From: an uncultured Gemmatimonadaceae bacterium
GTDB lineage: Bacteria > Gemmatimonadota > Gemmatimonadetes > Gemmatimonadales > Gemmatimonadaceae
NCBI GenBank assembly: GCA_963716745.1
Contig: OY970320.1
Coordinates: 2,240,001-2,304,000, forward strand
Reading direction: 5' to 3'
DNA: 64,000 bases
Shown: positions 1 through 64,000 of the stretch, piece after piece
Layout: each line of letters starts with the position of its first letter
Position numbering within the stretch: the stretch's first letter is position 1
Translations under genes and position numbers: made by a program
The notes under the pieces: generated by a model
The model's input: only the letters and a program-made list of their open reading frames with translations
What the model was told of the DNA's origin: nothing
Database searches by the model: none

Positions 1-1
1 G

Positions 2-151
2 ATCCGCGACGTGAGAGACGGCGACAAGGGCGTTGACCTGACCGGCCGCGACGGCACGATCTCCCTCGTGCGCGATCGGGCGTTCGCGACTCCGTTTGCG
101 AGGGAAGAGTTCGTCGCATATGCGAAAGAGATGATCGCATCGGCGCACTGA
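2..151 (+). CDS. 3' end of a CDS truncated by the window start, possibly YcxB-like
   Basis: Open frame from base 2 to TGA at 149-151; ends ...ISLVRDRAFATPFAREEFVAYAKEMIASAH. Confidence 0.4.
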   Translation: MRDVRDGDKGVDLTGRDGTISLVRDRAFATPFAREEFVAYAKEMIASAH

Positions 152-160
152 TCGCTTTTG

Positions 161-394
161 TCGTGGCCGATCCGAGATCACGGTTCATGTTTAACGGGAT
201 GCGGCGGAAACAGCACGGATTGATTCCGTGCGTGATGGCAGATCGCCGCGCGCGGTCGGGCTTCTGTAGTTGTTGTTAACAACAAAAACCCGGCGCTATT
301 GAGAAGGGGTGATCCATTCCGCCGCATGGAGTCGATCCGTGCTGTTTCCGCCGTATCCCGTTAAACATGAACCGTGATCTCGGATCGGCCACGA
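161..394. repeat. Family A long palindrome, copy 1 (234 bp)
   Basis: 72-bp arms at 161-232 and 323-394 containing ATCACGGTTCATGTTTAACGGGAT; central TTGTTGTTAACAACAA at 270-285. Confidence 0.95.
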
Positions 395-479
395 TGATGC
401 TGAGGCTCCATGGGACCAAATGAAAAAGCGGCGGGCGAAGATCTCGCCCGCCGCTTTGAATTCGAATCCGGTCCAACCA

Positions 480-2468
480 CTACATCGTCGTCGTCTTCCC
501 CAGCATCTTCACGACGCCCGCGAGCATACCCACCTTCGCCGCGTCGCTCGAACCCTTCTCGTCCGCATCCAGCGACGCGGCGAGCTTGTTCAGTTCGTCC
601 GACCGCGCTGTGCCCGACGCCTTCTCGGCGCGCTCGAGCGCCTCACGCGCGTCCTTGATCTTGCCGCTCGACAAACCCTCCGACCGCTCCAGCTGGTCGA
701 GATAGGCCTGCGCGAGCACGAACGTCGCCGGCCACACCAGCTTCGGCTGGCCCTGCGTGTTCAGATAGTCGAGGTGCACTGTCTTCGCGGCCGCGATCTC
801 GTTCGCCGTGAGGTACGGGCTCGGCGTGAGTTCGAAGATGTCGAGGCCGCGCGCGATCTCGGAGCTGATCATGTAACCGTTGTACCAGTACACCGACCAG
901 CTGCCGCCCATCGCCATGCGAGCGGAGTCCACCGGTCCGCGGTCGAAGAACGCGATCTCTTTCGCGTGCGCCGCATCGGTCCAGTCGAACACCGACACGC
1001 CGCCCTGGTACCACGCCTGCACCATCACGTCGCGGCCGGGGATCGGGATCAGGCCGCCGTTGTGCGCCACGCAATTCTCCTGCGGCGTCTGCGCCGCCGG
1101 CATCTTGTAGTAGCCCTGGAACACGAGCTTGTTGTCGACGATCGTGAAGAGCGCGTCGGCGCCCCAGTCCTTCGGGTCCGTGGCACGGCACTTCGGCTGG
1201 CCGCCGCCGCCCCACTCATCGGAGAAGAGCAGTTTCGTGCCGTCGTTGTTGAACGTCGCCGAGTGCCAGTACGAGAAGTTCGAATCGCTCGCCGCGGCCA
1301 AGCGCATCGGATGCGTCGGGTCCGAGATGTTGAGCAACAGCCCGTAGCCTTCGCACGCGCCGCCGGCGAGTCCGATCGCCGGATAGACCGTAATGTCATG
1401 GCACTGCGTGGGACCCGGGCGCGGACCCGAGCCCGGCGTGGTGGGCGTGATGCCGAACATCTTGTTGATGATGCCGTCGAGCGCCGGACGCAGCGCCGCG
1501 CTGTCCGCGGCCGTCGGAGCGCCCGTGCCGCCGCGCGCCTTCACGATGCTGTCGAGCAGCGGATCGATCGTGCGCGGCGACAGGATGCGGGGCATTCCCT
1601 GGTAGACCCAGATGAACGCGCCCTTCGCGCTCGCCGAGTCCGCGGCCTTCTTCGCCGCGGCCATGTCGGTCGCGGTCTCGCCGTGCCGGGCCGGCGCGAC
1701 GAGGTCGTTGAAGATGCGCGGCGAGTTCACGATCGCGGCCTGCTCCGGATGCGCGAGCGGCACCTTGATCACTTCGATGCGGAACAGCGCCGAGTTCGGA
1801 TCGGCTGACGGCGCGGCCTTGGAGCAGCCCGGCATCTCGTTCGGCGAACGCACGCCCGCCGAGCCCGAGATGTAGACGTACACGTTCTCGGGATCCTTGG
1901 GATCGTAGAGCACCGTGTGCGTGTGCGAGCCGCGGCACGTTTGCACGTTGCCGACGTTCACTGGGTGCTGGATGTCGCTGATGTTGAAGATGCGCAGTCC
2001 GCGCAGGCGCTCCGTGCTCACTGTGTCCTTCACGCCCTGGGCGCCGCAATCGAGCCGGCCGCTCAGGCCTTCACCCGACACGAACAGCAGGTTCTTGAAC
2101 ACCGACACGTCGCTCTGCGACGCGGGGCAGTAGAACGCGATCTTGAGCGCCGGCTTGCTCGCGTCGGACACGTCCCACACCTGGTAGCCGGCGTAGCTCC
2201 CCTGGATCACATAGGGGCCGGTGAAGGCGAGATCGGAATTCGTCTGGCCCACGAACTTCTCCGAGGGCGGTGTGTTGGACACGAGCTTCATGTTCCACGA
2301 CGCTTCGCCGGCGTTGTTGAGGCCGGCCTTGAGTCCGACGCGCGGGTCGGGGCTCGGCGCGACGACGTTCAGCCCCTTCGACGACGGATGCGTGCACGCG
2401 GCCACGGACAGCAGGCCGGCGGCGAGCGCGAGGGGGAATGAGCGGCGGATCTGATGCAGCAATGCCAT
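480..2468 (-). CDS. Secreted or lipoprotein LVIVD-repeat (beta-propeller) protein
   Basis: 662 aa; signal peptide with lipobox-like VAAC; NSDLAF, GYQVWDVSD, SHTHT, QCHDITV, WHSATF motifs; adjacent to DUF305 gene. Confidence 0.8.
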   Translation of the reverse strand: MALLHQIRRSFPLALAAGLLSVAACTHPSSKGLNVVAPSPDPRVGLKAGLNNAGEASWNMKLVSNTPPSEKFVGQTNSDLAFTGPYVIQGSYAGYQVWDVSDASKPALKIAFYCPASQSDVSVFKNLLFVSGEGLSGRLDCGAQGVKDTVSTERLRGLRIFNISDIQHPVNVGNVQTCRGSHTHTVLYDPKDPENVYVYISGSAGVRSPNEMPGCSKAAPSADPNSALFRIEVIKVPLAHPEQAAIVNSPRIFNDLVAPARHGETATDMAAAKKAADSASAKGAFIWVYQGMPRILSPRTIDPLLDSIVKARGGTGAPTAADSAALRPALDGIINKMFGITPTTPGSGPRPGPTQCHDITVYPAIGLAGGACEGYGLLLNISDPTHPMRLAAASDSNFSYWHSATFNNDGTKLLFSDEWGGGGQPKCRATDPKDWGADALFTIVDNKLVFQGYYKMPAAQTPQENCVAHNGGLIPIPGRDVMVQAWYQGGVSVFDWTDAAHAKEIAFFDRGPVDSARMAMGGSWSVYWYNGYMISSEIARGLDIFELTPSPYLTANEIAAAKTVHLDYLNTQGQPKLVWPATFVLAQAYLDQLERSEGLSSGKIKDAREALERAEKASGTARSDELNKLAASLDADEKGSSDAAKVGMLAGVVKMLGKTTTM

Positions 2469-2493
2469 TGTCGGTTCCTCGAGAGAAGCCTGC

Positions 2494-3180
2494 TCAGGGT
2501 GAGCTGGACGCGGGGGGGAGAGCGGCGAGCATCTTGTTCATGCGCGCGATCTCCGTGGTCTGATCGACCTGCACATCGTTCGCGAACTTGAACACCAGCT
2601 CGTCTTCGCCGGCGCCGGTGGTGCCGAAGAGCTGGTTGACCATCTGCACGGCGCCGGTGTGGTGCTGGATCATGAAGGTCAGGAAGAGACGGTCGAACTC
2701 GGTGCCGCGCGCGGCGTCGAGCGCCTTCATTTGCTCGGGGGTGAGCATGCCGGGCATGAGCATCATCTGCTCCTTGCCGCCCATCTCCATCTTCATGCCG
2801 TTCGCGTCGGCGGCCGGCACGGGGAGCTGGCGGTCCACCAGCCACTGCTGCATGGTGACGATCTCATCGTTCTGCGCATTGATGATGCGCGCCGCGAGCG
2901 TCTGGATCGACGAACTGGCGCCGTGCGTCGGCGCCCACTTGGCCATGACGATGGCCTGCGCGTGATGGCCGATCATCCCCTGCATGAAATAGACATCGGC
3001 CTCGACATACGGATGCCGCACACTGTCGGCCTTGGCCTTCGCGATGTGGGCCGCGTCGGGCGTCACGACGCCAGGCTGCGTGTTGCCGGGCGCGACACCC
3101 TGCGCCGCCACCTCCATGGAACAGACCGCGAGCGCCGCGAGCGCGGCGCGAATGGTGACCGAATTGAAGCTTCGCATCAT
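2494..3180 (-). CDS. DUF305 domain protein (ferritin-like, secreted)
   Basis: Duplicated FMQGMIGHHAQAIVMA and FLTFMIQHHTGAVQMV helices; MPGMLT. Confidence 0.9.
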   Translation of the reverse strand: MMRSFNSVTIRAALAALAVCSMEVAAQGVAPGNTQPGVVTPDAAHIAKAKADSVRHPYVEADVYFMQGMIGHHAQAIVMAKWAPTHGASSSIQTLAARIINAQNDEIVTMQQWLVDRQLPVPAADANGMKMEMGGKEQMMLMPGMLTPEQMKALDAARGTEFDRLFLTFMIQHHTGAVQMVNQLFGTTGAGEDELVFKFANDVQVDQTTEIARMNKMLAALPPASSSP

Positions 3181-3362
3181 CGGGATTCTCCGGCTGGGGC
3201 GCGGGAAGCGCGCCCCCCACTATTAAGACAACCCTTCGAGCCTTAGAGATTGCCACACCGTTCCCGCCCACGCAACCCGCATGGGCGCGACGGGATGAAT
3301 ACGCTCGGCGGGGCTGGTTCGTTGGGGGCGGCGGCCTGGGCGCCCGTCAGGCTCCGCGCCCC

Positions 3363-3582
3363 AGGCTGATATCACGGTTCATGTTCAAGGGGATGCGGCG
3401 GAAAGAAGCACGGATCGACTCCATGAGGCGGAATGGATCGGTTCTCTTCGTCGGCGCTGTGTTGTTGTTGTTAACAACAACAACCGAAACCTGACACAGC
3501 GCGGCGACCTTTCATCATGCACGGAGTCGATCCGTGCTGTCTTCCGCCGCATCCCCTTAAACATGAACCGTGATCTCAGCCT
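3363..3582. repeat. Family A long palindrome, copy 2 (220 bp), inverted relative to copy 1
   Basis: Arms 3363-3425 and 3520-3582; centre (GTT)4(AAC)4 at 3461-3484; inner spacers resemble the reverse complement of copy 1. Confidence 0.95.
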
Positions 3583-3698
3583 TGTCGCGCGGAGGCCGGC
3601 GGGCGCTCGGAGCTCAGAGAATCATCGTCGCCACGATCTGAGTGGCGGACCGGGCACATTATCCGTATCCATTCAGCGGCACTCCACGGAGGCACGAC

Positions 3699-4148
3699 AT
3701 GCGGGCGTACATCATGGCGGTGGCGGCACTCGGCATCGCGTCGCTCAATCCGCAGAAGGATCCGCCGATCTCTCTGCATCAGGATGTGCAGTTCACGGTG
3801 GGCACGAAGCAGGTGTACGACGTGCTCCTCAGCAGCAAGGATTTCGCCGCCTTCTCAGGCCGCAATGCGACGATCGATCCGCACGTCGGCGGCGCGTTCC
3901 TGTTGTTCGACGGGCACATCTCGGGCGTCAACGTCGAACTCGTGCCCAACGAGCGGATCGTCCAGGCGTGGCGCTCGGCCGATTGGCCGGCCGGCGTCTA
4001 CTCGATCGCGCGCTTCCAGTTGAACGCGCAGGGCGCTGGCACACAGCTCGTGTTCGACCACATCGGGTTCCCGGCGGGACAGAAGGACCACCTCGCCGCC
4101 GGCTGGGAAGCGAATTATTGGTCGCTCATGAAGAAGTACCTCAAATAG
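3699..4148 (+). CDS. SRPBCC/AHSA1 (START-like) domain protein
   Basis: GGAGG RBS before ATG 3699; IDPHVGGAF, ELVPNERIVQAWR, GWEANYW. Confidence 0.85.
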   Translation: MRAYIMAVAALGIASLNPQKDPPISLHQDVQFTVGTKQVYDVLLSSKDFAAFSGRNATIDPHVGGAFLLFDGHISGVNVELVPNERIVQAWRSADWPAGVYSIARFQLNAQGAGTQLVFDHIGFPAGQKDHLAAGWEANYWSLMKKYLK

Positions 4149-4161
4149 GAGACTCGATCTC

Positions 4162-4959
4162 GTGATGCTTCGCATCCCCGTGCGAGTCGTGGCCACGTGC
4201 GCCGCGCTCGCGATCGCCGCTGCCGCGGCGCGCGCCCAGACCGCGCCGGCCTCCGGCCTCGCCCTCTTCGACCAGATGTACCAGGCCTATAAGGGGAAGT
4301 GGTACACGACACTCACCTTCGTGCAGAAGACCACGAACAAGCGCGCCGACGGCACCGACTCCGTCGCCACGTGGTACGAGAGCATTCGCTATTCGCAGCC
4401 GCGCGGCTCCCAGTTGCGCATCGACTTCGGATCGCCCACACTCGGCAACGGCGTGCTCTATACCGCCGATTCGCTCTGGGTGATGAAGGCTGGGCAGCTC
4501 TCGCTCACGCGCGGACACGGCAACGCCCTGCTGCCGCTCATCGATGGAGTGTATATGCAGCCCGCGTCGCGCACCGCCGCCGAGCTGGCGGGCACCGGCG
4601 TGGACCTGTCGCGCAAACCCGTGCTGGGCCGGTGGGACGGGAAGCCCACGTGGATCATCGGCGTCACCTCGCTCGCCGACACGACGTCGCCCAGCTTCTG
4701 GGTGGACTCCGCCACGCTGAACGTGGTGCGAGCGGTGTTCACGATCGCACCGGGCCGGATGATCGACGCGCGGTTCGAGAACCTGGTGCGCGTGGGCGGC
4801 GGCTGGCTCGCGGTGCGCTGCGAGTTCTTCGAGCACGGCTCGCTCGCCACCACCGAGGAATATTCCGACTGGAAGGGGAACGTGGACCTTCCAGCCTCGT
4901 TGTTCGATCTCGCGCAGTGGACAACCGGTCCGCACTGGGCGGCGGCGCGCGCACCCTGA
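4162..4959 (+). CDS. Secreted hypothetical protein, possibly LolA-like fold
   Basis: 265 aa ORF with Ala-rich signal peptide; KWYTTLTFVQKT, LRIDFG. Confidence 0.7.
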   Translation: MMLRIPVRVVATCAALAIAAAAARAQTAPASGLALFDQMYQAYKGKWYTTLTFVQKTTNKRADGTDSVATWYESIRYSQPRGSQLRIDFGSPTLGNGVLYTADSLWVMKAGQLSLTRGHGNALLPLIDGVYMQPASRTAAELAGTGVDLSRKPVLGRWDGKPTWIIGVTSLADTTSPSFWVDSATLNVVRAVFTIAPGRMIDARFENLVRVGGGWLAVRCEFFEHGSLATTEEYSDWKGNVDLPASLFDLAQWTTGPHWAAARAP

Positions 4960-4993
4960 TCGGCCCAGCTATGTCCTGAACGAAGGCTCTTCC

Positions 4994-6275
4994 ATGCCAC
5001 ACCCATCGCTGAATCCGCCGGGCCTGAACGCGATCCACCGTGCCGCATGCGCGACCCTGCGCGTCGAGCTCGCGCATGTGTTGAAACAGATCCAACAGAC
5101 GACCGACGTGCGGACTCTGCAGAACCTTCTGAAGCAGGCCGCCGTGCTCGAGATCGCGATCCAGAATTGCCCCGAACCATCTCCTCCAAAGACGTCGCCT
5201 CCGGATCTCAGCGATTGGCTCGCCCACAATCCGAAGGTCACGGGCTCGATCCTCTGGCAGAAGCAGGCGGCGAGTCCCGGGAATGCCTACGTTCCGCCGG
5301 CGGCGGGCGATAAGGTCGCGTGGGTGGACTGGACTCCGACGCAGAAAGCGCAACTCGAAGCAGGTCTACCTCGACTGCTGCATCTGGCTGGACGCGGGGG
5401 CGCCCTCCGTTCTGCTCGATCCCGCCGGCTTGACCGATGCGCCTCAGAACGTGGATCCCGGGACCTCAAACGATCTTGGGAGCGTGATCGAGAAAGTGAG
5501 CGCGACGTATATGTGGGAGATCTATCTCGCGCACGTCGGCTTCGCGTTGGCGGCCGAGCTCACGAACCTCTTCCCGTGGAAGATCGCTGCGTACAACGCG
5601 CTCGAGTTGCGCTACGTGTTCGACAGTACGACAATGGCGTGGCTCATGCCCTCCGGCGAATTCTGGATGGGCACATACGACGTGTATGTTCCGGCACTCC
5701 GGGCCGACAATCGTCCGCAAACGGCCTTCGCGCCCCCCGAATGGAGTTATCGCTTTCTCAAGCAGAACAACCTCATCGGGGCATCGAAGATCGAGACGAT
5801 CGGCCTCGTGTTGGAATGGGCGCGCCAGCATTTGGTCCATTTCTACGGGGCTGAGAATTTCGGAACGTGCGACAATGTGTGGCACTATCGCGGCTTCCCT
5901 CCCATCTCGCGCGTGACCGGTGGCACGATCGACTCCGCGAATCCTGGCCTGGGGCCGGCATGCTACACGATGGGATGCCACGGCACGGTCGGATTCCTGA
6001 ACGCGATCCTTCGGGCGGTGAACATCCCGGTGCAGCCGATCTGGGTCGCCGGCCACGAGCTGGCGTGCTTTCTCACTGAAGGGAAGTATCTCGATCATGG
6101 GGACGATCCGTACAACAGCATCGTGAGAGCGTCCTCGCAGCCGATCCTGCAAGTACTCATCGATGAAGCCACTTACCAGGCGCGATTCACGACCGACCTG
6201 ACGGCGAACATCGTTGACCTGAACAGCCCGGCGCTCGCGTATGTGGGTTACAGCGCCGTCAATTTTCCGCCGTGA
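4994..6275 (+). CDS. Hypothetical protein with transglutaminase-like Cys-His-Asp motif; frameshift near 5358
   Basis: ORF 4994 (to ...QKAQLE) continues in the ORF 5283 frame (QVYLDC...); GCHGTVGFLNAILRAVNIPV...GH...YLDHGD. Confidence 0.6.
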
Positions 6276-6296
6276 ACGCGACCCAGAGCGTGTGAC

Positions 6297-6731
6297 ATGA
6301 TCATCACCTTTCACGGCGCCGTGCCGATCCTTCGCGTCCGCGATCTCGCCGCGAGTGTCGATCACTACGCCAAAGTGCTCGGCTTCTCCGTGGACTGGCA
6401 CGACCGCGGGATCATGGCCGGCGTGAGCCGCGGGAAATGCCACATCATGATCTGCGAGGGCGACCAGGGACACGCCGGCGGATGGGTGTGGATCGGCGTG
6501 AGCGACGCCAGCGCGCTCGAGAACGAGTTGCTGGCGCGCGGCGCGAAGATCCGGCACCCCGCCACGAACTATCCGTGGGCCTTCGAGATGCAGGTGGAGG
6601 ATATCGACGGCAACGTGCTGCGCTTCGGCTCCGACGAGAAGCCCGACGAACCCGCCGGCGAGTGGCTCGATGCGACCGGAGCGCGCTGGGAGATGAGGCC
6701 CGACGGAGGATGGAAGCGCGTGGAGGGCTGA
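6297..6731 (+). CDS. VOC/glyoxalase/bleomycin-resistance family protein
   Basis: PILRVRDLAASVDHYAKVLGF; YPWAFEMQVEDIDGNVLRF. Confidence 0.9.
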   Translation: MIITFHGAVPILRVRDLAASVDHYAKVLGFSVDWHDRGIMAGVSRGKCHIMICEGDQGHAGGWVWIGVSDASALENELLARGAKIRHPATNYPWAFEMQVEDIDGNVLRFGSDEKPDEPAGEWLDATGARWEMRPDGGWKRVEG

Positions 6732-6732
6732 C

Positions 6733-7629
6733 GTGATCGCCGTCCTCTCCGAATCGGATGTCCGCGCCGCGCTTCGCTGGGACGAACTCATTCCCGCGAT
6801 GCGGCGCGCCCTCGCCGATTTCTCCGCCGGAAGAGTCGTGCAGCCCACGCGCAGCTGGCTCACGCTCGAGGCCGGCCAGCGCCACCTCGGCGCGATGCCC
6901 GCCGCCTCCGAGCGCGCCGCGGGCGTCAAACTCGTGAGTCTCTACGCCAAGAACGCCGGCACCGCGATCCCTACGGTGATGGCCACGGTGCTGCTCGTGG
7001 ATCCGCAGACCGGCGCGCCGCTCGCAGTGGTAGATGGCACCTTCCTCACCGCGATGCGCACGGCCGCCGTGTCGGCCGCGGTGGCCGACGCGATCGCGCC
7101 GCGCGACGCAGCGATCCTCGCGATGCTCGGCAGCGGGGTAGAAGCGGGTACGCACTTCGAAGCGATGTCGAGCATCCGGAAGTTCCGCGAGGTGCGCGTA
7201 TGGAGCCGCACGCCCGGGCACGCCGCGCGATTCGCGGCGCGCTACGGTGCGACAGCGCTGAGCGCCGAACAGGCCGTACGCGGCGCAGACATCATCGTGT
7301 GCGCGACTGCCACACGCACGGCCATACTCGAGGGCGCGTGGCTCAAGCCCGGCGCGTTCGTCGCGTCGATCGGGGCACCAATGCCCGAATGGCGCGAAGT
7401 GGACGACGACGCGATGTCCAACGTGATCGTGGTCGATTCACGCGAAGCGTCGCTCGCCGAAGCCGGCGACATCATCCAGACGCGCGCGCCGATCCACGCC
7501 GAGGTAGGCGAGATCTTCGAGGGCACCGCCACGATCCCGCCGGGCGCCATCGTGATCTTCAAGTCCAACGGGCTGGCCGTCGAAGATGTTATCGCGGCAC
7601 AGATGGTGGTTGACCGAACAGCGCGCTAG
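6733..7629 (+). CDS. Ornithine cyclodeaminase/mu-crystallin family protein
   Basis: LTAMRTAAVSA, GSGVEA, ADIIVCAT, FKSNGLAVEDV. Confidence 0.92.
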   Translation: MIAVLSESDVRAALRWDELIPAMRRALADFSAGRVVQPTRSWLTLEAGQRHLGAMPAASERAAGVKLVSLYAKNAGTAIPTVMATVLLVDPQTGAPLAVVDGTFLTAMRTAAVSAAVADAIAPRDAAILAMLGSGVEAGTHFEAMSSIRKFREVRVWSRTPGHAARFAARYGATALSAEQAVRGADIIVCATATRTAILEGAWLKPGAFVASIGAPMPEWREVDDDAMSNVIVVDSREASLAEAGDIIQTRAPIHAEVGEIFEGTATIPPGAIVIFKSNGLAVEDVIAAQMVVDRTAR

Positions 7630-8234
7630 GTCCCAGTCGACATTGCCGACGAGTACCCCGCCAGTCTCGACACGATGACGCCGACCACCACGAAGAGAAC
7701 GACCGCGGCAATGATGACGGTGATCGTGTAGCCCATCGCCTTGTCTTCCGGCACCTTCATCAGGACCGGCAGCCCGAGATAGATGAGGTACAGACTGTAG
7801 AGTCCGAGCAGCGCGAGGATCCCGAGCGCGGGAATGATGCCGAAGATCCCCGCGAGCCAGCCAGCGGTGCTCGCGTACGCGCACACCTTGAGCGCCTGCA
7901 CCATGTTCTTCGTGCCGCCGAACGTCGGCGCGAGCGCGTCCACGATCATCGCGAGCACGTACACGGTGCAGAGGCCGAGCACGTAGCGGATGACGGCGCC
8001 GGTGAGCGCCGTCATGAAGGGAATGTGGATCGTGCCGACGAACGGCATGGGGACACCGAAGAGCGACATCCCGATCAGCCCGGCGATCGGCCCGATCGCC
8101 GAGAGCGGGACGATGTAGCCCATGTAGAGCGACTGGACCGTGGCGCTCTCGCCGTCGATCACCGGCCATTCGGAGCGCGGCTGGAGGATGATGTTCTTCG
8201 CGCGCGCCATCAGCGCTCCCTGGGCTGCGTTCAT
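7626..8234 (-). CDS. Yip1 family membrane protein
   Basis: RAKNIILQPRSEWPVI, LAPTFGG, YSLYLIYLGLPVLMK; about 5 TM segments. Confidence 0.9.
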   Translation of the reverse strand: MNAAQGALMARAKNIILQPRSEWPVIDGESATVQSLYMGYIVPLSAIGPIAGLIGMSLFGVPMPFVGTIHIPFMTALTGAVIRYVLGLCTVYVLAMIVDALAPTFGGTKNMVQALKVCAYASTAGWLAGIFGIIPALGILALLGLYSLYLIYLGLPVLMKVPEDKAMGYTITVIIAAVVLFVVVGVIVSRLAGYSSAMSTGT

Positions 8235-8256
8235 CGTGTGCTCCTGGGGTTGGAGG

Positions 8257-9117
8257 TCACTTCGGCGGCGGCGGCCGCGTGGGCGCGCCGCGATCCACCT
8301 TGGTATAACCGGCCGGCACTTCGAACACGCTGGCGGGGATCGGCCCCTTCTTCACGTTCGAGATGAGCGTCGTCGTGGTGCTCGTGTGTGTCTTGCCACT
8401 CTGCGTGCTCACCGAAGTACTGACGCGTTTCATCATCACGCCGGGCTTCACGTTCGCATACGCCTTGATGATCGCGCTCGTGAGCGGCGCCATCGGGCCG
8501 GTCGCTTCCGCGATCTTTCCCACATCGGGCCGCGCCGACGGATTCATCAGTGCGTTCAGCGCGGGCGCGATCCAGATGTCGGAGGTGGTGTGCGTGGGCG
8601 TCTTCGTCTCATTGCCCATCATCGTGAGGTCCATGGTGTAGCTCTCGGTGAGGCGATACTTGAGGGTCGAGTAGCCCTCGATCTTCTCGCCGGCGCCGAG
8701 CGGCTCCATGCTCACATGCACGTCGGTGACTTTCATCGACACCATGCTCGGCGCGGCCTTCATCGCATTGCTCGCGTCCCGGGAGAGTTCAGCGAGGTCG
8801 AGCTGCATGTACTGTCGCTTCGAGGGGTCCACGAAAGTCACCGTGCGAGCGGCGCTATTCGAGATCATGAAGTTGCCGGCGCCCATCATGCTGGCCCGGT
8901 TCATCGATTCGGAGAAGTCGAGGCGCGACACGCCGCTGGCGAATTGCCCGTGCGCCCGCAGGAAGGTGACCGTGGTGTCCTTGCCGGTCGCGCGATCCGC
9001 GCGCGTGACGGTCGTGGTGAGGTCGTAGCTATAGCCCTGCGCCGCGAGCGGTAAGGCGAGCACGATCGCGAGCGCGATCGCGGCGCGGCGAGCGGGCGCG
9101 GAGCGTGAATTTCGCAT
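8257..9117 (-). CDS. Secreted DUF4412-like protein
   Basis: Probable start MRNSRS at 9117; signal peptide; GEKIEGYSTLKY; C-terminal IPASVFEVPAGY. Confidence 0.75.
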   Translation of the reverse strand: MRNSRSAPARRAAIALAIVLALPLAAQGYSYDLTTTVTRADRATGKDTTVTFLRAHGQFASGVSRLDFSESMNRASMMGAGNFMISNSAARTVTFVDPSKRQYMQLDLAELSRDASNAMKAAPSMVSMKVTDVHVSMEPLGAGEKIEGYSTLKYRLTESYTMDLTMMGNETKTPTHTTSDIWIAPALNALMNPSARPDVGKIAEATGPMAPLTSAIIKAYANVKPGVMMKRVSTSVSTQSGKTHTSTTTTLISNVKKGPIPASVFEVPAGYTKVDRGAPTRPPPPK

Positions 9118-9161
9118 CGAGGTAACGTAGCGCCGGTCGCCGGCGGCCGCCATCTTACAGC

Positions 9162-9698
9162 ATGCGAGTCCAGGACCTGCTGCTCGAAGCGCTGCATGCG
9201 AAGCGCGAGAACCGGCTGGAGGACGCTCGCCGTGACCTGCGCGACGCCGCGGCGCAGCTGCGCGAGAAGAACGTGCCGAGCGAATTGGCCGACGTCCTGC
9301 GCGACCTCGGCGAATTGGAACGCCGCCTGCGGAACGCCGACGCGGCACGCGGGCACTATGAGGAGGCGGTCGCGATCCTGAGCGGCGTGGACGATCCGTT
9401 GCGGCTCGCGCACACCATGCGGCATCTGGGCGACGTGCACTACGAGGCGGAACGCACCACCGCCGCCGAACTGGCGTATCGCGAGTCTATCGTGCTGTAC
9501 CGGAACGCGGGCCGCACCAAGCCGCTCGATCTGGCGAACGCAATCCGGAGCATGGCGGTGTTGAAGAGCGACTTCGGGCCGGCCGAGGAAGCGCGCGCGC
9601 TGTGGCAGGAGGCGCTGGAACTGTACGCCGACGCCAACGTGCAACCTGGAGTGGCGGAGTGTACGGCGAGGCTTAAGGTGCTGAGTCTGCGGACCTAG
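9162..9698 (+). CDS. Tetratricopeptide repeat protein
   Basis: Repeated helical motifs LADVLRDLGEL...ARGHYEEAVAI and LAHTMRHLGDV...AYRESIVL. Confidence 0.85.
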   Translation: MRVQDLLLEALHAKRENRLEDARRDLRDAAAQLREKNVPSELADVLRDLGELERRLRNADAARGHYEEAVAILSGVDDPLRLAHTMRHLGDVHYEAERTTAAELAYRESIVLYRNAGRTKPLDLANAIRSMAVLKSDFGPAEEARALWQEALELYADANVQPGVAECTARLKVLSLRT

Positions 9699-10136
9699 GG
9701 CAGCGCCATCGACGCCTGTCCGAACACGTAGCTCCATCCGTTCGGAGTGCGAACGTACACATCGCTGAACCAGAGTTTCTTGTCGAACGCATTGCCTCCT
9801 GTAGTGCCTTTCTCCCAGAGCAGCGCGGTGACCACCGCGGTGTTCCCCCAGACGCGCACCTTCTGCAGCGTGTCCTCCTGATGCTCGTAGATCGTGCTCT
9901 TCTGGCGCGCGGCCTCGAGCAGCTCGGCACGTGTGAACACCGCGCCGCGCCCGGTGACGAGGATGAAATCATCGGCGAGGATCGCGGCCATGCCATCGGC
10001 GTCATTGGCCTTCACCGCGGCCTGGTACTTGGTGTCGAGCGACGGCGACCGTGGCGGCATCATCGGGCGCCGGCGGCGTTGCGCGGGTTAGGATGAGCAG
10101 ACCGAGTGCCAGTGGAAGGGTGAACAGGGGACGCAT
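9695..10136 (-). CDS. Secreted NTF2-like (DUF4440) protein; frameshift near 10043
   Basis: Signal peptide MRPLFTLPL in the ORF 10002-10235 frame, body in the ORF 9695-10063 frame (LADDFILV, VRVWGNTAVV, FSDVYVR). Confidence 0.85.
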
Positions 10137-10271
10137 GCGACGCTCCATGGGAGTGGTCTGACCCAATCGTGCCGCCGCAAGGGTTGAGGTGTCAACCCGC
10201 GCGCCGCACCACGTTGACGGGCTGTCCCGGCGCATCTATGTTCGCCGAGTCGGGAACTATGGAGGGTCGCG

Positions 10272-10940
10272 ATGCGATTCCATGGAGTAGCCGGCGTTGT
10301 TTTATTGGTGGCCGTGAATTCTCCGGCGGTTGTGGCACAAGCGAGCCCCAAGAACGGTGCGACGAGCGCGTCTCTCACGTTCGACGCCGTGCTCGCGAGC
10401 CCGGCGCGCGCGGCGCGGAATGCGTTCAAGGCCGGCGGCGTGGAGTGGTCGTGCACCACGACACACTGCACGGGGAAGGGTCCGGCCAACGATCCGAGCG
10501 GCACGTGCAAGGCGCTCGTCGGTATCGTGGGTCCGCTCTCGAGCTGCGGCGCGAAGATCCCGCAATCAATGGCGATGAGTTCGGTTGCCACGACGGTCCA
10601 GAAGCCCGCGGGCATGACGCCGAGCGTCACGCCGCAGCACGCCGTTCCGGCGGCGGTCGCCGCTGGCGCTCCGCCGGTGAAGACCGGCATCACACCGCCG
10701 GCAGCGCCCCCGCCGAAGAGCAGTGGCAGCACGCACCCGACGATCGCGATCACCACGCCGCAGTTCACCCTCACGGGCACCGGCGTCTACACGCCCGCGA
10801 CACACCCCGCGTTGGCGTGGACCGCGCCAATGATCACGCTCACGGGCACCGGTGCTCTCGATGCCTCGGCGACCCGCCCGCCCGCGAACATCGCGTTCAC
10901 GACTCAGCCGTTCACGATCACCGGCACCGGAAGCCCATAG
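10272..10940 (+). CDS. Secreted protein: N-terminal 4-Cys domain (CC_3452-like), Pro/Ala linker, three TTP-x-x-T-x-TG repeats
   Basis: GGAGG RBS; signal peptide; AGGVEWSCTTTHCTG...CKALVGIVGPLSSC; repeats ITTPQFTLTG, WTAPMITLTG, FTTQPFTITG. Confidence 0.7.
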   Translation: MRFHGVAGVVLLVAVNSPAVVAQASPKNGATSASLTFDAVLASPARAARNAFKAGGVEWSCTTTHCTGKGPANDPSGTCKALVGIVGPLSSCGAKIPQSMAMSSVATTVQKPAGMTPSVTPQHAVPAAVAAGAPPVKTGITPPAAPPPKSSGSTHPTIAITTPQFTLTGTGVYTPATHPALAWTAPMITLTGTGALDASATRPPANIAFTTQPFTITGTGSP

Positions 10941-10969
10941 ATGAATCCCCGATCCTGGAGGGCTGTCCC

Positions 10970-11458
10970 ATGAGGATCCTCAGTGTTGCCGTGCTGCTCA
11001 CGGGTGCGACGATCGCCGCGTCTGCGCAAGCCGGCAGTTCGACTTCTGGACCGAGTGACTTCACGATCACGATTCCGCTCAAGGTGAAGGGGATCCCGTC
11101 GAACGTCACGCGGATGGGCATCAGCTGTTACGTGATGCCCGCCGACGTGAGTAACATGACGAACGAGATCGGCTACGGCGCCGCGACGGTGGTGGTGCAC
11201 CCGGCGACATCACCGCCTCCGGGCGGCTCGACCCAGGCGAGCGTCACGATCTCGTTCAACGCGCTGCCGGGAAAGGATCCGTCGCTCGCACGCTTCTACT
11301 CGTGCACAGCGCAATTCTCCGGGACCGAGCGCGGCGCGCCGGCGACCTATTTCGCGAACGGCGCAACAACACCGCCCGTGTTCCCGCTCTCGCCGGGCCA
11401 GCCGTTCTACCTTGGGAGCGCCACGTGGACGCCGATCCCCGGCACGAGTTCGCATTGA
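10970..11458 (+). CDS. Secreted beta-rich two-Cys protein, paralog of 11884-12282
   Basis: GGAGG RBS, ATG 10970, signal peptide; DFTITIPL..ISCYV..EIGYG..YSC. Confidence 0.75.
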   Translation: MRILSVAVLLTGATIAASAQAGSSTSGPSDFTITIPLKVKGIPSNVTRMGISCYVMPADVSNMTNEIGYGAATVVVHPATSPPPGGSTQASVTISFNALPGKDPSLARFYSCTAQFSGTERGAPATYFANGATTPPVFPLSPGQPFYLGSATWTPIPGTSSH

Positions 11459-11868
11459 TGAGGGCCTCCGCCGCGCTCGGCGCGCTCGCCCTCCTGATCG
11501 CGCCGCGTGCGCCCGCGCAGCAGCCGAAGGTCGCGGCGCCGATGAAACCCGCAGTCGCGTCGCCGGTGAAGACGATGGCGCCAGCGCCTACGACGATGAT
11601 GAAGGTGCCGGTCGCGCGCGTCATCACCACGCCGGCGATCACGTTCTTTGGCGCGGGGGCCGGCGGCCGGGCGATCACGACGCCGGCGATCACGTTCGCC
11701 GGGAATCCTTCCGGCGGAGTCGCGATAAACACGCCCGCGATCTCGTTCATCGGAGGCGTCGGGGGCAAAGGCATCATGACGCCCGCGATCACGTTCATCG
11801 GCGTACACACCGGCCCAACGACCATCACGACCGACCCGATCTCCTTCACCGGAAATCCTTCACACTAG
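11458..11868 (+). CDS. Secreted protein with five ITTPAITFxG repeats
   Basis: TGATG overlap with the upstream gene; signal peptide; five repeats of about 17 aa. Confidence 0.75.
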   Translation: MRASAALGALALLIAPRAPAQQPKVAAPMKPAVASPVKTMAPAPTTMMKVPVARVITTPAITFFGAGAGGRAITTPAITFAGNPSGGVAINTPAISFIGGVGGKGIMTPAITFIGVHTGPTTITTDPISFTGNPSH

Positions 11869-11883
11869 CGGCGGAACCCCACC

Positions 11884-12282
11884 ATGAAAACCCTGCTCGT
11901 CGTTCCCGCGCTGCTGCTCGCGCACCACGCCTTCTTCGCCGACTTCACCTTCAATGTGCCGGTGAATCTGCAGGACTACCAGCAGCCGTCCACATACGTC
12001 GGCTCGTCGCAGTCCATCTACTGCGTGGTGCTCACGGGAACCACGGAGCTAGGCACCGGACGCACGCCGATCTCGATCCCGGCGAGCGGGAACTTCAACG
12101 CCACGGTGAGCGTGGCGGTCACGATGCGCTCAGGACACGCGCCGGGCGAGGCGACGGATTACCGCTGCTACTTCACGGTGGCCGACGGCGTGACCGCCGC
12201 CAGCGCGGTCTCAAGCGGGCAGCTGCACCCGCGCTCGGGAACGACGCCGGTGCTCCTCGTGAGCGGGCACATCACGCATTAG
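11884..12282 (+). CDS. Secreted beta-rich two-Cys protein, paralog of 10970-11458
   Basis: Signal peptide ending AFFA; DFTFNVPV..IYCVV..ELGTG..YRC. Confidence 0.75.
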   Translation: MKTLLVVPALLLAHHAFFADFTFNVPVNLQDYQQPSTYVGSSQSIYCVVLTGTTELGTGRTPISIPASGNFNATVSVAVTMRSGHAPGEATDYRCYFTVADGVTAASAVSSGQLHPRSGTTPVLLVSGHITH

Positions 12283-14730
12283 TAGATCGCGTCCTCGTCC
12301 TCGCCGAAGGGATCGCCCGGCGGCGCGCGCAGCGCCGGCGTGAATGACGGGAGGGTGCCCTCCTCCTGATAGTGCGCGATGTCGCTCGCGATGAGCGACC
12401 AGAAAGCGCGGTCCTCCACGCTGCCCGTGGCGGACCGCGTTTTCGCCATGGTCTTCCACGCGCCCAGCTTGTACGCCGCGATCGCGCGCACCTGACCGAG
12501 CGCGGTGGAATCGGCCGCGAGCAGCATCACGCGGTCCACCAGCGCTCGGCGCGAGACCTTGAGCAGCGCCTCGCTCTTGGGGTCGGTGCCACTCTTCGTG
12601 AGCGTCGCCGCGGCGAGCGCGTCGATGGTCTCGCTCAGCGTGAGCGGATTGGTCTGGTGCGGCGCGAACTCCACCAAGCGCGCCGCGCGGTCCTTCTGCA
12701 GCACGTTGTCGATGATCATCTGCGCGAGCGTGCGCGCGGCGCCGAACTCGTCGAACGCCGGCCGCGTGCGGCTCGCGAAGCTCTCCACACCGCCGCCGTA
12801 GCCCGGCGGGGCTGGGGCGAGCAGCCGCAGAATGGTGTCGGGGATCGCGAGCTCACTCGGTGACAGGGCGCCCACCAGCATCTTGAGCGCCGCGCGTTGC
12901 CGCGTGGGATCGATGAGCCGCGTCGCGTTCTCGCCGTCGCCACGCACGGCGAATGAATATTCCATGCCGCCGAGCGTACGCGCGGTGGCGCTGATGCCGA
13001 AGCGATGGAAGAGATAGAGCGGCACGAACCGGTCGTGCAGCAGCGCCACCGCTTCGCCCTCGCGAATGTTGCGGAGCCCGAACTCCTTCATCGCCACGCG
13101 CCGCACATCCATCTGGCGCTGAAGGAAGAGCGTGGCCGTCGCGGCGTCGTCCCAGAGATTCGTGCGCGGGTCGGAGCTGAAATCCGGGCGCGCATCCTGG
13201 TCGGTAAGGTACAGGTATCCCTTCTTCAATCCCTCGGTCATGATCGCCTTGAGCGAGTCCGCTTCGCTCGCCGCGGGGAAAATGCCGTAGCCCCACCGGA
13301 TGGCCCACACATCGTAATCTCCCGGGCCCATCGCGTACGCCTGGCTTACATCCACGGCGCCCTTCGCGTCGAGCATGATGCGCGGCGCTGGATAATCCAT
13401 GACGGATCCGCGCTCGTACGTGCTCGCGATGTAATTGTGCGCCATCCCCAGCGTGTGCCCGATCTCGTGCGCCGTGACCTGGCGCACGCGGCCGAGCACG
13501 AAGTGCGTATCCGCCGGCGATGGATCGGCTCCCATAAGCGCAGCGTAGAGATTGTACGCGGTGCGATTCCGGTGCGAATCCATGTGCGCGACGCCCTTGA
13601 GATTCTCGCCGGTGCGCGGATCGCCGAGCGATCCGCCGAAGCTCCAGCCGCGCTCGTTGCGATTGATCCAGAGCACCATGTTGTAGCGCACATCCATGGG
13701 ATCGGCGCCGGCGGGAAGATCTCTCACGACGAAGCCGCCCTTGAGCCCCGCACGGTCGAACGCCTCGCTCCAGAACTTCGCGCCCGTGACCGACGCCGAG
13801 TGCATCGGCTCCGGGATCGCGGGGTCGATGTAGTAGACGATCGGATTCTTGATCGGGCTGTTCGGATCGTTCGGGTTCGTGCGCTCGAGGCGGAAGCGCG
13901 AGATCCAGTGCACGTCGAGCCGGCCCTGCACGGGCTGGCCGAAGTCCTTGAAATCCACGCCGAAGAATCCGATGCGCGGGTCGGCGACGCGAGGGCGGTA
14001 CTCATCGTTCGGCAGACGCACGAGGCTGTAGTGCACGCGCAGCGTGAACGCGCGCCCGTCGGCCGCGACCTGGCTCACGGTGTTACCCGGCGTGCCGTTC
14101 GCGACGAACGTCTGCGCGATGTCGATCTCGGTGTTGTCGGGAAATGCCTTCGTGAACGGTGTGTACACGCTCGAGCGGTCCTTCGACAGCGAGTAATTCC
14201 CCTCGTGCTCGCTCTGCAGCCGCTCGCCAACCGAGAGCCAGTCGCGCACGAACAGATCAGTTGCATCCACGAGGATCCGCCCGTTCTCGCTCGCGAGTAC
14301 CGGCATGCTCGCCATGGTGCTCGGCGGGAACGATTCCATCACCGACTCGCCATTGGGCGAATTCGCGCCGAGCGAGCTGCGGTATTTCCAATTCTCGACG
14401 ACGAGCAGCAGGCGATCGCCGGTGCGCTGCACGTGCACGACGCGGTCGTCGTCTGCCGCGCCGCGATCGAAGCCAAGCGGATTGGAGCCAAGCCCAGTGG
14501 CTTCCTGTGCGAAGAGGAGGAAACGCATCGAGTCGCGCGGCAGCTCGAGCAGGATCTTCCCGTTCTTCTCGTCGAGGTAGAGGGGAATGAAGCCGTCGCG
14601 CTTCTCCATGCCGCTGGTCTTGGACGCGATCGTGGCAGGGCCGGACGAAGCGGGCTGTTGTTGTGTGGCGGCAGGAAGCCGCGAGGGAGAGAGCGGCGAG
14701 AACGGAGAGCGCGCGCGAGAATTTCAGCAT
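12279..14730 (-). CDS. Zinc-dependent metalloprotease (DUF5117/DUF4953 type); frameshift in the signal region near 14690
   Basis: HEIGHTLGMAH metzincin motif, SVMDY Met-turn; signal peptide MLKFSRAL in another frame. Confidence 0.9.
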
Positions 14731-14782
14731 GGCTCGGGTGTGTCGAGGGGAGGTCATTATGGCGCGCGGGGAGCGCAAGTTC

Positions 14783-14870
14783 AACTACAGACTGAGACGT
14801 TAGACTTAGACTTAGAATGCGCGAGCAGTGAGTAGTCTAACGTCTTAGTCTAACGTCTCAGTCTGCAGGT
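14783..14870. repeat. Family B palindrome (AGACTT/AGACGTT units), copy 1
   Basis: AACTACAGACTGAGACGTTAGACTTAGAC...GTCTTAGTCTAACGTCTCAGTCTGCAGGT. Confidence 0.9.
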
Positions 14871-14880
14871 ACGACTCAGA

Positions 14881-15264
14881 ATGCCGCCTCCGCCGACGAT
14901 CTCGAAGGTTCTCTCAAGGGCTCTCCGCCGTAGATGTCCCAACTGCGGCGCCCAGCCCATCTTCGTCGACTGGTTCCACATGACGCCCGGCTGCATGCAC
15001 TGCGGGCTCGCGCTCGAGCGCGGCGAGGAGGGATACCAGGTGGGCGCGTACATGATCAACATCGGCGCGTCGCTCTTGCTGTTCGTGCTCGGGTTCCTCG
15101 GCGCGTTGCTGGCCACGTGGCCCTCGCCACCATGGGCAGTCATCACGTATGTTGGCGCGGCGCTGATGGTCGCCTTCCCGATATTCTTTTATCCCTATTC
15201 CAAGACGCTCTTCCTGGGCTTCGACATCTTGATCCATCCACCATTCGAACCGGGTGACACGTGA
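14881..15264 (+). CDS. DUF983 domain membrane protein
   Basis: RRCPNCG...CMHCG zinc-ribbon motif followed by two TM segments. Confidence 0.85.
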
Positions 15265-16850
15265 GCCCGCGGCGCACGCGCAGCATCGTCGTGGGCGGAG
15301 CGCCGCGCTGGCGCACGGGACCCATCCTGTCGCCGGCGGCGATCGAATTCGTCACCGAGCTGGTGCGCACGCACCGCCCAACGCTGGCCAAGCTCCTCAC
15401 GCGCCGCGCCGAGCGAGCGAGAGAGATGGATGCGCGCGCGGCCGCCGGGCAGCCGATCCTCGATTTCCTCGAGAGCACGCGCACGGTGCGCGAGAGTGAA
15501 TGGACATGTGCGCCGATCCCCGCCGACCTGCGCGACCGCCGCGTGGAGATCACGGGTCCCGTGGATCGCAAGATGGTGATCAACGCGCTCAACTCCGGCG
15601 CGCGCGTGTTCATGGCGGACTTCGAGGATTCCACGACGCCCACGTGGGCGAATCTCATCGCCGGCCAGCAGAACCTGTACGACGCCGTGCGCCGCACGAT
15701 CACGTTCGAAGCTGGCGGCAAGCAGTACGCGCTCAGTGCGAAGACCGCCGTGCTCATGGTGCGCCCGCGCGGACTGCATTTACCGGAAGCGCACTTCATG
15801 GTGGACGGCGAGCCTGCGCCGGGCGCGCTCTTCGATTTTGGATTGTACTTCTTCCATAATGCCAAGGCGCTCCTCGAACGCGCTACGGCGCCGTACTTCT
15901 ATCTCCCCAAGCTCGAGAGCCATCTCGAAGCGCGGCTCTGGAACGACGTATTCATCCAGGCGCAGCGCGCACTCGGCGTGCCACTCGGAACGATCCGCGC
16001 GACGGTGCTCATCGAGACGCTGCCCGCCGCGTTCGAGATGGACGAGATCCTGCACGAGCTGCGCCAGCACGCCGCCGGCCTGAACTGCGGTCGCTGGGAT
16101 TACATCTTCTCGTTCATCAAGAAGCATCGCGCGAGCAGCGCCGCGATCCTACCCGACCGCGCGCAGATCACGATGGACAAGGGATTCTTGCGCGCGTACT
16201 CGCAGCTCCTCATCCGCACCTGCCACCACCGTGGCGTGCACGCGATGGGCGGCATGGCGGCGCAGATCCCGATCAAGAACGATCCCGCGCGCAACGAGGC
16301 GGCGCTCGACCGCGTGCGTGCGGACAAGAAACGCGAAGCCGGCGACGGCCACGACGGCACATGGGTCGCACACCCGGGGCTCGTGCCTGTAGCGATGGAG
16401 ATCTTCGACGCCGCGATGCCCGGCCCGAACCAGATCGGGAAACTGCGTGAGGACGTGAAGTCGTCCGTCTCCGATCTCCTCAGTGTGCCCGCGGGCACGC
16501 GCACCGAGGCGGGCCTTCGGCACGATGTGCGCGTCGGCATCCAGTACATCGAGGCCTGGCTGCGCGGCGTCGGCTGCGTGCCGCTCTACGATCTCATGGA
16601 AGACGCCGCGACCGCCGAGATCAGCCGCGCGCTGGTGTGGCAGTGGCTGAAGCACGGGGTCACGGTGGGAGACGCCCCACTCACCGCCACGCGCTTCAAT
16701 GCGATCGTCGAAGAGGAGACGCGCGACTTCGCCGGCGGGAAATTCGCCGAGGCGCGGGAGATGTTCGTGTCGCTGTCCTTGGCGCCAGAGTTCGCAGATT
16801 TCTTGACGATCCCGGCATACGAGCGGATCGTGTCGGAAGAGCAGACTTAG
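15261..16850 (+). CDS. aceB: Malate synthase A
   Basis: [61 protein letters not shown]. Confidence 0.97.
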
Positions 16851-16925
16851 ACGTTAGACTGAGACGTTAGACTACGCACTACCCACGCCTTCTAACGTCT
16901 AAGTCTAGAGTCTAAGTCTGCAGTT
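16841..16925. repeat. Family B palindrome, copy 2, inverted relative to copy 1; overlaps the aceB stop codon
   Basis: GCAGACTTAGACGTTAGACTGAGACGTTAGACTAC...TCTAACGTCTAAGTCT...AAGTCTGCAGTT; loop resembles the reverse complement of the copy 1 loop. Confidence 0.9.
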
Positions 16926-16955
16926 ACGACGCTGGGCCAGTCGAGGTTGCCTGCA

Positions 16956-17879
16956 TCACGGCGCCTCAATGAACGTCCCATCCCTAAGGTCGCTCAAGGC
17001 TTTCCTCAGTTCCTGTTCCGTATTCATCACGATCGGCCCATACCAAGCCACGGGCTCTTCGATCGGCTTGCCGCTCACGAGCAGAAAGCGGATGCCGCGC
17101 TCGCCGGCCTGCACGGTGATCTCGTCGCCGCTGCCGAAGAGCACGAGGTTGCGGTCCTGTGCGAAATCCTCATCCGCGCGCTTCGCCTCGCCGGGCGTCA
17201 CGAGCGTGCCGACCTGCTCGGTCTCGATCGCGCGCGGCGCCGAAGCGTCGCGGAACTTTCCGTCGCCCTCGAACACATATGCGAACGCGTGCGCGCCACG
17301 CTCTACCTTGAGCGATTTCTTCTTGCCGGGCGGCACCCAAACGTCGAGGTAGCGCGGTTCAGCGGCGACGCCCTCCACCGGTCCCTTCTTTCCCCAGAAA
17401 TCGCCGACCACCACGCGCACGTGCGTGCCGTCATCGTCGGTGACTTCGGGAATGTCCTTCGCGAAGATGTCCTGATAGCGCGGGTGCGTCATCTTGAGCG
17501 ACGACGGCAGATTCGCCCACAGCTGGAAGCCGTGCATGCGTCCTTTCGCATCGCCCTGCGGCATCTCCTGGTGCATGATGCCGCGCCCCGCGGTCATCCA
17601 TTGCACGTCGCCGGCGCCGAGGCTGCCGCGATTGCCGAGACTGTCGCCATGCTCGACGGAACCGGCGAGCACGTAGGTGATGGTCTCGATGCCGCGATGC
17701 GGGTGCCAGGGGAACCCCGCGAGATAGTCGGCGGGATTCTCATTTCGGAAATCGTCGAGCAAGAGGAACGGGTCGTACTCTTCGGTGTCACCGAATCCGA
17801 AGGCGCGGCGGAGACGAACGCCCGCGCCTTCCATCGTGGGCTTGGATTCTATGATCCGTTTGACTGGACGTATGGACAT
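16956..17879 (-). CDS. Pirin family protein
   Basis: DPFLLLDDF, GFPWHPHRGIETITY, VQWMTAGRGIMHQEMP, YGPIVMNT. Confidence 0.96.
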   Translation of the reverse strand: MSIRPVKRIIESKPTMEGAGVRLRRAFGFGDTEEYDPFLLLDDFRNENPADYLAGFPWHPHRGIETITYVLAGSVEHGDSLGNRGSLGAGDVQWMTAGRGIMHQEMPQGDAKGRMHGFQLWANLPSSLKMTHPRYQDIFAKDIPEVTDDDGTHVRVVVGDFWGKKGPVEGVAAEPRYLDVWVPPGKKKSLKVERGAHAFAYVFEGDGKFRDASAPRAIETEQVGTLVTPGEAKRADEDFAQDRNLVLFGSGDEITVQAGERGIRFLLVSGKPIEEPVAWYGPIVMNTEQELRKALSDLRDGTFIEAP

Positions 17880-17884
17880 AAAGG

Positions 17885-17919
17885 GCAGACTTAGACGTTA
17901 GATCTAGACGTTAGACTAC
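17885..17919. repeat. Family B half element (one arm) just upstream of the pirin gene
   Basis: GCAGACTTAGACGTTAGATCTAGACGTTAGACTAC. Confidence 0.85.
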
Positions 17920-17971
17920 AACGGCCCGCCATGGGGCTTATCTGCAAGATAGAAATCGTGTCAATGGGCCC

Positions 17972-18802
17972 TCACTTCAGGCTAGCGAGTTTGTCCTTCA
18001 TCCGCTGGCTTTGAGGGAACCTCGCCACGAGTGCGGTGAGAATCACCCTCGCCGAATCCTTTTGGCCCATCGCGATGAATGCATCCGCTTTCGTCGACTG
18101 GTAGCGGCCCCACATGCGGGAGCTGTCGGCGGGCGTGGGGAGCTTCGCGAGCACGGCCATCGCGGCGGCGCCATCCTTTTTGTCCATAATGAGCGACTGC
18201 GCGTACGCGAGCTGGATCTGCTGGTCGTTGGGGAAACGGCGCGCGAGTTCCTCGAATTCCTGCGCGGCCGCGGCCGTGTTCTTTTGATCGCGGTCGAGCA
18301 GCGCCCGGTTGTACAGCGCGGCGACAATGGTGTGATTCACGTCGGTGGTGTCCTGGGTGCGCTCGCCCACGCCGCCGGCGTACGAGTAGACCACAACGCC
18401 GCCCAGCCGCCCGACATCATAGACCTCGTAGGCGCCCCACAAACAGAGCAGTGCCGACGCCATGATGATCCACCGCTTCCACTTCGCGAGCGCCGGCACG
18501 AGCGCGAGGAGCTCGATCGCCGCGATCACGAGGAAAAGGTTCCGAAGATCCTTGCCCGCATCCTCATGCGCTTGTACCGCCGCCGCCGCGCCCGGAATGC
18601 GCTCGGAGAGTTGATGCGTGTCCGTGCCGGACTGGACGGCGAACACCGCCGCCACAGTGCCGATGAGGAGCACCGTGGTCGCCGCCCGGTCGGTCCACGG
18701 CAGCTTGCCGGTCACGGACACCACCCGGAACAGGATGCCGAGCGAGAGGCCGGCGATCACGAAATGAACGATCTGCGGATGGTAATAACCGATGTCGGGC
18801 AT
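17972..18802 (-). CDS. DUF2231-type membrane protein with C-terminal TPR region
   Basis: HPQIVHFVIA N-terminus, four TM segments, helical TPR-like tail. Confidence 0.8.
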   Translation of the reverse strand: MPDIGYYHPQIVHFVIAGLSLGILFRVVSVTGKLPWTDRAATTVLLIGTVAAVFAVQSGTDTHQLSERIPGAAAAVQAHEDAGKDLRNLFLVIAAIELLALVPALAKWKRWIIMASALLCLWGAYEVYDVGRLGGVVVYSYAGGVGERTQDTTDVNHTIVAALYNRALLDRDQKNTAAAAQEFEELARRFPNDQQIQLAYAQSLIMDKKDGAAAMAVLAKLPTPADSSRMWGRYQSTKADAFIAMGQKDSARVILTALVARFPQSQRMKDKLASLK

Positions 18803-18872
18803 CAGACGGGATTCGGGTGAGGGTGATGAAGAAGCTTATCGAATCACACGTGCCGCGTTAAGTAGCTACGGC

Positions 18873-18960
18873 AACTGCTTCATGACAGGATTGACATGAT
18901 GATCATGATTGAACGGCGTGGTTCAATCATGTTCATCATGTTAATCCTGTCAAAGCAGTT
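18873..18960. repeat. Family C palindrome (AACTGC...GACAGGATT...AATCCTGTC...GCAGTT), copy 1
   Basis: 88-bp imperfect hairpin abutting the stop codon at 18961. Confidence 0.9.
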
Positions 18961-19902
18961 CTACTTGATAGGCTCCGCGGTGAGCGCCAGTGGCACACGT
19001 CTCAGGCCGTGCCACGCATATACGGCGCCATCCGCTCCAACAATGCGCAGCTGCGCCGATACCCCGCCGTCGAGCGCGACCGCTCTACGGCAGCCGAGCG
19101 CGCCCATGAGCGCGGCGGTCTCCGGGATCGTGAGGCCGAAGGGGATGCCTCCAAGCGATGTGCCCAGCGCATCGAATCGCGTGAGCGCCACGACGATCGT
19201 GCCGTCGGCCAGCTGGCCGATCGCCAGGCGCGCATCGCGATGTTCGAGATCGATGAGCCCGGTGGTCTCGCGCAATAGTCGCGGCACTTCGCCGCCACTC
19301 TCGAGGAGCGTGGGATACGACTGGAATGCTTCGCGCACGCCCGCGGGGTGATCGGCGGTGCCGCGCAGCCGGCGCATCGCGACGCTCGCATCGTTCTCGA
19401 ACGTGACGTTCCCCGCGGAGTCAATGATCACCGCGCTCGCGAGCGGGCCCGCACCGGGCGCACGGTACTCGACGCCGTCGTGGACGACCCATCCCCATAC
19501 CGCGCCGCCCGCGAATTGGCCGGCGTTGAACGCGACGACAGCCTCCGGTGGCGCCGCATCGATCGTCCACGTTCCCACGCCGCCATCCGGCGCGGCGCCA
19601 TTCGCCAATCCCAGCGCCACGCGACGCGGATCGATGTGCGCGACCACCACGCGCGTGCGCCACGCTTCGCCGCTGCCGGCGAGTTCCAGTTCCGCCCACC
19701 GCACGCCCGATGCCCCTTCCTTCCACTCGAGCGCTGCGCTCACGGCCGGATCGGCCGCCGTCCACCGCGCCGGCGCATCCTGCGCGCGCCACCACGTGAC
19801 CCACACTCCTTTCGTGTCGCGCACGCCCAGCGCCGCGCCGCTCGGCGGCGCGCCGAGCGACGGCAGCAGCGCCGCCAGGATCAGGAAGCGCCGGCCGATC
19901 AT
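18961..19902 (-). CDS. Phosphodiester glycosidase (NAGPA) family protein
   Basis: AFNAGQF, QSYPTL, ARLAIG, AVALDGGVSAQL. Confidence 0.85.
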   Translation of the reverse strand: MIGRRFLILAALLPSLGAPPSGAALGVRDTKGVWVTWWRAQDAPARWTAADPAVSAALEWKEGASGVRWAELELAGSGEAWRTRVVVAHIDPRRVALGLANGAAPDGGVGTWTIDAAPPEAVVAFNAGQFAGGAVWGWVVHDGVEYRAPGAGPLASAVIIDSAGNVTFENDASVAMRRLRGTADHPAGVREAFQSYPTLLESGGEVPRLLRETTGLIDLEHRDARLAIGQLADGTIVVALTRFDALGTSLGGIPFGLTIPETAALMGALGCRRAVALDGGVSAQLRIVGADGAVYAWHGLRRVPLALTAEPIK

Positions 19903-19909
19903 GCGGTGC

Positions 19910-20870
19910 CTACTTCGCCGCCGCCTTGCACTTCGCCATCGCCGCGTTCTGCAGCTGCGACATTGTCTGCGCGTATTGCATCAGCTTCGCCGTGTCGCCC
20001 GCCTTCTGCGCGGCTTCCATGTCGGCCTTGTGTGCCGCGGCATAGTCCTGCGCCGCCTTCGATTCCTTCTGGAAGCAGGCGGCGAACGTCATCGAGCCGA
20101 CGCCCGACGCCGCGGCGGCGCCCGCCGGCATCGCCGCCGCCGGGGGCGGCGCGTTCTGGGCCGCGATCATGGCATCGGTCTTGTATCGCACACCGAGCAG
20201 TTGCGCGAGTTCAATGCGGTGTGCCTTCACCGCGGCGATCTCCGCCGCCGAGAATCCATTCGGATGTCCCCACGCCGAGATCTGCTGGCTGGTGGCGTTC
20301 GGGTTCGTCGCGAGCGCGTTCACGAGCATCGGCATCACATCCACGACGGCGGTCCAGCCGCAATAGTCGAAATCGCCGGCATGCTCGGCGGCCACATCCA
20401 GTCGATCGTTGCCCGCCTTCTGAGTTTCCCACGGGAGGTGCGGCAGCGTCACCGATTGAGGATCCGGTTTCACGCCCTGCATCTGCCGCGCCGCCGAGGT
20501 GTCGCCCGATTGCACGCGTTTCTGCAGCGCCAGATACTTGTCCCAGTCGGGGCCCGTCTGGTTGTCGAAGTCGTACTCGCGCCGTTGGAGGCTCCGCTGC
20601 TGCATCAGCGCGGCGTAGTACTGTCCCGTGGGCGAATTCTCTTTCGCGATCACGCCCATCATCGAGTCGCGCGCCTGGAGCGCCTTCATGTAGCGTGCGA
20701 CGAGATCGTCGGTGACCGTCGGCGCGCCCGCGTCGCACTTGGGCGGCTTCGCGCTCGGCGTGCTGGCCGTCGGCGTGCTCGGCAACTTCGGCGTCGGCAA
20801 TCCGAATTGAGCGTTCGCGGACATGACGAACAGGAAAAGCGATGGCGACGATCGAGAGCGAGCGGGTCAT
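19910..20870 (-). CDS. Secreted hypothetical protein; frameshift near 20836
   Basis: MTRSLSIVAIAF joins ..MSANAQ across an A4 homopolymer; helical body with four Cys. Confidence 0.7.
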
Positions 20871-20918
20871 CGGTCGGCTCCTGATTGGATGGCGTGTTTC
20901 GAGCTAACGAACTGATAC

Positions 20919-21004
20919 AACTGCTTTGACAGGATTAACATGATGAATGTGATTGAACTGCGCCGTTCAATCATTCTCATCATGTAAATCCTGTCAAAGC
21001 AGTT
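20919..21004. repeat. Family C palindrome, copy 2, inverted relative to copy 1
   Basis: AACTGCTTTGACAGGATTAACATGATG...CATCATGTAAATCCTGTCAAAGCAGTT, close to the reverse complement of 18873-18960. Confidence 0.9.
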
Positions 21005-21094
21005 GTTAAGATATGGCGATACCGCGAGACCGGAGCCGTGACCATGGCCGTCTCCCGTTCCGCGTCGTCCGTTCGCGGACTAAACTACCTCTTA

Positions 21095-22669
21095 ATGACG
21101 AAGAAGAAAGAACCGCCCGCCGGCGACACGGACGCCGAACTCCTCGCGCGCTTGCGCAGCACCACGGAGCTGCTCGAGCAGATCATCGCCGATCGGGGCG
21201 TGCTCGTGGGCATTCCGGCCGAGGAACGGAGACGCCTGCTGCACGCGGTGGGGCAGGTCTACCATCCCGACGCGAATGCGCGCCGGCAGATGGTGCGCGC
21301 CACGACGCGCCGGCGCAAAGCCGAGCGCATCAAGAAGGAGGACAAGTCGCTCCACGCGACCGGCATCCGCACGCTGCGGCGCCAGACGGTGTTCACCACG
21401 CCCAACGTCTTCCCGCCCGAGGGATTCACACAGCAGGACATGGACGCCGAGCCCGAATTCCGCGAGGCGCTCGATCCGCAGCATTGCTACGTCTGCAAGA
21501 AGAAGTTCACGAAACTGCACCACTTCTACGATCAGCTCTGCCCCACGTGCGCGGAGTTCAATTTCGAGAAGCGCACGGAGCTCGCCGACCTGCGCGGCCG
21601 CGTGGCGCTGCTCACCGGCGGACGCGTGAAGATCGGCTACCAGGCCGGACTCAAGCTGCTGCGCTGCGGCGCGCGGCTGATCGTCACGACGCGCTTTCCG
21701 CGCGACTCGGCGCAGCGCTATGCGAAGGAGCCGGATTTCGCGGAGTGGGGCGATCGCCTCGAGATCTTCGGTCTCGACCTGCGGCACACGCCGAGCGTGG
21801 AAGCGTTCTGTCACGAGATGCTCACGACGCGCGACCGGCTGGATTTCATCGTGAACAACGCGTGCCAGACCGTGCGCCGTCCGCCGGATTTCTACGAGCA
21901 CATGATGGCGGGTGAGAAGGCGGCGCTGCGCGACATGTCGCGCGAGGTGCGCAAATTGCTCGGCGCGTACGAGGGGCTGCGCGGCTATCACATGCTGCCC
22001 GAGTCGGAGGGGACGGGTACCGCGGCGGTGCCGACGGATCGGAGGCTGACCGATGTCGCGGGCATTACGCACGCGGCGGAACTGTCGCAGCTCAAACTGT
22101 TGCCCGAGGAGCGCGAGGCGCAGAAGGCGCTCTTCCCCGAGGGGCGGCTCGACCAGGACCTGCAGCAGGTGGACCTGCGCGAGCGAAACTCCTGGCGCCT
22201 GCTCATGGCCGAAGTGCCGAGCGTGGAACTGCTCGAGGTGCATCTCGTGAACGCGGTGGCGCCGTTCATCTTCAATGCGCGCTTGAAACCGCTCATGACG
22301 CGCACGCCGGAGCGCGACAAACACATCGTGAACGTGTCGGCGGTGGAAGGGCAGTTCTACCGGAAGTTCAAGACCACGCGGCATCCGCACACGAACATGG
22401 CGAAGGCCGCGCTGAACATGATGACGCGCACGGCGGCCACGGATTACCAGCACGACGGCATCCACATGAACAGCGTGGACACGGGGTGGGTGACCGACGA
22501 GGACCCGGTGGAGATCGCGGCGCGGAAGGTGGCGGAGCATCGCTTCCATCCGCCGCTCGATATCGTGGACGGGGCGGCGCGCATCGTGGATCCGATCATC
22601 GCGGGCATCAAGACCGGAGATCATGTCTGGGGGCAGTTCCTGAAGGACTATCAGCCCACAGATTGGTAG
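21095..22669 (+). CDS. Atypical SDR oxidoreductase with N-terminal CxxC...CxxC
   Basis: CYVC...CPTC; ALLTGGRVKIG; VNNA; VNVSAVEG; HTNMAKAAL. Confidence 0.9.
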   Translation: MTKKKEPPAGDTDAELLARLRSTTELLEQIIADRGVLVGIPAEERRRLLHAVGQVYHPDANARRQMVRATTRRRKAERIKKEDKSLHATGIRTLRRQTVFTTPNVFPPEGFTQQDMDAEPEFREALDPQHCYVCKKKFTKLHHFYDQLCPTCAEFNFEKRTELADLRGRVALLTGGRVKIGYQAGLKLLRCGARLIVTTRFPRDSAQRYAKEPDFAEWGDRLEIFGLDLRHTPSVEAFCHEMLTTRDRLDFIVNNACQTVRRPPDFYEHMMAGEKAALRDMSREVRKLLGAYEGLRGYHMLPESEGTGTAAVPTDRRLTDVAGITHAAELSQLKLLPEEREAQKALFPEGRLDQDLQQVDLRERNSWRLLMAEVPSVELLEVHLVNAVAPFIFNARLKPLMTRTPERDKHIVNVSAVEGQFYRKFKTTRHPHTNMAKAALNMMTRTAATDYQHDGIHMNSVDTGWVTDEDPVEIAARKVAEHRFHPPLDIVDGAARIVDPIIAGIKTGDHVWGQFLKDYQPTDW

Positions 22670-22724
22670 GGCGCGGGACTTGGGGCTCGGGACTCGCCGC
22701 GGGACGCGCAACTACGGGAGGTCC

Positions 22725-23837
22725 ATGCGCTATCGAAGGATGCCGATCGAGGTCGAGTCTCCCGAGGAGATGGGGTACGCCTCCATCCGCTGCAATCTGG
22801 CGGAGAGTTCAATGCGGGACCGGGTGCTCGGGGATCTTGGGCTCGACGTGGACCTCGGGAAGACGATCCTCCTTTATGGCGATCATCGGGGGCATCCGGA
22901 GCTGCGGGCGTTGCTCGCTGGCGAGAGTGGGTGCTCGGCGTCCCAGGTGCTCCTCACGCCGGGCGCAGCGGGAGCGCTGTTCATCGTTTCCACGAGCCTG
23001 CTCTCGGCGGGCGATCATCTCGTGGTGCTGCGGCCCAACTACGCGACCAATATCGAGACGCCGCGCGCGATCGGATGCGACATCTCGTTCGTCGAACTGT
23101 CGCTCGACAAGGGATTCCGCTACACCGCCAGCGACATCGCGGCGGCGATGACGCCGCGTACGAAGCTCGTGAGCATCACGAATCCGCATAACCCCACCGG
23201 CACGGTGCTCGATCAGGCGGAGCTGGCGCGGATCGTCGAAACGGTATCGGCGCGCGGCGCGTATCTGCTCGTGGACGAGACCTACCGGGACCTCACCGTT
23301 TCGACGCCGCGGCCCTTCGCGACCACGTTGAGCGATCGCGTGATCAGCGTCGCGTCGCTCTCCAAGGCGTACGGCATGCCGGGGCTCCGCATCGGCTGGC
23401 TCATGACGCGCGATACCGAGCTCAACGAGACATTCTTGGCGGCCAAGGAACAGATGCTCATTTGCGGCGCCGTGCTCGATGAGGAGATCGGCTATCGCGT
23501 GTACAAGCGCCGCACGCAGGAGCTGCCCAAGATCGCCGCTTCAGTACAGCGCGGCGTCGCGTCGCTCACGGCGTTCATGGCGCGCGAGCCGGCTATGGAG
23601 TGGGTCGCGCCGGCGGGCGGCGTCGTGGCGTTCCCGGCCATCCGGAAGGACGCCGGCGTGAACGTGCCCAAGTTCTACGAGACGCTGAACGGGGCGCACG
23701 CGACATTCGTGGGGCCCGGCCACTGGTTCGAGCAGCACGACCGGTTCATGCGCGTCGGATTCGGCTGGCCCTCGGCGGGAGAGTTCGAGGAAGGACTGCA
23801 GAACATCAGCGCGTCCATCGCCACGGCGCGCATGTGA
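22725..23837 (+). CDS. PLP-dependent aminotransferase class I/II
   Basis: GGAGG RBS; TNPHNPTG, VDETY, SLSKAYGMPGLRIGW. Confidence 0.93.
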   Translation: MRYRRMPIEVESPEEMGYASIRCNLAESSMRDRVLGDLGLDVDLGKTILLYGDHRGHPELRALLAGESGCSASQVLLTPGAAGALFIVSTSLLSAGDHLVVLRPNYATNIETPRAIGCDISFVELSLDKGFRYTASDIAAAMTPRTKLVSITNPHNPTGTVLDQAELARIVETVSARGAYLLVDETYRDLTVSTPRPFATTLSDRVISVASLSKAYGMPGLRIGWLMTRDTELNETFLAAKEQMLICGAVLDEEIGYRVYKRRTQELPKIAASVQRGVASLTAFMAREPAMEWVAPAGGVVAFPAIRKDAGVNVPKFYETLNGAHATFVGPGHWFEQHDRFMRVGFGWPSAGEFEEGLQNISASIATARM

Positions 23838-24595
23838 GGCGAGTGCTCGCGGCTGGCGCACTCTTGGCGGCGGTCGCGTCCGCTACCGCGCAGACCGACG
23901 AGATCCAGGTCTACGACGGCGCCATCGCCAAGCCCGGCGAGCTCACGATCACGCTCCACACCAACTTCGTAGCGAGCGGCGATACGACGCCCGGATTCCC
24001 GGGAGCGGTGACCGCGAACCACTCGCTGAATGGCGTTCCCGAGTTCGGCTATGGCGTTGCCGATTGGTTCGAGGCAGGATTGTATCTGCCACTCTGGAGT
24101 CTCGATGCGCATGAGGGATTCGGGCTTAATGGCTTCAAGCTGCGCGCGCTGTTCGTGTCGCCGAACGCCGACGATCGAAAGTTCGCGTACGGCGTGAATT
24201 TCGAATTCAGCGTGAACGCGCCGCGCTGGGACCCCAAGGAGTTCACCTCGGAGATCAGAATGATCCTCGCATGGCATCTCAAGCCGGTGGACATCATCGT
24301 GAATCCGATCTTCGACACCGACTATTCCACTTTCGAGAATCTCGATTTCGCCCCCTGCGCGCGCATCGACTACAACGTGGGCACCGTGTGGTCGTTCGCG
24401 CTCGAGGAATACTCGGACTATGGCCCGGTGCACGACATCCAACCGTGGAACGATCAGTCGCACCAGCTTTTCGCGGTGGTGGACCACTACGGCAAGACAT
24501 GGGATGCCGAGTTCGGAGTGGGCGTGGGACTCACGAGCGCATCCGACCGGCTCACGCTCAAGATGATCCTGGCCCGTTCCCTGAACGGAAAGTGA
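23834..24595 (+). CDS. Secreted or outer-membrane beta-barrel-like hypothetical protein
   Basis: GTGA overlap start; signal peptide; DEIQVYD; amphipathic beta strands. Confidence 0.75.
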   Translation: MRRVLAAGALLAAVASATAQTDEIQVYDGAIAKPGELTITLHTNFVASGDTTPGFPGAVTANHSLNGVPEFGYGVADWFEAGLYLPLWSLDAHEGFGLNGFKLRALFVSPNADDRKFAYGVNFEFSVNAPRWDPKEFTSEIRMILAWHLKPVDIIVNPIFDTDYSTFENLDFAPCARIDYNVGTVWSFALEEYSDYGPVHDIQPWNDQSHQLFAVVDHYGKTWDAEFGVGVGLTSASDRLTLKMILARSLNGK

Positions 24596-25140
24596 GCGCC
24601 CGCACTCGCTGGTGTCTCGCGTTCGCCGCGCTGCTCGCCGCGACCGCGCCGGTGCCCGCGCAGGATGTCCTGTCATTCACCGTCCCCGCGGCGCCCTGGT
24701 ATCTCACGCTGCCCAAGGGCAGGATCACCGTGCAGGAGCAGAAGGTCGATACCAGCGGACGTTCCGGATATTTCACCATGACCGATGGCGCGGGTGACAT
24801 CACGATCACGTTCAACATCCAACCGGCGGTCATGTGCCACGACAGCGCCGCATGCCGCGACAGTCTGCGGGCGCGTGGCAATCCCGAATGGACGAACGCC
24901 GAGCGCAAGTCGGACGGCAAGATCGGCGACATCTCCTACTTCGAGTTCTACATCGCGTCCTACGGCGGGATCCCGGTGAAGCAGGAGAACGTCTACGCTG
25001 AGTTCGTGCACGACGGATTCTGGGTGGATCTGCACATCTCCAAGGTGCAGTACACCAAGGAAGCTCACGTGCTATTCGAGAATATCGTGAAGTCCATCCG
25101 CTTCGTGTCGAAGGAGCAGAAGCCGGCGAAGGGACGGTGA
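24592..25140 (+). CDS. Secreted hypothetical protein
   Basis: GTGA overlap start; signal peptide ending VPA-QD. Confidence 0.7.
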   Translation: MSARTRWCLAFAALLAATAPVPAQDVLSFTVPAAPWYLTLPKGRITVQEQKVDTSGRSGYFTMTDGAGDITITFNIQPAVMCHDSAACRDSLRARGNPEWTNAERKSDGKIGDISYFEFYIASYGGIPVKQENVYAEFVHDGFWVDLHISKVQYTKEAHVLFENIVKSIRFVSKEQKPAKGR

Positions 25141-25141
25141 C

Positions 25142-25831
25142 GTGAGAGTCCTGCTCTTCGGCGCCACCGGCATGGCGGGACGCGCCGTGTTCGAGGCGTG
25201 CATCGCGTCGCCGGTGGTCACGCAGCTGCGCGCCGTGACCCGAAGACCGCTCACCGACCCCTCGCGGAAATTCGTCAGCGTGGTGCACACGGACCTGGGC
25301 GACCCGGCGGCGATCGAGTTGGCGTTCGTGGACGTGGACGTCTGCCTCTTCTGCGTTGGGATCTCGGTGAGCCAGGTGTCCGGCGAGGACGAGTACCGGC
25401 GGATCACCTATGACTTCCCGCTCATCTCAGCGGACGCGCTGCGCAAGTGCAGCCCGGCGGCGCAATTCCAATACCTGAGCGGCGACGGCGCCGGCCTCGA
25501 GAGCCGCTTCATGTGGGCGCGCGTGAAGGCGGAGGCCGAGCGCGATCTCATCGAGGTGTTTCAGGCCGTGTGCTGGCGCCCCATGGCGATCGGCGCGAAG
25601 CCCTCGGGCAACACGCCGTTCGCGTTCAAGCTCGTGCGGCCGTTCTTCCCGCTGCTCAAGTATTCGCGGCGACTCTTCGTGAGCGGCGAGGACCTCGGCC
25701 GCGCGATGCTGCAAGCGCAGATCGCGGGAGTGCGCAGCCGTGTGCTGCACTCGGCGGAGATTCGGGATTTCGCGGATCGATATAGTGCATCGCACATCGG
25801 GCATCGTGCATTGGGGCCTCGAGCCGTCTAG
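25142..25831 (+). CDS. NAD(P)-binding Rossmann-fold (epimerase-like) protein
   Basis: VLLFGATGMAG; FMWARVKAEAE. Confidence 0.85.
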   Translation: MRVLLFGATGMAGRAVFEACIASPVVTQLRAVTRRPLTDPSRKFVSVVHTDLGDPAAIELAFVDVDVCLFCVGISVSQVSGEDEYRRITYDFPLISADALRKCSPAAQFQYLSGDGAGLESRFMWARVKAEAERDLIEVFQAVCWRPMAIGAKPSGNTPFAFKLVRPFFPLLKYSRRLFVSGEDLGRAMLQAQIAGVRSRVLHSAEIRDFADRYSASHIGHRALGPRAV

Positions 25832-25841
25832 GAGGAGATTC

Positions 25842-26492
25842 ATGTTCGTCGGGCATTACGGTGCAAGCTTCGCGGGGAAGAAGGTGGATACGACGGTGCC
25901 GCTCTGGGTGCTCTTCCTCGCGGTGCAGTGGCTCGATGTCATGTGGAGCGTGCTGGTGTTCGCCGGTGTCGAGAAGGTGCGCATCGCGCCCGGCTTCACA
26001 GGCACGAATCCGCTCGACCTCTACTACATGCCGTACACGCACGGGCTGATCACCGCACTCCTCTGGTCATTCGGCGCGATGTTGGTGTACCGCTCATTCT
26101 GGCATGGCGCGACCGCGCGCGCGGGTTGGGTCGTCGCGGCGGCCGTCCTCTCGCATTGGGTACTCGACTTCATCGTCCACACACCCGACCTGCCACTATA
26201 CGGGAACAGCGCGAAGGTCGGACTCGGGCTGTGGAATATGCCCGCTCTGTCACTCGGTCTCGAGATCGTAGTCTTCTTCGGCGGACTCTGGTTGTACTTC
26301 AGCACGGGCGTGAGGCGCCGCGCGCAGTTCGTGATCTTCGGTGTGGTGATGTTCGCCGTGCAGATCTTCAGTTCATTCGGCCCGCCGCCGCCGACGGATA
26401 GGGCGATGGCGGCGGAAGCATTCTCGGCTTACATCATGTTCGCCGCGATCATCGCGTGGTTGGAGAAGCGAGAGATCGCCGCGAGAGCCTAG
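25842..26492 (+). CDS. Membrane-bound metal-dependent hydrolase-like protein
   Basis: AGGAG RBS; MFVGH, PYTHG, SHWVLDFIVH, GLGLW. Confidence 0.8.
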   Translation: MFVGHYGASFAGKKVDTTVPLWVLFLAVQWLDVMWSVLVFAGVEKVRIAPGFTGTNPLDLYYMPYTHGLITALLWSFGAMLVYRSFWHGATARAGWVVAAAVLSHWVLDFIVHTPDLPLYGNSAKVGLGLWNMPALSLGLEIVVFFGGLWLYFSTGVRRRAQFVIFGVVMFAVQIFSSFGPPPPTDRAMAAEAFSAYIMFAAIIAWLEKREIAARA

Positions 26493-27887
26493 AACGGATT
26501 ATCCGGCAGCACGATGAATCGCGGCCGGTCCACCACCACGCCGTCGAGATGCAGCAGCGAGAGTCCCGACGCCCGCGGCGCCCTGCATCATTCCCGTCTG
26601 CGCGACCACATCCGCGGGCGAGATGCGGTTCTCGGCCTGGACCCACTTCATGCCGTCGCCATCCAGCGTCGCGCGCGCGAGTGTATCGTTCGCCACAGTC
26701 ACAGCGAATACGAGATGCCGGCGCTCCTTGGTGATCCCGTGCAGCGACACGAAGAACTCGCACACGCCTGAATTGCCGCAGCACTGCGAGATGTTGTTCC
26801 AGTAGCCCGAGAGATCGGGATGTTTCTCGGGCACGCCGCTGTCGATGATCCCCTGCGCGAGCTTCGGCACATAGCTGGTGTACTTCGAGTCGCCGGTCGC
26901 GACACCAAGCTGATGATAGAGTCGCGCGGTGCCCGCCGGCCCATGGCACCAGCTGAGATAGAAGAGATCCTCGCCGCCGGGCTCGTGATGGAAGACCTTC
27001 TTGCCTGTGGGTCCCGTGGGCGTCGCGATCGCGTCGAGATACGTCGCGCCCGCGATCGCCGCGTCGAGGAATGCGCGGTCCTTCGTCGCGAGGTACAGCG
27101 TCGCGAGAAAGTATGACACGCCCCCCGTGCCGTGCGAGAAGTTCGGATACAGTTTCGGCACTTCCGGCGCGAGCATCCACTTGAGCCCACCCTTCTCGGG
27201 GATCCCCACCTCGACGAGATGCCGCCCCGCGCCGATCGCCGCGTCGCGCGCCTTGGCGTCGCCGAGCGCTTTCTCCGCCCAGAGCATCGTGAGACCGATG
27301 CCCGCACTCCCGGCGATGATGTCGTTCACGCTGTTCCAGGCCATGCCGTTCCCCGCGGGCTTCGCGGCGGCATGCAGCAGCGACATCGCGCGCTGCGCCC
27401 CAGCGTAGTAGACATCGCGCCCGCTCGCGGCGTGGGTGCGCTCGAGCACGTATGCGAATCCGGCGGCGCCGGTGTACAGTCCCGCACCCTCGTCGCCGAG
27501 CTGCGACGCGTCGGCGGGAAGCGTCGCGATGAGATAGTCCGCGCCACTCGTGGCGCGCTCGAGCATCGCCGGATCCTTGGTGGCGGCGTACATCTCCAGA
27601 TAGAACAGCACGACGCCCGGCATGCCGTTGTACAAGTCCGTGCTGATGCTGTCGGGTTTGAGCGGATCCGCCGGCCACGCGGTGCCGCGCGCGTCACGCA
27701 CCGCGCTGCGCCTGATCCAGCGCTCGGCCTGGAACGACGCGTTGTACCACGGCCGGCTGGGCGCGAAGAAGTCGAGGAAGAACCGGCGCCATCCGGCCGG
27801 CGCGGTGATCATCGCCGCGAACGCCGCCCCGCGCTCGAGCAACGCGCGCCGCGTGAACCCCTCGTGTGAGCCGGTGTCGTACGCCAT
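26489..27887 (-). CDS. Lanthionine synthetase C-like (LanC-like) protein with Tat-like leader; frameshift near 26566
   Basis: TRRALL leader; repeated LYxGxxG; FSHG, WCHG, QCCG; removing one base gives C-terminus GLSLLHLDG...LPDNPF*. Confidence 0.9.
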
Positions 27888-27892
27888 TCGCT

Positions 27893-27922
27893 ATCCTATG
27901 GAAAGTCTCATGCGCATGTCAA
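27893..27922 (-). promoter_or_regulatory. Putative sigma70 promoter of the LanC-like gene, possibly leaderless
   Basis: Minus strand TTGACA-N18-TAGGAT, 5 nt before the ATG, no RBS seen. Confidence 0.5.
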
Positions 27923-27960
27923 TGTGGGACTACTACAGTTCCGAGAGCTCTCAAAGCTCC

Positions 27961-28214
27961 GCGCGCGGGAACACAGCTATCACGGTTCATGTTTAACGGG
28001 ATACGGCGGAGGAAGCGCGGATGCGCTGGATCGTTCCTTGGGTGCGAGGGGGCCGCTCTACCGAATCATGTTTGTGTCTTTGTTGTTAACAACAATAGCA
28101 ACGGCATGTTTGTGTCGCGGAGATCGGTTCCGCGCACGGGGCGATCCAGCGCATCCGCGCTTCCTCCGCCGCATCCCGTTAAACATGAACCGTGATCCAC
28201 GTGTTCCCGCGCGC
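27961..28214. repeat. Family A long palindrome, copy 3 (254 bp)
   Basis: Arms 27961-28033 and 28142-28214; centre TTGTTGTTAACAACAA at 28080-28095. Confidence 0.95.
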
Positions 28215-28312
28215 GGCCAGCCGCGGGCGCGCGGCGCCAGCCGTTCAGCTAGCCACATAGCATCTAAAGTCCTACTATTTGAATCTCACCTGATCGATCA
28301 CAGGAGCCACTG

Positions 28313-30367
28313 ATGCGCCATCGTCTGTTCTCTCTCGCCGCGGTCGCGGCGTGCGCCATGTCCGCTCACGCGCAGAAGGCCGCCTCCGATAAGCTCTCGC
28401 TCAAGGACATCTTCGAGCTCCAGTGGGCGGCCGATCCGCAGATCTCGCCTGACGGCAAGCGCGTCGTCTTCGAGCGCCAGGGCTTCGACATCATGAAGGA
28501 CAACACGAAGTCGTCGCTCTGGATCGTGAACGCCGACGGCTCCGATCTCCGGCCGCTGCTCGACCCCGCGCGGCAGGCCGGCAGCCCGCGCTGGTCGCCC
28601 GATGGCACGAAGCTCCTCTTCGTCGCCACGGTCGATGGCAAGAGCGACATCTTCGTCCGCTGGATGGACACCGGCGTCGAGGCGAAGCTCACGCATCTTC
28701 TCGAAGCGCCGCGTTCCATCGCGTGGTCGCCCGACGGCAAATGGCTCGCGTTCGACATGTTCGTGCCCGACGATCCGAAGCCGTTCGTGCAGCTTCCCGC
28801 GCCTCCGGCGGGCGCGGACTGGGGACCGCCGGTGCAGTTCATCGATCAAGTGCAGTACCGCTTCGACGGCCGCGGCTATCTCCGCCGCGGGCACGTGCAC
28901 ATCTTCGCGCTGCCCGCCGAAGGCGGCACGGCGCGCCAGATCACCGACGGCGCGTGGGATGATGGCGCGCCGGAATGGAGTCCCGACGGTGCGGCCATCG
29001 TCTTCTCCGGGAATCGCAGCGTCGATGCCGAGTATGAGCCGAACAACAGCGAGATCTATGAAGTACCCGCGGCGGGCGGCGTGGTGAAGACGCTCACCAC
29101 GCGTTACGGCCCCGATAACGAGCCCGTCGTCTCGCCCGACGGCAAGACCATCGCCTACACCGGATTCGACGACAAGCATCAGGGTTATCAAGTCACGCAG
29201 ATCTACCTCATGGATCGCAGCGGCTCGAATTCGCGCTCGATCTCCGCGAAGCTCGACCGCGACGCCGGCGGTCTCGTGTGGAGCCGCGACGGAAAGGGAC
29301 TCTTCTTCCAGTACGATGACCAGGGCGACACCAAGATCGGATTCATCACCACATCCGGCGCGACCTCCGTCCTCGCGTCGCACCTCGGCGGCCTCGACCT
29401 CGGCCGCCCCTACGGCGGCGGATCGTTCACCGTGGCGAACACGGGCCGCTTCGCGTTCAACATGACCGCGCCGGATCATCCCGCCGACATCGCGGTGGGC
29501 GCCGCGGGCCAACAGGTGGTGCGCCTCACGCAGCTCAACGCCGATCTCTTCGCGCATCGCAGTCTCGCGCCGGTCGAAGAGGTGTGGTTCGCTTCGAGTT
29601 TCGACCAGCGCAAGGTGGAAGGCTGGATCGTGAAGCCGGCCGGATTCGACGCGTCGAAGAAATATCCATTGTTGCTCGAGATCCATGGCGGGCCGTTCGC
29701 GAACTACGGCGCGCGCTACGCGACCGAGATCCAACTCTACGCGGCGGCGGGCTACGTGGTGCTCTACACGAACCCGCGCGGCTCCACGAGCTACGGCCAG
29801 GAATTCGGGAATCTCATCCATCACGATTACCCGAACCACGACTACGATGACCTGATGAGCGGCGTGAACGCGGTGATCGCGAAAGGCTACGTGGACACGA
29901 CGAACATGATGGTCACCGGCGGCAGCGGCGGCGGTGTGCTCACGGCGTGGATCGTCGGGCACACGAACCGCTTCCGCGCGGCGGTGGTGCAGAAGCCGGT
30001 GATCAACTGGTACAGCTTCGTGCTCACCGCCGACGCCGACGCGTTCTTCACGAAGTACTGGTTCCCCGGCATGCCGTGGGACAATCAGGAGCAGTACATG
30101 AAGCGCTCGCCGATCACGTACGTGGGCAACGTGACCACGCCCACGATGTTGATCACGGGCGCCGTGGACTACCGTACGCCGAGTTCGGAGGCGGAGCAGT
30201 TCTATGAGGCGTTGAAGCTGCGGAAGATCCCGACCGCGATGGTGCGCGTGCCGAACGCATCGCACGAGATCTCCGCGATCCCGAGCCACATGATGGCGAA
30301 GGTCGCGTACATCCTGGGATGGTTCGCTCAGTACCGCACGGGCACGGGCGTGCCGTTGACGCCGTAG
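28313..30367 (+). CDS. S9 family (acylaminoacyl/dipeptidyl) peptidase
   Basis: PD40-type WSPDG repeats; IHGGP, NPRGS, TGGSGGG, D.R, H. Confidence 0.95.
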   Translation: MRHRLFSLAAVAACAMSAHAQKAASDKLSLKDIFELQWAADPQISPDGKRVVFERQGFDIMKDNTKSSLWIVNADGSDLRPLLDPARQAGSPRWSPDGTKLLFVATVDGKSDIFVRWMDTGVEAKLTHLLEAPRSIAWSPDGKWLAFDMFVPDDPKPFVQLPAPPAGADWGPPVQFIDQVQYRFDGRGYLRRGHVHIFALPAEGGTARQITDGAWDDGAPEWSPDGAAIVFSGNRSVDAEYEPNNSEIYEVPAAGGVVKTLTTRYGPDNEPVVSPDGKTIAYTGFDDKHQGYQVTQIYLMDRSGSNSRSISAKLDRDAGGLVWSRDGKGLFFQYDDQGDTKIGFITTSGATSVLASHLGGLDLGRPYGGGSFTVANTGRFAFNMTAPDHPADIAVGAAGQQVVRLTQLNADLFAHRSLAPVEEVWFASSFDQRKVEGWIVKPAGFDASKKYPLLLEIHGGPFANYGARYATEIQLYAAAGYVVLYTNPRGSTSYGQEFGNLIHHDYPNHDYDDLMSGVNAVIAKGYVDTTNMMVTGGSGGGVLTAWIVGHTNRFRAAVVQKPVINWYSFVLTADADAFFTKYWFPGMPWDNQEQYMKRSPITYVGNVTTPTMLITGAVDYRTPSSEAEQFYEALKLRKIPTAMVRVPNASHEISAIPSHMMAKVAYILGWFAQYRTGTGVPLTP

Positions 30368-30387
30368 CGCGAACGGAGGGAGAGATC

Positions 30388-31041
30388 ATGAGACCGTCGA
30401 TCGCGGCTTGGTCCTGTTCGAGTGTCGCGTTGTTGCTCGCGGGCGCGCTCTCGGCGCAGAACACGACCGTGCGATGCGCCAATGGCACGACCGTGGCCGG
30501 CGATGCGGCGAGCGCATGCGTCTCGCACGGAGGCGTGAAGAAGATCCCGCCGGTCGCGCATCCGACGACTACGAAATCGGGCGCTGCGGGCGCGGTATCC
30601 GGTGGCGCGGCATCCGGTGGCGCCGCGGGCTCGGCCGGCGGCGCTGCAGGCGGGGCGGGTGCATCGGCCGGCGCGTCACCCGGCGCGGGCACCGCCGGCG
30701 GGAGTGCGGCCGGAGCAGCGGGCGGGAAGGGGGGCGCATCGGCTGGCGGTGGCGCGGCCGCTGGCGCAGCGGGAGCGAACGGCGCCGCGAGCGGTGCGCC
30801 GGACGCGGCCGGCGGAGCGGCGGCGTCGGGTGGCGCCGCCGGCAACAAGGGCGGAAGTGCGACTGGCGCCGCGGGCGGCGCTGCTGGAGCCGCCGGCGGC
30901 GCGCCGGTGGGCGGCGCTGCCGCGACTAGCAGCGTCGCGAAAAAGAAGCACACCGGCCAGTGCAAGGACGGATCCTACACCAGCGAGAAAGACAGAACGA
31001 CCGCGTGCGCGTCCCATGGCGGCGTGGCCAAGTGGTACTGA
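30388..31041 (+). CDS. Secreted DUF3761-like protein with Gly/Ala-rich linker
   Basis: Two C-x-[ND]G...C-x-SHGGV modules around about 130 aa of GA-rich sequence. Confidence 0.8.
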   Translation: MRPSIAAWSCSSVALLLAGALSAQNTTVRCANGTTVAGDAASACVSHGGVKKIPPVAHPTTTKSGAAGAVSGGAASGGAAGSAGGAAGGAGASAGASPGAGTAGGSAAGAAGGKGGASAGGGAAAGAAGANGAASGAPDAAGGAAASGGAAGNKGGSATGAAGGAAGAAGGAPVGGAAATSSVAKKKHTGQCKDGSYTSEKDRTTACASHGGVAKWY

Positions 31042-31448
31042 GTGCGCATGCGCCCACGCTGCCGCTGACGCTCCTCGTTGAGCCGCTCGCGATGTGCCGG
31101 TTGCCCGCTGGCTCCGCGGTGCCGCCGTGGACGAGCGAGGCCAAGACATTCCTCACCATCAGTCGCACGCCTACGGAACTCTCCATCGTCGGCGATGAAC
31201 GCGCGTTCCCGGGCGGCATCGCGGCGCAGCGTGGATATCGCGCGTTCCGCGTGCAGGGTCCGCTCCCGCTCGATCTCGTCGGCATCTTCGCGTCGCTCGC
31301 TGCGCCGCTCGCGGCGGATGGCCTCGCGATCTTTCCCATCGCGACGTTCGAGACGGACTATCTGCTCGTGCATGGCGCCTATCTGGCACGCGCGATCGCG
31401 GCGCTTCGCTCCGCAGGCCATACGATCACCGAAGAGCCATCCCGCTAA
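31032..31448 (+). CDS. ACT domain protein (start uncertain)
   Basis: ISRTPTELSIV, GPLPLDLVGI, IATFETDYLLV. Confidence 0.88.
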   Translation: MVLSAHAPTLPLTLLVEPLAMCRLPAGSAVPPWTSEAKTFLTISRTPTELSIVGDERAFPGGIAAQRGYRAFRVQGPLPLDLVGIFASLAAPLAADGLAIFPIATFETDYLLVHGAYLARAIAALRSAGHTITEEPSR

Positions 31449-31460
31449 GGAGCGTTCACA

Positions 31461-31919
31461 GTGCGCCTCTCGATCTTCGCCGCGCTGGCCAGCAGCGCAC
31501 TACTTCTCGGAAACTCGACCCAGCATGCGCCCGATCTCGCCGACGATCCCACGCAGCAGGTTATGCGCACCGAGATCGCCTTCGCGAAAACGATGGCCGA
31601 TCGCGACTACGCGGCGTTCGGCACGTTCGTCTCGGGCGAGGCGGTGTTCTTCACCAGCGACCAACCGCTGCGCGGCAAGCAGGCGGTGCTCGACCATTGG
31701 AAGCGCTACTATGACAAGGGACCTGCGCCATTCTCCTGGGCGCCGGAGAAGGTGGAGGTGCTCGAATCGGGCAAGCTCGCGCTCAGCACCGGCCCCGTGC
31801 GCGACCAGAGCGGCAAGGTGATCGGGACGTTCACATCCATTTGGCGGCAGGACGCGCCAGGAGTGTGGCACATTGTGTTCGACAAGGGGAATCCTGTATG
31901 TAAGAGCGAGGCGCAGTGA
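31461..31919 (+). CDS. NTF2-like (DUF4440/YybH) protein
   Basis: EIAFAKTMADRD, FSWAPE, FTSIWR, WHIVFDKG. Confidence 0.88.
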   Translation: MRLSIFAALASSALLLGNSTQHAPDLADDPTQQVMRTEIAFAKTMADRDYAAFGTFVSGEAVFFTSDQPLRGKQAVLDHWKRYYDKGPAPFSWAPEKVEVLESGKLALSTGPVRDQSGKVIGTFTSIWRQDAPGVWHIVFDKGNPVCKSEAQ

Positions 31920-31920
31920 G

Positions 31921-32955
31921 ATGAATCGCATCCTGGGCTCGCTCGTTCTCGCCGCGTCCGTCATCTTTGCCGCGCCCGCGCAGATCGTGCATGTGGACCA
32001 GCCCAGCGGCACGAACGAACTCCTCATTGCCGTGAGCACGGTGAACGACCGCATCGTATGGGTGAGCGGCCAGCACGGCACGTGGCTGCGCACGACCGAT
32101 GGCGGCATGCACTGGCAGGTGGGCCACGTGCCTGGTGCGGATTCGCTCCAGTTCCGCGATGTGCGCGCGGTGGATGCGAACACCGCGTATGTGTTGAGCA
32201 TCGGCAACGGTTCGCAGTCGCGGATCTACAAGACCACAGATGCCGGCAAGCACTGGACGTTGCAGCTCACCAACAGCGATTCGGCCGGGTTCTACGACTG
32301 CATGGATTTCTGGGACGCGAAGCGCGGGGTCATGGTCGGCGACGCCGTCGACGGACAAATCGTGATACTCACTACTATAAATGGTGGTGAGCGCTGGGAG
32401 CGCGTGCGTGCGTCGGCGCTCCCGCCGGCGCTGCCGAACGAAGGGAGTTTCGCGGCGAGTGGTACATGCCTCGTCGCTCTCCCGGGAGGGAACGCCTGGA
32501 TCGTGTCCAGCAACCCGTCGGAGGCGCGTCTCCTCCATACCTGGGATTTCGGCCAGAACTGGCGCCTCGAGAAACTACCCATCACGACGCACGCGGGGTC
32601 GGGCCCGCAATCGGTGACTTTTCGCGACGCCGAGCACGGCGCCGTCTTCGGCGGCGGGAGCGCCGCGCTGCCGAGCGATCTGCTGGTGGCCACCACGAAC
32701 GATGGCGGGCACACGTGGAAGCCGCGTGTGACGCCCGAACTGAAGCAGGCGATCTGGGCCGGAGTCTACGTGCCCGGCGCAAGTCCGACGGCGATCGTCG
32801 CCGTGGGCCCCGGCGGCGCGGTGTACTCCCGTGACGACGGCGACACTTGGATCACGATCGACGACTTCGACTACTGGTCGGTAGGCTTCGCGTCTCCGCG
32901 CGCCGGTTGGGCGGTGGGCGCGAAAGGGCGGATCACGAAATTATCGGGGTTCTGA
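31921..32955 (+). CDS. BNR/Asp-box beta-propeller (Ycf48-like) secreted protein
   Basis: Repeated TTDGGxxW, TNDGGHTW, SRDDGDTW. Confidence 0.88.
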   Translation: MNRILGSLVLAASVIFAAPAQIVHVDQPSGTNELLIAVSTVNDRIVWVSGQHGTWLRTTDGGMHWQVGHVPGADSLQFRDVRAVDANTAYVLSIGNGSQSRIYKTTDAGKHWTLQLTNSDSAGFYDCMDFWDAKRGVMVGDAVDGQIVILTTINGGERWERVRASALPPALPNEGSFAASGTCLVALPGGNAWIVSSNPSEARLLHTWDFGQNWRLEKLPITTHAGSGPQSVTFRDAEHGAVFGGGSAALPSDLLVATTNDGGHTWKPRVTPELKQAIWAGVYVPGASPTAIVAVGPGGAVYSRDDGDTWITIDDFDYWSVGFASPRAGWAVGAKGRITKLSGF

Positions 32956-32980
32956 GAGATACTCTCGCAGCGAGGTTCAC

Positions 32981-33445
32981 ATGCGTCTCCACGTGTTGTT
33001 CGGCGTCGCGTTGTTCGCAGCGGCGTGCAAGCCCGCGCCCAAGCCCGTCACGAAAGAGGATGGGGAGGAGCAAGCCCAGGCGATGGCGGCAGCGGGTTCG
33101 CGACTGGATGTGCCGGCGCTCGTGAAGTTCATCCCGCAGACCGACCGCATCGTGTACGTGAGCGACACGAATCCGATCAGCGGCAATGCGTACGCGAAGG
33201 ACATCGGCGATTTCTACAAGACGCTGAGCAAACTGGATTATCACTGGGAGAAACTCGAATCGCTCCCCATCAGCGACAACGCCGTGATCGTGACGGGATG
33301 GGCGAGCATCACGACCGTGCCGCTCAAGGGCCAACCCGAGTCGGTGAAGGCGATCGTGACCATGGTGTTCGTGCGCGATTCGACGGGGTGGAAACGAGTG
33401 ATCTCGCACAAGACGACCATTCGTCCGGCCATGGCGCTCAAGTAG
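32981..33445 (+). CDS. Lipoprotein with NTF2-like fold
   Basis: Lipobox AAAC; TMVFVRDSTGWKRVISH. Confidence 0.7.
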   Translation: MRLHVLFGVALFAAACKPAPKPVTKEDGEEQAQAMAAAGSRLDVPALVKFIPQTDRIVYVSDTNPISGNAYAKDIGDFYKTLSKLDYHWEKLESLPISDNAVIVTGWASITTVPLKGQPESVKAIVTMVFVRDSTGWKRVISHKTTIRPAMALK

Positions 33446-33454
33446 CGAGCATGA

Positions 33455-33489
33455 TTGACATGATTGTACCTGCGCTAGTATGGTAGAAT
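33455..33489 (+). promoter_or_regulatory. Putative sigma70 promoter
   Basis: TTGACA at 33455; TATGGT 18 nt downstream and an extended TGnTAGAAT ending at 33489. Confidence 0.4.
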
Positions 33490-33514
33490 CGTGTCCCGCA
33501 CCATGGAGGATCGC

Positions 33515-34210
33515 ATGCGCTCTACCACCCTCTCCACTCGCGCGCTGATCGCGACTGGCGCGCTGTTCTTCGCAGCGGTTTCCTCGGCACAACAGGCGCC
33601 GCACTCGGTCACCTGCGTGGACGGCACCACCGACATGTCCAACGCGAAGGCGCCCTGCAACGGGCACGGCGGCATCAAGCCCGCACGTGGCGCCGTAGCC
33701 GTGAATGCCGCGCCCGCGGCCGGCGCGGTGGCGGTGAATACTCCCGGCTCCGCCTCGAGCACTACGGCACCCGCACACACCAAACCCAAGCCGAAGCCCG
33801 CACCCCCGCCAGCACCCGGCTCCAGTACCGCTCTCAACGGGGGCACGAAGATCGAATCATCGCCGCGCGACCCGGCATCGCCGCAGAAGATCTCCACGGC
33901 CGCCAGCGGCGGCATTGGCAACACGGCCGTGCATAAGGAGGGTCAGCTCGGCGGCACCGGCAACACGGCAGTCGAGAAGGAGGGGCAAATGAATAAGGCC
34001 GCGGGTGGCGTCGGCAACACCGCGGTCATGAAGGAAGGACAGATGGGCCACGGCTCCGGCGGCATCGGTCAGACCACGGAGAGCAAGGCCTTTAAGAGCA
34101 CCGGCCGCTGCAAGGACGGCACCTACTCCACGACGAAGGACGTCACGACGCAGTGCTCGAGCCACGGCGGCGTATCGAAGATCTACTCTACCGGCGCCAC
34201 TCCTCCCTGA
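33515..34210 (+). CDS. Secreted DUF3761-like protein with internal GGxGNTAVxKEGQ repeats
   Basis: CVDG...CNGHGG and CKDG...CSSHGGV modules; three full internal repeats and one partial. Confidence 0.8.
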   Translation: MRSTTLSTRALIATGALFFAAVSSAQQAPHSVTCVDGTTDMSNAKAPCNGHGGIKPARGAVAVNAAPAAGAVAVNTPGSASSTTAPAHTKPKPKPAPPPAPGSSTALNGGTKIESSPRDPASPQKISTAASGGIGNTAVHKEGQLGGTGNTAVEKEGQMNKAAGGVGNTAVMKEGQMGHGSGGIGQTTESKAFKSTGRCKDGTYSTTKDVTTQCSSHGGVSKIYSTGATPP

Positions 34211-34764
34211 CCGCTTTCCGCATCCGCCGCGGTATCCCCTCCGATGCCGCGGCGCTCGCGGCCTTCGCCGCGCGCACATTCACCGACACATTCGGTTCGG
34301 CGAACGAGGACGCCCATCTCGCGGCGCATCTCGAAGAGCACTACGGACTGCCTCAGCAGACCCGAGAGCTCACCGACCCAACGCAGGTCATCCTCCTCGC
34401 CGAACACGACAGCGCCCTCGCGGGCTATGCGCATCTGCGAACGGGCGCACCGCCGCCCTGCGTCACCGGAGAGGCACCGGTCGAGATCGCCCGCTTCTAC
34501 GTCGACCGCCCGCACCATGGATCCGGCCTCGCGCAACAATTGATGACGGCGGCCCGTAGTGCCGCTAGCGACATGGGCGCCCGCACGCTCTGGCTCGGCG
34601 TGTGGGAGCACAATCCTCGTGCCATCGCGTACTACGCCAAGAGCGGCTTGCGCGATGTCGGTTCGGCTGATTTCTTCGTCGGTCCGGATAGGCAGACGGA
34701 TCGCATCATGGTCGCGAGTTTGAGCGATCGAGACAACTCATCCACGGTGGAGAAGGCACAATGA
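34207..34764 (+). CDS. GNAT N-acetyltransferase, PaiA-like (start uncertain)
   Basis: TFTDTF, EIARFYV, GSGLAQQLM, LWLGVWEHNPRAIAYY. Confidence 0.88.
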   Translation: MTAFRIRRGIPSDAAALAAFAARTFTDTFGSANEDAHLAAHLEEHYGLPQQTRELTDPTQVILLAEHDSALAGYAHLRTGAPPPCVTGEAPVEIARFYVDRPHHGSGLAQQLMTAARSAASDMGARTLWLGVWEHNPRAIAYYAKSGLRDVGSADFFVGPDRQTDRIMVASLSDRDNSSTVEKAQ

Positions 34765-37700
34765 AGCTCTTCGGTCTCTCGATGCGCGATGCACGATGCG
34801 CGATGTACGCTCTTCTGATCGCGACGCCGGCTACGGCCCAGACCAAACTGCTTCGATTCCCCGACGTGCACGGAGACAAGGTCGTCTTCACGTACGCCGG
34901 CGATCTCTGGACCGCCTCCACCTCCGGCGGCACCGCGACGCATCTCACCACGCATCCGGGCCTCGAACTCTTCGCGAAATTCTCCCCCGACGGGAAATGG
35001 ATCGCCTTCACCGGCCAGTACGACGGCGATGAACAGGTGTACGTGATCCCCGCCTCCGGCGGCGTGCCGAAGCAGCTCACGTTCTATCCCGCGCACGGCC
35101 CGCTCACGGAACGCTGGGGTTACGACAACCAAGTGGATGGCTGGACGCCCGACGGCAAGCGCATCGTCTATCGCAGCCTGCGCGGCAGTTGGACGCTCGG
35201 CACGAACCTCCTCTATACGGTACCGGTGGAAGGCGGCGCGTCGGTGCCGCTGCCGATGCCGATGGCGGGCTCCGGCTCGTATTCGCCCGACGGCAAGCAG
35301 ATGGTCTATTCGCCGCTCTTCCGCGACTTCCGCTCCGAGAAGCGCTACGGCGGCGGACAGGCGAATCGTCTCTGGATCTTCGATTTCGCGACGAATACCG
35401 CGAAGCCCATCTCCGAAGGGCCGCGCGCCGAGCGCGATGAGATGTGGATCGGCAGCACGATCTATTACAACACCGACAAGACCGGCACCTTCAATCTTTG
35501 GGCGTACGACGTCGCCACCGGCACACGCAAGCAGATCACGCAGAGCACGAAGTGGGACACGCGCTGGCCGAGCCGCGGCGACAATGGCCGCATCATCTAC
35601 GAGAGCGCCGGCGAGCTGCAGCTCCTCGACACGAAGACGGGCAAGAGCACGCCGATCTCGATCGACGTCCCCGACGATGGCGTCTCCTCGCGTCCCGCGC
35701 ACATCTCGGCGGCGAACAACATCGAATGGTTCTCGCTGAGCCCCAAGGGCGAGCGCGCGCTGTTCGCCGCGCGCGGCGACATCTTCACCGCGCCGGTGGA
35801 GAAGGGCCCCACGCGGAATCTCACGAACTCGTCCAACGCGCACGACCGCGACGCGCGCTGGTCGCCGAACGGCAAGGAGATCGCATACATCTCGGACCAG
35901 AGCGGCGAAGAAGAGATCTGGGTGGTCGCGCAGGACGGCAGCAGCAAGCCGCAGCAGCTCACCACCACGCTCAAGGCGCGGCTTTCCGCGCCCGAATGGT
36001 CGGCCGACAGCAAGAGTCTCGCGTTCGGCGACATCTACGGGCGCGTGTACGTGCTCGACCGCGGCGACAAGAAGCTCACCGAGGTCGCGCACGATCCGCG
36101 CAATCAGGTGTTCGACTACGTGTGGTCGCCACGCGGCAACTTCCTCGCGTTCACGCTCACCGACATGGTGGGTGAGCAGTCGGTGTACGTCTGGAACGGC
36201 GCCGATGGCAAAGTGCATCCCGTCACCGGCCATCCGTTCAGCGAATACCAGCCGGCGTGGGATCCGGACGGCAACTACTCTGTACTTCCTGAGCGACCGC
36301 GAGTACCAGCCGCTCATCTCGAACTTCGAATTCAACTACGCGGTGGCGCGCACAACGGGGATCTTCGCCGTCACGCTGCGCAAGGATGTGAAGAATCCGT
36401 TCCCGATGGAGAGCGATGAGGTCTCCACCGGCCCGGACACGACGGCGAAATCGGATTCCGCCAAAGGCGGCAAGGACGCGAAGAAGGAGCCGGACGCCGC
36501 GAAGCCGGCCCCGCTCACGATCGACTTCGATGGCATCGAGACGCGCGTCGCGCGCGTGCCGGTTGAGGCCGACAACATCGGCGGACTGAGCGCCAAGAAG
36601 GGCTCGCTCATCTATCTCGTCTTCGGCAATCCCTACTATGGCCGCGAGAGCGACCGGAAGACGGCGCTCAAGATCTTCGGCATGAAGGACCGCAAGGAGA
36701 ACATCCTCTACGACGATGTGAACGGTTACGAGCTCTCGGCCGACGGCAGCAAGATCCTGCTGTCGTCCGCCGGTGCCTACCAGATGATCGACGCGAGCGC
36801 CGGCGGCGGTTCGTCCAAGAAGACCGTCTCCACCGCGGGGCTGATGGTGGACCGCATTCCCTCGCAGGAATACGCGCAGATCTTCAACGAAGTGTGGCGT
36901 CGCTACCGCGACTACTTCTACGTGCAGAACATGCACGGCTACGACTGGAACGCGCTGCACGACCAGTACGCGCCGCTGCTCAAGTACGTGCAGCATCGCT
37001 CGGACCTGAACTACGTGATCGCCGAGATGCTGGCGGAACTCAGCATCCAGCACGCGTACATCGCGGGCGGCGACTGGCAGCGTCCGCAGCGGCCCGGTGT
37101 CGCGCTCGCGGGCGCGGTGTTCAACGTGGATTCGGCGAGCGGGCGTTATCGCATCGCGGCGATCTACCCGGGGCAGAACGAAGAGCCGTGGTACCGCTCG
37201 CCGCTCACCGAGGTCGGCGTGAACGCGTCGGCGGGCGAGTACGTGCTCAAGATCGACGGCCAGGATCTCACCGGCACTACCGACATCTACGAGATGCTGC
37301 GCTACAAGGCCGACCGCCCGGTGGAACTCACGCTCGCGAAGTCGGCGAAGGGCGACGGCATGCACACCACGACGTATCGGCCGATCCGCGCCGAGGACGA
37401 TCTCGTGTACTTCACGTGGGTGCAGGGCAACCGGCATCGCGTGGACTCGGCGACGGGCGGCAAGATCGCGTACCTGCACATTCCCGACATGGGGAGCGAA
37501 GGCATTCGCGAGTTCATCAAGTGGTACTACCCGCAGCTCCGAAAGCAGGGGATGATCGTGGACGTGCGCGCGAATGGCGGCGGCAACGTGTCACAGATGC
37601 TCATCGAGCGGCTGCAGCTCACCCTGCTCGCCACGGAATTCTCGCGCACCGATTCAGGCACGGGTGTGTATCCGGGCGCGGCGTTCCTCGGTCCGAAGGT

Positions 37701-38067
37701 GGCGCTGCTGGATGAACGGTCGAGTTCCGACGGCGACATCTTCCCGGCGATGTTCAAGGCGGCGAAGATCGGCCCGCTCATCGGCAAGCGCTCGTGGGGC
37801 GGCGTGGTGGGGATCAGCGACCACGGACAGCTGATCGACGGCGGCACCGTGAACGTGCCGGAGTCGGCGACCGCGAGCGCGAAGGGCGAGTGGATCATCG
37901 AGGGCTTCGGCGTGGAGCCGGACATCGAGGTGGAGAACGATCCGGCCTCCTTGATCGCCGGGAAGGACCCGCAGCTCGAGCGCGCGATCTCGGAAGTGAT
38001 GACCATGCTCAAGACGAATCCGGGGATCTTGCCCAAGCGGCCGGCGGATCGGGTGAAGACGCATTGA
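34761..38067 (+). CDS. Tricorn protease homolog (S41); frameshift near 36278
   Basis: LLRFPD, FSPDG propellers, PDZ-like region, YLHIPDM, DVRANGGG, SSDGD, GKRSWGG; split between ORFs 34761 and 36172. Confidence 0.95.
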
Positions 38068-38098
38068 GTACGGCTCGGGAGTCGGGAGTCGGGAATCG

Positions 38099-39469
38099 AT
38101 GACAGCGAACGGCCGAAGGATCGTTGCGCTCGCGCTCTCGTTGCCGCTTGCCCTGCACGGGCAAGCGGCAACGGGGGTGCAGCGCGTCACCGACTCGCTC
38201 GCGATGGCGTTCATCGCCGCGAAGGGCGCCCCCAGCGTCGCGATCTCCGTCGTGCGCGGCAACGATACGCTCGTGATGAAGGCGTGGGGGATGGCCGATC
38301 TCGAATTGTCCGTTCCCGCCACCGCGCGCAGCGTCTACAAGATCGGATCGGTCACGAAACAGTTCACGTCGTCAATGGTGATGCAGCTCGTCGAGCAGGG
38401 AAAGGTGAAGCTCGACGATTCGATCGCCACGTACCTTCCGGCACTTCCGCTCGCGTGGCACACGGTCACGGTGCGCCAACTGCTCAACCACACCTCGGGC
38501 ATTCCCAGCTACACCGACATTGGCCAGCGCTGGGTGCGGCGCTGGGGCGACGAGATGTCGCCGGACTCTCTCGTCGCGCTCACCGCCAATGACTCGATGT
38601 GGTTCGCGCCCGGCACGAAATGGCGCTACGACAATTCCGGCTACATCGTGCTCGGCATGCTCGTGGAGAAGATCACGGGCAAGTCATGGGGCGCGAACGT
38701 CATTGAACGCTTCGCCAAGCCGCTCGGCCTCCCCGATACGCGCGAATGCCTCACCGACCCGATCATCCCGCGCCGCGTCGCCGGCTACTATGCCGACAGC
38801 GGCACGTGGCACAACGCGCCGTACCTCGCGATGTCGCAGCCGTACGCGGCCGGCTCGCTTTGCTCCACCATTGGCGACCTCGCGAAGTGGAATCGCGCGC
38901 TCAATACTGGCCACGTGGTCTCGGCGGGATCCTACACCACGATGACGACGCCCACCGGTGCGGCCGCCGCCGTCCACTACGGGTTCGGGATCGGTGTCGA
39001 CTCGATCGCCGGGCACGCCGTCATCACTCACAATGGCGGCATTCACGGCTTCAGTTCTGCGAACATGTGGGTTCCAAGCGCGCAGCTGTCGGTGACGGTG
39101 CTCAGCAACGGCAACGACGCGCTCGTTGGCACGCTCGCCAAACAGATCGTGCGCGCCGCACTCGGCCTGCCGTTCGAGCAACCGCCGAAGGCGGTCGCTC
39201 TCACTGCCGCGGATCGCGCGAAATACCTTGGCATCTATGCATTGGTGCTTCCCGACGGCCCCCACGATTTCACGATCGCCGCCCAAGGCGAAGGATTGAC
39301 CGCGCAACTTGTGGGGCAGGGCGCCAATCCCATTCGATACCTGGGCAATGACACCTTCGGCGTGGATTTCGATCCGAAGTTGCGGATCACTTTCAGCGTA
39401 GAGAATGGCCGCGCGACGAAACTGACGCTCCTCCAGAACGGCGCGACGTTCCTGGGCACCAGGAAATAA
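38099..39469 (+). CDS. Serine hydrolase (beta-lactamase family) with C-terminal DUF3471-like domain
   Basis: SVTK (SxxK), LLNHTSG, YDN, HNGG. Confidence 0.93.
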   Translation: MTANGRRIVALALSLPLALHGQAATGVQRVTDSLAMAFIAAKGAPSVAISVVRGNDTLVMKAWGMADLELSVPATARSVYKIGSVTKQFTSSMVMQLVEQGKVKLDDSIATYLPALPLAWHTVTVRQLLNHTSGIPSYTDIGQRWVRRWGDEMSPDSLVALTANDSMWFAPGTKWRYDNSGYIVLGMLVEKITGKSWGANVIERFAKPLGLPDTRECLTDPIIPRRVAGYYADSGTWHNAPYLAMSQPYAAGSLCSTIGDLAKWNRALNTGHVVSAGSYTTMTTPTGAAAAVHYGFGIGVDSIAGHAVITHNGGIHGFSSANMWVPSAQLSVTVLSNGNDALVGTLAKQIVRAALGLPFEQPPKAVALTAADRAKYLGIYALVLPDGPHDFTIAAQGEGLTAQLVGQGANPIRYLGNDTFGVDFDPKLRITFSVENGRATKLTLLQNGATFLGTRK

Positions 39470-39514
39470 TCCCCGCCGTCGTTAGCGACAGCCGACAGCC
39501 GACAGCCCGCTTCT

Positions 39515-39532
39515 TCACGAAACCTGCACAAC
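39515..39532 (+). promoter_or_regulatory. Putative OmpR-type operator (11-bp period direct repeat)
   Basis: TCACGAAACCTGCACAAC; 14/18 identical to 41969-41986. Confidence 0.5.
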
Positions 39533-39573
39533 GCGTACCTCCCACCGCCGCGCTGCGGGCCGCAGTTTAGAGC

Positions 39574-41269
39574 ATGGCAAGAACCGCCCGACGCGTCCTC
39601 TGGCTCGAGCTCCTGCTCGTGGGCTCGCTCGCAGCGGTCGCGCTCATCCTCGCGCAGACTTACCGCGCCGCCACATCGAATCGCGGCGTGGCCGAAGGCG
39701 CGATGCGCGATTACGCCGGCTTTGCCGCGTGGAGTTATCGCGAGCACTTGATGACGCAGGTGCGCGACGCGATCGACGAGGCGCTCGGCCCGGTCAATCA
39801 TGGGACGGGGCTGCACATGGGCACCGAAGTCCCCGACGCGTCGGATCTCGCGCACTATCTGCGCTGGGATCCGACGTGCCAGTGTCACGTGCCGCGCCGC
39901 GGGCCGGTTCCCGAGCGCTACTATGCCTTCGCGCTCGGCAGCGACTCGTTGGCCATCGTCACGAATCGCGCTCCCGCCGGATCGCCCGGCTGGCTCGTGG
40001 ATCCGCCGCCGGGAGAGTCGCGGCGCCAACGCGCGCTCGAGCGCGCCACCGGCGACGCCGCGTGGATCAACGCACTGCTCACGAAGACCGCGCGCCACTT
40101 GCCGCGCTCGAACTGGGGCTACGACCTGATCGTGGCACCGCGCGGCGGTGAGCCGCATGTGTTCGCGTCGCGCTCCATGCCCACGGTGTACGGCGACACG
40201 ATCATCTATGCGCTCGAGTACGATCGCCCGGCGGTCGCCAAGGCGCTCGGCCAGGTGCTCGCATCGAATGATCTGCTCCCGCCGTCGCTGGTCGCCGCGC
40301 CAGGCGACAGCGGCGCCATCGATCTCGAAGTGACCGACGCCGACGGCAATTCGCTCTTCCGCACGAGCGACCACATCGACTGGCGGCAGCCCTCCGAGTC
40401 GCAGCTGCCCGCCGACTACGGCGGCCTTCGTGTGCGCGCGCAGCTCCATCCGCGCCTCGCCAACGCGCTGCTCATCGGCGGCACGCCGCGCTCGCGCGTG
40501 CCGCTGCTGCTGGTATTGCTCGCGCTCGCGATCGGGCTCACGGTGTTCGCCGCGGTGCTGCTGCGCCGCGAGGTGCGCTTCGCTGCCGAGCGTGCGGACT
40601 TCGTCGCGAGCGTCTCGCATGAACTGCGCACGCCGCTCACGCAGGTGCGGCTGGTGCTCGACACGCTGAGGCTTGGCCGCGAGGGCGATACGGCGACACG
40701 CGAGTCCGCACTCGGCATCGCCGACCGCGAAGTGCTGCGGTTGCAGCATCTCGGTGGAGGGCGTGCTGCGCTTCACGCGCGGACCACGCAAGGATGAATC
40801 GCCGCGCCTGGATGGCGACGTCCTCGCAGAGAGCCGCGAAGTCGTGCGCGAATTCCAGCCACTCGCCGAGCCGAAGGGAGTCACCGTGTGCGTGGAAGGG
40901 CAGGGCACTGTGACCGCCGCGATGCAGCGCGGAGCGCTCCGTCAGCTGCTGCTCAATCTCCTCGACAACGCGGTGAAGTACGGCCGCGATCGCAGCATAG
41001 TGACTGTGAACGTAAGCCCGCGCGAGGGCGGGGGCGCGCGCATCGCGGTGACCGACGCCGGCCCGGGCGTACCGGCAGCCGACCGCGAGCGCATCTGGCG
41101 CGCGTTCGAACGCGGCGGCGCGGCGCGTGCGCATGCGGCGGGCGGGAGCGGCATCGGCCTCACGATCGTGCGGCAGATCGCGGAGGAGCATGGCGGGCGC
41201 GCATGGGTGGAGGAGGCGAGCGGCGGCGGCGCGCGCTTCGTCGTGGACATCGGCGCGGCAGCAAGCTAG
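39574..41269 (+). CDS. Sensor histidine kinase; frameshift near 40752
   Basis: Two TM segments; H-box SVSHELRTPL; NLLDNAVKY, DAGPG, GSGIGL in the second frame. Confidence 0.93.
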
Positions 41270-41955
41270 TGCCGCGCGTACTGGTGGTGGAGGACCAGCG
41301 CGACCTCGCATCGCTGCTCGCGCACAATCTCAAGATCGAGGGGCTCGACGTTCGCACGGTGGAGGACGGCCGAGAAGTGATGCCGCTCGCGCGCTCATGG
41401 GCGCCCGACTTGGTGATCCTCGATCTCATGCTCCCGGGGATGGACGGCTACGAGGTGCTCCGCGCCCTGCGCGCAGTATGGGCCGATCTTCCCGTGCTCA
41501 TCCTGTCGGCGCGCGGCGAGGAGCAGGACAAGATTCGCGGGTTCCGGCTAGATGCCGATCAGTACGTCACCAAGCCGTTCAGCCTGCTCGAGCTGCTCGA
41601 GCGCGTGCACGCACTGCTCCGGCGCGCGTCGCGCGAAGCGGCCGCGCCGGCAACGGGACTGCTCAGCTTCGGCGACGTGATCGTGGACCCCTCGTCGCGC
41701 ACCGTCACGCGCGCGGGAGAATCGGTGACGCTCCCGCCCAAGGCGTTCGACCTGCTGCTGTCGCTCATCCGGCGCGACGGCAAGGTGGCCACGCGCGTGG
41801 AACTGCTGCGCGAGGTGTGGGGCTACGGGCCGCTCGTGCTCTCGCGCACGGTGGACTCGCACATCGTGGAACTGCGGCGCAAACTCGAGACCGATCCGGC
41901 CAATCCGCGGCACCTCGTCACGGTCTTCAAGATGGGATACCGCTTCGAACGCTGA
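41269..41955 (+). CDS. OmpR/PhoB-family response regulator
   Basis: GTG 41269; VLVVED, DLMLPGMDG, KPF, winged helix VWG...RTVDSHIVELRRK. Confidence 0.95.
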   Translation: MPRVLVVEDQRDLASLLAHNLKIEGLDVRTVEDGREVMPLARSWAPDLVILDLMLPGMDGYEVLRALRAVWADLPVLILSARGEEQDKIRGFRLDADQYVTKPFSLLELLERVHALLRRASREAAAPATGLLSFGDVIVDPSSRTVTRAGESVTLPPKAFDLLLSLIRRDGKVATRVELLREVWGYGPLVLSRTVDSHIVELRRKLETDPANPRHLVTVFKMGYRFER

Positions 41956-41968
41956 GCCGCGGGCCGCG

Positions 41969-41986
41969 TCACAACTCCTGAACAAC
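41969..41986 (+). promoter_or_regulatory. Putative OmpR-type operator upstream of the sulfurtransferase operon
   Basis: TCACAACTCCTGAACAAC (CACAAC-N5-AACAAC). Confidence 0.5.
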
Positions 41987-42087
41987 TCGCGCACGTGAAC
42001 GCCACCACTTCGTGGGGGGCGAACGGCATCGTTCTGCGAACAACGGACTGTTGGCTGTCGGCTGTGGCCAACTACTCAAATGGAGGC

Positions 42088-42996
42088 ATGACGATGACGA
42101 ATCCGATCAAGCTGCTCATCGCGGGGATCCTGATGCTCTTCTTCGGCGAGCCGAATCCGAAGCTTCTGATCACGCCCGCGGAACTCAACGCGAAGCTCAG
42201 CGATCCCAAGCTCGTGATCTTGCAGGTCGGGCCGCTCGAGGACTACGAGGCCGGTCACATTCCCGGCGCGCGGCTGGTCACGATGGAGGATCTCAACATC
42301 GAGCGCACGAGCACGGGCGTGGCGCTCGAGCTGCCCGACACCGCGACGCTGCGCAAGCGCCTGGAGAAGATCGGCATCTCGAACGACAGCTGGATCGTCG
42401 TCGCCGGCGGCGCCGACTGGGTGTCGCCTGCGACCCGGGTCGTGTTCACGCTCGAAGCGGCAGGCCTCGGTGCCCGGACGCAATTCCTGGATGGCGGCGC
42501 GAAGGGGTGGAAGCGTGCCGGTTTCGCGTTCACGACGGATGATCCGCCGGCGCCGCGCCACGGAACGCTCACGCTCGCGCAGGACCGCTGGGTCGTCGTG
42601 GATCACACCTGGATCCAGGCACACATCGGCGACCCGCACATTCGCATCATCGACGGCCGCGCGCCCGTGTTCTACGAAGGCGTCGGCATGCCTGAGCATG
42701 GCACGCCTGGCGGCCACATCGCCGGCGCGAAGAACATCCCCTTCAATACGCTCACCGACGATTCGCTTGTCGTCCTGCCGATGGATTCCCTCCGCAAAGT
42801 GTTCGCCGCCGCGGGCGTGAAGCCCGGCGACACGGTGGCCGCGTACTGCCATGTGGGACAACAGGCGACGGTCGTGATCTTCGCGGCGCGCTTGCTCGGC
42901 ATTCCCGCGCGCCTCTATGACGGTTCGATGACGGAATGGCAGTCGCTCAAGCTGCCGATCGAGAATCCCAACCCGAACGCGAAGCCGGCGCCGTGA
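42088..42996 (+). CDS. Tandem-domain rhodanese (sulfurtransferase) with hydrophobic N-terminus
   Basis: GHIPGA, LDGG, GHIAGA, YCHVGQQA active-site Cys, YDGSMTEW. Confidence 0.93.
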   Translation: MTMTNPIKLLIAGILMLFFGEPNPKLLITPAELNAKLSDPKLVILQVGPLEDYEAGHIPGARLVTMEDLNIERTSTGVALELPDTATLRKRLEKIGISNDSWIVVAGGADWVSPATRVVFTLEAAGLGARTQFLDGGAKGWKRAGFAFTTDDPPAPRHGTLTLAQDRWVVVDHTWIQAHIGDPHIRIIDGRAPVFYEGVGMPEHGTPGGHIAGAKNIPFNTLTDDSLVVLPMDSLRKVFAAAGVKPGDTVAAYCHVGQQATVVIFAARLLGIPARLYDGSMTEWQSLKLPIENPNPNAKPAP

Positions 42997-43515
42997 GCCA
43001 CAGCGCGCCGCGTGGCTATGCCGATGCCGGCTGGAGTGGCATCGCGCTCGGCGCGCTCCTCGCGTTCTCCTTCATCGTCGCGGGGCGGGGGCTCGGTGCG
43101 TCTGGAGCCTTCGCCGCCGCGGCGGGTGATGCGCTCGCGCGCATGGCGCCCGCCGCCACCGCGGCCGATCCCACGCTCGCCGACCGGCTGCCGGCGGATG
43201 TTCCGCTGCTCGGCGATTGGATCGTGCTCGAGATCATCGGCGTCTTCGTGGGCGGCGCGATCTCGGCGTGGCTCGCAGGGCGCATGCACCGTTCGATCGT
43301 GCCGCTCTCGCCAATGCGAATCGCGCGCGCCGGCGCGGGCGGCGCGCTCATGGGCGTGGGCGCGCGACTCGCCTACGGCTGCACGAGCGGATTGGCGCTC
43401 ACGGGCGGTGCGCTGCTGTCTACCGGCGCGTGGATCTTCATCCCAGCTCGCGTTCGGCACGGCCATGATCGTGACGCTCGTCGCGCGCGGGCGGCGCGAG
43501 GATCCCGTCCCATGA
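42993..43515 (+). CDS. YeeE/YedE family sulfur transporter; frameshift near 43445
   Basis: GRGLGASG, GARLAYGCTSG; true C-terminus is in the ORF 43012-43515 frame and ends at an ATGA overlap. Confidence 0.88.
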
Positions 43516-44585
43516 ACGCGCTCCCGGTGTGGGCCACCGCGCTCCCCATCGGCATCGCGTTCGGATTCATCCTCGAACGCGCCGGGCTCGGCGATCCGCG
43601 CGTCATCCTCGGGCAACTGGTGCTCCGCGATTTCACGGTGATCCGCGTGATGTTCGGCGCGATCGTGACCGCGATGCTCGTCGTGATGCTCGGCAGTGCA
43701 TTCGGGCTCATCGACCTCCATGCGATCGCGATCCCGCCCACCGATGCCGGCGCGCAGTCGCTCGGCGCGGTCATTTTCGGCGGCGGCTTCGCGCTCGCGG
43801 CGCTCTGTCCCGGCACGGCGTGCGTGGCCGCGGCCAGCGGCCGGCGCGACGGCGTCATTGCCGTGATCGGGATATTCCTCGGAACACTCGCCACGCCGCT
43901 GCTCTGGCCCGTGCTCGGAACCGCGGCAGCGCCGGTGCCGCGCGAAGGCGCACAGTTGCCGGCCGATCTCGGCTGGCCCGTCTGGACGGTGGTGCTCGCG
44001 ATCACCGCGGCGGGGGTCGCGGCATCGATGATCGCGAGGCGCATGGAGCGTCGCGAGCAGGCGGCGCAGTGGCGCCCGACTCGCGTGGAACTCTCGGCGC
44101 TCACCCTTGCTCTGCTGTTCGCGGTACTGAGCGCCCGTCCGGCGCCCGGCACGCAGGATCGCGTGAGCGCGCTCGATCTCGCGGCCATGATCAAGGATCA
44201 TCGTGCAGGCTTGCGTGTGATCGACGTTCGTGTGGGGCTCGACTCGGATGCGTACATGATCCCCGGCGCCGAGCGCTTGTCGCAAGCGCTGCACCTGTCG
44301 CCGGGCGAGCAGGTGGTGATCTACGGCGACCACGACTTCGACGCCGAGCGCGCATGGCCGGCACTGCATTCGGCCGGCGCGGTGGATGTCAGGATCCTCG
44401 CTGGCGGCATGACCGCGTGGGAAGAGGAGGTACTCTCGCCCGTGGTCCCCGCTGTGCAAGCGGACAGCGCGCTGGCGCGTTATCGCGCGGCGCGCGCTCT
44501 CTCCCTCTACTTCGGCGGCGCTCCGAACGGCGGTCGCCGGCCAGGCGCGCGCGGCTCGGGCGCCAGGAGACGGAACATATGCTGA
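43512..44585 (+). CDS. YeeE/YedE domain fused to a rhodanese-like domain, ending RRRNIC
   Basis: GIAFGFILERAGLG, CPGT, VIDVR, IPGA, LAGG; terminal Cys. Confidence 0.85.
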   Translation: MNALPVWATALPIGIAFGFILERAGLGDPRVILGQLVLRDFTVIRVMFGAIVTAMLVVMLGSAFGLIDLHAIAIPPTDAGAQSLGAVIFGGGFALAALCPGTACVAAASGRRDGVIAVIGIFLGTLATPLLWPVLGTAAAPVPREGAQLPADLGWPVWTVVLAITAAGVAASMIARRMERREQAAQWRPTRVELSALTLALLFAVLSARPAPGTQDRVSALDLAAMIKDHRAGLRVIDVRVGLDSDAYMIPGAERLSQALHLSPGEQVVIYGDHDFDAERAWPALHSAGAVDVRILAGGMTAWEEEVLSPVVPAVQADSALARYRAARALSLYFGGAPNGGRRPGARGSGARRRNIC

Positions 44586-46103
44586 CCATCGCCAATGCTC
44601 CCGAGATCGCGACGAGCGTCGCGAATGACGACGCTTTCTTCGCGGCATGGCGCGCGCGCGAACTCTCGCGCGTGGAGCGCGCTGGACTCGCCTATCTCGA
44701 CTACACCGGGGCGGCGCTGTACCCCGAATCGCTCGTGCGCGCCGATGCGGCGCGGCTCGAGCGCACCGTTCTCGGCAATCCGCACTCGGAGCACGGACCA
44801 TCGCGCGCGTCCACGGAGCATGTCGAGCGGGCGCGTGAGGCAGTACTCGCGTTCCTGCATGCGGATCCGGCGGAGTACACCGTGGTGCTCACGGCGAATG
44901 CGACCGCCGCATGCCGGCTGGTTGCTGAGAGTTTCCCGTTCACGCCGGAGAGCACGCTTCTGCTCACGGCGGACAATCACAATTCGGTGAACGGCATCCG
45001 CGAGTACGCACGCTCGCGCGGTGCGACGATCTCTACGATCGCACTGGACGAAGAACTCCGGCTCAACGATCCGCGCCGCGCGCTCTCCGTGCCGGTGCGC
45101 GGCGCATCGCTGTTCGCGTTGCCCGCGCAGTCGAATTTCTCCGGCGTGCGGCATCCGCTGTCGCTCATCGCTGAAGCGCAGGCACGCGGCTTCGTCGTGC
45201 TCCTCGATGCGGCGTCGTACGTGCCCACGATGGACCTTCGGCTCGACGAGATCCACCCCGACTTCGTCGCACTCTCCGTGTACAAGATCGCGGGCTATCC
45301 GTCCGGCGTCGGCGCGCTCGTCGCGCGGCGCGAGTCGCTGGCGAGATTGCGGCGGCCCTACTTCGCAGGGGGCACTGTGCAGTGGGTGAGTGTCGAGCAT
45401 CAGCGGCACCTGCTGATGAGCGGCCCGGGTGCATTCGAGGATGGCACCGTGCCATTCCTCGCGGTGGGCGCGGTGCCGGACGCGCTCGCGGCGGTGGGCG
45501 CGGTAGGTCGCGATCGCTTGGCGCGGCATACCGCACTTCTCACGGCGCAACTGCTGCGCGGGCTCGGCTGCGCTTCGGCACAGCAATGGCCACCCCGTCG
45601 CGATCATCCACGGACCGGCGAACATGGAGTCCCGCGGCGCGGCGGTGGCGCTCTCCGTGCTCGCGCCGAACGGCGTGGCCGTGCCGTATTGGGAGGTGGA
45701 GGAGCGCGCGCGCGAGAAGAAGCTCGCGCTTCGCGGCGGCTGCTTCTGCAATCCCGGGTGCGCGGAACGCGCGTTCGGATTCGCCTCGCGCGGCACTCAG
45801 GAGTGCCTCGATGAGCTCGGCGAGGACTTCACGATCCCGCGTTTCGCCGCCTGTCTGGGGGAAGGGACCGTCGGCGCGATCCGGATCTCGTTCGGGCTGG
45901 GAAGCGTGCAGGCCGATGTGGATCGGGCGATTGAGTTCATCGCCGAATACGCGGAATGCTTTGACCGGGCCATCGACCATCGGCCATCGGCCATCGGCCC
46001 CTGCAACAAACCATTTCCGCCTCCGTACTGTCCAAGAACAGGCCGGCCCAATCGGGGCGGTTCGATGGCCGATGGCCGATGGCCGATGGCCCACCGACGA
46101 TGA
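44579..46103 (+). CDS. Class V PLP enzyme resembling the molybdenum cofactor sulfurase NifS-like domain; frameshift near 45567; may end near 45964
   Basis: YLDYTG, GNPHS, PAQSNFSG, LLDAAS, SVYKIAGYPSGVG, FEDGT, RGGCFCNPG. Confidence 0.88.
46009..46035 (+). promoter_or_regulatory. ECF-sigma-like promoter AAC-N17-TGTCCAA
   Basis: Same motif and spacing at 49134-49160 and 61887-61913. Confidence 0.55.
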
Positions 46104-46116
46104 ACGAGGATTGAGG

Positions 46117-48628
46117 ATGCGCCAATTGAAGTTCGCCTTCCGCACGCTCTTCAAGTCCCCCTTCGTCACTACGGTGGCGATCCTGTCGCTCGCGCTCGGC
46201 ATCGGCGCGAACGCGGCGATCTTCTCGCTCTTCGACCAGATGCTGCTCCGGCCGCTGCCGGTGCGCGCGCCGGGCGAGCTGGTGAATCTCTCGGCGCCCG
46301 GGCCCAAGCCGGGGTCGCAGTCGTGCAGCCAAGCGGGGGACTGCGAGCGATGTCTTCAGCTACCGGATGTTCCAGGATCTCGAGAAGATCGCAGACCGTC
46401 CTCACCGGACTCGCCGCGCACGTCGGGATTCGGCGTAAACCTCTCGTACGATCAGCAGCCGCGAAGCGGCGACGGGATGCTCGTGTCGGGGTCCTACTTC
46501 CCGGTGCTCGGGGTCACGCCCGCGGCCGGCCGACTGCTCGGCCCCTCCGATGACGAGACGATCGGCAGCAATTTCGTGACGGTCCTCAGCTACACCTACT
46601 GGCAGTCCCGCTTCGGCGGCGATCCGTCGATGATCGGCAAGCACGATCACGATCAACGGCCAGTCGATGACGATCGTCGGCGTCGCGCCCAAGGGCTTCG
46701 ATGGCACCACGCTCGGCTCGCGGCCGCTCGTGTTCGTGCCGATCTCGATGCGCAAGGTCATGTTGCCGTGGTTCGACGGCTTCGAGAATCGTCAGAATTA
46801 TTGGGCCTATCTCTTCGGCCGCGCTCAAGCCCGGGCGTATCGATCGCGCAGGCGAGGCGCGGACTGAACGCGCTCTACCATCCGATCATCAACGACGTGG
46901 AAGCGCCGCTGCAGAAGGGCATGAGCGACGCAGACGATGGCTCAAGTTCCAGCGCGAAGAGACTCGTCGTCGACGCCGGGCCAGCGCGGGCAGAGTTCGA
47001 TGCTCACCCAGGCGAAGACGCCGCTGTTCATGCTGTTCGGCGATCACGGCGATCGTGCTGCTCATTGCCTGCGCCAACATCGCGAACCTGCTGCTCGCCC
47101 GCGGCGCGAACCGCGCGATGGAGATGGGCGTGCGCCTCGCGCTCGGCGCGAGCCGGCGGCAGTTGCTCGACGCAGCTGCTCACCGAGTCCGTGTGCTCGC
47201 CGCGCTCGGCGGGCTCGCGAGCCTCGTCGTCGCGCAATGGACGCTCGGCGCGCATCGGCACGCTGCTGCCGCCGGACGCCGATTCCCACGCTGCACTTCC
47301 AGCTCGACCCGACCGTGCTTCGTCTTCGCCGCGCTGCTGTCCGTCGTCACCGGGATTGCTGTTCGGCATGTTCCCGGCGCTGCACAGCACGCGCGCCGAT
47401 CTCGTGACCACCATTCGCGCCAACGCCGGCCAGATCTCGGGCGCGCGCGCGGCGGCGCGATTCCGCGCCACGCTCGTAACGGCGCAGATCGCGCTCTCGA
47501 TGGCGCTGCTCATCTCGGCCGGTCTCTTCATGAAGAGCCTGTTGAACGTCAGCCGCGTGGACCTGGGCATGCACGTGGACAATGTCGTGACGTTCGGCGT
47601 ATCGCCTCAACGAGCGGCTATGACAGTGCGCACATGCAGCAGTTCTACGCGCGCGTCGAGGAAGCGCTCGCCGCGATCCCGGGTGTCACCGCGGTCACGT
47701 CGTCGCTCGTTCCGCTCCTGGCCGGTAACAACTGGGGGACTGACGTGCACGTGCAAGGCTATCCGACGGCCCCGACGTGGACAATAATTCGCGCTTCAAC
47801 GCGATCGGCCCGGGCTATTTCGGGACGCTCGGCATCACGCTGCTCTCCGGCCGCGAGTTCACCGACGGCCGACGTGGCCGGCGGCGCGAAGGTCGTGATC
47901 GTGAACGAGACCTTCGCGAAGAAGTTCGGGCTCGGGAAGGACGCTGTGGGCAAGTTCATGTCGATGGCGGAAACGCGATTCGCTCAACATCCAGATCGTC
48001 GGCCTGATCAAGGACGCGAAGTACAGCGACGTGAAGGACACGATCCCGCCGGTGTTCTACGTACCGTGGAAGCAGGACTGGCGACGCAACGAACATGAAC
48101 TACTACGTGCGCACCTCCATCCCGGGCAATCAGTTGCTCAAGGCGATCCCGGCGGCGATGAAGCAGCTTCGACGGCGCGTGCCGGTGGAGGACATCAGGA
48201 CCATGCCGCAGCAGATCCGCGACAACGTGTTCCTCGACCGGATGATCAGTATCCTCTCGGCAGCATTCGCGATGCTCGCCACGCTGCTCGCGGGCGTCGG
48301 CCTGTATGGCGTGTTGGCATACACCGTGGCGCAGCGCACGCGGGAGATCGGGGTTCGCATGGCCCTCGGCGCCAATGCCGGCCGCGTCCGGGTGATGGTG
48401 ATGCGCCAGGTCGGCTGGATGATGCTCATCGGCGGCGTGATCGGTGTGGTCGCCGCGTACTTCCTGGGACGCTACGCCGCATCGCTGCTGTATGAGCTGA
48501 ACGGTTTCGATCCACTCGTGTTCTCGCTCGCGATCGTCACACTCGCGGTCGTCGCCGCGGCCGCCGGCTGGTTGCCGGCGCGCAAGGCCTCGCGCATCGA
48601 TCCGATCAAGGCGTTGAGGTACGAGTAG
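46117..48628 (+). CDS. ADOP-family (MacB/FtsX duplicated) ABC permease 1; many frameshifts (artifact or pseudogene)
   Basis: [52 protein letters not shown] spread across several frames. Confidence 0.9.
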
Positions 48629-48706
48629 CTCGGGCATCGGGCATCGGGCATCTATCTTTGAAAGGCGACAGCAGCCGATCCACCCTTTCAGTCGATAGGA
48701 GATAGG

Positions 48707-49093
48707 ATGACGCACCGAGCATTTCTGTTTCCACTCGCGATGCTCGCCTTCGCACCGCAGCCCGTGAGCAGTCAAAGCGACAGCACCATCCGCGTGAAGC
48801 CGCGCGCGTATTTCGCGGCGGCACCGGCGAAGGGGGTGGTCGTTGGCGTGATCGACAAGGATGGCCGTCGGCTGCGGAGCGGTCCGCACGATTTCACCAT
48901 TGCCGAGCAAGGGAAGCAACTCACCGCGCCACTCGCGGGGCAGGACGCCGGCCCCATGCGCCTCCTGGGGAACGGCACATTCGGCATGGGCTTCGACGCC
49001 AAACTGCGTATCACGTTCACGGTGGAGAACGGCCGCGCGACGAAGCTGATGCTCCTACAGAACGGAGCGACCTTCCTCGGGAGCCGGAAGTAG
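48707..49093 (+). pseudogene. Internally deleted serine hydrolase remnant (signal peptide plus C-terminal domain)
   Basis: C-terminal 70 aa are very similar to the tail of 38099-39469; no SxxK or YxN. Confidence 0.6.
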
Positions 49094-49133
49094 GGCGTTC
49101 TTCGTTCATCGCTCCTCGTTCCTCGGCGTAACA

Positions 49134-49160
49134 AACCATTTCCGCGCGAGTATTGTCGAA
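49134..49160 (+). promoter_or_regulatory. ECF-sigma-like promoter AAC-N17-TGTCGAA
   Basis: AACAAACCATTTCCGC...GTA.TGTC.AAG shared with 46005-46036. Confidence 0.55.
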
Positions 49161-49227
49161 GCAGAGGCTCACCGCGCGGGGCGGTTCCGATGGCCGAGGC
49201 ACGATGCACGATGAACGAGGATGCAAA

Positions 49228-51729
49228 ATGAGACAGCTCAAGTTCGCGTTCAGAACGCTCTTCAAGTCCCCCTTCGTCACCACGGTGGCGATCCTGTCGC
49301 TCGCGCTCGGCATCGGAGCGAACGCGGCCATGTATTCGCTGTTCGACCAGACGCTCCTGCGCGCGGTGCCGGTGCCCGATGCCGGCCGCTTGGTCGATCT
49401 CAAGGGGCCCGGCCCGCAGTTCGGATCCAACTCGTGCAGCATGATCGGAGGGTGCGACGAGGTCTTCTCGTACGCAGATGTTCCAAGACCTGCGAGAAGA
49501 GCCAGACCGTGCTCTCGGGCCTCGCGGCGCACCGCGACGCGAGCTTCAGCATCTCGTACGACCAGCAGCCCACGAACGTGCGCGGGCTGCTCATCTCGGG
49601 ATCGTATTTCCCCACGCTCCAACTCAATCCCGCGGCCGGCCGCCTCATCGGCCCGTCCGACGATACGCCGATCGGCGCGAATTTCGTCGTGGTACTGGGC
49701 TACAACTTCTGGATCTCGCGCTTCGGCGGCGATCCGGCGATCGTCGGCAAGACGATGATCGTGAACGGCCAGACGATGACGATCATTGGCGTCGCACCCA
49801 GGGGATTCCAGAGCACCTCGCTGAGCGTCGATCCGCAGGTGTTCGCGCCGATCTCGATGCGGCATGAGCTGTCGCCCTGGTTCCACGACTTCGAGAATCG
49901 GCGCAGCTATTGGGTCTATCTCTTCGGCCGAATGAAGCCGGGCGTCACGCTCGCGCAGGCGGAGGCCGGCCTCAACAAGGTGTACAAGCCGATCATCAAC
50001 GACGTGGAGGCGCCGCTCCAGAAGGGGATGAGCGAGCAGACCCTCGCGAAGTTCAAGGCGAAAGAGGTGAAGGTCGAGGATGGGCGGCGCGGCCAGAGCG
50101 TGATCCATCAGGAGGCCAAGACGCCCATGACGCTGTTGTTGGGCATCACGGTCATCGTGCTGCTCATCGCGTGCGCGAACATCGCGAACCTTCTCCTTGC
50201 GCGCGGTGCGAATCGCGCCATGGAGATGGGCGTGCGCCTCGCGCTCGGCGCCAGCCGGCGCCAGCTCCTCACGCAGCTCATCACCGAGTCGCTGCTGTTG
50301 GCCGCCATGGGCGGCATCGCGAGCCTGTTCGTGGCGCAGTGGACGCTGCGCGCCGTCTCGACCATGCTCCCGAACGACGGCGCCGCATCGCTCACCTTCT
50401 CGCTCGAGCCGCGCATCCTGCTCTTCGCCGCAGCGCTCTCGGTCGTCACCGGTTTCCTGTTCGGGATGTTCCCGGCGCTCCACAGCACGCGCGGCGATCT
50501 GGTGACGACCATCCGCTCGAACGCCGGCCAGATCTCGGGTCACCGCACCGCGGCCCGCTTCCGCTCGTCGCTCGTCACCGCACAGATCGCGCTCTCCATG
50601 GCACTGCTCATCGCCGCCGGACTCTTCATGAAGAGCCTCTCGAACATCAGCCGAGTGGACCTCGGCGTGCACGTGGACGACGTCGTGGTGTTCGGCATGT
50701 CGCCCGAGCGCGCCGGCTACGACAGCACGCGCGCGCAATTGTTCTACGGTCAAGTGGAAGAGCGGCTCGCCGCGATCCCGGGTGTCACCGGCGTCACGTC
50801 TTCGATGGTGCCGCTCCTGGCGGGCGACAACTGGGGGAACAGCGTGAAGGTGCAGGGATTCCCCGATGGCCCGGACGTGGACAACAACTCGCGCATGAAC
50901 GAAGTGGGCGGCGGTTACTTCCACATGCTCGGCATCAAGATGCTCGCGGGGCGCGATCTCACGACCGCCGATGCGCAGGGCGCGGCGAAGGTGGTGGTGG
51001 TCAACGAATCGTTCGCCAAGAAATTCAAGCTCGGCAATGATGTCGTGGGCAAGTACATGGGCCTGGGCGGAGAACACGATTCGATGGACATCCAGATCGT
51101 GGGCCTCGTGCAGAACGCTAAATACAGCGACGTGAAGGACTCCGTGCCGCCCGTGTATTACCGCCCGTGGCGGCAGGACCGCAACGCGACGTACATGAAT
51201 TTCTACGTTCGCAGTTCGCTGCCACCGGCGGAGCTGCTCAAGCGCCGTTCCCGCGGCGATGCGCCGGCTGGACGCGACCGTGCCGGTGGAGGACCTCAAG
51301 ACGATGCCGCAGCAGATCCGCGAGAACGTGTCGCTCGACCGCATGATCTCCATTCTCTCGGCATCGTTCGCGGTGCTCGCGACGCTGCTCGCGGCCGTGG
51401 GACTCTACGGCGTGCTCGCGTACACCGTGGCGCAGCGCACGCGCGAGATCGGCGTGCGCATGGCGCTCGGCGCCAACTCCAGCAGTGTGCAGCTGATGGT
51501 GATGCGGCAGGTGGGCTGGATGATGCTCATCGGCGGCACCATCGGCCTCGCCGCGGCGTACGGCCTCGGTCGCGCGGCTGCTTCGCTGCTCTACCAGTTG
51601 AGCAGCTTCGACCCCGTGGTGTTCGTGATCGCCATCGTGACCCTCGCGATCGTCGCGAGCGGCGCGGGTTGGCTGCCGGCGAGAAAGGCGTCGAGAGTAG
51701 ATCCGATCAAGGCGCTCAGGTACGAGTAG
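49228..51729 (+). CDS. ADOP-family ABC permease 2; frameshifts near 49480-49495 and 51245
   Basis: Same family motifs; MRQLKFAFRTLFKSP...DPIKALRYE. Confidence 0.92.
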
Positions 51730-51745
51730 GCGACCAGGAACGTCA

Positions 51746-54243
51746 ATGCGCCAACTGAAGCTGGCCCTTCGGACCCTCTTCAAGAGTCCGTTCGTCACCG
51801 CCGTCGCGATCCTCTCGCTCGCGCTGGGGATCGGAGCGAACGCCGCGATCTTCTCGCTCTTCGACCAGCTGCTGCTCCGGCCGCTTCCGGTTCGCGACCC
51901 GGGCGAGCTCGTGGACCTCCACGCGCCGGGCCCGAATCCCGGCTCGCAGTCGTGCGGCTTCGCCGGCGACTGCCACGATGTCTTCTCGTATCCGATGTTC
52001 CGCGACCTCGAGAAGGGGCAAGCCGTCCTCGCGGGGCTCGCCGCGCACCGCACGCTCAGCGTGAGCCTCTCATACGAGCAACAACCCGTGAGCGGAGCGG
52101 GGATGCTCGTGTCGGGCTCCTACTTCCCGACGCTCGGCGTCTCGGCCGGCGCTCGGACGCCTCATCGGCCCCGACGACGACCGCGACCATCGGCGCGCAA
52201 TTCGTGACCGTGCTCAACTACGGCTTCTGGCAGTCGCGCTTCGGCGGCGATCCATCCGTGATCGGCAAGCAGATCACGGTGAACGGGAATCAGTTCACGA
52301 TCATTGGCGTCGCACCGATTGGTTTCGAAGGCACCACGCTGGGCGTGCATCCGCTCGTGTTCTTGCCCATCACCATGCGCCACGTGGTGTCGCCCTGGTT
52401 CACCGCGTTCGACAACCGGCAGAATTACTCGATCTATCTCTTCGGCCGGATGAAACCGGGCGTTACCATCGCGCAGACGGCGGCGGGACTCAATCGCGTG
52501 TACCAACCGATCATCAAGGATGTCGAAGCGCCGCAGCAAGAGATGATGAGCCCGCAGACGCTGGAGAAGTTCAGAGCGAAGGAGATCGTCGTCACGCCCG
52601 GGCAGCGGGGTCAGAGCACGGTGCACAAGCAGGTGCGGACGCCAATGATGCTGCTTATCGCGATCACAGCCATCGTGCTGCTCATCGCCTGCGCGAACAT
52701 CGCGAACCTGCTGCTCGCGCGCGGCGCGAATCGCGCGATGGAGATGAGCGTGCGCCTCGCGCTCGGCGCGAGCCGGCGCCAGCTGCTCGGGCAGCTGCTC
52801 ACGGAGTCGATGCTACTGGCAATCCTGGGCGGACTCGCCAGCCTCATCGTCGCCCAGTGGACGCTGAGCGCTCTGGGCGCGCTCCTGCCGCCCGACGGGA
52901 TCAAGACGCTTTCCTTCCATCTCGATCCGTCGGTGCTCGCCTTCTCCGCCGCGCTGGCGGTCGCCACCGGATTCCTCTTCGGGATGTTCCCGGCGCTGCA
53001 CAGCACACGCGGCGATCTCATCACCGGCATTCGCGCCGGTGCCGGCCAGATCTCGGGCGCGCGCGCGGCGGCGCGCTTCCGCTCATCGCTCGTCACCGCT
53101 CAGATCGCGCTCTCGATGACGCTCCTCATCGCCGCCGGCCTCTTCATGAAGAGTCTCGCGAACGTCGGGCATACGGACCTCGGCATGCAGCTCGACAACG
53201 TGGTGATGCTCGGAGTCTCGCCACAGCGCGCCGGCTACGACAGCGCGCACATGCAGCAGTTCTACGGCCGAGCGGAGGAAGCGCTCGCCGCGATCCCCGG
53301 CGTCACGTCGGTCACATCGTCGCTCGTGGGGGTACTTGGCGGCGACAGCTGGGGAAATGACGTGACCGTGCAGGGTTTCCCGAGCGGACCCGACGTGGAC
53401 CAGAACTCGCGGTACAACGAAGTGGGACCCGGCTACTTCACGAAGCTCGGCGTGAAGTTCGCATCCGGCCGCGATTTCACCGAAGCCGATGTCGGAGGGA
53501 GCGCGAAGGTCGTAATCATCAACGAAGCTTTTGCGAAGAAGTTCAAGCTGGGCAAGGACGCTGTTGGCAAGTTCATCTCGCAGGGGCACCACGACTCGCT
53601 CGACACGCAGATCGTGGGCGTCATTCGCGACGCCAAGTACAACGGAGTGAAGGACACCGTCATCGCCGTGTACTACGTGCCATGGAAGCAGATGGCCGAC
53701 GCGACCTACATGTACTACTACGTGAGCAGTGCGCTTCCCGCATCGCAGCTGCTGCGGGACATCCCGGCGGCCATGAAGCGCTTCGACGCGAACGTGCCGG
53801 TGGAAGGTCTCAAAACGATGCCGCAACAGATCAAGGACAACGTCTTCCTTGACCGGATGATCAGCATTCTCTCCGCGGCGTTCGCGGTGCTCGCGACGCT
53901 GCTCGCCGGCATCGGCCTCTACGGTGTGCTCGCGTACACCGTGGCGCAGCGCACGCGTGAGATCGGCGTACGCATGGCGCTCGGCGCGGACTCGGCCCGC
54001 GTGCAAGTGATGGTGCTGCGGCAGGTGGGCGTCATGGTGTTCATCGGCGGAACGATCGGGCTAGTGGCCGCGTACGGGCTCGGCCGCGCCGCGGCGTCGC
54101 TGCTCTACGAGCTGAAGAGCTTCGACCCGGTGGTCTTCTCGCTCGCGGTGCTCACGCTCGGGCTCGTTGCGATCTGCGCCGGTTGGCTGCCGGCGCGCAA
54201 AGCGTCGAAGGTGGATCCGATCAAGGCGCTGAGATACGAGTAG
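51746..54243 (+). CDS. ADOP-family ABC permease 3; frameshift(s) near 52145-52185
   Basis: MRQLKLALRTLFKSP...DPIKALRYE. Confidence 0.93.
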
Positions 54244-54504
54244 CTACTCGTCCAGCGCTGTGACACTCACATCGGCGCGCCCTTCGAGATCGTACGTCAC
54301 GTGCACCGTCCAGGGCTGGCAGCACACCTGGCAGTCCTCGACGTACTCCTGCGCCTCCCCGCTGTCCGGATCGAGCGCGATCTCGTTCTCCTCGCCGCAA
54401 TACGGGCAGAGTACGGTCGCCTCCGTGTCGGCGAGCGGCTGGTCGTCGGATGACTCGTCGAGCGAGTTTTCGTCGTCCATCGTGAACACCTCGGTAGGAC
54501 CCAC
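54244..54504 (-). CDS. CPXCG motif cysteine-rich protein (start may be 54480)
   Basis: CPYCGE...YVEDCQVCCQPW. Confidence 0.9.
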   Translation of the reverse strand: MGPTEVFTMDDENSLDESSDDQPLADTEATVLCPYCGEENEIALDPDSGEAQEYVEDCQVCCQPWTVHVTYDLEGRADVSVTALDE

Positions 54505-54558
54505 AAGCTAGCCGAGCGCCGCTATGGACGGAGGGGCACATGCGTCACAGTTTGGTGC

Positions 54559-55329
54559 ATGTTCGCACCGGCTCTGCTCCTCTGGCTCTCCGTCTTCGCG
54601 TCGCGTCCGCTCCCCGGCAATGTAGTGGACATTGCCGAGGGTGATTACTACATCACCGCACCGGATTCGATCCCTGCTGGGCTCACCACCCTGCGCCTTC
54701 GCACCGTTTCCGACGGTCATGGTGCGTGGCTCGTTCGACTGCCGGCTGGGAAGACGCTCGCCGACTGGATCGCGGCGACCAAAGAGCACGACATCGCAAC
54801 ATGGGCGGAGCATCTCGCCGGCCCTGGTTTTCCTGGTGCGGGCCGGACCGCGAATGCGACCTACCTGTTGTCCCCGGGCAACTACCTGATCGTCTGCTTC
54901 GTGCGCGGGTCGGATGGCGTGGCCCACACGAAGAAAGGGATGTTCCATGCGGTTCTCGTGACGCCTTCCTCTGCTACCGTTTCGTTGCCGGCGCCCGAAT
55001 TGACGGTGACGCTCACTGAATACAAGTTCGCGTTTTCGAACCCGCTCACGACGGGTCCGCATCTCGTGCGCGTCGTCAACGCGGGCACGACCTGGCACGA
55101 ATTCCGCCTGAGTCGAGTTCTGCCCGGTCACACCATGGAGGAGGCGATCAAGTGGGACCCGTCGTCGGGCAAGCCGCGCCTCGATGAGGACTATGGCGGC
55201 CTCACAACGCTCCCGGCCGGCACGAGCGTGCTCACCACCCTCGATCTTCCGCCGGGCGAATACGTGATCTTCTGCGTGCCGGAGTTCGAGCATGGGATGT
55301 TCCTGCCGCTCACGATCGCGAGGCAATGA
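54559..55329 (+). CDS. Secreted protein with two cupredoxin-like repeats
   Basis: PGNYLIVCFV...HTKKGM and PGEYVIFCVPEFEHGM; upstream His motifs GHG and WHE. Confidence 0.7.
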   Translation: MFAPALLLWLSVFASRPLPGNVVDIAEGDYYITAPDSIPAGLTTLRLRTVSDGHGAWLVRLPAGKTLADWIAATKEHDIATWAEHLAGPGFPGAGRTANATYLLSPGNYLIVCFVRGSDGVAHTKKGMFHAVLVTPSSATVSLPAPELTVTLTEYKFAFSNPLTTGPHLVRVVNAGTTWHEFRLSRVLPGHTMEEAIKWDPSSGKPRLDEDYGGLTTLPAGTSVLTTLDLPPGEYVIFCVPEFEHGMFLPLTIARQ

Positions 55330-55715
55330 CCGCGCCGCGCGTGCGGCCGCTCACGCGCATCCGCAAGCTCGCGCTCGCGCTGCCCGAGGCGCACGAGGTG
55401 AAAGCTTGGGGCGAGCCGACCTTCCGCGTGAAGAACAAACTCTTCGCGATGTTCGCGAGCGCCGGCAATCATCACGGCGGCGGCCGGCCCGCCGCGTGGA
55501 TCAAGGCCGCGGCCGTGAACCAAGGATTCCTTATCGCGGCGTCGCCCAAACGATTCTTCAAGCCGCCCTACGTCGGCCCGAGCGGATGGGTGGGCGTTTG
55601 GCTCGACGGCAACGTCCCATGGCGTGAAGTGGACGGCTTACTCCGCGACGGCTACCGTATGACGGCGCCAAAGAAACTGCTCGCGCTGCTCGATCCTCCG
55701 GAGGACGATGAGTGA
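55326..55715 (+). CDS. MmcQ/YjbR family protein
   Basis: LALPEAHE..WGEPTFRVKNKLFA, FFKPPYVGPSGWVG. Confidence 0.9.
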   Translation: MTAPRVRPLTRIRKLALALPEAHEVKAWGEPTFRVKNKLFAMFASAGNHHGGGRPAAWIKAAAVNQGFLIAASPKRFFKPPYVGPSGWVGVWLDGNVPWREVDGLLRDGYRMTAPKKLLALLDPPEDDE

Positions 55716-57355
55716 AACGACCGCACCCGCGCTGACCGCCGCCGAGATCCGCCGCGTCATCTTCGCGTCATCGCTTGGCACGGTATTCGAGTGGTACGAT
55801 TTCTACCTCTACGGATCGCTCGCGGCGATCATCAGCCGCCAATTCTTCTCCGCGGTGAATCCCACCGCCGCGTTCATCTTCGCGCTGCTCGCCTTCGCCG
55901 CCGGATTCGCCGTGCGGCCGTTCGGCGCGCTCGTCTTCGGACGCGTCGGCGATCTCGTGGGCCGGAAGTACACCTTCCTGCTCACGATCATGATCATGGG
56001 ATCGGCCACGTTCATCGTGGGCGTCCTGCCGTCGTACGCGAAGATCGGCATCCTCGCGCCGGTCGCCCTCGTAGCGCTGCGACTGCTGCAGGGCCTCGCG
56101 CTGGGCGGCGAGTACGGCGGCGCGGCGACGTATGTTGCCGAATATGCGCCGGCGGGGAAGCGCGGCGCGTACACGTCGTGGATCCAGACCACGGCCACGC
56201 TCGGACTGTTCCTGTCGCTGCTCGTGATCCTCGGCTGTCGCATTGCGCTCGGCACCGAGGCGTTCGAGGCGTGGGGATGGCGCATCCCATTCCTCGTTTC
56301 GCTCATACTGCTGGGCATCTCCGTCTGGATAAGGCTCAAGCTGCACGAGAGTCCGTTGTTCGAGCGCATGAAAGCGCAGGGGAAGGGCAGCAAGGCGCCG
56401 CTCACCGATTCGTTCGCGCGCTGGGGGAATCTGCGCATCGTGCTGCATCGCGCTCTTCGGGCTCACCGCGGGGCAGGCGGTGGTGTGGTACACGGGGCAG
56501 TTCTATACCCTGTTCTTCCTCACGCAAACGCTGAAGGTGGACGCGCAGACCGCGAACATTCTCGTCGCACTCTCGCTGCTCCTGGGGACGCCGTTCTTCC
56601 TCGTATTCGGCGCGATGTCCGACCGGATCGGCCGGAAGCCGGTGATCATGGCGGGCTGCGCGCTCGCGGCGCTCACATATTTCCCGATCTTCAAGGCGAT
56701 CACGCACTACGCGAATCCGGCACTCGCCGAGGCGCAGGCCGTAGCGCCGGTGACCGTGCTCGCGGATCCGACGGGGTGTTCGGTGCAGTTCAATCCAGTG
56801 GGCACGTCGAAGTTCACATCGCCATGTGACGTGGCGAAGGCGGCCTTGGTTCGGCACGGCGTTCCGTACACGAATGAGACCGCCTCGAGCGGCGCGAGCA
56901 TTCACGTGGGCGAGACCGTGATCGACTCATACGATGCGAAGGCGCCCGACGCGAAGGATCGTGCCACGGCGTTCGAGAAATCCCTCGGCGACGCGCTCGG
57001 CGCCGCGAAGTATCCGGCGAAGGCGGACGGTGCATCGATGAACAAGCCGATGGTCGTGTTCCTGCTCTGGATCCTCGTGATCTACGTGACGCTGGTGTAC
57101 GGTCCGATCGCCGCGATGCTCGTGGAGATGTTCCCGACGCGTATTCGCTACACGTCCATGTCGCTGCCGTATCACATCGGGAACGGGTGGTTCGGCGGGT
57201 TCCTGCCGACCACCGCGTTCGCGATCGTCGCGGCCACGGGGAATATCTATTCGGGGTTGTGGTATCCCGTGGGCATCGCGACGCTCACGCTCGTGGTGGG
57301 GATGATCTTTGTGAAGGAGACGAAGGACGTGGACATCACAGCGGACGCGCGATAG
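55708..57355 (+). CDS. MFS transporter (MHS family); frameshift near 56447
   Basis: [40 protein letters not shown]. Confidence 0.95.
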
Positions 57356-57906
57356 TGGGCGACTCCATAACCACCGTCCAATTCTCCCTCGACCGCGGCG
57401 AGCGCCAACTCTGGGCTGGCGTGCCGCGGCAGGGCCTTACGCTCGGGCCGAACGATCTCGTCGTCGTCCCGTTCAGCTTGCTGTGGGGCGGATTCGCGAT
57501 CTTCTGGGAGTGGGGAGTGTTCCATTCCGGCGCGCCCTTCTTCTTTCGGCTCTGGGGGGTGCCGTTCGTCCTGCTGGGCCTTTACATGATCGTTGGGCGC
57601 TTCTTCTACGATTCGTATCGCCGAGCGCGCACGACGTACGCCGTCACGTCCGATCGCATCATCATCCAGAGCGGCGCCGGCTCCCTGAAGTCCATCCCGA
57701 TCCGCACGCTAGGCGAAGTCACGCTGAGAGAAAGCGCGGATGGATCCGGCACGATCGCATTCGGCCCACTGCCCACCGGAATGAAGCTCGCATTGCCACT
57801 CACGAGGCCCGGCACGGAGAGCATCCCAATGTTCGAGATGATCCCCAACGCGCGCGCGGTCTACGACATCATCCGCGACGCTCAGCGCGCGCCGGCCAGC
57901 GGCTGA
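57355..57906 (+). CDS. Membrane protein with bacterial PH-like domain
   Basis: GTG overlap start; [34 protein letters not shown]. Confidence 0.75.
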
Positions 57907-57926
57907 TTCCTTAAGCGAGAGGCGCA

Positions 57927-58616
57927 ATGCGACAAGTAGAGCTGCATTACTCCCAACGCATCGGCTGGCTCCGCGCCGCGGTACTCGGCGCCGACGATGG
58001 CATCGTCTCCACGGCGAGTCTCATCCTCGGCGTCGCGGCCGCGGGCGCGCCGACCAGTGGCGTGCTCATCGCCGGCGTCGCCGGCCTCGCCGCGGGCTCG
58101 ATGTCCATGGCCGCCGGAGAGTACGTGTCCGTCAGCTCTCAGTCGGATACTGAGAATGCGGATCTCGCACGCGAGAAGAAGGAATTGAAGGAACACAATG
58201 CCGCCGAGCACCGGGAACTGGCGGAGATCTACGAGAAACGCGGCCTCGATCCCACACTCGCGAGACAAGTTGCGCAGCAGCTCATGGCGCACGATGCGCT
58301 CGGCGCGCACGCGCGCGATGAGCTCGGCATCACCGAGATCCATCGCGCGCGCCCTGTGCAAGCGGCGCTCGCCTCCGCGGCGTCGTTCGCCGTTGGCGCC
58401 GCGCTGCCTCTCGTCATGGTGCTCGTCGCGCCTCGCACGATGCTCACCGCACTCGTGGTCGCCGTCTCGCTGATCTGCCTCGGCAGCCTCGGCGCGATCG
58501 CCTCACGCGCCGGCGGGGCGAAGGCATGGGTCGGCGCGCTGCGGGTGACCTTCTGGGGCGCGCTCGCAATGGGGATCACCTATGGGGTGGGCGTGTTGTT
58601 CAAGGTGAACGTCTAG
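57927..58616 (+). CDS. VIT1/CCC1 family Fe/Mn transporter
   Basis: WLRAAVLGADDGIVS, SMAAGEYVSVSSQ, AHARDELG. Confidence 0.95.
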   Translation: MRQVELHYSQRIGWLRAAVLGADDGIVSTASLILGVAAAGAPTSGVLIAGVAGLAAGSMSMAAGEYVSVSSQSDTENADLAREKKELKEHNAAEHRELAEIYEKRGLDPTLARQVAQQLMAHDALGAHARDELGITEIHRARPVQAALASAASFAVGAALPLVMVLVAPRTMLTALVVAVSLICLGSLGAIASRAGGAKAWVGALRVTFWGALAMGITYGVGVLFKVNV

Positions 58617-58621
58617 CTGGC

Positions 58622-59083
58622 ATGGACCTACTTATCCGGCGTGCCATCGCCGAGGATTCCCTCGCGCTCACCGCGCTCGCGCGCCGCAGCAAGGCGGACT
58701 GGGGCTACCCGCCGGAGTGGCTCAAACTCTGGGAGCCCGATCTCACGATCAGCGCCGAATACATCAAGGAGAATCGTGTCTACGTCGCGACCGTGGACGG
58801 CAAGCTCGCCGGCATGATCGCGGTGGAGGATCGCACGTTGTCGTGGACGCTCGAGCATGTGTGGGTGGAACCCGGGCAGCAGGGGATGGGCGTCGGCACC
58901 GCGCTCGTGCGGCACGCGCTCGCCGAGATCCGCGCGGTGCGCCATGGTATGGTGCAGGTCGCGTCCGATCCGCACGCCACCGGATTCTATGTCGCACTCG
59001 GCGCCGTCGCGGCAGGGAACGCGCCGGCGCCAATGCCTAACGCGCCGGGCCGGACGTTGCCATTGTTCAAGTTCACCGTATGA
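58622..59083 (+). CDS. GNAT N-acetyltransferase
   Basis: SKADWGY, QGMGVGTAL, SDPHATGFY. Confidence 0.9.
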   Translation: MDLLIRRAIAEDSLALTALARRSKADWGYPPEWLKLWEPDLTISAEYIKENRVYVATVDGKLAGMIAVEDRTLSWTLEHVWVEPGQQGMGVGTALVRHALAEIRAVRHGMVQVASDPHATGFYVALGAVAAGNAPAPMPNAPGRTLPLFKFTV

Positions 59084-59104
59084 GCGACCCCGAGGGAGGA
59101 ACCC

Positions 59105-59497
59105 ATGGCGACAGCTGATCTCTCCGAAGCGACCGTCGGCCAACTGATGATCCCGGTGACGGACCTCGACGACGCCGTCGCATTCTATCGCGATGTGCTC
59201 GGCCTGAAATTCCTCTTCGCCGCGCCGCCGCAGATGAGCTTCTGGCAGACGGGCAACGTGCGCCTGCTCGTCGCCGTGCCCGAGGGCGGGGAGAAAGCGA
59301 ATCGCGGCTCGATGATCTATTTCAGAGTCGCGGACATCCACGCCGTGCATAAGACCCTCGCCGGCCGCGGCGTGAAATTCTTCACCGAGCCGCACCTCGT
59401 GCACCGTACGCCCACGAGCGAACTGTGGCTCACCGAGTTCCGCGATCCCGACGGCAATCAGCTCGCGCTCATGAGCGAAGTGGCGGTGAAGGCGTAG
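59105..59497 (+). CDS. VOC family protein
   Basis: VTDLDDAVAFYRDVLGL, FRDPDGN. Confidence 0.9.
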   Translation: MATADLSEATVGQLMIPVTDLDDAVAFYRDVLGLKFLFAAPPQMSFWQTGNVRLLVAVPEGGEKANRGSMIYFRVADIHAVHKTLAGRGVKFFTEPHLVHRTPTSELWLTEFRDPDGNQLALMSEVAVKA

Positions 59498-59498
59498 C

Positions 59499-59813
59499 AT
59501 GATCGAACGCAGCTGGCACGGCCGCGTGCCCGCCGCGAAGGGCGACGCGTATCACGCCTATCTCATGCGCAGCGGCGTGCCCGCGCTCGCCTCGACACGC
59601 GGCAATCTCGGCGTCGCGGTGCTGCGCCGCCTCGAAGGCGATGTCGAGCATTTCATCGTGTCGTCCCAATGGGATTCGCTCGAGTCGATCAAGCGCTTCG
59701 CCGGCGAAGACTACCTTCGCGCCCGCTACTTCCCCGAGGACGACGAATACCTCCTCGAGCGCGAACCCAACGTCACGCACTACGATCTCTTCCTCATCGC
59801 CCCCGCGCCGTAA
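59499..59813 (+). CDS. Antibiotic biosynthesis monooxygenase-like (Dabb) protein
   Basis: MIERSWHG, GNLG, WDSLESIKRFAG. Confidence 0.85.
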   Translation: MIERSWHGRVPAAKGDAYHAYLMRSGVPALASTRGNLGVAVLRRLEGDVEHFIVSSQWDSLESIKRFAGEDYLRARYFPEDDEYLLEREPNVTHYDLFLIAPAP

Positions 59814-59911
59814 CTAACCGGCCTCGCTCGCCCTTTCATTAGGATTGTCTTAGGTTGCGTGGCGCTGTCGAGCAGGTCTGCGCGCAGGTCGAACGAATCA
59901 GGGGGTGTAGT

Positions 59912-61529
59912 ATGGTACGAATTCTCCGTTCCACCGCGGCGGCTGCCGCCATGCTCGTCGCCGGCGTCATGCCGGCCATCGGGCAGGCCACGGCCAAGAA
60001 GCCCAACATCGTCGTCATCATGGCGGACGACATCGGCTGGTTCAACATCGGCGCCTACAATCGGGGGATCATGGCGGGCAAGACGCCCAACCTCGATCAG
60101 ATGGCCGCCGAAGGGATGCTCTTCACCGACTACTACGCCGAGGCCAGCTGCACGGCCGGACGCGCGAACTTCATCACCGGTGAACTGCCGATCCGCACGG
60201 GGCTCACGACGGTGGGCCAGGCCGGCTCGCTGATCGGGATCCCGGCCGAAGCGGTCACGATCGCGCAGGTGCTCAAGTCGATGGGCTACGCCACCGGCCA
60301 GTTCGGCAAGAACCACCTGGGGGATCACAACAATTTCCTCCCCTGCGTGCACGGCTTCGACGAGTTCTTCGGCTACCTCTATCACTTGGACGCGATGGAG
60401 GATCCCGACCACAAGAATTATCCGCAGAACCTTCGCGCCACGGTCGGCCCGCGGAACATGGTGTCGTGCGTGGGCGACCGCGAAGAACGACGCCACGGTG
60501 CAGCCGCGCTGGGGCGAGATCGGCATGCAAACGATCAAGGATGAGGGACCGCTGCCGCCGCTCCGTATGGAGACGGTGGACGACGAGATCCTCGCACGCG
60601 CGATCACGTTCCTCGACAAGTCGAAGAAGGACAAGAAGCCGTTCTTCCTTGTGGCTGAATCCCACGCGCATGCACGTGATGACGCATCTCGCGCCCGAAG
60701 TACAACAACATGCGAAATGCGGAGAACGGCTGGTCGATCCAGGAAGCCGGCATGTTCCAGCTCGACGAGATCGTCGGCAGCGTGATGAAGAAACTCAAGG
60801 ACATGGGCGTGGACGACAATACGATCGTCGTCTTCACCACGGACAACGGCGCCGAGAACTTCACCTGGCCCGACGGCGGCCAGACGCCGTTCGCCGGCGG
60901 CAAGGGCACGGTGCTCGAGGGCGGCTTCCGCGTGCCGGCGATCGCGCGCTTGCCCGGCAAGATCCGGCCGGACACAGTGCAGAACGGCATTTTCTCGGGA
61001 CTCGACTGGTTCCCGACGTTCATCGCGATGGCCGGCAACGACAAGATCTCCGATCAAGCTGAAAGCCGGCGTTCAGATCGGCGACATGAAGTACAAAGTG
61101 CATCTCGACGGCTACAATCAGACGGATGCTGCTCATGGGCAAGGGCCCGTCGGCGCGGCACGAGGTGTTCTATTTCGCCGAGGGCACGCTCGGCGCGCTC
61201 CGGCTCGATGACTACAAGTACCGCTTCATCGACCAGCCGCAGCGGCTGGCTCGGCGGCACGATCAAGCCCGATTGGCCCATTCTCGTGAACCTGCGTCTC
61301 GATCCCTTCGAGCGCACCGGATTGCCGAGCGGGGCGCAGGGCTCGCTCGCGTTCTACAATTGGTATGCATACGAGTTCTGGCGGTTCGTGTACGCGACCA
61401 ACGAGATCGGCGCGTACGCGCAGACGTTCCTGGAATACCCGCCGATGCAGAAGGGCGCGAGCTTCAACTCTCCGCGCTCAAGGCGGAACTCGAAGCGAAG
61501 ATGGCGGCGATGGCGAGGCAGGCGAGTAG
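59912..61529 (+). CDS. Arylsulfatase; several frameshifts, end approximate
   Basis: [19 protein letters not shown] (formylglycine motif), [28 protein letters not shown]. Confidence 0.92.
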
Positions 61530-61547
61530 GTATATTGATCAGCAGCG

Positions 61548-61581
61548 ACGGCCCCGCGCAGATCATTGCGCGGGGCCGTTT
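61548..61581 (+). terminator. Putative intrinsic terminator hairpin after the sulfatase
   Basis: ACGGCCCCGCGCA-gatcat-TGCGCGGGGCCGT with a short T tail. Confidence 0.6.
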
Positions 61582-61607
61582 CCATCTCATTACATTCATG
61601 GACGCCT

Positions 61608-61844
61608 ATGATCACACTGCGCGATAAGGACAACGGTCAGCTCATCGGCTCCGTGACCGACGAGGAATTCCAGGTGCTCGTGGACGCGCTCGAGGAGGAA
61701 TCGGAGGAAGACACCGATTATTACATCGAGGCCGGCACGATCGACATGCTGGAGGACGACGGCGCGCCGGAGAGTCTCGTGAAGCTGCTGCGGGATGCGC
61801 TGGGGACGAGGGATGGAGTGGAAATATCCTGGACGAGGGCGTGA
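61608..61844 (+). CDS. Small acidic conserved hypothetical protein
   Basis: MITLRDKD...[13 protein letters not shown]...VEISW. Confidence 0.8.
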
Positions 61845-61886
61845 ATGGTCGATAGGCAGTCGTTGGTCATACGAGTTTAGAACTAC

Positions 61887-61913
61887 AACTAATCGCGCGG
61901 TGAAGATGTCCAA
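61887..61913 (+). promoter_or_regulatory. ECF-sigma-like promoter AAC-N17-TGTCCAA
   Basis: Same spacing as the motifs before ADOP 1 and 2. Confidence 0.45.
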
Positions 61914-61938
61914 CCGGGGTCGACCACCCGGGAGTGCC

Positions 61939-64000
61939 ATGCTCGCGACACTTCTCCAAGACGCCCGTTACGCCCTTCGCGGCCTCCTCGCGCGGCGTGG
62001 CTTCAGTGCCATCATCGTCGCGACGCTTGCGCTCGGCATCGGCGCCAATGCGGCGATATTCTCGGTCGTGAATGCGGTCCTCATCCGGCCGCTCCCGTAT
62101 CGCGAGCCGGAACGGATCCTCACGCTGCAGCACGACGATCCATACTGGAACGTGTCGGAGCCCGAGTTCAAGGACTATGCCACGAGCGTGCCGGCGTTCT
62201 CGCGCGTGGCCGCGCTCACCGGCGGGTCGGGCACCCTCCAAATAGGCGACCAGCCCACGAAGGTCTCGGCCGCACGCGTGTCCGACGGGTTCTTCCAGAT
62301 CCTTGGCGTGACGCCGGCGCTGGGTCGCATTTTCGCTCCCGAGGAAGACCGCCCGACTGCGCCGCGCGTCGTGATCCTCAGTCACGCGCTCTGGGCGACG
62401 GCCATGGGCTCCGATCCCGCGGTGATCGGCAAGGAGCTCATTCTGAACGGCATCCCGCGCACGATCGTGGGCGTCATGCCATCGGATTTCGACTATCCGT
62501 CGCACGACGTCGCGATCTGGACGCCGCTCCGGCTCAATCCCGACAGTCTCTGGACGCGCAACAATCACTACCTCACGCTTCTCGCGCAGCTGCGCCCGGG
62601 CGTTGCGCGCGAACAGGCGCTCGCGCAATTGGTGGCGCTCGACCATCGGTGGATGACGGACTATCCCGGCATCTACCAGGCGGCGCATCCGATCGTGCCC
62701 GTGCTCGCACCGGTGCGCGAGAAGTTCGTCGGCGAATCGCGGCCGTATCTCATCGCGCTCATCGGCGCGGTGGGTTTCGTGCTCCTCGTCGCGTGCGTGA
62801 ACGTCGCGAACCTTCTGCTCGCGCGCGGCGAATCGCGCCGGCGCGAACTCGCCATTCGCGCCGCACTCGGCGCGTCGCGCCAGCGGCTCATCACGCAGGC
62901 GCTCACCGAGAGCGGGATGCTCGCGCTGGCGGGTGGCGGGCTCGGGCTCATCATCGCGGCGGTGAGCCAGCGCGCCTTGATCGCGCTCGCGCCGCCGCAG
63001 ATCCCGCGCCTCGAGAGCGCGCACGTTGACGGCGTCGTGCTTGGTGTTCACGCTCGCGGTCTCGCTGCTCACCGGCCTCGTGTTCGGTGTACTCCCCGCG
63101 CAGCGTGCCGCGGGCGGCGATCCGGCCGGCGCGCTGAAGGATGGCGGGAAGTCGCCGGCACAGCACGGTAGCACGCGATTCGCGCGGCGCGCGCTCGTGG
63201 TGTCGGAAGTGGCGCTCGCGGTGATGATGCTCATTGGCAGTGGGCTGATGCTGCGCAGCCTGTGGTCACTGCAAGCCACCGACCTGGGCTTCGACAAGGT
63301 GAGCGCGCTCACCGCGAAAATCTCACTGCCAGCGCAGTCGTACACGCCCGCGCGCCGAGTGCGCTTCTACGATGATCTCGTGGCGCGCCTCCGCGCCGCG
63401 CCCGGCGTGAAGCAGGTCGCGATGATGAACTGGACTCCGATCGTGGACGGCGAGGATGGCTGGTCCATCATGGTGGATGGCCGCGTGATCAAGAACATCG
63501 GCGACTCGCCTACCATCACGCCGCAGCAGGTGACGCCCGGTTATTTCCCGGCGATGGGCATCGGGCTCGTGAGCGGCCGCGTGTTCGACGAGCGCGACCG
63601 CATGGGCGCGCCGTACGTGTGCGTCGTGAACGAGACGCTCGCCAAGACACTCTGGCCCGGCGAGAACGCATTAGGTCACACGATCAAGATGTTTGACTCC
63701 GTCGCGCCGTGGGTGACCGTGGTGGGCGTGGTGAGAGACATCCGTTCGACGGGAGTGCAGGACAAGATCCCGCCCGTGGCGTTCTTCCCGTACGCACAGG
63801 CGGAGAGCAGCGCGTATTACACGCCCGCGAACATGACCGTGCTGGCGCGCACGAGCGGCGATCCGATCGCCCTCGCGGGCGTCGTGCGGCAGGCCGTGCA
63901 CGAGCTCGACGTGACTGTGCCCGTGAGTGATGTGCGCACGCTCGACGACGCCGTGGGTTCGGCATTCGCGGGGCGGCGTTTCAGCACGTTGCTTCTCGCG
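61939..64000 (+). CDS. ADOP-family ABC permease 4, divergent; frameshift near 63045; runs off the window
   Basis: [50 protein letters not shown]. Confidence 0.93.

Follow-up and report, generated by a model that had tools for sequence, protein, structure and literature searches.

Gene-less foldback repeats and their same-family clustering in a Gemmatimonadaceae genome

The palindromic repeats found between genes in the 64,000-nt stretch of DNA analysed here (the window) are probably gene-less, non-autonomous representatives of a foldback-repeat class, similar to REPINs and MITEs, whose families have spread locally. The part of their arrangement that goes beyond chance is the adjacency of copies of the same family. 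The host is an uncultured Gemmatimonadaceae, a soil bacterium, with a 3.29-Mb genome (G000) assembled as a single contig at a marker-gene completeness of 89.8%; five congeners, G002, G004 and G005 among them, were used for comparison. About ten hairpin families co-exist in this one 3.3-Mb genome, nearly all of them tied to a small gene of their own. These genes fall into two unrelated protein families, yet an end motif is common to the repeats.

Hairpin copies in the window

A sequence-only reading of the window had described three unrelated palindrome families, each forming an inverted pair that brackets a two-gene module. All six copies were found in place, and each is a hairpin-like palindrome. 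In family A (f10), copy A1 (161–394) is a 234-nt composite palindrome in the gap of two convergent gene ends, with arms (161–232/323–394) of 72 nt that are 94% complementary. A2 (3363–3582), with arms of 63 nt at 90%, lies between two divergent genes, DUF305 (2494–3180, minus strand) and an AHSA1-like one (3642–4148, plus strand). The best match of A1 in the genome is A2 (83%, inverted), and the A2 interior (3407–3540) is 80% complementary to A1 positions 210–343.

The arms of family B (f1) are built of tandem GACNTNA-type units. B1 (14783–14875) separates the divergent Met-zincin and DUF983 genes, and B2 (16832–16930) lies between the convergent ends of the malate synthase and pirin genes, where its first unit supplies the malate synthase TAG stop (16848–16850). 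In family C (f4), the hairpin C1 (18873–18963), with ACAGGATT/ACATGAT-type units, adjoins the stop of the NAGPA gene, and C2 (20916–21006) sits in a divergent gap. All four are imperfect palindromes, with complementary arms of 27 nt (B1, 93%), 40 nt (B2, 85%), 32 nt (C1, 94%) and 45 nt (C2, 89%). As single-stranded DNA they fold at −27.9 (z −6.7), −30.3 (z −8.0), −37.1 (z −11.4) and −38.6 kcal/mol (z −13.9), respectively, and none of 200 shuffles folded as well.

The second copy of each pair does resemble the reverse complement of the first, as the inverted score exceeds the direct one clearly for A (244 vs 165), moderately for B (108 vs 74) and weakly for C (133 vs 117; 90% vs 87% identity). 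The notion of pairs, however, does not survive a wider count. Two further copies had been overlooked: a B half-copy (17868–17925), a single arm immediately 5′ of the pirin start that matches the left arm of B2 at 90% (17881–17919) and for which no stable fold was found, and a third A copy (27958–28232) between the divergent LanC-like and S9 peptidase genes, with 70% identity to A1 over 220 nt. Moreover, genome-wide blastn located about 13–14 loci of A, about 62–66 of B and 46 of C. A supposed fourth bracket likewise consists of sequences that exist, (GACAGCC)n at 39481–39510 and AACGGACTGTTGGCTGTCGGCTGT... at 42046–42075, but these are the solo right-arm and left-arm remnants of another family, f5, which has 38 elements. 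As for the families being unrelated, this holds for their sequences but not for their architecture: B and C both combine a variable loop with arms of tandem 7–11-nt units and with AAC(N)GC...GC(N)GTT ends.

The gene content of the window had been named correctly for DUF305, DUF983, malate synthase and NAGPA; the gene at 480–2468, labelled 'LVIVD', lacks a Pfam match at E ≤ 0.001.

A shared end motif and a gene between the arms

A self-blast of intergenic DNA grouped 493 repeat regions into 28 clusters, of which 11 have at least 10 members, and merging left 420 elements in about ten hairpin families. They occupy 360 gaps spread over the genome, roughly a fifth of its intergenic gaps, although this intergenic location is partly given by construction because elements were sought in DNA left uncalled by a crude GC3-based gene caller (24% of the genome). 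The consensuses of nine of the ten families end in AAC(N)GC...GC(N)GTT, and AACNGC occurs at 192 of 606 palindrome ends compared with 2.8% of random intergenic 20-mers. Within copies, the two arms co-vary in eight of nine families.

Family A departs from this pattern in G000, where AACNGC is found at none of 20 ends and the units are irregular CGGAT-type boxes rather than the regular tandem-unit arms of B and C. It can be counted as a member of the class because the A-type elements that occupy these sites in G005 and G002:C19 have the class features, namely AACTGC...GCAGTT ends and regular tandem CGCGGAT-type units, together with a central TTGTTGTTAAC motif that they share with the G000 copies.

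Nine of the about ten families have a complete form within the genus, with a small gene between the arms. For seven families of the own genome (f0, f2, f3, f5, f6, f8 and f9) this is a four-helix-bundle gene (PF05635/TIGR02436), and all seven PF05635 matches in the genome lie between inverted arms, each of a different family (f8 with a labelled arm on one side only). Their arm scores range from 55 to 119, whereas among 200 random small genes just 3 score 49 or more. Among congener PF05635 loci, 24 of 30 have clear inverted arms, and B arms surround such a gene in G004 (L016) and G002 (L017). The single intact PF13366 gene (1094823–1095158) has C arms on both sides (score 43; the 95th percentile of the controls is 32), forming a complete GxxExxY element at 1,094,733–1,095,220 that encodes a PD-(D/E)xK nuclease (PF13366/TIGR04256). 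Four C copies lie no more than 3 kb from this gene, and two GxxExxY genes of G005 are likewise found between C arms. Family C represents the gene-less version of this element, and family B that of a four-helix-bundle element still present in two congeners. Family A, although related in architecture, is an orphan, for which no gene-bearing copy was found.

A complete element comprises one small gene in the loop, flanked by inverted arms of tandem 7–11-nt units, and the arm sequence differs from one gene copy to the next, much as every RAYT gene is linked to a REPIN family of its own. The four-helix-bundle and GxxExxY proteins may mobilise these elements, a testable role for two widespread families otherwise filed as 'hypothetical' (the former also known as the 23S-IVS protein). 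To our knowledge, neither PF05635 nor PF13366 proteins have demonstrated DNA-mobilising activity, nor are they known transposases. PDDEXK_3 (PF13366) is given as a family of unknown function in PMC3424549. A full-text literature search, with most subscription journals outside its scope, found nothing linking either protein family to palindromic repeats, and no published name was found for tandem-unit foldback elements carrying a four-helix-bundle or GxxExxY gene.

By sequence match, the window families are restricted to congeners. B is present in three of the five congeners and in none of 25 genomes of other genera, and C in three of five; strong matches to A occur in G002 and G004 only, and its exact-pattern scan matches come solely from Gemmatimonadaceae MAG records.

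Same-family neighbours and conserved gene order

Neighbouring elements 150–3000 nt apart belong to the same family in 90 of 219 cases, where 18.9 ± 4.2 are expected and 2000 label shuffles gave at most 33. Same-family runs at least three elements long are similarly in excess (17 observed vs 2.5 expected), and neighbours are mutually closest relatives in 33 of 116 cases (6.5 expected). A local process is therefore real, be it re-insertion nearby or local homogenisation, and segmental duplication is not its cause, since of 85 neighbour pairs belonging to one family just 3 have similar flanks. The median gap in these 85 pairs is 1981 nt, with 41 enclosing one called gene and 30 enclosing two; the spacing of 2–3 kb, noted earlier for the brackets, is simply the distance from one intergenic gap to the next. 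Same-family clustering of this strength at one- to two-gene spacing appears to be new for the class. We infer that copies are added, or neighbours homogenised, preferentially at no more than a few kb from an existing one of the same family, which would explain why successive gaps, one or two genes apart, so often hold the same family.

While the family identity of neighbours is non-random, their orientation is unbiased: the 76 neighbour pairs of informative length comprise 19 inverted, 30 direct and 27 ambiguous ones (binomial p 0.15). The three inverted brackets would hence be a chance sample, because the orientation of neighbours is arbitrary. The lack of a genome-wide bias also speaks against programmed modules that an invertase flips by recombining inverted repeats, an idea invited by the mutual inversion of all three window pairs and by the fact that any two same-family palindromes are homologous in both orientations. 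Positions 13687–23000 of the window are collinear in G002 (91%) and positions 12001–22721 are collinear and co-oriented in G005; the modules thus point the same way in all three genomes, G000 included. The earlier statement that the window encodes no recombinase also holds for the families searched, with no match to a tyrosine recombinase or Y1 transposase (and none to PF05635 or PF13366 either); only about four tyrosine recombinase loci exist in the whole genome, none inside the window. Programmed inversion, already disfavoured, is in our view hardly credible.

Nor is the bracket itself conserved. The same gaps in G005 carry other families or nothing: an A-like element stands at the B1 site and an f9 element at the C1 site, and the C2 site is empty (48 nt vs 168). 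The latter is the sole empty site and lies in poorly alignable DNA; no transposition event, target-site duplication or exact empty site was seen in a close relative. At the site of the B half-copy, G005 has a B-like arm remnant, which would agree with B having reached the two neighbouring gaps at a later time. An f6 run, on the other hand, is kept in place with its genes in G005 (81% identity), showing that some runs are old and stable.

Such conservation is also compatible with a function for the host, in which the hairpins would act as terminators, mRNA stabilisers or protein-binding arrays, the small proteins would bind the units, and same-family neighbours would mark co-regulated or co-folded domains. 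The co-variation of arms and the resemblance of the tandem 7–11-nt units to binding-site arrays agree with this, as does the frequent occupation of convergent gaps (114/261, compared with 55/281 divergent and 191/1159 tandem gaps). Yet the same gap of a congener with the same genes can hold a different family or none, copies occur at 5′ ends, 3′ ends and convergent gaps alike, and half-copies and solo arms are common. Furthermore, no T-run follows the stem of B1, B2, C1 or C2, and Rfam 15 returned no family match, attC included, in the window or in L047. A host-serving role is thus rather improbable.

The loss of genes between repeats, envisaged in the sequence-only reading, has a counterpart elsewhere in the genome, where gene-scale presence or absence between congeners has same-family copies at its borders. 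At least six such differences, outside the window, amount to one gene plus one element copy. Three fall within an f3 run (G000 905001–925000), in which an isochorismatase gene is absent from G004 and G002:C22, a DinB_2 gene from G004 and a DUF1254/DUF1214 gene from G002:C3 and G004; in each case the relative has exactly one f3 element, to which the outer flanks are joined. At least three more affect an f0 run, whose region is matched in G004 and G005 at paralogue level only. Gene-plus-element differences bounded by same-family copies appear to be new for the class and, together with the clustering, show that these repeats influence which genes are present and how the genome is built locally. 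Under local spread of gene-less repeats, recombination between same-family neighbours would add or remove these units.

Alternatively, the modules could behave like cassettes: a circle with one or more genes and one element would integrate at a resident same-family element, by homologous or protein-assisted recombination, and could excise again, making the runs arrays of successive insertions and the brackets mobilisable modules. The f0 differences and the single f3 element left on the outer flanks are in line with this, as are the AAC...GTT element ends, which recall integron attC sites. Moreover, no homologue of the DUF1254/DUF1214 gene exceeds 54% identity in any of the five congeners, which favours gain. 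However, deletion via recombination of two flanking copies yields identical junctions. The window modules (DUF983 with malate synthase, NAGPA with its neighbour, and 480–3180) keep their order in G005, elements turn over at the window gaps while genes stay, and the f6 run is conserved together with its genes; enclosed genes point in both directions and include core metabolism, and no circular form was observed. Cassette exchange is therefore unlikely as an account of the modules, and we give similarly little credence to a chromosome-wide, integrase-free and integron-like system in which the hairpin families are recombination sites, possibly assisted by their own protein. If true, it would turn same-family runs into cassette arrays and one- or two-gene modules into units of gene exchange within the genus.

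Relation to known repeat systems

The arrangement is REPIN/RAYT-like but made of different parts. REP sequences carry a GTAG head, while the arms described here are rows of tandem 7–11-nt units with AAC(N)GC ends. According to Bertels and Rainey (2011, PMC3116915), REPINs are likewise gene-less hairpin doublets with tens to hundreds of intergenic copies and compensatory changes between arms, and a genome has several families, each with its own single-copy gene flanked by the same repeats and with copies clustered by it, as the four C copies are near the GxxExxY gene. In their account, REPIN clusters are tandem arrays within one gap, whereas the runs here extend across successive gaps (PMC3116915). 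The Y1/RAYT transposase (PF01797) had no match in the genome, while control genomes gave matches; the cognate genes here instead encode a four-helix bundle or a PD-(D/E)xK nuclease and lie inside the hairpin.

Intervening sequences of 23S rRNA are stem-forming insertions that encode a four-helix-bundle ORF (Pfam description of PF05635). The same PF05635/TIGR02436 protein is thus encoded within a stem-forming insertion in both cases, but the elements here are found in gaps between protein-coding genes, occur by the hundred and mostly lack a gene. Bacterial MITEs (Correia/NEMIS, RUP, ERIC) are short, noncoding, intergenic elements with terminal inverted repeats that can overlap gene ends. The repeats described here share these traits, with B2 overlapping a gene end; they appear to have no parent insertion sequence of known transposase, and they differ in being hairpins over their whole length, with internally repetitive arms.

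Could the repeats be integron-type attC sites that lack a nearby integrase? Such CALIN arrays (Cury et al. 2016, PMC4889954) also consist of hairpin site-like repeats with AAC/GTT ends, spaced one or two genes apart and gained or lost with a gene. Imperfect palindromes of 60–140 nt fit this description, and a frameshifted integron-integrase-like gene does exist at 2775564–2776508 (TIGR02249 pieces of 184, 80 and 62 bits; one TGA). The 7-nt cores RYYYAAC/GTTRRRY, however, are missing from the B and C consensuses, which have AAC/GTT only, and are found instead in a separate four-copy family (f15) beside the broken integrase (CCTAAC...GTTAGG). Neighbouring elements are not co-oriented, enclosed genes run in both directions, the 360 occupied gaps lie throughout the genome and complete forms hold a gene inside the hairpin, which makes attC sites a very improbable identity.

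The brackets of dif modules are strictly inverted XerC/D sites of 28 bp on plasmids. As gene modules between paired recombination sites, the dif modules of Acinetobacter plasmids (PMC6449649) are the nearest known parallel to a paired bracket, whereas the brackets in the window are chromosomal hairpins of 90–230 nt that follow no orientation rule.

Hairpin copies in the window

The single contig that holds the window at 2,240,001-2,304,000 (3,292,296 bp, 66.9% G+C) carries all six palindromes described in the sequence-only reading, each of them an imperfect one: family A at 161-394 (A1) and 3363-3582 (A2), family B at 14783-14875 (B1) and 16832-16930 (B2), and family C at 18873-18963 (C1) and 20916-21006 (C2). 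Folded as single-stranded DNA, B1, B2, C1 and C2 reach -27.9, -30.3, -37.1 and -38.6 kcal/mol, respectively, values equalled by none of 200 shuffles. The same reading had these copies form inverted pairs around two-gene modules. Partner copies do fit better inverted than direct, clearly so for A (244 vs 165), moderately for B (108 vs 74) and weakly for C (133 vs 117). Describing the copies as pairs, by contrast, proved selective: a further half-copy of family B lies at 17868-17925 (B3) and a third copy of family A at 27958-28232. Between 14.6 and 21.0 kb, an element sits in every intergenic gap except the 8-nt gap inside the NAGPA operon, in the order B, B, B-half, C, C. The gaps are of all types, being divergent for B1, C2 and A2, convergent for A1 and B2, and tandem for B3 and C1.

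One copy reaches into a gene. The first unit of B2 takes in the final codons of malate synthase together with its TAG stop (16841-16850), and the alignment with G005, one of five congeners compared, stops at 16831, which indicates that the B2 insertion rewrote the 3′ end of this gene.

Two further structures lie in the window. Adjoining A1, positions 423-457 hold a G+C-rich stem between A and T runs (aaaaagcggcgggcg...cgcccgccgcttt), and this stem seems to be the true terminator for both genes of the convergent pair. Around the two-component genes, solo arms of another hairpin family, f5, face outward, with a right-arm type at 39481-39510 followed by a left-arm type at 42046-42075. This order is the reverse of that around a gene-bearing element and may reflect chance or a rearranged element.

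Hairpin families and their neighbours across the genome

Using the window copies as blastn queries, we found 14 loci for A, 66 for B and 46 for C. For a de novo survey, genes were called with a crude GC3-based caller (2342 genes, 76% coding), and a self-blast of the uncalled DNA was followed by clustering of the matches; since the survey was confined to uncalled DNA, the intergenic location of its repeats is partly given by construction. It yielded 493 repeat regions, with 11 clusters of at least 10 members. Ten of these clusters are hairpin families of one style, i.e. two inverted arms of tandem 7-11-nt units around a variable loop. AAC(N)GC...GC(N)GTT ends occur in nine of the ten consensuses, and AACNGC is found at 192 of 606 palindrome ends vs 2.8% of random intergenic 20-mers. 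In eight of nine families, the left arm matches the right arm of its own copy better than those of other copies, meaning that the arms co-vary.

Merging left 420 hairpin elements, found in 114 of the 261 convergent gaps, 55 of the 281 divergent ones and 191 of the 1159 tandem ones. Element density is highest at 0.7-1.1 Mb and 2.1-2.4 Mb and shows no evident link to origin or terminus as judged by GC skew (minimum at 1.89 Mb, maximum at 0.29 Mb). Family B occurs in three of the five congeners and in none of 25 genomes of other genera. A G+C-rich repeat of ~160 nt, f7, was also seen in 33 copies (L047:2687-2867, 4719-5046 and 8121-8543 in a locus excerpt, and ~30 other loci); it is interspersed with family f3 at 905-925 kb, is present in the congeners G002 and G004, and has no Rfam match. 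At gathering score, neither the window nor L047 contains any Rfam family.

Neighbouring elements are non-random in family identity, as the idea of paired brackets had implied: among loci 150-3000 nt apart, 90 of 219 neighbours share a family, compared with 18.9 +/- 4.2 in shuffles (maximum 33 in 2000). Runs of at least three same-family elements number 17 where 2.5 are expected, the longest comprising 12 f3 elements (905,953-926,888). Of 116 cases, 33 have their best genomic match in a neighbour no more than 6 kb away (6.5 expected); A1/A2 and C1/C2 are such matches, B1/B2 are not. Segmental duplication was discarded as the source of the runs, as similar flanks accompany only three of 85 same-family neighbour pairs. 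These 85 pairs have a median gap of 1981 nt and enclose one called gene in 41 cases and two in 30.

Inverted orientation, on the other hand, did not turn out to be a genome-wide rule: 76 neighbour pairs of sufficient length comprise 19 inverted, 30 direct and 27 ambiguous ones. Given that the sequence-only reading itself put three inversions at 1 in 8 and that family C can barely be oriented, the inverted arrangement of the three window pairs is chance. We regard the window's brackets as one local instance of what occurs throughout the genome, where gene-less hairpin repeats of the same family accumulate in adjacent intergenic gaps.

Fixed modules, changing gaps

Had the enclosed modules been invertible, as was proposed, relatives should differ in their orientation; order and orientation are instead fixed in G002 and G005. 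Window 13687-23000 is collinear with contig C18 of G002 at 91%, repeats included, and window 12001-22721 is collinear and co-oriented with contig C9 of G005 at 79-89%. The gaps of G005 differ in content, however: an A-like element lies at the B1 site, an extra 2.2 kb at B2, a B-like arm remnant at B3, an f9 element at C1 and nothing at C2 (48 nt vs 168). Together, collinearity and differing gap contents argue for modules that stay fixed and elements that turn over. The B remnant common to the B3 site of G005 and the window would fit a later spread of B to two adjacent gaps.

Window 1-6000 has collinear counterparts in both strains of the G002 bin and a partly collinear one in G005. The G002 assembly (3.6 Mb, completeness 63%) is probably a mixture of two strains: it contains two versions of this region, L004 (contig C5) and L005 (contig C19), at 95% and 89-94% identity, with different A2 sites. 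From G004, whose assembly is 76% complete, only repeats matched window 12000-23000. In G003, which is more distantly related and whose assembly is fragmented, genes are arranged differently: the TPR/DUF2231 gene adjoins those for S9 peptidase and Met-zincin, and pirin is on a separate contig, adjoining a PF05635 gene. No hairpins were found at the G003 rearrangement junctions, so the rearrangement is not attributable to the elements. On G003:C112 (L019; L077:2217-3570), the PF05635 gene has CAGCCAT-unit arms and directly adjoins the pirin orthologue, a position that in the window is the B2 or B3 gap. The public runs in which words of the window recur are metagenomes of soil and rhizosphere (best word share 0.31); for window 1400-21300, four of them gave short, low-depth contigs of mixed relatives with joint sides of at most 40 letters (mostly 20-22), bridging no repeat.

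Gene-scale differences between congeners were sought in two run regions. Within the f3 run (905,001-925,000), three differences each consist of one gene together with one f3 copy: isochorismatase is absent from G004 and G002:C22, DinB_2 from G004, and DUF1254/DUF1214 from G002:C3 and G004. The DUF1254/DUF1214 gene lies between two direct f3 copies that are ~96% identical, and shows at most 54% identity to any homologue in the five congeners; relatives lacking it have one f3 copy joined to the outer flanks. At least three further gene-plus-element differences separate the f0 run (812,001-832,000) from G002. In contrast, collinearity with G005 extends over five elements of the f6 run (2,305,001-2,325,000), at 81%. 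Recombinational deletion between flanking copies and integration of a circle of gene plus element leave the same junctions, and in crossover mapping of the DUF1254 case the four elements differed too little for insertion and deletion to be distinguished. We give a low probability to the idea that gene modules enter and leave the chromosome through same-family copies.

Gene-bearing forms and known repeat systems

The copies in the window are gene-less, yet nine of the ten families have a gene-bearing form within the genus. PF05635 (TIGR02436, four-helix-bundle) matches the genome seven times, at six open genes and a remnant. Inverted arms flank every one of them, always from a single family and never from the same family twice (f3, f0, f5, f6, f9, f8 and f2), the f8 locus having a labelled arm on one side only. 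Inverted-flank scores at these genes are 55-119, while 49 is attained by only three of 200 random small genes, and inverted arms are clear at 24 of 30 PF05635 loci in the five congeners, every such locus having a unit sequence of its own. Family B arms enclose a PF05635 gene in G004 and G002 but none in this genome. Family C arms of G005 contain an insert of ~400 nt that led to an unrelated gene, encoding a GxxExxY PD-(D/E)xK nuclease (TIGR04256/PF13366); the one intact GxxExxY gene of this genome (1094823-1095158) likewise lies between C arms, with more C copies within 3 kb. Judged by eye from a density table, only C clearly lies close to its cognate gene, and f6 partly does. We consider that the repeat families persist while their cognate genes decay. 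A frameshifted GxxExxY gene without labelled arms was seen at 2,952,907-2,953,217, and a truncated PF05635 remnant with f2 arms still on both sides at 2,641,426-2,641,521.

Family A is the exception. No gene-bearing form was found in the genus, and an exact-pattern scan of genome contigs for its motif gave nine loci, all gene-less and all in uncultured Gemmatimonadaceae MAG records (corresponding to G002 and G004). Its copies in this genome lack AACNGC ends. However, G005 at the A1 site and G002:C19 at the A2 site carry elements that combine the central TTGTTGTTAAC motif of family A with CGCGGAT-type tandem units and AACTGC...GCAGTT ends, which makes the family a divergent orphan of the same element class.

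Judged by the REPIN features described in PMC3116915, the hairpin repeats are a REPIN-like class. Mobilisation by a RAYT was rejected, as a Y1/RAYT transposase is absent from the genome. The four-helix-bundle and GxxExxY proteins may each move their own repeat families, and new copies would land near old ones. Full-text searches by names and accessions returned no literature linking either protein family to palindromic repeats, and PMC3424549 lists the function of PDDEXK_3 as unknown.

For comparison, we took integron CALINs (PMC4889954) for the hairpin arrays and dif modules (PMC6449649) for the bracketed modules. The families resemble integron attC arrays in their AAC/GTT ends, runs and gene-plus-repeat indels. 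Nevertheless, attC sites have canonical cores and are co-oriented, whereas A, B and C lack such cores and are not co-oriented; together with the existence of gene-bearing forms, this makes it very unlikely that they are attC sites.

Outside the window, a frameshifted integron-integrase-like gene was observed at 2,775,564-2,776,508 (TIGR02249 pieces of 184, 80 and 62 bits; one TGA). Adjoining it are four copies of a separate family of ~87 nt with attC-type cores, CCTAAC...GTTAGG, spaced 0.3-1.4 kb apart, and we take the whole (2,775,564-2,779,810; L058:9564-13810) for a small degenerate integron. The same excerpt includes a run of ~300 A residues in the assembly (2,783,057-2,783,375; L058:17057-17375), possibly an artefact of the assembly or else masked sequence.

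What the first reader, a model, noticed from the sequence alone, without database searches (positions are those of the whole stretch)
161..28214. Family A: 220-254 bp elements with exact two-fold symmetry about GTT|AAC
Seen: three intergenic copies (161-394, 3363-3582, 27961-28214). Each has 63-73 bp inverted arms with the conserved core ATCACGGTTCATGTT(T/C)AA(C/G)GGGAT(G/A)CGGCGGA. Each also has two largely non-complementary spacers of identical length (37/37, 35/35, 46/46) and an AT-rich central palindrome TTGTTGTTAACAACAA. The end-to-end midpoints (277.5, 3472.5, 28087.5) fall exactly on the central GTT|AAC. Arm sequences differ between copies but stay complementary within each copy, including copy-specific outer extensions. 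Inference: geometry is conserved more than sequence. Candidates are a long structured RNA or ssDNA (stem, symmetric bubble, terminal hairpin), a non-autonomous mobile element, or a symmetric protein-binding or recombination site. I do not recognise it as a named element.
Basis: partly seen in the sequence, partly recalled or inferred. Interest (0 to 1): 0.82.

Follow-up and report, generated by a model that had tools for sequence, protein, structure and literature searches.

The report
Flipping gene-less nuclease-cassette palindromes
These mirror-image repeats in a soil bacterium look like gene-less copies of a small cassette that elsewhere wraps an uncharacterised nuclease gene (GxxExxY); their middles flip in place and they trade sites with unrelated repeats in related genomes, which suggests an undescribed kind of repeat-plus-enzyme system.

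Summary
The three elements are real and belong to about 21 copies in this probable Gemmatimonadaceae genome. Exact symmetry is not a rule: 29 of 85 copies in five same-genus genomes are exact, 70 within 2 nt. It arises mainly because each half has a fixed design: a 9-nt CGGAT array, a variable spacer, then a T-rich tail and AACNRC about 60 nt from the innermost repeat. The centre reads as two such inner ends back to back. The same arms enclose a broken GxxExxY (PD-(D/E)XK) gene elsewhere in this genome, and full doublets sit just upstream of intact, purifying-selected GxxExxY genes in relatives. Across orthologous sites the inner segment is inverted in 7 of 38 comparisons, arms change in concert, there are no target duplications, and sites lacking the element mostly hold another palindrome family. 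No Rfam match, no RAYT found. It works like a REPIN but fails REPIN and MITE tests. That the nuclease cuts the centre is inferred, not shown; passive template switching could explain the flips. This scan noted GxxExxY-linked palindromes before on other DNA, including this genome.

The parts
161..232 (+). Copy 1 left arm: copy-specific outer extension, subfamily head (177-191) and array of three GGA words at ~9-11 nt period (196, 205, 216)
233..269 (.). Copy 1 left spacer, 37 nt, poorly complementary to the right spacer, ending T-rich
270..285 (.). Copy 1 central palindrome; read as two back-to-back inner ends (T-rich tail + AACNRC on each strand); axis between 277 and 278; proposed cut site (inferred)
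286..322 (.). Copy 1 right spacer, 37 nt
323..394 (-). Copy 1 right arm, inverted partner of 161-232 (94% complementary)
3363..3425 (+). Copy 2 left arm (head at 3371)
3426..3519 (.). Copy 2 inner segment: two 35-nt spacers and the 24-nt central palindrome 3461-3484; axis 3472.5; between divergent DUF305 and AHSA1-like genes
3520..3582 (-). Copy 2 right arm (90% complementary)
27961..28033 (+). Copy 3 left arm (head at 27979; complementarity extends outward to 27959)
28034..28141 (.). Copy 3 inner segment: two 46-nt spacers and central palindrome 28080-28095; axis 28087.5; between divergent LanC-like and S9 peptidase genes
28142..28214 (-). Copy 3 right arm
18883..18963 (.). Sister nonamer family (ACAGGAT/ACATGAT words); arms of this type enclose the intact GxxExxY gene at G000:C1:1094820-1095158; not Family A
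20916..21006 (.). Second copy of the ACAGGAT sister family; not Family A
14812..14875 (.). Unrelated heptamer-type palindrome whose site holds a Family A doublet in relative G005 (L109): example of site swapping

Best explanation
Family A elements are gene-less (non-autonomous) doublets of a GxxExxY nuclease cassette, acting as DNA. Each half is a module: subfamily head, three to four CGGA(T/A) words at 9-nt period, ~50 nt of length-constrained but sequence-free spacer, then a T-rich tail and AACNRC. In gene-bearing cassettes two modules point inward at a GxxExxY gene; in Family A the gene is absent and the two inner ends overlap as the central palindrome. SHOWN: anatomy, link to GxxExxY genes, conserved PD-(D/E)XK catalytic residues under purifying selection, in-place inversion of the inner segment, concerted arm change, no target duplication, reuse of the same intergenic sites by unrelated palindrome families. 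INFERRED: the GxxExxY protein binds the nonamer arrays and nicks or cuts at the AACNRC ends (at the centre of a doublet), and repair through the inverted arms or from a paralogue flips, homogenises and replaces elements in place; elements therefore spread mostly by overwriting occupied sites rather than by classical transposition. Confidence 0.8 for cassette membership, about 0.35 for cutting at the centre; 0.6 for the account as a whole.
For: G000:C1:3223380-3224012 is a broken GxxExxY gene between two inward Family A-headed arms, inverted relative to G004's copy at the same site. Six GxxExxY loci at two sites in four same-genus genomes have a full doublet ending ~100 nt upstream; L047's is the window's own arm subfamily. 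Nonamer arrays lie within 300 nt of 32 of 51 GxxExxY loci, vs 1 of 31 windows 1 kb away and 7.4% of 1000 random G000 genes (pattern chosen after seeing arms). Seven cassettes have arm + T-rich + GG|AACNRC pointing at the gene; 21 of 23 G000 halves end AACNRC, 0 hits in the reversed genome. GGA words peak at 61, 70, 79, 88 nt from the centre. D71, E81, K83, Q95, Y99 invariant in 30 of 30 sequences; PF13366 E 4e-33; best Foldseek match Cas4 SSO0001, E 6e-5, TM 0.55; dN/dS 0.07-0.25 in 5 pairs. Of 38 orthologue comparisons 14 same orientation, 7 flipped (5 sites), 17 unassignable; flipped copies are more diverged inside than unflipped (0.80 vs 0.90 at flank identity 0.95-0.96, p 0.01). 20 arm columns changed on both arms to keep pairing vs ~1.3 expected (27 pairs). 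7 of 8 G000 sites without any Family A sequence hold an inverted repeat vs 393 of 1719 intergenic regions (p 2e-4). No flanking direct repeat in 79 of 85.
Against: No biochemical evidence. The three window copies have no GxxExxY gene nearby, and both G000 genes of the linked clade are broken (decay or assembly error, not resolved). The six adjacent loci are only two independent sites. Twelve genomes with close GxxExxY relatives have no exact centre pattern, and 0 of 9 metagenome loci with close relatives carry it, so the centre is lineage-specific; G543 has doublets but no GxxExxY found (completeness unknown). Intact centres sit next to intact genes (L047), awkward for a simple homing cut. Cassette inner ends lie 31-57 nt from the nearest GGA word, not a fixed 61. 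19 of 51 GxxExxY loci had no array by the rule used. Inversion and arm homogenisation are what polymerase template switching does unaided (PMC8604942). VIA-align best Z is only 8.0, tied between Cas4 and a restriction enzyme domain, so the substrate is not indicated. Orthologue comparisons are not independent and G002 appears to hold two versions of some sites.
Confidence: 0.6

Rival explanations
1. Passive relics: the doublets descend from GxxExxY cassettes, but the protein no longer acts on them. Replication template switching and ordinary recombination between inverted arms produce the flips and concerted changes, selection against long perfect palindromes keeps the spacers mismatched, and site reuse reflects the few intergenic regions that tolerate insertions.
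For: Template switching gives arm homogenisation and spacer inversion (PMC8604942, part 1 read). No half reaches 70% complementarity to its partner spacer (0 of 172). 46 of 66 relative copies sit at a site already occupied in G000. G000's linked genes are broken.
Against: It does not explain the conserved central palindrome at 60.4 +/- 1.4 nt from the array across arm subfamilies and in other genera, nor the replacement of whole arm subfamilies at one site, nor the purifying selection on relatives' genes.
Confidence: 0.22
2. RNA-level element: when transcribed, the 60-70 bp stem is an RNase III processing or mRNA-stability signal, as described for Correia and ERIC elements, and is kept for that reason.
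For: Very stable RNA fold (z -21); compensatory arm changes; 13 of 21 copies lie between co-oriented genes; RNase III cleavage of Correia transcripts is described in PMC10969869 (passage).
Against: G-T and A-C mismatches are equal in arms (38 vs 39) and near equal in spacers (133 vs 112; 29 exact elements); orientation matches background (p 0.73), with 4 of 21 between divergent genes; the inner segment can flip without loss; no Rfam match.
Confidence: 0.1
3. Conventional MITE or REPIN moved in trans by a transposase elsewhere in the genome, with the GxxExxY link being only shared insertion hot spots.
For: Size, intergenic location, 20-30 copies and long inverted arms fit; palindromes of several families cluster at the same sites; one empty site was seen (G000 223044 vs L036).
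Against: No target duplication in 79 of 85; single arms are not self-palindromic (mean z -0.8, 19 arms); no Y1 transposase found; arms enclose the GxxExxY gene itself. Other transposase families were not searched.
Confidence: 0.08

Closest known systems
REPINs with their RAYT transposases (Bertels and Rainey; PMC3337134 parts 1-2 of 3 read, PMC3116915 passages)
   Same: Two inverted conserved ends around a spacer of constrained length and unique sequence; intergenic; several sequence groups per genome; tied to a small single-copy DNA-processing gene under purifying selection; head-to-head and tandem arrangements.
   Different: Arms are tandem 9-nt arrays, not short self-palindromic REPs; conserved central palindrome; partner is a PD-(D/E)XK protein, not an HUH/Y1 enzyme; the partner gene can sit inside the arms; 220-254 bp.
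Prokaryotic MITEs (ERIC, Correia, RUP; PMC10969869 passages)
   Same: Small, non-coding, intergenic, inverted termini, tens of copies, strong hairpin.
   Different: No target-site duplication, no fixed terminus (outer extensions are copy-specific), no transposase with matching ends identified, mainly in-place turnover.
GTAG- and CGTC-tagged REP dimers (PMC3733652 passages)
   Same: Dimers with spacers that differ in sequence but keep length; ends near stop codons.
   Different: No such tag as a fixed terminus (18 of 85 left outer arms contain either word anywhere); units far longer; the paper's text has no occurrence of 'Gemmatimon'.
GxxExxY protein, TIGR04256 / PDDEXK_3, PF13366 (function 'Unknown' in the table of PMC3424549, one passage seen)
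   Same: The linked gene is a member.
   Different: No paper found describing its flanking repeats or gene-less doublets.
Homing endonuclease systems (recalled, not tested against a call)
   Same: Symmetric empty allele vs gene-filled allele with homologous flanks; spread by break and repair is proposed.
   Different: No intron or intein; dispersed multi-copy sites; cutting not shown; intact centres lie beside intact genes.

Membership tests
REPIN/RAYT | Two conserved units in inverted orientation around a length-constrained spacer, forming a hairpin | tested here: met
REPIN/RAYT | Each unit is itself a short imperfect palindrome (REP) | tested here: not met
   single-arm fold mean z -0.8 over 19 G000 left arms
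REPIN/RAYT | Linked RAYT (HUH/Y1) gene flanked by the repeats | tested here: not met
   no PF01797 match in G000 (90% complete, so absence is not proven); the gene between the arms is GxxExxY
REPIN/RAYT | Excision of doublets in population reads | not testable with these tools
   only assembled contigs were available
MITE (ERIC/Correia type) | Terminal inverted repeats, no coding capacity, intergenic multi-copy | tested here: met
MITE (ERIC/Correia type) | Target-site duplication | tested here: not met
   none at the outermost paired base in 79 of 85; true ends are uncertain because of outer extensions
MITE (ERIC/Correia type) | Autonomous transposase with the same ends | tested here: inconclusive
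   only Y1 transposases searched; DDE families not searched
Rfam structured RNA | Match to a covariance model | tested here: not met
   0 at gathering in the window; 0 at E <= 1 for 100-450
Structured RNA (new) | Strand-specific G-U tolerance and transcription | tested here: inconclusive
   no G-T over A-C excess; transcription untested
GxxExxY cassette repeat (undescribed; this scan's label) | Same arms enclose or adjoin a GxxExxY gene | tested here: met
   G000:C1:3223380-3224012, L047, L042, L046, L041, L048; 32 of 51 vs 1 of 31
PD-(D/E)XK nuclease (linked protein) | Catalytic D, E, K and core fold | tested here: met
Homing endonuclease system | Enzyme cuts the gene-less allele and the gene is copied into the break | not testable with these tools
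   needs biochemistry; one intact centre beside an intact gene (L047) argues against the simplest form

The most novel reading that the evidence does not exclude
A transposase-free mobile system in which a minimal PD-(D/E)XK nuclease binds 9-nt repeat arrays, measures about 60 bp and cuts at the AACNRC ends; break repair through the inverted arms flips the inner segment, drops or regains the gene, and lets palindrome families overwrite one another at fixed intergenic sites. It would give the widespread GxxExxY family its first function and a new route by which bacterial intergenic repeats propagate.
Probability: 0.3. Interest if true: 0.88.

Novelty: new variant of a known kind. Interest (0 to 1): 0.68.

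Why it matters
GxxExxY/PDDEXK_3 is a widespread nuclease family of unknown function, and how long intergenic palindromes arise and persist is an open question outside the RAYT-bearing Proteobacteria. Family A supplies a defined candidate substrate with a predicted cut point, a measurable spacing rule, natural filled, empty, half and flipped alleles, and an intact cognate enzyme (L047) 137 aa long, so the link is directly testable in vitro. The inversion and site-swapping pattern also shows how such repeats turn over between close relatives.

Tried and rejected
Fold-back artefact: rejected. Rfam family: none. RAYT: no match in G000. Terminator role: no excess between convergent genes (4 of 21 vs 231 of 1751). 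Strand-skew halo as reported for another repeat in this genome: GC skew within 0.04 of zero beyond 150 nt for 21 copies, not seen (gene orientation not controlled, crude gene caller). My first reading, that both spacers are rewritten wholesale, was partly wrong: 7 of those cases are inversions; 17 of 38 remain unassignable. Copying of spacers from paralogues: best paralogue identity at most 0.81 within a genome, no recent donor seen. Genome-collection scan: 8 non-Gemmatimonad hits lack arms, chance; 21 further Gemmatimonadaceae loci of that scan were not re-examined for arms. Viral scan with a loose half-element pattern: 120 loci, none with a GxxExxY match, uninformative. Sequence search of solved structures: 0 hits. 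No RNA holder listed among 21 runs. Promoter scan: 1 weak site, near chance. No tRNA in the window. Literature searches without a description of the system: 3 papers hold 'GxxExxY', listing only; 0; 0; most subscription papers are outside the library and no supplements were read. Tyrosine recombinases and DDE transposases were not searched; no complex prediction was run.
Full report
Observation. Copy 1 folds at z = -17 (DNA) and -21 (RNA). Contigs from two other public runs cross the copy-1 centre with two differences each and G002 has an 88% identical copy at the same site, so this is not a fold-back artefact. The window is G000:C1:2240001-2304000. Loci carrying the same element are titled Gemmatimonadaceae or Gemmatimonadota in 24 of 32 pattern hits, so the genome is probably of that family (inference).

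Census and anatomy. A profile of the three copies finds about 20 full copies in G000 plus half copies and head-to-head pairs; 21 full copies were used. The central pattern occurs 8, 33, 0, 20 and 24 times in same-genus G001-G005, control 0-1. I examined 92 candidate centres (all of G000, 60 fetched regions of G002/G004/G005 covering the listed sites, 4 of 8 G001 sites); 85 had arms. The arm axis is exactly on the centre in 29 of 85, within 1 nt in 57, within 2 in 70 and within 3 in 78. GGA words peak 61, 70, 79 and 88 nt from the centre; the innermost lies 60.4 +/- 1.4 nt away (52 of 85 elements usable). Halves fall into at least four arm subfamilies, and both halves share a subfamily in 76 of 85. 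Left and right lengths match a little better than halves shuffled within subfamily (mean difference 0.96 vs 1.32, p 0.003), but orthologues inflate this. So symmetry comes mainly from a fixed half length. Spacers are weakly conserved, and none of 172 halves reaches 70% identity to its partner. In 251 genomes sampled from the order the strict pattern hit only G000 and G050; G050's copy has different nonamer arms and the same centre. G543, G545 and G544 also have arm-plus-centre copies (those of G544, L130, L202, L205, L208, L211, L212, L214, rest on an unpublished genome). Eight non-Gemmatimonad pattern hits lack arms.

The linked gene. No Y1/RAYT match was found in G000. GxxExxY (TIGR04256) genes are present. 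One type sits inside arms of the sister ACAGGAT family that also occurs in the window at 18883 and 20916. A second type has a complete Family A doublet ending about 100 nt upstream at six loci, which are two independent sites; L047's doublet is the window's own subfamily. At one of these sites G000 has a degraded GxxExxY between two inward Family A-headed arms (3223380-3224012), inverted relative to G004. Nonamer arrays lie within 300 nt of 32 of 51 GxxExxY loci, against 1 of 31 windows 1 kb away and 7.4% of 1000 random G000 genes (the pattern was chosen after seeing arms, the loci include orthologues and 3 from G544). The protein keeps D71, E81, K83, Q95 and Y99 in 30 of 30 sequences, matches PF13366, models at pLDDT 88.8 and resembles Cas4 SSO0001 and RecB-type nucleases (E 6e-5, TM 0.55; Z 8.0 tied with a restriction-enzyme domain). 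dN/dS is 0.07-0.25 in five pairs, with dS near saturation in four. Its function is listed as unknown in PMC3424549 (one table passage).

What the centre is. Seven gene-bearing loci (L163, L164, L166, L167, L169, L173, and L196 of unpublished G544) read arm, spacer, T-rich tail, GG, AACNRC pointing at the gene; 14 of 51 loci met the rule, the other seven being doublets. In G000, 21 of 23 halves found by a rule that fixed only AAC continue as AACNRC, including four half copies with GGG before AAC at the same spacing; the reversed genome gave 0 (one strand). The centre is therefore best read as two inner ends overlapping back to back, i.e. the cassette without its gene. Against a universal rule, cassette ends lie 31-57 nt from the nearest word, and twelve genomes with close GxxExxY relatives have no exact centre, nor do 9 metagenome loci.

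Behaviour between relatives. Of 66 relative copies mapped on G000 by their flanks, 46 fall on a site that holds Family A, 16 on a site that does not, 4 could not be placed. The 16 are 12 sites: 7 hold an unrelated palindrome family (assigned by eye), 4 hold Family A arms or halves, 1 is empty. Seven of the 8 sites without Family A sequence carry an inverted repeat, against 393 of 1719 intergenic regions (p 2e-4; 8 of 12 overall, p 0.0015). At shared sites the arm subfamily often differs, including at all three window sites (L066, L079, L102). Of 38 comparisons (8 of 46 dropped as tandem sites or near-identical duplicates), the inner 104 nt is in the same orientation in 14, inverted in 7 (5 sites) and unassignable in 17, using the 99th percentile of paralogue identity (0.72) as threshold; outer extensions stay with the flanks. 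Flipped copies are more diverged inside (0.80 vs 0.90; p 0.01). In 27 orthologue pairs, 20 of 1164 arm columns changed on both arms to keep pairing, about 1.3 expected. No target duplication in 79 of 85. These comparisons are not independent, and G002 seems to hold two versions of some sites.

RNA or DNA. No Rfam match. G-T and A-C mismatches are balanced. Flanking genes are 13 tandem, 4 divergent, 4 convergent, as background (p 0.73; home-made gene caller). This favours DNA-level action but does not exclude RNase III processing of transcribed copies, as described for Correia elements (PMC10969869, passages).

Mechanism. Shown: modular half, link to GxxExxY, intact catalytic motif in relatives, in-place inversion, concerted arms, site reuse, no duplication. 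Inferred: the protein binds the arrays and cuts at AACNRC ends, giving a symmetric break at a doublet's centre (GTT^AAC is the HpaI blunt site; recalled), and repair via arms or paralogues flips, homogenises or replaces the element. Template switching alone gives arm homogenisation and spacer inversion (PMC8604942, part 1 of 7 read) and is the main rival; it leaves the conserved centre and spacing unexplained. G000's two linked genes are broken, whether by decay or consensus error is unresolved.

Comparison and novelty. It works like a REPIN with its RAYT (PMC3337134 parts 1-2 read; PMC3116915 passages) but fails the REP-unit and RAYT tests, and fails the MITE duplication test; it is not a GTAG/CGTC REP (PMC3733652 passages). 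Nine library searches found no description of GxxExxY-linked repeats; subscription papers and supplements were not seen. Earlier AI notes of this scan reached the GxxExxY link on other DNA; I had formed it before reading them, and they are not independent support. What this element adds is the centre as fused inner ends, the spacing rule, inversion and site swapping. Verdict: real, apparently undescribed, a new variant of the repeat-plus-enzyme kind; interest 0.68.

Noticed in passing
window 14812-14875, 16832-16930, 17885-17919: Heptamer-type palindrome family; in G005 a Family A doublet occupies the first site and probably the second (L109).
   Followed up: partly
window 18883-18963, 20916-21006: ACAGGAT nonamer family; its arms enclose the intact GxxExxY gene at G000:C1:1094820-1095158 and orthologues L040, L045, L049.
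   Followed up: partly
G000 genome-wide: 202 long inverted-repeat pairs of many families and 7 four-helix-bundle (TIGR02436) matches; their link was not tested here.
   Followed up: no
G000:C1:2952573-2953214: Family A doublet and frameshifted GxxExxY after a gene ending in a Cys-rich motif; the arm subfamily at this site differs among four genomes and the inner part may be flipped in G004.
   Followed up: yes
G000:C1:964450-964800; 297825-298205; 907700-913400: Nested, tandem and half copies: a doublet bracketed by outward arms of another subfamily, and half copies ending in GGG-AAC.
   Followed up: partly
window 45382-54243 and 61795-63171: Three or four paralogous long genes in tandem (repeats D1-D16), some split into several ORFs, which may indicate frameshift errors in the assembly; family not checked.
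   Followed up: no
window 26499-27887 and 28313-30367: LanC-like gene and S9 peptidase gene divergent around copy 3.
   Followed up: no
L053, L054, L061 (G002): Three near-identical copies with shared flanks on different contigs; with L051/L056, L052/L066 and L063/L075 this suggests G002 is a mixed bin.
   Followed up: partly
L111 1460-2110 (G050): Three tandem arm-centre-arm units, the second and third near-identical.
   Followed up: no
window 39487-39510: Lone short heptamer array at the end of a gene.
   Followed up: no
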